Shown here in pieces: positions 1 to 25,899 of a stretch of 25,899 bases of DNA. Location: the IMG/VR virus record IMGVR_UViG_3300017646_000153, positions 1 through 25,899 of that record; one strand, 5' to 3'. The stretch's first letter is position 1. Every line of letters begins with the position of its first letter. Source of the DNA: a virus. Its lineage: Duplodnaviria > Caudoviricetes. Made by a program: the position numbers and the translations under genes. The notes beneath the pieces are model-generated. The model did no database searches and was not told the DNA's origin. It was given only the letters and a program-made list of their open reading frames with translations.

Positions 1-111
1 CAGGACCAGCTTAGTGTGCGGCGTAATGAGCGCCAGCGCGAATGGGAGAATGGTCAAGTTCCACGACTGTAACGCTTTGAAACCCTTGACGCGATTCACT
101 TCATGGGAGAA

Positions 112-141
112 AACGCCCCGACGTGGCGAACGTGGGGCGTT
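112..141 (-). terminator. Hairpin downstream of the minus-strand small-gene operon, probable intrinsic terminator
   Basis: AACGCCCC(G)ACGT-GGCGA-ACGT-GGGGCGTT inverted repeat ~20 nt past the stop at 164; short T run follows on the minus strand. Confidence 0.5.
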
Positions 142-163
142 GGGGCGAAACCCACAGGCGGCG

Positions 164-598
164 TTACCCGTTGGCGGCGAACTTCCCGCGTTCGGTCTTC
201 TTGAACCGGGCGTCGTTTCCCTTCTCGTTAATCTCCCGCAGGATGGCGCTGTAGAGCGTGGCGTGCGGCGTCTTGCCGCCGGGACTCGACCAGAGATTCT
301 TGGCGGCCATCGCCTCGATCATCTCCTTGGCGTTCATCGCGGTCTTAGAATCGACCAGCACCTGGGCGGCGGCATCGATCGCGCTGAGTTTTTTGGTCTT
401 GGCGTCGTGGTTGTCATTGGCCTTCGCCTTGGCCCTCTTGGCGCGGGCCGCCTCGAGCTTCTTCGTCTCCTCCAGGTCGAGTTGGCTGCGGGGGGCGTCG
501 CCCGTCCGTGCCTTCTTCGCCGGCTCGGCCTTCGGGGCCTTCGCGGTCTTAGTCGCTTTAGCGGCGGCGGCCTTCTTGGTGGTCTTGGTCTTGGACAT
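164..598 (-). CDS. Lys/Ala-rich protein with C-terminal winged HTH (HARE-HTH-like), prophage copy
   Basis: ATG 598 with AGGAG upstream; basic low-complexity N-terminus then GGKTPHATLYSAILREI...RFKKTERGKF; close paralogue at 17253-17636. Confidence 0.8.
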   Translation of the reverse strand: MSKTKTTKKAAAAKATKTAKAPKAEPAKKARTGDAPRSQLDLEETKKLEAARAKRAKAKANDNHDAKTKKLSAIDAAAQVLVDSKTAMNAKEMIEAMAAKNLWSSPGGKTPHATLYSAILREINEKGNDARFKKTERGKFAANG

Positions 599-629
599 GG
601 TTCTTCTCCTAGTCTTGGGTCGCGATGGT

Positions 630-702
630 GTGGCTGCCATCTTCAGGCGGCGGGAACCACCCGCCGCGACGCCCGCCGGCCAAGGCCGGCCAGCGTTTCG
701 GC
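630..702 (-). ncRNA. Type II hammerhead ribozyme (copy 1)
   Basis: Minus strand: GCC-GAAAC-stem III hairpin-GUC-stem I (GCGGCGGG/CCCGCCGC)-CUGAAGA-U-GGC-AGCCAC; 3' AGCCAC complementary to loop I GUGGUU. Confidence 0.85.
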
Positions 703-703
703 T

Positions 704-964
704 TTACCGTGCGACCTGCCAGGCCCGCTTCGTGCCATAACACAGTTGCTGGCCCTCGACGATGTAGACCACATCGTCGTCATCCACATCGCCGTCATCT
801 TCGGGGTCGTCTTCGTCGCCTGCCTCGTTGATCTCCTCTCCCGAGGCGACGCCCGCGATGGCGTTTTCGAAGGGGTAGTGAGATTGCGTCATCAGGCGGA
901 CCTCCACGTCCCCGAGTTCGTCGCGGTACTCTTCCAGGCGTTCGATCAATTCGCTTACGGTCAT
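704..964 (-). CDS. Small acidic hypothetical phage protein
   Basis: ATG 964 with GAGGAG upstream (MTVSELIERLEEY...); upstream ATGs at 1003/1000 lie inside the ribozyme. Confidence 0.7.
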   Translation of the reverse strand: MTVSELIERLEEYRDELGDVEVRLMTQSHYPFENAIAGVASGEEINEAGDEDDPEDDGDVDDDDVVYIVEGQQLCYGTKRAWQVAR

Positions 965-989
965 GGTCTTGCTCCTCGCGTCGGGAAAT

Positions 990-1054
990 GTGGCTGCCAT
1001 CATCAGGCCCGGCGAACCACCGCCGGGCGACGCGGGTCACGCCCGCGTTTCGGC
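990..1054 (-). ncRNA. Type II hammerhead ribozyme (copy 2)
   Basis: Minus strand: GCC-GAAAC-GCGGG(CGUGA)CCCGC-GUC-GCCCGGCG(GUGGUU)CGCCGGGC-CUGAUGA-U-GGC-AGCCAC; complete catalytic core. Confidence 0.9.
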
Positions 1055-1294
1055 TTACATGTCCTCTTCGTCGAACCCTCCCAGGAAGCAGACTGCCTGC
1101 GAAAGCAGGTCGTTGACGTGCGACAGGTTCCCGACATGCCCCCAATGAATCGGGTGTTCTTCGATCCCGGGCGCGGGCTGGTCTTGGAGCAGCTCGCGAA
1201 GGCAATCGAGCAGGTCTTGCGCGACGAGGTGGGCGTTCTCGTAGGCGGCTTCGGCTTCCAGTCGCGGCTTCTTGTTTTCGGGCTTCGCGTTCAT
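1055..1294 (-). CDS. Small hypothetical phage protein
   Basis: ATG 1294 with GGAG upstream (MNAKPENKK...HWGHVG...); TAA abuts the ribozyme. Confidence 0.7.
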   Translation of the reverse strand: MNAKPENKKPRLEAEAAYENAHLVAQDLLDCLRELLQDQPAPGIEEHPIHWGHVGNLSHVNDLLSQAVCFLGGFDEEDM

Positions 1295-1339
1295 CGTTCG
1301 TCTCCGGGCGTTGGTGGTTGGTGTGCGTCTTACGACACA

Positions 1340-1379
1340 CACACATGAGCCAGCCCGCGTCGAAAACATCAAGCGCGGT
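1340..1379 (-). promoter_or_regulatory. Promoter-like motif upstream of the small-gene operon
   Basis: Minus strand ACCGCGCTTGATGT...TGGCTCATGTGTG; near-identical motif at 17155-17194 upstream of the paralogous gene. Confidence 0.55.
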
Positions 1380-1441
1380 GTTGGCAATCCGCAGCAGAAT
1401 TCCGCAGTTTTTTTCCCGGCGATTTAGGGCGGCCTAAAACC

Positions 1442-1672
1442 ATGTCAGGCGACGAATCCCGCAAGCCGATCAACCCCGCGGCGCTGACGCCGTCTGACGC
1501 CGCGCGCCTGCTGGCCAAGGTGGGCGGGCCATCGATCACCGAGGCGATGCTCCGAGACGACCTGGCGGCCGGTGCGCCGACGAACGCCGACGGAACGATC
1601 AATCTGGTCCACTATTGCGCGTGGCTGGTGCGCGAAATGAACCGCAGCGCGGGAGGACGCAATGGCGGCTGA
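1442..1672 (+). CDS. Small HTH protein, probable terminase small-subunit-like (Nu1-type DNA-binding domain)
   Basis: 76 aa, overlaps start of large terminase; GAP...G.INL..Y.AWL pattern resembles the gpNu1 winged HTH. Confidence 0.55.
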   Translation: MSGDESRKPINPAALTPSDAARLLAKVGGPSITEAMLRDDLAAGAPTNADGTINLVHYCAWLVREMNRSAGGRNGG

Positions 1673-3929
1673 CCCGCGCAAACTACGACCGAGCGAACTA
1701 TGCCGATTGTTGAACTCGACGCCGCTGGGCGAGGTCGCCAACGAACGGCAGATGTACCGCTTGCGCACGCGATTCGGTCTACAGGTGGGCGATGCACGGC
1801 ACGTTGATCTGCTTCGCTTGACCGCCAAACTCGTCGAGGTGCGCCACGCGCCGAAGGCGGAACCCGATGGCGACCCATACGAGAAGCTGAAAAATCGAGC
1901 CCGCGCGCGCAACGTGGCGCTCGCCATCGCCGGACGCGACATTGGCGATCTGCCAACGGTGGTTAGTCCCGAGCGCAAGGCGCGGGCGGCATCCGACTTC
2001 CGCTATTTCTGCGATTCGTACTTCCCGCTGACGTTCCACCTGCCCTGGTCGCCCGATCACTTGAAGGTGATCGCCAAAATCGAGCAGGCAGTGATTCGCG
2101 GCGGGCTGTTCGCGATGGCCATGCCGCGCGGCAGCGGCAAGACCACGATCTGCGAATGCGCTTGTATCTGGGCGGTGCTCTACGGGCATCGAGACTTCGT
2201 CTGCCTGATCGGCAGCGACGAAGGCCATTCGATGGACATGCTCGACTCGATCAAGATGGAGCTCGACGGCAACGATCTGCTGCTCGAGGACTTTCCCGAG
2301 GTCGTTTATCCGATCCAGGCGCTGGATGGGATCGCCAACCGCTGCAACGGCCAGCTCTATAAGGGCGAACGAACGCATATCGGTTGGACCGCCCGCGAGA
2401 TCGTACTGCCGACCATGCCCGGTAGCGCCGCCAGCGGCGCGATCATCAAGGTGGCCGGCATCACCGGCCGCGTTCGCGGCATGAAGTACAAGCGGGCCGA
2501 TGGCCACACGGTGCGGCCCGCGTTGGTCGTGATCGATGACCCTCAAACGGATGAGAGCGCTCGGTCGCTGTCGCAGTGCGCGACCCGTGAAGGCATCCTG
2601 GCCGGCGCGATCCTCGGCCTCGCTGGTCCCGGTAAGAAGATCAGTGGCATCATGCCTTGCACCGTCATCCGGCCAGGGGACATGGCCGATAACATCCTCT
2701 CGCGCGATAGGCATCCCGAATGGAATGGGGAGCGCACGAAGATGGTGTATGCGTTCCCCACCGACGAGAAGAAGTGGCAGCGGTACGGCGAGCTCCGCGC
2801 CGAAAGCCTCCGCGAGCACGGAGACATCCGTTTGGCGACGGAGTTTTACGCCGCTGATCGCGAGGCGATGGACGCCGGCGCGGAGATCGCCTGGCCCGAG
2901 CGGTACAACCACGACGAGCTGTCGGCGGTCCAGCACGCGATGAATCTGAGGCTGCAGGACGAGGCGGCCTTCTTCGCGGAATACCAGAACGAGCCGCTCC
3001 CTGCGGAAGCCTCCGAAGTCGACGAGCTCACGGCCGACCAGATCGCGAGCAAGACGAACCGCATGCGGCGCGGCGAAGTGCCGATCGGCTGCAATCATCT
3101 GACCATGTTCATCGACGTGCAGCAGGCGCTGTTGTTCTTCGTGGTGACAGCCTGGGAGCACGATTTCACCGGCTACGTCGTCGATTACGGCTCGTTCCCC
3201 GATCAGCAGCGGCCGTACTTCACGCTCCGCGACGCCCGATTGACGCTCGCCGCCGCGACGCGGGCGGCGGGCCTGGAGGGATCGATCTACGCCGGCCTGG
3301 AAGCGTTGACGACCAGTTTCCTCACCCGCGAGTGGCGGCGCGACGACGGGGCCATGCTACGGATCGAGCGCTGCCTGATTGACGCCAACTGGGGTTCCAG
3401 CACCGACGTGGTCTATCAGTTCTGCCGCCAGTCGGCGCAGGCAGGCGTGGTGATGCCCAGCCACGGTCGGTTCGTCGGGGCTTCGAGCCAGCCGTTTTCC
3501 GAATACAAACGCCGCCCCGGCGACCGCGTCGGACACAACTGGCGGATGCCCAATGTGGCCGGCAAGCGGGCGGTGCGGCATGTGGTGTACGACACCAACT
3601 TCTGGAAATCCTTCGTCTATGCCCGACTGGCCGTGGCGATGGGGGACCGCGGCTGCCTATCGCTCTTCGGCGACGGTCCCGATCAGCATCGACTCTTCGC
3701 CGAGCACCTCACGTCGGAATACCGAGTGAAAACCGAAGGGCGCGGCCGCACGGTGGACGAATGGAAACAGCGTCCCGAGCGGGGCGACAACCACTGGCTC
3801 GACTGTTTGGTCGGCTGCGCCGTAGCGGCCTCAATCCAGGGCGCGGTGCTCGAGGGCACTGGCGGAACGACGGCGGTGCGGCGCGAGCGGGTAAGCTTCG
3901 CTGAAATGCAGCGGAGGCGACGAGGATGA
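1662..3929 (+). CDS. Terminase large subunit (lambda GpA-like)
   Basis: 755 aa; Walker A PRGSGKTT, Walker B VVIDD, nuclease acidic motifs FIDVQ, LIDAN, NHWLDC; upstream of portal. Confidence 0.9.
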   Translation: MAADPRKLRPSELCRLLNSTPLGEVANERQMYRLRTRFGLQVGDARHVDLLRLTAKLVEVRHAPKAEPDGDPYEKLKNRARARNVALAIAGRDIGDLPTVVSPERKARAASDFRYFCDSYFPLTFHLPWSPDHLKVIAKIEQAVIRGGLFAMAMPRGSGKTTICECACIWAVLYGHRDFVCLIGSDEGHSMDMLDSIKMELDGNDLLLEDFPEVVYPIQALDGIANRCNGQLYKGERTHIGWTAREIVLPTMPGSAASGAIIKVAGITGRVRGMKYKRADGHTVRPALVVIDDPQTDESARSLSQCATREGILAGAILGLAGPGKKISGIMPCTVIRPGDMADNILSRDRHPEWNGERTKMVYAFPTDEKKWQRYGELRAESLREHGDIRLATEFYAADREAMDAGAEIAWPERYNHDELSAVQHAMNLRLQDEAAFFAEYQNEPLPAEASEVDELTADQIASKTNRMRRGEVPIGCNHLTMFIDVQQALLFFVVTAWEHDFTGYVVDYGSFPDQQRPYFTLRDARLTLAAATRAAGLEGSIYAGLEALTTSFLTREWRRDDGAMLRIERCLIDANWGSSTDVVYQFCRQSAQAGVVMPSHGRFVGASSQPFSEYKRRPGDRVGHNWRMPNVAGKRAVRHVVYDTNFWKSFVYARLAVAMGDRGCLSLFGDGPDQHRLFAEHLTSEYRVKTEGRGRTVDEWKQRPERGDNHWLDCLVGCAVAASIQGAVLEGTGGTTAVRRERVSFAEMQRRRRG

Positions 3930-4117
3930 AACGCCCCCTCCCCTCGCAGCCCCAGCGTGGCATCGAATGCCCAAAGTGCGGTTGCCGCCACTTCTACACC
4001 ACCCATACAGAGCCGCTGCGCGACGGCCGCATTCGCCGCCGCAAGTTCTGCCGCCACTGCGGCCGCAAGATCATCACCTACGAGGCTTTTCCTCAGCGGC
4101 CGGCGGCGGACTGCTAG
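3926..4117 (+). CDS. Zn-ribbon protein (Ogr/Delta- or NrdR-N-like), possible late regulator
   Basis: CPKC...IRRRKFCRHC...TYE; ATGA overlap with terminase stop. Confidence 0.7.
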   Translation: MKRPLPSQPQRGIECPKCGCRHFYTTHTEPLRDGRIRRRKFCRHCGRKIITYEAFPQRPAADC

Positions 4118-4229
4118 ATGTAGCACGATCCGCCATTTCTTGCCGCGCCGCTCCGTCAGTTCGCGGAAGAACCGGGTCTTTATCCCATTAGGCGTTCGTA
4201 TCGCCGCGCTGTCTTGGGAGCGACCCCGC

Positions 4230-4427
4230 ATGGCTGACAACCTTGAAGACGCGATCCGCGAAAACGCCCAGGGGCCGGCGAAGGCCGCGGGCGATTCCGG
4301 CTCGATGGAGCAGCACAAGCTTCCCGACCAGATCGCGGCGGACAAGTATCTGGCGTCGAAGGACGCCGCTAAGTCGAAGCGCCGCGGTCTGGTGTTCAAC
4401 AAGTTCGTTCCGCCGGGGGCAGAGTAG
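4230..4427 (+). CDS. Small phage protein, head-completion (gpW) position
   Basis: ATG 4230 after GGGAG; 65 aa; stop overlaps the portal GTG; function from synteny only. Confidence 0.6.
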   Translation: MADNLEDAIRENAQGPAKAAGDSGSMEQHKLPDQIAADKYLASKDAAKSKRRGLVFNKFVPPGAE

Positions 4428-5395
4428 TGCTGGGTTGGCTCACCAATCTGTTCGCGTCGAAAGCGCCACAGCCGGTTCCTGGCCGGGCGGTGCGGATCGT
4501 GCGCGCAAAGTACGACGCCGCGGCGACGAACGCCGACAACCGCCGGCATTGGTCGAACGCGGACGGTCTGTCCGCCAACGCCGCCAACAGCCCCGATGTA
4601 CGCCGCATTCTGCGGAACCGGGCCCGGTACGAAATCGCCAACAACAGTTACGCCCGCGGCATTGCGCTCACCTTGGCGAACGACGTGGTGGGCACCGGCC
4701 CCCGTTTGCAACTCCTCACGACAGACTCAGACGCCAACGGCCGGATCGAACAGGCGTTCATGCAATGGTCCAAGGCGGTTGGGCTGGCCGAGAAGCTCCG
4801 CACCATGCGGTTGGCTCGCGCTTCTGACGGCGAGGCGTTCGGCATCCTGACGAGCAACCCCGCGCTTGCGACCGCCATCCAGCTCGACCTGCGACTGGTC
4901 GAAGCGGACCAGGTCTGCACGCCCGACCTGTTCCGCGCCGATCCCAACGCCATCGACGGCATCGTGTTCGACGCCGCCGGCAACCCGACCGAATACCACG
5001 TCCTGCGGCAGCATCCAGGCGACATGTCGGCGAGCGGTGGCCGCGAATATGACCGAGTCGCTGCTGAATCGATGATCCACTGGTTCCGCGCCGACCGGCC
5101 GGGTCAAGCGCGGGGCATTCCCGATATCATGCCGGCGCTGCCGCTGTTCGCGCAGTTGCGGCGCTTCACGCTTGCGGTGCTGGCCGCCGCCGAAACGGCC
5201 GCTGACTTCGCCGGCATCCTCTACACCGACGCGCCGGCCAACGGCGAAGCGGACGCCGCCGAACCGTTCGAGCCGATCGAACTCGAAAAACGCGCGCTGC
5301 TGACGATGCCGGGCGGCTGGAAGATGAGCCAGATGGAAGCGGAGCAGCCGGCGTTGAGCAACCTAGGGCATTTTCAACTGGGGGCTGTGGCATGA
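4427..5395 (+). pseudogene. Lambda-family portal protein, 5' part (interrupted); reads into the element and stops at 5395
   Basis: YDAA, LRNRARYE..NN.YA, RPGQARG.P motifs; portal sequence ends at MEAEQPA and continues at 21184. Confidence 0.9.
5335..5377 (+). repeat. attL of inserted element (crossover CA at 5345-5346)
   Basis: GCGGAG-CA-GCCG-GCGTTGAG-N12-TTTTCAA; element-side arm is the inverted complement of the arm at 21153-21179. Confidence 0.8.
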
Positions 5396-5598
5396 GCACG
5401 GACGTTTCTATCAACGCAGAGCCGGCCGGAATTCCGTCCTCGGCAGCGGAAGCGTGGGCTGCGGTCTACATCGATGTTGCCGAGAAGCTCGACGCCGAAG
5501 CGCAACCAGCCGCAGGCGTCCAACCTTCGTCGAAGCAAGACGACAACGCTGCTGCCAACGCGCAACAAGTCGGAGAGGTCGAATGCCCAAGTACATAA
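5392..5598 (+). CDS. Small hypothetical protein, first gene of the element
   Basis: 68 aa; ATG overlaps truncated-portal TGA (ATGA); GGGGG upstream. Confidence 0.55.
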   Translation: MSTDVSINAEPAGIPSSAAEAWAAVYIDVAEKLDAEAQPAAGVQPSSKQDDNAAANAQQVGEVECPST

Positions 5599-5816
5599 CC
5601 TGTGAAGCAGATCTGAATTTCCCGGTGCCCAATGCGGAGCGAGTTGCGGCGCAGGTGCGAGCCATGTTCGACGGAAGACACCCGGTTACCGCCAGGGCGG
5701 TAGCGCAGGTGTTCGGCCTGAGCGAAGGAGCGATTGCGGCCGTGCTGCGCCGCGCCGAGAACTGCGGGATGGTGCGAAACATCGAATGCCGCGGGTGGAT
5801 TCCGTTGGAAACGTGA
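5583..5816 (+). CDS. Small winged-HTH protein (candidate excision/regulatory factor)
   Basis: ATG 5583 after GGAGAGG; 77 aa; HPVTARAVAQVFGLSEGAIAAVLRRAENCGMVR...GW resembles the recombinase C-terminus. Confidence 0.7.
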   Translation: MPKYITCEADLNFPVPNAERVAAQVRAMFDGRHPVTARAVAQVFGLSEGAIAAVLRRAENCGMVRNIECRGWIPLET

Positions 5817-5870
5817 TCGCCGGCATTGGCTCGCTCTGCGTCGCTAGTTCGTTTCCACGGAGGTGTCGGT

Positions 5871-8168
5871 ATGCCGATTGATCGCTTGGCTCTGCTGGAT
5901 TGGCTGCTCCCGCACTGCGAGCCGGGCACCGCGAGCATCATGTACCCGAAGGGAAAGAGCGACGGGCCAGGTTGGGCCAATGGCGAATCTGATGTCGCAC
6001 GGGCCATCGAGGCGTATCGGGCCGGCGCGTTGAGCGCCGAGCAGTTCTCGTCGATCACCCAGGACGGCAAGCAATACGTCATTGCCGGCGGCACTCGCCT
6101 CGGGCTTGTTCCGCACCGTGATGGTCTGGTCGCCCGCTTCTGCCTCGACTTCGATGACCATGAAGGCGACGGTGGCAATGTTCATCTGGCCCAGGCTGTT
6201 GACCGCTTCCTTGGCGCGGAGTCGATCAAGTTCACCAGCAAAGGCGGCAGGGGATTGCATTGCCACTATGCCTTGGCCGAGCCGATGTCGGTTGAGGCGT
6301 TCGTCGAGTGGGCCAAGGCCTGGGGATTCAACAAGCGCGGCGACATCGAGTGCTTCCCCAAGACGCCCAAGCGCTCGCAGATGTGGTTGCCGAACGAGCC
6401 CAATGAAAACGGTGGCGACGCCCATCGCGGTGGCGACTTTGAGTCGTGCCTGATTGCCGCACTACCGCCTGCGCCGTCGCGTCGCCTCAACAAGGCAACC
6501 CTCGACTTCCTGCGCGGCTTCGTTGCTCCAGGCTATCGCAACGACGCGCTCAACAAGGCGGCCTATCACTGCGCCAAGAATCGAATTGGCGAGACGGAAG
6601 CCCGCACGCTTTGCCTGCACGGTGCGGAACTCTGCGGCCTACTGGCCGACGAACCCGACCAGACGCGCACGACCTTCATTAGCGGTTACCACTCGGGCAG
6701 CGAGGAAGTCCGCCTGCGGCAACCGAAGGTCACTGAGGATCGTACTGCCGCGCCCGATCTGCTTCGCGGCCTGGGCTGCACCGACTTCGGCAATGCACAA
6801 CGGCTTGTGCGTCGCCACGGGCAGCACCTGCGGTACTGCTACGAGTTCAACCAGTGGCTCGCCTGGACCGGCACACATTGGTCGTTCGACCAGGCCGTTG
6901 CTGAACGCCATGCGAAAGACACCGTGCTGAGCATCTACTCGGAGGTGGGCCAGTTGGCCGACGCGAAGGACCGCGAAGCACTTCATCGGCATGCGTTGCT
7001 TTCGGAACAGGCGTCGAGGATCGCAGCCATGTTGTCGTTGGCCCGTAGCGAACCGGGCATTGCAATTCGTCCTGACGACCTCGACCGCGACACCTGGTTG
7101 CTGAACTGCACGAACGGGACCATCGATCTGACGACTGGTGAACTGCGCCCTCACCGGCAGGCTGACCTCATCACGCGCTGTTTGAGCTTCCCGTTCGACG
7201 CCGACGCAACATGCCCGCGGTGGGAGGCGTTCTTGAGCCGTATCATGGATGGCAACGCCGACCTGCTCGGCTTCATCCAGCGGGCCGTGGGGTACACCGT
7301 CACCGGCTCAACGGCCGAGCGCTGCATGTTCATCCTTCACGGCGGAGGCAAGAACGGAAAGACGGTCTTCCTCGAAGGGCTGCGGCTGTTGTTGGGCGAT
7401 GGCTATACCGCTCGCACGCCAACCCAAACCCTGCTGGCCAAGCGCGGCGACACCATTCCGAACGATGTGGCCCGCCTGCGCGGCGTCCGATTAGTGACAG
7501 CGAGTGAAACCGGCGACGGCAATCGGCTCGACGAAGCGCTCGTCAAGGATCTGTCCGGCGGCGACCGGATCGTCGCCCGTTTTATGCGCGGTGAATGGTT
7601 TGAGTTCACGCCACACTTCAAGATTTACCTCAGCACGAATTACCGGCCTCGCATATCGGGCACCGACGACGCCATCTGGGATCGACTGCGGCTTGTGCCA
7701 TTTCTGATCCGCATCCCCGAGGAAGAGCGCCGGCCGATGGAAACTATGCTGGGCGAGTTCGAAGTGGAACTCGCCGGCATCTGCAATTGGGCCATTCGCG
7801 GCTGTCTTGACTGGCAGCGCTACGGCATGGGCGAACCGCCCGAGGTGCGGATCGCGACCACCGAATACCGCGATGACATGGATGTGCTGGGCGACTTCCT
7901 GGCCGAGTGCTGCGTTGTGCATCCCGACGCCAGAGTGTCGAGCCAAGAGGTCTATGCCGAATACCGGCGGTGGGCGACCGACGCCGGTGAGCGCGTGCTG
8001 CCGCAGAAACGCTTTTCGCAATGGATGGAACATCGTGGTTCACAAGGCGGCTTCCGCAAACAGCACACCAAGCGCGGGAAGCAATGGCATGGACTCGGTC
8101 TGGCGTTCGAAACGGCGACGTTGGGCGTCCGCGAGCAGGACCAAGATGGTGACGGGACGAACTTTTGA
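5871..8168 (+). CDS. P4/D5-family primase-helicase (AEP primase + SF3 helicase)
   Basis: ATG 5871 after GGAGG; AEP motifs LDFD and SKGGRGLH; D5_N-like TDFGNAQR and LLNCTNGTIDL; Walker A GGGKNGKT; STNYRP. Confidence 0.92.
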   Translation: MPIDRLALLDWLLPHCEPGTASIMYPKGKSDGPGWANGESDVARAIEAYRAGALSAEQFSSITQDGKQYVIAGGTRLGLVPHRDGLVARFCLDFDDHEGDGGNVHLAQAVDRFLGAESIKFTSKGGRGLHCHYALAEPMSVEAFVEWAKAWGFNKRGDIECFPKTPKRSQMWLPNEPNENGGDAHRGGDFESCLIAALPPAPSRRLNKATLDFLRGFVAPGYRNDALNKAAYHCAKNRIGETEARTLCLHGAELCGLLADEPDQTRTTFISGYHSGSEEVRLRQPKVTEDRTAAPDLLRGLGCTDFGNAQRLVRRHGQHLRYCYEFNQWLAWTGTHWSFDQAVAERHAKDTVLSIYSEVGQLADAKDREALHRHALLSEQASRIAAMLSLARSEPGIAIRPDDLDRDTWLLNCTNGTIDLTTGELRPHRQADLITRCLSFPFDADATCPRWEAFLSRIMDGNADLLGFIQRAVGYTVTGSTAERCMFILHGGGKNGKTVFLEGLRLLLGDGYTARTPTQTLLAKRGDTIPNDVARLRGVRLVTASETGDGNRLDEALVKDLSGGDRIVARFMRGEWFEFTPHFKIYLSTNYRPRISGTDDAIWDRLRLVPFLIRIPEEERRPMETMLGEFEVELAGICNWAIRGCLDWQRYGMGEPPEVRIATTEYRDDMDVLGDFLAECCVVHPDARVSSQEVYAEYRRWATDAGERVLPQKRFSQWMEHRGSQGGFRKQHTKRGKQWHGLGLAFETATLGVREQDQDGDGTNF

Positions 8169-8409
8169 CCCGTCACCTGCCGTCACCGTGCGCACGAATC
8201 GAAACGGCAGATTACCGTCACTCCCGTCACGCAGGCGGTCGGTGGGTCGGTTCGGGTGACGCGTGACGGGTAGTGACGGCACTACGGGGTTAATCGCTTC
8301 AAGGCCCAAACATGAACATCAATACGCATAACGCGCTCATGCACACACGCGAGAAGGTCACTATGGGCCGTCATCGCTCAGCAGCCGTCACCTGCCGTCA
8401 TCCCGTCAC
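8149..8409. repeat. CCGTCAC/GTGACGG iteron cluster, probable replication origin
   Basis: Nine exact heptamers (8149, 8170, 8180, 8215, 8224, 8263, 8273, 8385, 8403) plus variants in both orientations around an AT-richer stretch at ~8285-8340. Confidence 0.75.
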
Positions 8410-8522
8410 CGCGCCGACGGCATAGGTACTTCCCCGCGAAGGTCTTTTCCCGAGGCGTGCGGGAACAGCCACCATATCGAGCAGAGTTTGTTTTTGTGGT
8501 CCGAACAACGGAAAGGCGTGTC

Positions 8523-9281
8523 ATGAACCAAGTTACGCACCAGAACGCCACAGCGGGCCGCACAGGCGACGACATGGCCAAGATTCTGGCCGACGCCGAA
8601 GCGCTCTGCCGTGCCGTCGCCGGTCGCGACCTGGAGGGCGTGCCCCTCTATCTCGTTCCGCAATCGATCCTGCCGCCGGAATGCGGCTCGGGCGACCACT
8701 GCTACGCCTACACGCTGGGTTCGCTCGACCTCTATCTACGCGACCACATCCCCGGCTATCGCGGCCGCGGGCCGTGCGTGGTCATCAACGACATCGCCCT
8801 GGCCGAGAACTATGCCGGCGAAGACCTGGAGTACTTCACGCAGACGACGCTGATCCATGAATTGGCTCACGTATTGGATCGGCCGGCGGTGTACGAAGAC
8901 CGCACCGGCGTCGATCCGAACAAGTTGAAGTTCGAAGCGCTCGTCGTCGCGCACATCACCGCCAAGCCCATACGAGAGGAAATTCCCCGCTACCACGGGC
9001 ACGAAGCCAAGTTCATTCGCATCTGCCTGCACCTCTGCTATCGCGCCCAGCAACTCGGCTTCGACATTTATCACGTTGCGGTGTGCGCCGGCTACCGCTA
9101 TGGGCTGTCGCACGCGAGCCACTATCTCGAAGCCCTGGGCGACGAGCCGGCCCGCTGCATGGGCATGCTCTTCCGCGACATTCTCGCGACCGAGCCACCG
9201 CCCGCATTCTCGTCGCTGTGGTGCGACGACTTCATTGCCTACCACAAACGGTTTCCCCTTCAGAAAGGAAGCGACCTATGA
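8523..9281 (+). CDS. HExxH zinc metalloprotease-like protein (SprT-like)
   Basis: LIHELAHVL followed by HGHEAKF; ATG 8523 after GAAAGG. Confidence 0.65.
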   Translation: MNQVTHQNATAGRTGDDMAKILADAEALCRAVAGRDLEGVPLYLVPQSILPPECGSGDHCYAYTLGSLDLYLRDHIPGYRGRGPCVVINDIALAENYAGEDLEYFTQTTLIHELAHVLDRPAVYEDRTGVDPNKLKFEALVVAHITAKPIREEIPRYHGHEAKFIRICLHLCYRAQQLGFDIYHVAVCAGYRYGLSHASHYLEALGDEPARCMGMLFRDILATEPPPAFSSLWCDDFIAYHKRFPLQKGSDL

Positions 9282-9991
9282 GTGTTACTTCGTTCTTCGA
9301 GAAGTTCGTTGGCTTGCAGCAGCAGCGGGCGCAGACGGCCATCGCCACCTACCGCGACCTCGTCGCCGGCATTGCGACCGGCGAGGAGCCCAACCCGGCC
9401 GAGGTCGAACGTTTGTTGCCGGAAGCGGGCATGTCGCTTGATGACCTACGCCGCGACGTGGAGCACTTTCAACACCGCATGGCGCTCAAAGCGGCGGTCG
9501 CAGCGATGCCGGCGTTCGAAGCCGAGCGCAGCACCCTGGAAGAGAAGATCGCGGCCGCGAACAAGTTGCTGGAAGCGGCCGAAAAGCAGCACCGCGAAAC
9601 GACGCGACCGCTGTATCTTCGTCTGGAAGAGGTCAAGCAGGGCATTAACCAAGGCACCGACGCCACGATGCAATTGGTCTACACCTGCGAAGCGCCCGAC
9701 CTGCGCGGCGAAATGGATTCGCTCGATGCGGAATACGACCGCCTGAGTAGAGAGATTCAGGATCTGGAAGGTCGCGCTTTCCGCACCGACCGCCAAGCGC
9801 AGGAAGAGCACTACGAGGCGGATCACCAGTTGGTCTTGTCGGACACTCAGCGCGGTCATGAACGAGCCAAACGCACCGAACAGCAGGCCACGGCCATGCA
9901 CCGCGAAGTCAGCAGCATGAAGCGCAAGCTGGCCGACCTCGACAAGCAGCGCACGCAACTCGAGCAGCGGATGCGGAAGTCCGACATCTGA
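9278..9991 (+). CDS. Coiled-coil hypothetical protein (237 aa)
   Basis: ATG 9278 after AAAGGAAG, ATGA overlap; E/Q/R/A-rich helical sequence. Confidence 0.75.
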   Translation: MSVTSFFEKFVGLQQQRAQTAIATYRDLVAGIATGEEPNPAEVERLLPEAGMSLDDLRRDVEHFQHRMALKAAVAAMPAFEAERSTLEEKIAAANKLLEAAEKQHRETTRPLYLRLEEVKQGINQGTDATMQLVYTCEAPDLRGEMDSLDAEYDRLSREIQDLEGRAFRTDRQAQEEHYEADHQLVLSDTQRGHERAKRTEQQATAMHREVSSMKRKLADLDKQRTQLEQRMRKSDI

Positions 9992-10103
9992 TCTCGCCGC
10001 CGGCAAACCCACTCGGCCTGCCCGGCGTCGAACGCCGCGCCGGCCGACCGGACGAGGATGTGCGTCCGCGAATCGTTCTTTTACAATTTGGTTGAACCGT
10101 AGT

Positions 10104-10132
10104 GAGCCGCCGGGCTGGCACCCCGGCGGCTC
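10104..10132. terminator. GC-rich hairpin between the replication module and the defence operon
   Basis: Perfect 11-bp stem GAGCCGCCGGG/CCCGGCGGCTC, 7-nt loop; no U-tract, so function uncertain. Confidence 0.35.
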
Positions 10133-10166
10133 GGCAGAGCTAAAGTAGTTGGTTCAGCCACGCTGA

Positions 10167-10218
10167 TTGACCACAAAGGACATTTCGCCTATAACGCAGA
10201 TGTAACGCGCTCTGCGTT
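10167..10218 (+). promoter_or_regulatory. Sigma70-type promoter with overlapping operator
   Basis: TTGACC-17 bp-TATAAC (10167-10195); inverted repeat AACGCAGA-N10-TCTGCGTT (10193-10218). Confidence 0.7.
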
Positions 10219-10249
10219 GCATGCCGCGCCTGAGAGAGAGGTATCTATT

Positions 10250-10444
10250 ATGGCAGCCAATAAGACGGAGTTTCTCAACATGCGGGTCTCGCCGCAGACA
10301 AAGCGAGCGTTGCGAGTCATCGCGGAAAGCGAGAACCGCAGCATGGCGAATGCGTTGGAATGGCTCGTAGCTGAGTACATGGCAAGAAACGAACTTCCAA
10401 TGTCTCGTCCTACCCCGAAGCGGGTTAGGGTTCACGCAGGTTAA
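10250..10444 (+). CDS. Ribbon-helix-helix regulator
   Basis: ATG 10250 after GAGAGG; FLNMRVSPQTKRALRVIAESENRSMANALEWL is an Arc/CopG-like pattern. Confidence 0.75.
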   Translation: MAANKTEFLNMRVSPQTKRALRVIAESENRSMANALEWLVAEYMARNELPMSRPTPKRVRVHAG

Positions 10445-10454
10445 GGAGACCGCC

Positions 10455-11402
10455 ATGACGGCACTTCACGAGAACGGGAAGGCATCGAAAGCCAACGGTT
10501 CGTCGCAATGCGTCCGCATTCTGAAGAATACCCGCGATGCTGGGATCCAAATGCCAGATTACGCGCTTTGGCAGGGAGATGCAGGTGCGTTTTTAGACGC
10601 CCTTCCTTTAGAACCACTTTTTGACCTTGTGGTTACATCGCCACCGTACAACATTGGAAAGCCCTACGAAAAGCGTGCCGAGCTGGAGGACTATCTGCTT
10701 TGGCAGTCAACGATCATCAACAAGATTGTGCCTCGGCTAAAGCCGACGGGAAGTCTTTGCTGGCAGGTCGGGAACTATGTCGAGGATGGAGAAATCCTGC
10801 CGCTGGACATTGAGTTTGCGCCGATCTTCAGGGCGCATAAACTTCAACTCCGCAACCGGATCGTCTGGCACTTCGGCCACGGGCTGCACACCAAGCGGCG
10901 ATTCTCCGGCCGATATGAAGTCGTAATGTGGTACACCAAGAGCAAGGACTACACCTTCAACCTGGACGCCGTCCGTATCCCATCGAAGTACCCGGGGAAG
11001 CGGCACTTCAAAGGACCACGGGCTGGCGAGCTTTCGGGAAATCCATTGGGGAAGAATCCTGAAGATGTGTGGTTTATCCCCAACTGCAAGTCCAACCATG
11101 TTGAAAAGACCGAACATCCCTGCCAATTTCCTGTCGGTTTAATTGAGCGGTTGGTTCTCGCACTCACAAACGCTGGTGGGTTGGTGTTCGATCCGTTCGC
11201 AGGGGTTGCCTCCGCCGGCGTGGCGGCAGCACTCTACGGCCGACGGTTCTGGGGCTGCGAGATTGCCAAAGAGTACGTGCAAATCGGACGCGATCGGCTT
11301 ATCGAGTCCCTTTCAGGAAGCGTAAAATACCGGCCACACGATAAAGAGATTTACGACCACAATCAGAGCAACCTGTCGCGGAAGCCTTCTGAATGGTCGT
11401 GA
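10455..11402 (+). CDS. Beta-class N4-C/N6-A DNA methyltransferase
   Basis: TSPPYN catalytic motif precedes HPCQFP and VFDPFAG SAM-binding motif. Confidence 0.93.
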   Translation: MTALHENGKASKANGSSQCVRILKNTRDAGIQMPDYALWQGDAGAFLDALPLEPLFDLVVTSPPYNIGKPYEKRAELEDYLLWQSTIINKIVPRLKPTGSLCWQVGNYVEDGEILPLDIEFAPIFRAHKLQLRNRIVWHFGHGLHTKRRFSGRYEVVMWYTKSKDYTFNLDAVRIPSKYPGKRHFKGPRAGELSGNPLGKNPEDVWFIPNCKSNHVEKTEHPCQFPVGLIERLVLALTNAGGLVFDPFAGVASAGVAAALYGRRFWGCEIAKEYVQIGRDRLIESLSGSVKYRPHDKEIYDHNQSNLSRKPSEWS

Positions 11403-11414
11403 CAGGGGTGCTAC

Positions 11415-11876
11415 ATGAAAGCAAATGTCTATGGCCACCACTTCGGGGACAAGATCATTCCTGAGGGGCTCATCAATGAAGCCAAAGCAGCGATCGAGTC
11501 CTGCTCTGTCGTGCCGCAGAAAAAATCCTCCAAAAGAATCAAGGAAGCCATTTTGGAATCGTTGGCAGAGAAGGGGTGGCCAGGCGAGGTGACGTTGGAT
11601 ACCGCCTCAAAGATCAGCATCACGTCGCGCAAGGAAAGCATTGGGCTTTGCTTCCAAACTGGGAACATGAGCCGGATGTACGCTGATCTCCTCAAGCTAC
11701 AAGCGGTCTACCTGCGGGGCTCGATAGACGCTGCGATATTTATCTTGCCCGAAGACGAGTGTGCCAAGATCCTTGGCGACAACATAGCAAACTGCGACCG
11801 CCTTCGGCGCGAGCTGGAAATATTTGATCGGGCAATCACCGTCCCCCTTGCCGTAATCGGAATTGAACAATCATGA
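11415..11876 (+). CDS. BglII/BstYI-like restriction-endonuclease-fold protein, probably inactive
   Basis: L..KGW, IGLCFQTGN...YADLLKL and VIGIE pattern; expected catalytic D and E appear replaced. Confidence 0.6.
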   Translation: MKANVYGHHFGDKIIPEGLINEAKAAIESCSVVPQKKSSKRIKEAILESLAEKGWPGEVTLDTASKISITSRKESIGLCFQTGNMSRMYADLLKLQAVYLRGSIDAAIFILPEDECAKILGDNIANCDRLRRELEIFDRAITVPLAVIGIEQS

Positions 11877-13159
11877 GCACCTCTGAAGTCGATGCGTCAG
11901 CCAGTGAATGGGGCTGGCCGCTACCGAAGCGCAAGCAGCTTTTTGAGGATTTGAAGGCGGGGTCTTCACACAGCCGTCAATTGGAGTTCATGGGTAAGCT
12001 GTGGACGCTACCGGTGGTGCGGGTGCCGATCCACGCTCCGAAATACAGGTTGCTGAACGGCCGGACTGCGTCGGCGCAAGAGGAGTGGCTCGCGAAGCAC
12101 CCGGATAAGCCGGAGGATTTCTTCAGCAAAGACCCGGAATCGGATGAGGTTCAAAAGGTGCAGCACGAGCTGCTCGAAAGACTTATTAAGGGCGCTGGGC
12201 TATTGCCGTACTTCAAAGAGGCGGAGAACAAGCAGAAAGAGCCGCTCATCCTGGATTGCAATGGCTTCGTCATCAACGGGAACCGGCGGCTTTGCGCCTG
12301 GCGGAACCTGTACAAGGAGGATAAGACGAAGTACGGGCACCTGTCCCACGTCGATGTGATCGTCTTGCCGCCGGCCGACGAGAAGGCCATCGACAAGCTG
12401 GAGGGCGAACTCCAGGTCGAGCCGGATATCCGTGATGACTATACCTGGGACTCGCTCGCCAACATGATGAAGGTCCGGCAAAAACTGCACGCGCTGGACA
12501 CAAAGTCGCTGGCGGAGTTCTACAAGAAACGCGAGAGCGACGTAAAAGAGCTGCTCGATATGCTCGATTATGCCGCGGCCTATCTGGAGAAACGCGGCAA
12601 GGCTCACCAATGGAGTGAGGTGTCCGACAAGGAATATGCGTTCCGGCAAATGGTGAAGCGGCGCGAGGCGTTCGGTGACGCCGGGAAGAAGAAGCTGTTT
12701 GAAGAAATCGCCTATGCGTTGATCGACGACCCGGAAGGTGGCCGACTCTATGAAGCGATTCCGGATGCCCACAAGCACTTCGACAAAATCCGCGAGGGGC
12801 TTTTGGATGTGTTTCCAGTGACGGCGTCTGGAGATGGGGGCGGGCTCGATATTCTCGGCGGCGGGACTGTTACCACCGTCGACGTGCCGCTGGCGCAGGA
12901 AATCAGCAAGGATGAGGAAACGCGTAAAAAGGCAAGCGGCATCATCCGCGACCTAATCGAGTACCTGAAGTTGCTCGATAAGGAAAAGAAATCGTCCGAC
13001 TTCCTGCTGATCCAACTGCAAAAGGCGAATGGCCTGGTGCAGAACGGCATCACCGGTGGCTTGCGGCCGGAGTCCAAAAAAGCCGGGGTTGAAGAGCAAA
13101 TCAAAGCGATAGAGAAGGGGCTCGCGGAAATCCGGGAGTGGCTGGCCAAGAATGCTTAG
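11873..13159 (+). CDS. ParB/Srx-like N-terminal domain protein
   Basis: QKEPLIL...VINGNRRLCA motif; ATGA coupling to the upstream gene. Confidence 0.7.
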   Translation: MSTSEVDASASEWGWPLPKRKQLFEDLKAGSSHSRQLEFMGKLWTLPVVRVPIHAPKYRLLNGRTASAQEEWLAKHPDKPEDFFSKDPESDEVQKVQHELLERLIKGAGLLPYFKEAENKQKEPLILDCNGFVINGNRRLCAWRNLYKEDKTKYGHLSHVDVIVLPPADEKAIDKLEGELQVEPDIRDDYTWDSLANMMKVRQKLHALDTKSLAEFYKKRESDVKELLDMLDYAAAYLEKRGKAHQWSEVSDKEYAFRQMVKRREAFGDAGKKKLFEEIAYALIDDPEGGRLYEAIPDAHKHFDKIREGLLDVFPVTASGDGGGLDILGGGTVTTVDVPLAQEISKDEETRKKASGIIRDLIEYLKLLDKEKKSSDFLLIQLQKANGLVQNGITGGLRPESKKAGVEEQIKAIEKGLAEIREWLAKNA

Positions 13160-14966
13160 GATTGCCTATGAAGCCGATACGCGCCGGGCGATTCTGAGCT
13201 GGGACGCCTCGGAAAGTGCTGCCGAATGGGTGCGGCTGCTGAAGCGCGTCGTATCTGACCATACGGACGAATACACCCAGCTTTCTGCGGAAGCAGTTGC
13301 TTTGCCGTGGTGGACATTCTTGTCGGCCAGGTCGCAAGTAAAGCAAGTGTTGGGTGGCTACAAGGTTCAGCTCAAGGTTGGGGAGCTGGCTGCGGAGCTG
13401 CTCAAGCAGTCAAACGCTAATGAGGTGTCCTATGCCCAGGCCAAGGCCGCAACGGCGGCCTCAACGGGCGGGATTGTCGAGCGCCTAGCGGCGAAAGGCT
13501 TCACGCGAACTCTTACAAATGAGCAGTTACGGAATGTTGGAAAGCTAGCCGGGCTAAGTGCCGCGGCGACGTTTTCCGTGCCGGGTGCCGGAAAGACGAC
13601 CGAAGCCCTGGCGCACTTCTTTCTGCGTGCTGGGGACGACGACAAGCTCCTGGTCATCGCCCCGAAAAATGCATTTGGTGCGTGGGATGAGCAGATAGAG
13701 ATATGCGTACCGGGATCGGCTGGGTTCACTCGACTTCGGGGCGGACGGGATCGCATTGAGCAGCTATTGGATGAAAACCCGCGGTACATGCTGATTACTT
13801 ATCAGCAATTGCCGCGAGTACGGGACCTGATTGCCAAGCATATCGCCAGTCATCGCGTCTTCGTGTATCTGGATGAAAGTCATCGAATCAAGAGCGGAAA
13901 GCAGTCGGTGACTGCGGAGAACGTCCTGAGCCTGTCGCATTTGCCGGTGGGCAAGCTGGTGATGTCGGGAACTCCGATGCCGCAAGCGGATTCTGATCTG
14001 ATTCCGCAGTTCTCGTTCCTTTACCCGGAAATGCCGGTTGATGTGGTGACGGTCGCCGATCTCATTAAGCCGGTCTACGTCCGCACGACAAAGCGTGAGC
14101 TGAACCTGCCGCCGGTGGATCGGCGTTTGATCGAGCTGGACATGTCGCCGGTGCAGGCGAAGCTCTACAGCCTGATGCGGTTTGATGTGGCGAAGGCTGC
14201 CGAACAGGCACTGAGTGTGCGGAGCCGACTCTCATTCCGGCGGCTCGGCAGGAGCATCATGCGGCTGCTGCAAGTGGTCTCGAATCCCTCATTGCTCGCG
14301 CGCGAGGTCGGTTTCGCCCATGAGGGCATGCTCGGTGAACTGTTAGAGGAAGGCCGGGCGCCGAAGGTCGAATATGCGTGTTCGCGTGCCCGGCAACTGG
14401 CAAGGGAAGGCCGAAAGTCGCTGATCTGGACATCGTTCGTGGCCAATGTCGAGCTGATTTCTGAGCGGCTCTCGGACATCGGGGCGGTCTTCATTCACGG
14501 CGGCGTGGAAGCTGGGGATGAAGACGATGAAGACACGCGGGAAGGGAAAATCAAGGCATTCCATGACGATGCTGAGATCCGCGTGATGGTGGCCAATCCG
14601 GCAGCGGCGAGCGAGGGAATCAGCCTGCACACTGTTTGCCACAACGCGATCTATGTTGATCGGACGTTCAATGCTGCACACTACCTGCAATCAGAGGATC
14701 GGATTCACCGCCTCGGCTTGCAGCCGGATCAGGTGCCGGTGATTGAAATCCTGGAGTGCCGGTCAACCATCGATCAAATCGTTCGCACACGTCTCGGCTT
14801 CAAAATCGACCGAATGAGCGCGGTGCTGGATGATCCGTCGCTCAGCGTCGATCCGATTCCCTTTGATCCGGCGCGGTTTGAGGAGTCGGACGATTATGGG
14901 GCGGGGGTCACGGAAGATGATATCGCGGCAATCATTAGCGGCCTTAAAAATGGGGTGGCAAGATGA
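13152..14966 (+). CDS. SNF2-family SF2 helicase/ATPase
   Basis: GAGKT, LDESH, MSGTP, SEGISL, QSEDRIHRLG motifs. Confidence 0.92.
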   Translation: MLRIAYEADTRRAILSWDASESAAEWVRLLKRVVSDHTDEYTQLSAEAVALPWWTFLSARSQVKQVLGGYKVQLKVGELAAELLKQSNANEVSYAQAKAATAASTGGIVERLAAKGFTRTLTNEQLRNVGKLAGLSAAATFSVPGAGKTTEALAHFFLRAGDDDKLLVIAPKNAFGAWDEQIEICVPGSAGFTRLRGGRDRIEQLLDENPRYMLITYQQLPRVRDLIAKHIASHRVFVYLDESHRIKSGKQSVTAENVLSLSHLPVGKLVMSGTPMPQADSDLIPQFSFLYPEMPVDVVTVADLIKPVYVRTTKRELNLPPVDRRLIELDMSPVQAKLYSLMRFDVAKAAEQALSVRSRLSFRRLGRSIMRLLQVVSNPSLLAREVGFAHEGMLGELLEEGRAPKVEYACSRARQLAREGRKSLIWTSFVANVELISERLSDIGAVFIHGGVEAGDEDDEDTREGKIKAFHDDAEIRVMVANPAAASEGISLHTVCHNAIYVDRTFNAAHYLQSEDRIHRLGLQPDQVPVIEILECRSTIDQIVRTRLGFKIDRMSAVLDDPSLSVDPIPFDPARFEESDDYGAGVTEDDIAAIISGLKNGVAR

Positions 14967-15826
14967 TGAGCCTTTCCCCAGGCCTGCTTTACTCCGCACA
15001 GAAGCTGGTGGACACGGTTGCAAACAACCGGATGCACCGCGACGAGTTCCTGTTCTCGTTCCGCACGGTACTAGTATCCCCGGCCAATGGGGTACTTACG
15101 CTCTCTACGCGTTGCGGCTGGATCAATATCGATGAGGAGTTCGCCCTTGATGTCACGGAGATGGGACGGAAGGTCCAATCGCTGCTGACGGTAGAGGACA
15201 AACTACGGCAACAGATCAAGGACTTCATCCAGTCAGTTCAACCGGCCTGGGCAAAGCTGCTCCCCAGGGGGCGATTGGAATCCTTGCCGGTCATGCCGTC
15301 AGACGCCAGACAATGCTTTACGGAGGCTGGCCTCGCAGTTAACCCGCCAACCGATGAAGTTATAGCATGGTGGGATGATCTCGCTGCCGCTGCTCGCGGG
15401 CGGCTTGCTGATTACCTCGCGAAAGTCGGTCGTGATGGCGAGCGCTGCTCGATGCGGTATGAACAGGAACGCGTGGGACGGCGCCCAATCTGGAAGTCAA
15501 TCGAGTCGAATCTGAGTGGCTACGACCTGCTTTCGCTGGTCACGCGGGAGGATACTTCGACGCTGCAAATCGAGGTGAAAGCATCGGAGCAACCGGTTGA
15601 TTCGGCGTCGATGCATATCACGCGGACCGAATGGGAGGTCGCCTCCACCGGCGGTCGGTATGTCTTTCACCTGTGGTCAATGACAGATAGTGGCAAGCGA
15701 CTGGCCATCCTCGCGCCTCATGATGTTGCCGGGCATGTGCCGACTAATTCCGGCGTCGGCCGGTGGGAAAGTGTGGAAATCCCCTTTCGGGCATTTGAGG
15801 ATTCGTTTCGAGAAGTAACGCTCTAA
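14963..15826 (+). CDS. DUF3883/NOV_C-like PD-(D/E)xK nuclease domain protein
   Basis: C-terminal G..GE...GYDLLS...IEVKAS...ITRTEW. Confidence 0.8.
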   Translation: MMSLSPGLLYSAQKLVDTVANNRMHRDEFLFSFRTVLVSPANGVLTLSTRCGWINIDEEFALDVTEMGRKVQSLLTVEDKLRQQIKDFIQSVQPAWAKLLPRGRLESLPVMPSDARQCFTEAGLAVNPPTDEVIAWWDDLAAAARGRLADYLAKVGRDGERCSMRYEQERVGRRPIWKSIESNLSGYDLLSLVTREDTSTLQIEVKASEQPVDSASMHITRTEWEVASTGGRYVFHLWSMTDSGKRLAILAPHDVAGHVPTNSGVGRWESVEIPFRAFEDSFREVTL

Positions 15827-15868
15827 GCCGAGACACTCATCGGGACCGTATCTGGATGCGGTTGTTGG

Positions 15869-16990
15869 CTAACGGGTCGCCCAAGAAGTAAGACGGGCAA
15901 TGCAATCGGCACAAAGCTTGTTCGCGTTTTCGAGATAGGGGACGTCGATGGCGGCAAGCTGGCCAAGGGCGAGGTTGTAAACATTCACGTTTGAGTCAAG
16001 GTAGCGCTGGTCGACATAGCCGCGGTTGTGAACATGAACATTGCGGCGGATGACAAACTCGACAACCTGCGCGAATGCGTTGGGGATGGCAGGATCGGCA
16101 AGAACGACGCCGGTGTGGTTCAGGATTTGTAACACGTCTTTGATGTAAAAGAGTTTTAGTTGTCGCTCGATGATGGCATCCTGAAACTGGTCAAGGTCGT
16201 CGTAGTCGGCAAACTCGGTCAATGCGACCTTGTCGCTCCTGCCAAACCGTGCGATGAGTTTCAGGAAATCGTTACGCAGGGCAACACGAACGATGTCGAA
16301 GACGGCGGCATCAAATGCGGTCATCAACAAGAGGAAGCCCTGTCGGTAAAGGTTTACTTCGGCTTCCGGAAGCGTGAGCCTGGCAGCGAACCTCATTCGC
16401 TCGAAGAAATCTAACGCCCTTCGTAATGCGTTATTCCTGCCAGTAAGGCGTCGGCACTCAACCTGCGTAATAGCATGGCGGATGACTCCGCGGATATGCT
16501 CGTCGTCTTCTTCTGTCCGTTCTAAAGGATATCCTTCCTCAAGGGCTTCGATGTGTTTATGGAATGATCGCTCGACGAGAGCCTCTCTTTCTTCAATGGT
16601 GGGAGACCCTGAGAGATTCGCATCAATGTATTGAAGCCAGTCGCCGAATAACTCGAATTTCTCTGGCGGGATGGAGTTGGCGAAGGTGTCTGCCTCGAAT
16701 GCATCGATTTGCTGGTCCTGCTGTTGGGCCAAGTCCTTGAGCTTCGGCTCGAGCTGATCGATGATCGCCAACAAAGCGGCTACCTCACTGGCGTCAAAGG
16801 GTTGACCTTTCCGCTCTGGCGGTCGTTGAAAAAACTGCGTGACGCCATTCATGTTGAGAAGGTAGGTAACGTGCTTAGCGGCATCGTCGTTGATTTGCGT
16901 GTATTCGTCCGCGGTGACGATAAAGCGACGGATATTGGCCTGTTCGTCGAGGAAACGTGTCTGGATTTCAGCAGCGGTCTTGTGAGACAT
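15869..16990 (-). CDS. HEPN-like domain protein (putative RNase effector)
   Basis: C-terminal RRNVHVHNRG (RxxxxH); start uncertain (16990, 17011 or 17062). Confidence 0.6.
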   Translation of the reverse strand: MSHKTAAEIQTRFLDEQANIRRFIVTADEYTQINDDAAKHVTYLLNMNGVTQFFQRPPERKGQPFDASEVAALLAIIDQLEPKLKDLAQQQDQQIDAFEADTFANSIPPEKFELFGDWLQYIDANLSGSPTIEEREALVERSFHKHIEALEEGYPLERTEEDDEHIRGVIRHAITQVECRRLTGRNNALRRALDFFERMRFAARLTLPEAEVNLYRQGFLLLMTAFDAAVFDIVRVALRNDFLKLIARFGRSDKVALTEFADYDDLDQFQDAIIERQLKLFYIKDVLQILNHTGVVLADPAIPNAFAQVVEFVIRRNVHVHNRGYVDQRYLDSNVNVYNLALGQLAAIDVPYLENANKLCADCIARLTSWATR

Positions 16991-17154
16991 ATAGGTGAAA
17001 CCTGTCCTCATTTTGTGTCGTGAGCATCGCGCGATGCCATCTTCAGTTCGAGGCGATGCCACTACTTTTTATCGCTCCGGCCGGCATCGGGACAGCATGC
17101 CGAGAAAACTGGCGTAGCGCACGCCCCAATAAACTTCTGCTGAAATTCTGGCCA

Positions 17155-17194
17155 ACCGCGCTTGATGTGTTCGCGCCCGCATGGCTCATGTGTG
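17155..17194 (+). promoter_or_regulatory. Promoter-like motif shared with helper prophage
   Basis: ACCGCGCTTGATGT...TGGCTCATGTGTG, matching 1340-1379 (minus). Confidence 0.55.
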
Positions 17195-17252
17195 ACTGTC
17201 GCCTGCGGATTGGCCGCGGGCGGAAACGAACCTCGATGCGAAAGGACGAACG

Positions 17253-17636
17253 ATGAAGACCACGAAGACCGCGACGAAGAAGGCGACCAAGTCCGCGAAG
17301 CCCGCCAAGAAGGAAAAGGCGAAGGCGAGCATGCCGGCCAAGGCGACGCCCGCCAAGACGGGCAAAGCCGCGAGGGCATCGAATCCCGCCAAGACGGATG
17401 CCAAGAAGCTGAGCCAGATCGAGGCGGCAATCAAGGTGCTGGCCAAAGCGGGCGAACCCATGAACTGTAAGGCGATGGTCGAGGCGATGACCAAGCAGGG
17501 ATTGTGGACCAGCCCCGGCGGCGCGACGCCCGACGCGACCTTGTACAGCTCGATCCTGCGGGACATTAACACGAAGGGGAAGGACGCCCGCTTCAAGAAG
17601 ACGGATCGCGGCCATTTCACCCTGAACGGCAAGTAG
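17253..17636 (+). CDS. Lys/Ala-rich protein with C-terminal winged HTH (HARE-HTH-like), element copy
   Basis: GGATPDATLYSSILRDI...RFKKTDRGHF aligns without gaps to 164-598. Confidence 0.8.
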   Translation: MKTTKTATKKATKSAKPAKKEKAKASMPAKATPAKTGKAARASNPAKTDAKKLSQIEAAIKVLAKAGEPMNCKAMVEAMTKQGLWTSPGGATPDATLYSSILRDINTKGKDARFKKTDRGHFTLNGK

Positions 17637-17646
17637 GAGGTGGCCC

Positions 17647-17889
17647 ATGAACGACGAACGACAAACCGGCGCGGTGGACCAGGAAGCGTTCGAGAAGGTC
17701 ATCCGCGACAACCTTTCGCCCGAGGCCGTCGCAACGATCATCGCGTTCCTTCAGCCGGCGGCGTTTTACCGGCCCGCCAACCAGGAGGCGATGCAAGCGC
17801 TTCTCCAGGTCGAATGGTTCGCCAACACGCTGACCGACATGCTCGGCGTCGAAGAGCACAACCGCCTGATGGAAGAGCTAGGCCTATAG
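17647..17889 (+). CDS. Hypothetical protein (80 aa)
   Basis: Strong RBS GGAGGT; directly follows 17636. Confidence 0.7.
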   Translation: MNDERQTGAVDQEAFEKVIRDNLSPEAVATIIAFLQPAAFYRPANQEAMQALLQVEWFANTLTDMLGVEEHNRLMEELGL

Positions 17890-17915
17890 CGGCCTACGCC
17901 CCACCACGACGCCAC

Positions 17916-17944
17916 AGAGGCCGCACATCGCGGCCTCTTCTTTC
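17916..17944 (+). terminator. Probable intrinsic terminator upstream of the recombinase
   Basis: AGAGGCCGC-ACATC-GCGGCCTCT followed by TCTTTC. Confidence 0.55.
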
Positions 17945-18102
17945 GGTTGGACCGTTCGTTCGACCGCGCCCCGAACGCCCGTGCGGGCCACCCGTGCGCC
18001 CACAACACCCGCGCTGGAGGCCTGCGGCCAAGGCGAGGTAACTGTGTGGTCGGCGCGGTACGTCGCCCGCCAAACGAACGTCCACGAACCCGAGGAGAAC
18101 CC

Positions 18103-19917
18103 ATGAGCAAGAACGGAACCAAGCCGGCGGTCGGCTATATCCGCATGAGCACCGACAAGCAGGAAGATAGCCCGGCCCGGCAACGCCGCGACATCGAAGC
18201 GCTGGCCGAACGCCTTGGCTACCGCACTATTTCCTGGTACGAAGACCACGGCCTGACCGGCACCGAGTCTGCCAACCGGCCCGAGTTCCGCCGGCTATTG
18301 AACAATGCCAAGGGCGGAAAGTTTCAGGCGGTGCTGCTGTCGGAACAAAGCCGCATGTCGCGCGAGGACGTTTTCGACGCGATGGTGCATTGGAAACTGC
18401 TTCGCGACGCTGGCGTGAAGATCGTCACCTGCCAGCGCGGCGAGCTCGACTTCAGCAATCTCGGCGGCGTCATCACGGCCATCGTCGATCAGTACGGTGC
18501 CCGCGATGAGTCGGTGAAGCTGGCGCAGCGCGTCGCAAGCGGCCAGCGTTTGAAAGCGAAGCAGGGGCAGCGAATTGGCGGGATCGTGTTCGCCTACGAC
18601 CGTGATGTCTTTGACGACGCCGGCAAGCATGTGAAGCGGATTCATTTCCGCGACCGGTTTCGCAAGCCACCGACCTGGCGAACCAAGCTCGTTCCTTCCG
18701 ACGACCACAACGCCGTCGCCGGCGTCCAATGGGCGTTCGACTCCATCCGACAGGGCCAATCGATCGGTTACGTCATGAAAGGGCTGAATAAACGCGGCCT
18801 GACGACGACGCACGACAATCCGTTCACGTTTACCACCACGATCAACCTGCTAACCAATCCTGCTTACGCCGGCGTGCTGCGGGTCGGAAAGTACTCGCGC
18901 GGCAAGTTCTCGTCGGTTGCGGAAGACGGAATGATCGTGGTCGAGAACGCTCACGAGCCGATAGTCGATCCAGAAGTGTTCGAGCAAGTGCAGCAGGTTT
19001 TGCTCGACCGCAAGAGCCGAACGCCGCGGGCCAGGCCTGAACAATATGTGTTGAGCCGCATCGTGACTTGCCAGCACTGCGGCATTCGCATGTACGGCGT
19101 GCGACGCAGCAAACGCGACAAGCACGTTGCGTTCTATCAATGCAATCCGTCTCCCGGCGTCATGCCTTACAGTCCCAATTGTCCGCACCCGGCCGTCCGC
19201 GCTGACCGGCTCGAAGCGTTCGTGCTGGAGATGATTCGTGAGCGCTTGCTCGATACCGGCGTGGAGCAGCAGATCCGCGACGCCATTCTGCGGGCGAAGC
19301 GGAAAGACGCCACGAAGGTTTCGCGCGACGAACGCCGGCTGGGCGACCTACGCCGCAAGATTGATCGCGGCACCGAAAACCTGGCGTTGGCGGACCGCGA
19401 CGACTTCCTCGCCATATCGAAACTGCTCACCCGCTGGCGTGAGGAGGAAGCCGAGTTGGTCGAACAGATCGAGCGTCGCGGCCGCGAACTTGAGCCGCTA
19501 CCCGACGCCCTGCGTGTGCTGGCCCGGCTATCCGAAGTTCCTGGCAACCTCGCCAAGGCGGATCGCGCCAAGCTCGCTCATGCAATTCGCCAGACGGTGG
19601 CATCGATCAGCATTGGCGTCCGCGACGCGACCTCGGGTGAGATTGCCTACCGCGAGTTGCATGGCGAGCTTCAGTTCCACGAGGCATTCGGCCTGCGGCC
19701 CATCGCCATTCCCGACGAAGTCATTGGCCAGCGACGCATCTGGCGCGAGATTGGCGAGTTGGCTCGTCGCGCGAAGCACCCCATTCGGCTCGCCGACGTT
19801 TGCGAACTCATCGGCTCGTCATGCCCGTCTCGCGCTTGCCACAACATGCGACGGGCGGAAGCGGCCGGCTTGGTGCGGAAGGTCGGAAAGAACGGCGGTT
19901 GGGTTTCTGCAAAGTAG
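18103..19917 (+). CDS. Large serine recombinase (integrase) with C-terminal winged HTH
   Basis: ATG 18103 after GAGGAG; catalytic YIRMST; SRMSR; LTNPAYAG and HEPIVD recombinase motifs; Zn ribbon CQHC...C...C; coiled coil. Confidence 0.95.
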   Translation: MSKNGTKPAVGYIRMSTDKQEDSPARQRRDIEALAERLGYRTISWYEDHGLTGTESANRPEFRRLLNNAKGGKFQAVLLSEQSRMSREDVFDAMVHWKLLRDAGVKIVTCQRGELDFSNLGGVITAIVDQYGARDESVKLAQRVASGQRLKAKQGQRIGGIVFAYDRDVFDDAGKHVKRIHFRDRFRKPPTWRTKLVPSDDHNAVAGVQWAFDSIRQGQSIGYVMKGLNKRGLTTTHDNPFTFTTTINLLTNPAYAGVLRVGKYSRGKFSSVAEDGMIVVENAHEPIVDPEVFEQVQQVLLDRKSRTPRARPEQYVLSRIVTCQHCGIRMYGVRRSKRDKHVAFYQCNPSPGVMPYSPNCPHPAVRADRLEAFVLEMIRERLLDTGVEQQIRDAILRAKRKDATKVSRDERRLGDLRRKIDRGTENLALADRDDFLAISKLLTRWREEEAELVEQIERRGRELEPLPDALRVLARLSEVPGNLAKADRAKLAHAIRQTVASISIGVRDATSGEIAYRELHGELQFHEAFGLRPIAIPDEVIGQRRIWREIGELARRAKHPIRLADVCELIGSSCPSRACHNMRRAEAAGLVRKVGKNGGWVSAK

Positions 19918-19935
19918 ATGCAAAATGCGCATCGC

Positions 19936-20220
19936 CTAGTTGTCGCTAAGCTTTTTGAACATCTCGACGCCCGTCATTGGCACTTGGTCAAGCAGCACGT
20001 AAGACTTTTCATTGAAGTTCAGGAAGTGCCGAATGTCGTCGGCACTTTCCGTCCCTCCGAATACATGCTGATCCTGCTGATCGCTAGGGATTTTTTCTGC
20101 GAAGAATCTGGAAGCGGCGTCGCTATCTGTAAAGAACGCGGGCAGTTGCCCGTGTTTTTCGGTTAAGGCTCCGAAAACGCTGTCGCCGGCTTTGTTGGTC
20201 AGAAAGAAAACCTTCTTCAT
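19936..20220 (-). CDS. Hypothetical protein (94 aa)
   Basis: ATG with AAGGG upstream; convergent with recombinase. Confidence 0.55.
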   Translation of the reverse strand: MKKVFFLTNKAGDSVFGALTEKHGQLPAFFTDSDAASRFFAEKIPSDQQDQHVFGGTESADDIRHFLNFNEKSYVLLDQVPMTGVEMFKKLSDN

Positions 20221-20255
20221 GATCTAACCCTTTAGAGAATGCATTAGTTTCGGCA

Positions 20256-21032
20256 CTACTTGAACCATTTGAGAAACGGTTCACAGGCGTTCGACCAGAT
20301 GTCTTCAGTACGCCACTTCGGCCCGCTCGTCCCGTTCATAGACAACAGAAACCCAAACTCTACGCTCACCCAGGTCCAATCGATCTGCTTGACGCCCTGA
20401 ATCCTGGCTCCTAGTTCGGCGAGCGACCGGCAATCGGACGCCTTCGGGATTAACCTCTCAGAATCCGAATGATCATGAACCAGCGATAAGCGGGACTCGT
20501 CAAATGCGAAGTATAACTTTTGTCGCGGAAGCGCCTCGAGCAACTTGCCTGCATCTTCATCCTTTTCCTTCTTTCCCGGCTCGGGCGGGCTCATGGTCCC
20601 CGCGCTCACAATAACGTCGACTGGTCTGCTCGCTACTAGCTGTGCCTTCGCTGCATACGAGTCAAACGAGCCATCTTTGAGAGCAGCGAAGAATTCATTC
20701 CAAATCCAATTTGGACGAACGATCCACGACTTGCCGACGCCGGTGGTCTTAAAAAACTCGCTGGCTGTCGATCCGATCCCCTTCTCAAAGCAAATGCCAG
20801 CAAAAAGGTCGCCACAGGGTTCGGCAGTCTTCGCCACATACTTGCCATAGTGGTACGCCGGATCATCTGACCCAGGACAGATCCACCAAAACGTGTTGTC
20901 AGGGCGGAATCGATTGAATGGCACCAGCGAAATGCTCTCGCCGAATTCCGGCCGCGAGTAGTCACGCAAGGCGTGCGCAAGGTCGCTCGAAGTGGCGTGC
21001 GATGTAGCGGGCTGCGATGGTGCGTCCGTCAT
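20256..21032 (-). CDS. Hypothetical cargo protein (Trp-rich)
   Basis: Long ORF with globular composition; start 21032 or 21053; no recognised motif. Confidence 0.65.
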   Translation of the reverse strand: MTDAPSQPATSHATSSDLAHALRDYSRPEFGESISLVPFNRFRPDNTFWWICPGSDDPAYHYGKYVAKTAEPCGDLFAGICFEKGIGSTASEFFKTTGVGKSWIVRPNWIWNEFFAALKDGSFDSYAAKAQLVASRPVDVIVSAGTMSPPEPGKKEKDEDAGKLLEALPRQKLYFAFDESRLSLVHDHSDSERLIPKASDCRSLAELGARIQGVKQIDWTWVSVEFGFLLSMNGTSGPKWRTEDIWSNACEPFLKWFK

Positions 21033-21152
21033 GTCGGTCAAGCCTGTTGGCACATTCGTTGGAACTGAAAACGATGCGCGACCAATCTTATCAGGTGTGA
21101 TTCGTTGCGACTATCTAGGCCGGCGGATGATTCACAGGCAATAGCGACGCAT

Positions 21153-21195
21153 TTGAAAACGATCCAAGTCTCTCAACGCAGTACAACCCGCGACC
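21153..21195 (+). repeat. attR of inserted element (crossover CA at 21184-21185)
   Basis: TTGAAAA-N12-CTCAACGC-AGTA-CA-ACCCGCGACC; portal frame resumes here. Confidence 0.8.
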
Positions 21196-21735
21196 ACCTA
21201 CGGCGAATTCAAGCGCGAGCTGCTGAACGAAATCTGCCGCTGCCTCAACATGCCGTACAACATCGCGGCCTGTAACAGCAGCGGATACAACTACGCCTCC
21301 GGTCGCCTCGACCACCAGACTTATTTCAAGGCGATCCGCGTCGAGCAGTCGCACCTCGAATGCGTAGTGCTGGATCGCATCCTCGCTGCCTGGCTCGATG
21401 AGGCGGTTCTCATCCCCGGCCTCTTTCCGTCGGGCCTGCCGCCGATTGCCGAATGGCCGCACCAGTGGTTCTGGGACGGGCACGAACACGTCGATCCCGC
21501 CAAGGAAGCTTCGGCGCAGGCAACGCGCCTCGCGAACCACACCACCACGCTCGCCGACGAATACGCGCGCCGCGGCCAGGACTGGGAATCGCAGATTCGC
21601 CAGCGAGCCAAGGAAATGGCGCTCTTGAAAGAGCTTGGCATCGCACCGGTGGCGGCGCAGCCCGCGCGCCCGTCTGCCGAGGAGTCTGACAACGAACCGT
21701 CCGACGAAGAAACGGAGACCGCCGATGCCGCATGA
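21184..21735 (+). pseudogene. Lambda-family portal protein, 3' part
   Basis: QPATTYGEFKRELLNEICRCLNMPY...NYASGRL...HVDPAKEA; in-frame TGA at 21154 and no start before 21250. Confidence 0.9.
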
Positions 21736-23794
21736 GCAGCGTGAAATGCGATTCGTCAGCCCTGTTGATCTCGCCATCGAGGCGGCGGCGACCGACGACA
21801 AGCCGACGCTGGTGCGCGTCGATGCCTACAGCGGCGGGCTGATGACCGTTGCCGGTTTTGGCCCGGTGGTCCTCGATGTCGAAGGCATTCAGTCCCCTGA
21901 GCGCGTGCCGCTCTTAGCGGATCACGAGAACCGTATCGAAGCGGTGCTGGGGAGCGGAATCCCGGTGCGACGCGACGGGCGATTAGCGGTTGAGGGAACT
22001 TTGTCGCGCGCTAGCGAGCGGGCGATGCGGGTGATCGAACTGCACCGCGAAGGGGTGCCGCTGCAAGCCAGTGTGGGCGCGGAGCCGCTTGAAACGGAGC
22101 GGATCGCCAAAGGGAGGCAGGTGGTCGTTAACGGCCGGGCGATCCGCGCCGAAGCGTCGAGCTTCCTGCTCGTGCGTCGTTCGCGGCTCAAGCATGTCGC
22201 CATCGTCGCCAACGGGGCCGACGGCGATACCAGCGTCAACATCGCGGCTCAAGCCGCACCTTTGAAGGAGAAGAGCGATATGGAATTCGCGCAATGGATC
22301 GAGGCTCAGGGGTTCGTCGCAGACGACCTGGACGATAAACAAACCGCCAGCCTGCAGGCGATGTACGATGCGGCCAACAAGCCGCCCGGCACGGACGCCT
22401 CCGCCACGGCGGGCAAGGACGTAACCGCTTCCGCCGTGGCGGACCTGCGGGCCGAGCTCGCCGCCGAGACGGCCCGCGTCGCGGCAATCCGAACGATCTG
22501 CGCCGGCAAGCACTCCGACATCGAGGCCAAGGCCATCGGGGAGGGATGGGATGCCACCAAGACCGAGTTGGCAGTGATTCGCGCCGAACGTCCCAAGGCG
22601 CCGGCGATCCATGCCGCCGGCGATTACGGACTTGCTGAGTCTGAAGTCATCGAGGCAGCGCTTTGGATTGCTCGGAAGCACTCGGATGTCGAGAAGCGTT
22701 TCAAGCCGGAAGTGCTGGATGCTGCGGACCGGCAGTATCGCAACCTCGGCTTCCAGCAGCTGTTCATGATGGCGGCCGCGGCGAATGGATACCCGTCACG
22801 TCCTGGCGAATCGATCCACTCGGGCAACATTCGTGAGGTGCTGTCCTACGCCTTTCCGCCTCGCAGCTTGCAGGCTTCGCATTCGACCTTCAGTCTGCCG
22901 GGTATTTTGCAGAACCTAGCGAACAAGGAACTCCTCGTCGGGTACACGGAGGAGGACCAGACGTGGCGCGAGGTTGCCACCGTTAAATCGGTCAGCGACT
23001 TCAAGGAGGTCACCAGCTATCGCCTGCTGGACGACATGGAATACGAGGAGCTTCCCAAGCACGGCGAGATCAAACACGGCAAGGTGAGCGAGGAATCGTA
23101 CACCCGACAGGTGCGGACCTACGCGAAGATGTACGGTCTCGACCGAACGGACATCATCAACGACGATCTCAGCGCGCTGGATGATCTGCGTAAGCGGGTC
23201 GGCGGCGGCGCGGCGAAGAAGCTCAATAATGTCTTCTGGGCGAAGTTCCTCGACAACGCTGCTTTCTTCACGGCATCGCGCGGCAACTACATCACGGGCG
23301 CGGACACCGCTCTGGGCATCGACGGCACCGGATTGCAGAAGGGGATCACCGCCTTTCGCAAGCTGCGGTCGCCGGCAGCCGACGGCAAGAAGCGTGTGGT
23401 CGGCGGCCGACCCGAGTTCCTCCTGGTGCCGCCCGAGTTGGAGTTCGTGGCCCAGCGTCTCTACCAGAGTACGACGGTCAACAGCGGCGGGGCGGCCACG
23501 GCCGAGTCGATCCCCAACGCCAACATCCACGCCGGCAAGTACCGCCCGGTCGTCTGCGATTGGCTGAGCGATCCCGATTTCGCCGGCAGTAGCGCCACCG
23601 CGTGGTATCTGTTCCGCGCGCCGCGCAACCTGGCCGCGGTGGTCGTCTCGTTCCTCGACGGGAACCAGAACCCGACTGTCGATGTGGCTGAAGCGGACTT
23701 CAATCAGCTCGGCGTGCAGTTCCGCGGCTATCACGACTTCGGCGTCGATTTCGCCGAGTACCTGGCGGGCATCAAGAGCAAGGGCGCGGCCTGA
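21725..23794 (+). CDS. Prohead protease/scaffold fused to Mu gpT-like major capsid protein
   Basis: ATG 21725 after GGAG; N-terminal PLLADH...QASVG protease motifs; C-terminal SVSDFK, IINDDL, LLVPPEL, HDFGV capsid motifs. Confidence 0.85.
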   Translation: MPHEQREMRFVSPVDLAIEAAATDDKPTLVRVDAYSGGLMTVAGFGPVVLDVEGIQSPERVPLLADHENRIEAVLGSGIPVRRDGRLAVEGTLSRASERAMRVIELHREGVPLQASVGAEPLETERIAKGRQVVVNGRAIRAEASSFLLVRRSRLKHVAIVANGADGDTSVNIAAQAAPLKEKSDMEFAQWIEAQGFVADDLDDKQTASLQAMYDAANKPPGTDASATAGKDVTASAVADLRAELAAETARVAAIRTICAGKHSDIEAKAIGEGWDATKTELAVIRAERPKAPAIHAAGDYGLAESEVIEAALWIARKHSDVEKRFKPEVLDAADRQYRNLGFQQLFMMAAAANGYPSRPGESIHSGNIREVLSYAFPPRSLQASHSTFSLPGILQNLANKELLVGYTEEDQTWREVATVKSVSDFKEVTSYRLLDDMEYEELPKHGEIKHGKVSEESYTRQVRTYAKMYGLDRTDIINDDLSALDDLRKRVGGGAAKKLNNVFWAKFLDNAAFFTASRGNYITGADTALGIDGTGLQKGITAFRKLRSPAADGKKRVVGGRPEFLLVPPELEFVAQRLYQSTTVNSGGAATAESIPNANIHAGKYRPVVCDWLSDPDFAGSSATAWYLFRAPRNLAAVVVSFLDGNQNPTVDVAEADFNQLGVQFRGYHDFGVDFAEYLAGIKSKGAA

Positions 23795-23821
23795 GCGCCC
23801 CATTCATAGGAGCAGCATTGC

Positions 23822-24199
23822 ATGGCAATCGCACAGTTCATTCACGATGGCGGTTACATCGACTACTCGCCCGGCAGCGCCGTGGCGGCCGGCGATGTGG
23901 TGGTGCAGGGCGACCTCGTGGGTATCGCCAAAGGAGACATTCCGGCGGGCCGACTTGGGGCGCTCGCGGTGGAGGGTGTGTACGACGTGGCGAAGGAGGC
24001 CGGTGGCGGCGTGACGTTCGCCGTCGGGGCGCTCGCCTACTGGGATTCTGTGAACAAGGTCGCGGTCACCGATGACGGAGGCGGCGCTTACAAGCTGCTC
24101 GGCAAGGTGGCAAAGGCAGCGGCCGATGGCGATGCGCTGGTGCGTGTGCGGCTGTGTCCGTGCGCCACTTCGCTCGAAGCCTCCAGCAGCGGGGCGTAA
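23822..24199 (+). CDS. DUF2190-like capsid-associated protein
   Basis: IDYSP...GDVVVQGDLVGIA...GALAVEGVY...YWD; directly after capsid. Confidence 0.8.
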   Translation: MAIAQFIHDGGYIDYSPGSAVAAGDVVVQGDLVGIAKGDIPAGRLGALAVEGVYDVAKEAGGGVTFAVGALAYWDSVNKVAVTDDGGGAYKLLGKVAKAAADGDALVRVRLCPCATSLEASSSGA

Positions 24200-24202
24200 G
24201 CC

Positions 24203-24586
24203 GTGAGCGATCTGCTCGACCAAGGGTCCGCCTGGCTGGAAGGCCAGCGGAAGAAGCACGCCACGCGAGAGGTGACCTACCGGCGCGGCGTCGATGCGGT
24301 GGTCGTCAAAGCGACCATCGGGCGGACCCTTTTCGAGCAGGACGACGGCGCGGGCGTGACCGTCTGCATGCAGGTGCGGGATTACCTGATCGATACTGCG
24401 GACCTGGTGCTGGCGAGCGAGCCAACGCTGCCCGCGAAGGGGGACCGCATCGAGGAGATCGACGCCGGGCAGAAGCACACCTACGAGGTGCTGCCGCTGG
24501 GTGGCGAGCAGCACTGGCGCTACAGCGATCCGTACCGGCGGACGCTGCGGATTCACACGAAGCTCATCGCGACGGAGGCAGCGTAG
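24203..24586 (+). CDS. Head-tail joining/closure-like protein
   Basis: VTYRRG...ATIG...DYLI...P.KGDRI...YEV; synteny. Confidence 0.65.
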   Translation: MSDLLDQGSAWLEGQRKKHATREVTYRRGVDAVVVKATIGRTLFEQDDGAGVTVCMQVRDYLIDTADLVLASEPTLPAKGDRIEEIDAGQKHTYEVLPLGGEQHWRYSDPYRRTLRIHTKLIATEAA

Positions 24587-25012
24587 TTGGCCACGATCAT
24601 CCAGATTGCCGATGCCGTGGTCGCTCAGCTCAACGCTGCCACGTTCAGCCTGCCGCTCACCGCGGTACGGCATTACGTGCCGTCGTTCGAACTGCCGGAC
24701 ATGGAGACGCTGCACGTCACCGTGGTGCCGCGAGGGATTTCGAGTACGTCGCTGGATCGTAGCCGTGACACGTTCAGTTACGAGATCGATTTGGCGGTGC
24801 AGAAGAAAACCGACATGGCCCCTGCGACGCTCGACGCGTTGATGTCGCTTGTGGAGGAAATCGCGGACCACTTTCGCGCCGGACCGCTCGCGAGCTTTCC
24901 CGGCGCTCGCTGCATGGATGTGAAAAACGCGCCGGTGTTCTCGCAGGAACACCTCGACGAGCTGCGGCAGTTCACCAGTGTTTTGACTCTCACGTTTCGC
25001 GTGGTGCGATAA
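24587..25012 (+). CDS. Tail-completion/terminator-like phage protein
   Basis: 141 aa, TTG start abutting previous stop; size and synteny. Confidence 0.55.
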   Translation: MATIIQIADAVVAQLNAATFSLPLTAVRHYVPSFELPDMETLHVTVVPRGISSTSLDRSRDTFSYEIDLAVQKKTDMAPATLDALMSLVEEIADHFRAGPLASFPGARCMDVKNAPVFSQEHLDELRQFTSVLTLTFRVVR

Positions 25013-25022
25013 GGAGCGACGG

Positions 25023-25595
25023 ATGAGGTGGGTATGTGCCATTGTGATTTGCCTTGTGGCAAGCGGGACCGCAATCGCGCAGACGATTGAACCGCCCGAT
25101 CCACGTCTGGCGGCCGATTTGCCTCGCGAGATTCGCCAGTGGTTCCGCAACCCCGACGGCAGCTGCGTGCAGTGCAGTATCGGCATGTGCGGCGTCGATC
25201 AGAACATTCCCGCTGCGGCAACGCTCCTCTGGGACACCGAATATGGGCCGCGCGAGCGGGGCGGGTCGTACCCGTCGCGCGTCGCCGCCTACAGCCAGCG
25301 GCGCGGCATCCGCATTTACAACGTCACCGGGCAGAGCACGTTCGACTGGATGAAGTGGGCGGCCGAGACGGGACGCGGCGCCGCCATCGGCGCAGGTCGC
25401 GCTCATTTCCAGACGCTCATGGGCTACGACCCGCGGACCGGCACCTGGTACGTCTGCAACAACAACAGCCCACAGCGGATCGACGCCTACGACGAGGCGG
25501 CGTTTCGAAGGTTGCATCTGGCCAGCGGCCAATGGGTCGTGATTCTCGACTATCCGCCGCATCCCGAGCGGCCGCAATACGTGCAGTGGTGGTAA
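25023..25595 (+). CDS. Signal-peptide protein with papain-like (C39-like) cysteine peptidase motifs
   Basis: Hydrophobic N-terminus; GSCVQCS, AHF, CNNN as candidate Cys-His-Asn triad. Confidence 0.55.
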   Translation: MRWVCAIVICLVASGTAIAQTIEPPDPRLAADLPREIRQWFRNPDGSCVQCSIGMCGVDQNIPAAATLLWDTEYGPRERGGSYPSRVAAYSQRRGIRIYNVTGQSTFDWMKWAAETGRGAAIGAGRAHFQTLMGYDPRTGTWYVCNNNSPQRIDAYDEAAFRRLHLASGQWVVILDYPPHPERPQYVQWW

Positions 25596-25632
25596 TTGGG
25601 CAATGGGCTTTCCTAACTATGGAGAACGGAAC

Positions 25633-25899
25633 ATGAAGCGATTGGCGATGGCCATCGTCGCACTCTTGCTGACAGCGCAGGGCGCGACGGCGCAGGAGCC
25701 TGAGGTCGACACCGCCGAGGTGATGCGCCTCGGAAACATGGTGCAGCATGTCGATGGGATCGGCAGCGATCCGGCAGATAGCTTTGTCGAGGCGATGGGG
25801 CCGCCGGCCAGCGACGCAGACAAGTGGTACATCAGCGTGCTTTCCATGCAGGGGTGCGCCGCCTGCCAGAAGCTCAAAGCCGACTGGGCGACCAACCAG
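25633..25899 (+). CDS. Signal-peptide protein with thioredoxin-like CxxC (runs off the window)
   Basis: Translated by hand: MKRLAMAIVALLLTAQGATAQ...SMQGCAACQKLKADW; open to window end. Confidence 0.6.
   Translation, partial: MKRLAMAIVALLLTAQGATAQEPEVDTAEVMRLGNMVQHVDGIGSDPADSFVEAMGPPASDADKWYISVLSMQGCAACQKLKADWATNQ

What the first reader, a model, noticed from the sequence alone, without database searches (positions are those of the whole stretch)
4427..21735. Satellite-like element integrated in, and reversibly disabling, its helper's portal gene
Seen: portal breaks at ...MEAEQ (5346) and resumes 15,839 bp later as QPATTYGEFKRE...; removal gives an uninterrupted 489-aa ORF. The insert has a serine integrase, primase-helicase, iterons and defence-like cargo but no recognisable virion genes, and supplies no replacement 5' end (in-frame TGA 21154). 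Known: portal is essential for packaging; P4 and PICI satellites normally integrate in host genes with tyrosine integrases; serine-recombinase elements such as skin in sigK act as excision switches. Inference: the helper can make virions only after the element excises, so the parasite gates the helper's lytic cycle.
Basis: partly seen in the sequence, partly recalled or inferred. Interest (0 to 1): 0.95.

Follow-up and report, generated by a model that had tools for sequence, protein, structure and literature searches.

The report
Serine-integrase satellite splits helper's portal gene
A 15.8-kb mobile element sits exactly inside the DNA-packaging portal gene of a prophage and belongs to a family that repeatedly hits this gene; it is likely a parasite that pops out to ride the phage's particles, a serine-integrase counterpart of the helper-embedded satellites already described in enterobacteria.

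Summary
Observation confirmed to the base. A 15,839-bp element splits the portal gene at a CA core. Removing it gives an open 489-aa gene that matches intact relatives of 90-91% identity, and the rebuilt attP is an inverted repeat.

It belongs to a family, mostly in Planctomycetota. Three integrase clades hit three different portal sites, and I mapped 13 complete elements (9.9-19 kb). All 13 carry one copy of a ~90-bp helper-phage motif (candidate cos packaging site) and a small conserved gene; 12 carry an unknown HExxH plus coiled-coil gene pair.

The concept is published: HE-PICIs (Tommasini 2023) split late genes, portal included, with tyrosine integrases in Enterobacteriaceae. This is a serine-integrase counterpart with another gene order, not a member. 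This scan reported the arrangement earlier on other DNA (e1-5853038, e1-5853047).

Strict gating is unproven. No excision circle was seen. The empty site in related runs may be a sibling prophage. 3 of 5 related genomes hold a second intact portal, and about a quarter of relatives sit at non-portal sites. New variant of a known kind; interest 0.5.

The parts
1662..3929 (+). helper large terminase (gpA-type nuclease domain)
   Evidence: PF20454 E 6e-29; 86-88% identical to L006/L007/L008
4230..4427 (+). helper 65-aa gene before portal (head-completion position; function inferred from position only)
   Evidence: 89-94% identical in intact relatives; no PHROG hit
4427..5346 (+). portal gene, 5' part (codons 1-307); the frame runs on to TGA 5393-5395
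   Evidence: PF05136 E 1e-44
5310..5381 (+). attL: B arm, core CA at 5345-5346, P' arm 5347-5381
5392..5598 (+). 68-aa gene with a conserved P-x3-A-x-AW-x2-V-x2-D-x2-EK helix; its ATG overlaps the broken portal's stop; candidate excision factor (inferred, untested)
   Evidence: 13 of 13 complete elements; stop/start overlap in 2 of 13, 5 nt gap in a third; no family or Atlas hit
5583..5816 (+). 77-aa helix-turn-helix protein
   Evidence: weak MarR_2 E 0.008 and HTH phrog E 0.013; homologues in G001, G003, G024, G026
5871..8168 (+). primase-helicase, D5/P4 family
   Evidence: PF08706 E 2e-35; TIGR01613 E 4e-80
8149..8409 (.). cluster of 11 GTGACGG/CCGTCAY repeats in both orientations; likely replication origin
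   Evidence: role inferred from position after the primase
8420..8508 (+). ~90-bp motif shared with helper phages; candidate cos/packaging site (a late promoter is the alternative)
   Evidence: HMM from 8 helper copies: E 9e-21 here, 13 of 13 elements, 0 of 65 shuffles; precedes a ParB-methylase gene in 63 of 70 viral loci
8523..9281 (+). 252-aa HExxH protein, predicted zincin-like metalloprotease
   Evidence: H112, E113, H116 invariant in 15 sequences; best VIA Z 7.4, rmsd 4.2, 152 aligned, top rows are zincins; 12 of 13 elements
9278..9991 (+). 237-aa coiled-coil hairpin protein of constant length; function unknown, capsid-size or packaging role hypothesised
   Evidence: model pLDDT 94; only generic coiled-coil matches; 12 of 13 elements
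10455..11876 (+). cargo: N6/N4 methylase and BglII/BamHI-like endonuclease
   Evidence: PF01555, PF09195; PADLOC MTase_II, REase_II
11873..15826 (+). cargo: 428-aa unknown, SNF2 helicase, NOV_C/DUF3883-type protein; defence-like, no complete named system
   Evidence: cargo GC 0.56 against 0.62-0.65 for core and helper
15869..17062 (-). cargo: 397-aa unknown protein
   Evidence: no Pfam, PHROG, PADLOC or NCBIfam hit
17154..17889 (+). module shared with the helper: promoter-like motif, HARE-HTH gene (17253-17636), 80-aa gene (17647-17889)
   Evidence: repeats I1 and I2; PF05066; 80-aa protein 88% identical to helper copies in L007/L008; motif in 5 of 13 elements
18103..19917 (+). large serine integrase, 604 aa, open frame, catalytic S16 invariant
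   Evidence: PF00239, PF07508, PF13408; alignments A1, A2
19936..21053 (-). cargo: two unknown genes (94 and 265 aa)
   Evidence: no family hit
21149..21220 (+). attR: P arm 21149-21183, core CA at 21184-21185, B' arm
21184..21735 (+). portal gene, 3' part; in-frame TGA at 21154 upstream
   Evidence: phrog_21 E 3e-15
21725..25012 (+). helper protease-capsid fusion, head decoration, head-tail joining and one further conserved gene
   Evidence: PF25209, PF25138; phrog_4523, phrog_122; 69-93% identical to intact relatives

Best explanation
The element is a serine-integrase insert in the portal gene of a prophage and is likely a helper-embedded satellite that uses that phage family for transfer. 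Shown: exact att sites, a split portal with no replacement sequence, co-orientation of all core genes with the portal, a primase with nearby repeats, and a single copy of a helper cis motif. Inferred, in order: (1) on induction the element is copied with the helper; (2) helper late transcription runs through the broken portal into the 68-aa gene, HTH and primase; (3) the integrase, with a directionality factor (candidate: the 68-aa protein), recombines attL and attR, which restores the 489-aa portal and releases a circle; (4) the circle replicates from its own origin and is cut and packaged at its cos-like site by the helper terminase, perhaps aided by the HExxH and coiled-coil proteins; (5) in a new host it integrates into a resident prophage's portal or, less often, a secondary site. 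This portal copy cannot work until excision, but the gate may be leaky where a sibling prophage supplies portal in trans. The host is probably a planctomycete, judged from the names of relatives.
For: Exact in-frame join and palindromic attP. Intact relatives read through the same codon. Three integrase clades each hit their own portal site: codon 307 in 15 of 21 rows (window included), codon 332 in 15 of 22 plus one remnant, about codon 408 in 5 of 6; SH-aLRT 97, 100, 100 (sites). Joins restore an open portal frame in all 13 complete elements. The helper motif occurs in 13 of 13 elements and 0 of 65 shuffles, and precedes the ParB-methylase gene in 63 of 70 viral loci. It opens with AGGTACT, GGGTCCT or TGGTTCC (43, 12, 12 of 69); lambda has GGGTCCT 30 nt before its right end. 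Close helper relatives have neck, major tail and tape-measure genes. The same logic was shown experimentally for HE-PICI 11capE (PMC10111431). An empty site identical to the window over 278 nt upstream occurs in run X2.
Against: No attP joint in 4 runs laid over the whole element or at the left junction in 2 further runs. No attP in viral contigs: 0 hits and 2 unrelated hits. A sibling haplotype with 18 differences in 4627-4801 is present in X1 and X2 and could account for the empty site. 3 of 5 genomes with a complete split portal hold another intact portal. 10 of 43 rows in the two main clades sit at non-portal sequence and 2 are undetermined. The motif's spacing differs from lambda (36-38 against 45 nt to the GGG block), and no cultured phage matched it. 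The stop/start overlap at the left end holds in only 2 of 13 elements. No known capsid-remodelling or terminase-redirecting gene was recognised. The helper's integrase, replication and tail modules lie outside the contig.
Confidence: 0.7

Rival explanations
1. It is an ordinary trans-acting satellite that uses the portal gene only as a conserved, multicopy landing site. The split portal is collateral damage and sibling prophages supply particles, so excision does not gate anything in practice.
For: Genomes hold up to 5 intact portal genes of this family (G005 5, G014 4, G009 3), and 3 of 5 genomes with a complete split portal have a second intact one. About a quarter of relatives sit off target. 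A sibling with the same left end sits at non-portal sequence in 4 of 4 runs.
Against: Three clades use three different portal sites and all core genes are co-oriented with the portal, which points to selection for this position. G001 and G007 show no intact portal (draft genomes, so absence is not shown).
Confidence: 0.3
2. It is a defence island that inactivates resident prophages for the host's benefit and is not packaged; it spreads by other means or only vertically.
For: Low-GC restriction-modification and helicase cargo here; variable cargo in relatives, including type I RM-like genes and cas-like genes in L170. No attP seen.
Against: All 13 elements keep the helper's cis motif at a fixed position after the replication region, and 12 keep the same unknown gene pair. 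One relative (G030) carries its own capsid gene instead. No conjugation or relaxase family among the 17 ORFs scanned.
Confidence: 0.12
3. It is a regulatory switch that serves the host or the phage, like skin in sigK, holding the prophage silent until a signal triggers excision.
For: Same enzyme class and the same split-without-replacement geometry as skin or SPbeta (recalled knowledge).
Against: 68 of 80 close portal loci are intact, 8 end at a contig end, and none is split at this site, so the phage family does not need the switch. The element has its own primase, origin-like repeats and off-target copies, which a domesticated switch would not need.
Confidence: 0.05
4. The junctions are an assembly artefact.
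For: The window is one metagenomic contig. No listed run contig bridges a junction by 31 nt on both sides.
Against: The two inner arms, 15.8 kb apart, form an inverted repeat centred on the shared CA. Twelve other complete elements repeat the pattern, five of them at the same codon.
Confidence: 0.01

Closest known systems
Helper-embedded PICIs (HE-PICIs), Tommasini, Mageeney and Williams 2023, PMC10111431 (read parts 1-6 of 8 of the main text, abstract to discussion; supplements not read)
   Same: 10-20 kb element inside and co-oriented with a prophage late gene, including three portal sites; no replacement sequence; primase and origin; integrase subclades respect sites; off-target copies; a shared cos segment presumed to serve packaging.
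   Different: Tyrosine integrases only, Enterobacteriaceae only ('serine' and 'Planctomyc' occur 0 times in the text). Integrase and AlpA come first there; here the integrase is at the far end and no AlpA was found. Off-target share is 28 of 519 there against 10 of 43 here. The HExxH, coiled-coil and 68-aa genes hit no family.
Gram-negative cos PICIs such as EcCICFT073 (PMC9026076, passages read)
   Same: The satellite carries a helper-like cos (cosQ and cosN) for packaging by the helper terminase.
   Different: They sit in host genes and use Rpp or TerS-like redirectors. No such gene was recognised here, and the cos role of this motif is only inferred.
Gene-splitting large serine recombinase elements: skin in sigK, SPbeta in spsM, phi10403S in comK (recalled; LSR target survey PMC10083194, passages read)
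   Same: Large serine integrase, 2-bp core, palindromic attP, target gene restored on excision.
   Different: The target is a phage structural gene, not a host gene, and the likely beneficiary is the element. The LSR survey's main text does not mention phage portal targets (its supplements were not read).
P4-like satellites and cf-PICIs (PMC10085698, passages read)
   Same: P4-family primase; small size; defence cargo.
   Different: No Sid, Psu or delta match found; no own capsid, portal or terminase in this element.

Membership tests
HE-PICI | [quoted passage not shown] | tested here: met
HE-PICI | No replacement sequence for the split gene | tested here: met
   TGA 5393 and TGA 21154; no portal HMM hit inside any of 13 elements
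HE-PICI | Tyrosine integrase of the 11capE clade | tested here: not met
   large serine integrase, PF00239/PF07508/PF13408
HE-PICI | AlpA next to the integrase | tested here: not met
   no Phage_AlpA hit among 17 element ORFs at E 0.01; the 77-aa HTH lies at the other end
HE-PICI | Zone order Integration, Bro, Replication, Late | tested here: not met
   order is small gene, replication, motif, HExxH, coiled coil, cargo, HARE-HTH, integrase
HE-PICI | Primase with a downstream origin; size 10-20 kb | tested here: met
   (origin role inferred)
HE-PICI | Doubled TGTATTGC motif around attP | not tested
   motif described; not searched here
HE-PICI | Integrase subclades respect late-gene sites | tested here: met
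   three clades, three portal sites (quick tree)
HE-PICI | Precise excision after helper induction | not testable with these tools
   empty site present but ambiguous, no attP joint
cos-packaged PICI | Functional cos shared with the helper | tested here: inconclusive
   motif shared in 13 of 13; cosQ-like start but other spacing than lambda; no phage termini available
P4-like satellite | Sid/Psu capsid-size module | tested here: inconclusive
   coiled-coil protein gives only generic matches
cf-PICI | Own capsid, portal and terminase genes | tested here: not met
   none in this element; one relative, G030, has a capsid gene only
LSR regulatory switch (skin type) | Split gene serves a host process | tested here: not met
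   target is a phage portal
LSR regulatory switch (skin type) | Cognate recombination directionality factor | not tested
   candidate 5392-5598; no complex prediction could be run

The most novel reading that the evidence does not exclude
A separate satellite family, outside P4, PICI, cf-PICI and PLE, evolved helper-embedding independently with serine integrases. It packages through a copy of the helper's cos, remodels helper heads with a new metalloprotease plus coiled-coil module, and times its excision by a new 68-aa directionality factor read from the helper's broken portal transcript.
Probability: 0.25. Interest if true: 0.75.

Novelty: new variant of a known kind. Interest (0 to 1): 0.5.

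Why it matters
It would show that embedding in a helper's late gene arose at least twice, with unrelated recombinase families in distant phyla, so late-gene tropism is a selected strategy and not a quirk of one tyrosine-integrase clade. It defines a satellite family in Planctomycetota, whose phages are barely studied, with three conserved proteins of unknown function and a candidate packaging site to test. It also gives three integrase clades with mapped attB and attP and a candidate directionality factor, which are useful as tools. Named isolate genomes carry members (for example L141), so the tests can be done in culture.

Tried and rejected
Excision circle: no attP joint in X1-X4 over 3500-23000, or as a loose end at the left junction in X1, X2, X6, X7. 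Contigs drop rare forms, so this is not absence. Two attP patterns against viral contigs gave 0 hits and 2 hits without any element gene; the patterns matched 5 of 6 and 4 of 5 of the rebuilt sites they were drawn from.

Empty site as proof of excision: rejected. A sibling haplotype co-occurs in X1 and X2, the X3 joint carries L006-type differences and the X6 end is L007-type.

Misassembly: rejected.

Sid-like scaffold: no match; Foldseek gave no hit at E 0.001 and VIA's best Z of 12.4 is a generic hairpin; Atlas gave nothing usable. The HExxH protein has no Foldseek hit at E 0.001.

Motif as a proven cos: no match in 50,697 phage records. 4 of 70 motif loci lie within 80 nt of a contig end, too few to call termini.

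Translational coupling as a family rule: only 2 of 13 overlap.

Helper promoter driving the integrase: doubtful, because a terminator-like hairpin at 17916-17938 lies between.

Integrase-68-aa binding: the complex predictor was not available, so this is untested.

Symmetry-only junction picking gave wrong joins for 5 of 13 elements and was replaced by portal-alignment-guided joins. The careful tree did not finish; the quick tree was used.

Literature searches for a serine-integrase or planctomycete version found only the HE-PICI paper, its preprint and papers that cite it; the library lacks most subscription journals.
Full report
Observation. The window holds the head module of a prophage: terminase 1662-3929, portal, protease-capsid fusion 21725-23794, decoration and head-tail genes. 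The portal frame starts at 4427, reaches CA at 5345-5346 and leaves portal sequence, ending 16 codons later at TGA 5393. Portal sequence resumes at CA 21184-21185, with an in-frame TGA at 21154. Removing 15,839 bp gives 489 aa with one terminal stop. The rebuilt attP has 22 of 33 symmetric positions around CA, and 0 of 200,000 random joins reach that; palindromic attP sites with a 2-bp core are the rule for large serine integrases (recalled). Intact relatives of 90-91% identity read through the same codon, L007 and L008 with the exact attB. Of 80 close portal loci, 68 are intact, 8 end at a contig end and 4 are broken elsewhere, 2 of them by related elements; none is split at this site.

Anatomy. 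From attL: a 68-aa gene whose ATG overlaps the broken portal's stop, a 77-aa HTH, a D5/P4-type primase-helicase (TIGR01613 E 4e-80), 11 short repeats at 8149-8409, a ~90-bp motif at 8420-8508, a 252-aa HExxH protein and a 237-aa coiled coil. Then low-GC cargo (0.56 against 0.62-0.65): methylase, BglII-like endonuclease, a 428-aa unknown, SNF2 helicase, NOV_C protein and a 397-aa unknown. Then a HARE-HTH gene, an 80-aa gene, the 604-aa integrase, two unknown genes and attR. None of 17 element ORFs scanned hits a virion family.

A family. Integrase relatives were fetched from genomes, metagenomes and viral contigs; nearly all named ones are Planctomycetota, so the host is probably one. I built a quick tree from 68 rows, leaving out fragments under 420 aa and most duplicate loci, with site labels assigned by me. 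One clade (SH-aLRT 97) has 21 rows: 15 at portal codon 307 with core CA (the window, 12 clear cases, one truncated and one divergent portal), 5 with the same P arm followed by non-portal sequence, and 1 too short to tell. A second clade (100) has 22 rows: 15 at codon 332 with core AA, 1 portal remnant, 5 off target, 1 undetermined. A third (100) has 5 of 6 rows at about codon 408. A neighbouring clade of 3 rows includes one followed by a capsid 3' part. Thirteen elements, the window included (G027 and G028 are near-duplicates), were complete on one contig: 6 at site 307, 5 at 332, 2 at 408, 9.9-19.0 kb, median 16.4. Each join restores an open portal frame; G024 is cut by its contig end. The 68-aa gene is in 13 of 13; the HExxH and coiled-coil pair is in 12 of 13, and G030 carries a capsid gene instead; all lie on the portal's strand. 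The replication gene varies: the window's primase finds a tblastn hit in 4 of 13.

Evidence for dependence on the helper. An HMM built from 8 motif copies in helper loci with intact portals finds one copy in each of 13 elements (E 9e-21 to 8e-4; weakest in G027/G028), on the same strand, and nothing in 65 shuffles. In 63 of 70 viral loci found by a pattern for the motif, the next gene is a ParB-methylase of the helper's packaging region; 7 were unassigned. The block 36-38 nt upstream of the searched pattern reads AGGTACT, GGGTCCT or TGGTTCC in 43, 12 and 12 of 69 loci. Lambda has GGGTCCT starting 30 nt before its right end; that this heptamer is cosQ is recalled, and PMC4669245 says only that the 7-bp cosQ is highly conserved (passages). 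The spacing to the following GGG block is 45 nt in lambda, so the likeness is partial, and no cultured phage matched. A packaging site is the best reading; a late promoter is the alternative. Either way it is a helper signal kept by all three clades. Close helper relatives have neck, major tail and tape-measure genes, so the family looks like real tailed phage; this helper's own tail, replication and integration modules lie beyond the contig.

Evidence on excision. Runs from three samples cover all 30 bins of the element region. The empty-site joint 5344-21184 appears in X1 (depth 12.9) and X2 (4.8), which are one sample and may be the source. In X2 the contig is identical to the window over 5069-5346, whereas the four closest fetched relatives differ at 10-12 of 150 nt. 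But X1 and X2 also hold a variant with 18 differences in 4627-4801, and joints near 21623 point to a second form, so the empty site may belong to a sibling prophage. No attP joint was seen, and attP patterns found nothing relevant in viral contigs. Excision is therefore plausible and unproven.

Limits of the gate. Of 5 genomes with a complete split portal, 3 (G003, G008, G024) hold another intact portal; other genomes hold up to 5. Whether those portals can substitute is unknown. Off-target copies are 10 of 43 rows in the two main clades, and a sibling with the same left end sits at non-portal sequence in 4 of 4 runs. The stop/start overlap that would couple the 68-aa gene to helper late transcription holds in 2 of 13 elements, with a 5-nt gap in a third.

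Unknown proteins. The coiled coil folds confidently (pLDDT 94, pTM 0.55) but matches only generic hairpins. The HExxH protein (pLDDT 83) has zincins as its top structural rows at Z up to 7.4, which is a middling score. The 68-aa protein has no hit. Its role as directionality factor rests on size, conservation and position near attL; directionality factors share no common fold (PMC11795197, start of abstract only), and binding was not tested.

Comparison. [quoted passage not shown] It shows excision after induction for one, finds 28 off-target copies, and states that the regulation serves the satellite. All use tyrosine integrases and come from Enterobacteriaceae. The present element works like an HE-PICI but fails membership on integrase class, AlpA and gene order. 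Searches for a serine-integrase or planctomycete version found none in this library. PMC11389934, PMC10083194, PMC9026076 and PMC10085698 were read as passages only. The scan itself reported a 10.4-kb capsid-bearing element of this kind on other DNA; G030, analysed here, has that size and content.

Verdict. Real, precisely mapped and part of a sizeable family. The central idea is already in print, so 0.95 is too high. What this case adds is convergence with serine integrases in a distant phylum, the capsid-less majority type with three conserved unknown genes, and a helper-derived cis motif in every complete member. New variant of a known kind; interest 0.5.

Noticed in passing
L170:670-8542 and 10790-20708: A relative (integrase 85% identical but truncated; coiled-coil gene matches at 88-89% DNA identity) has cas3-like and other type I-U-looking genes as cargo, next to a 73-repeat CRISPR array and further cas-like genes. 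Gene names are my reading of the ORF starts, not a family scan. One of 72 spacers matches 23-27 of 36 nt in 15 helper-family loci.
   Followed up: partly
window 17154-17195 and 1333-1379 (- strand): A promoter-like motif precedes the small reverse-strand genes of helpers (64 distinct copies, all on the minus strand) and the HARE-HTH gene of 5 of 13 elements; helper and element share the HARE-HTH and 80-aa genes.
   Followed up: partly
window 5345-5566, runs X1, X2, X6, X7: A sibling element about 90% identical at its left end is joined to non-portal sequence at the same CA; the flank was not found in 250 loci.
   Followed up: partly
L139:11602, L143, L188, L109:9863-10001: Related integrases abut a capsid gene 3' part (L139; less clear in L143, L188). 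In L109 a truncated integrase abuts a broken 65-aa head gene, with a portal 3' part further on. These may be further late-gene sites or decayed composites.
   Followed up: no
L047:11236 and L072:1453: Two further portal genes are broken at about codons 429 and 359 by sequence unlike the three att arms.
   Followed up: no
L089:2624-4352, L132:2239-4161, L220:4985-6805: Some relatives have a protease-capsid gene upstream of the integrase; in G030 (L220) it lies inside the element and the HExxH/coiled-coil pair is missing, suggesting two alternative head strategies.
   Followed up: partly
window 25023-25899: After the head-tail genes come two genes with signal-peptide-like starts (190 aa, and one with a CxxC motif), shared with L082, L084 and L026, where L021 has neck and tail genes.
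   Followed up: partly
window 11873-15826: A three-gene unit (428-aa unknown, SNF2 helicase, NOV_C nuclease-like) follows a restriction-modification pair; it fits no complete PADLOC system and may be an undescribed defence system.
   Followed up: no
G005, G009, G014: Single planctomycete genomes hold 3 to 5 intact portal genes of this phage family, so several related prophages per cell seem common.
   Followed up: no
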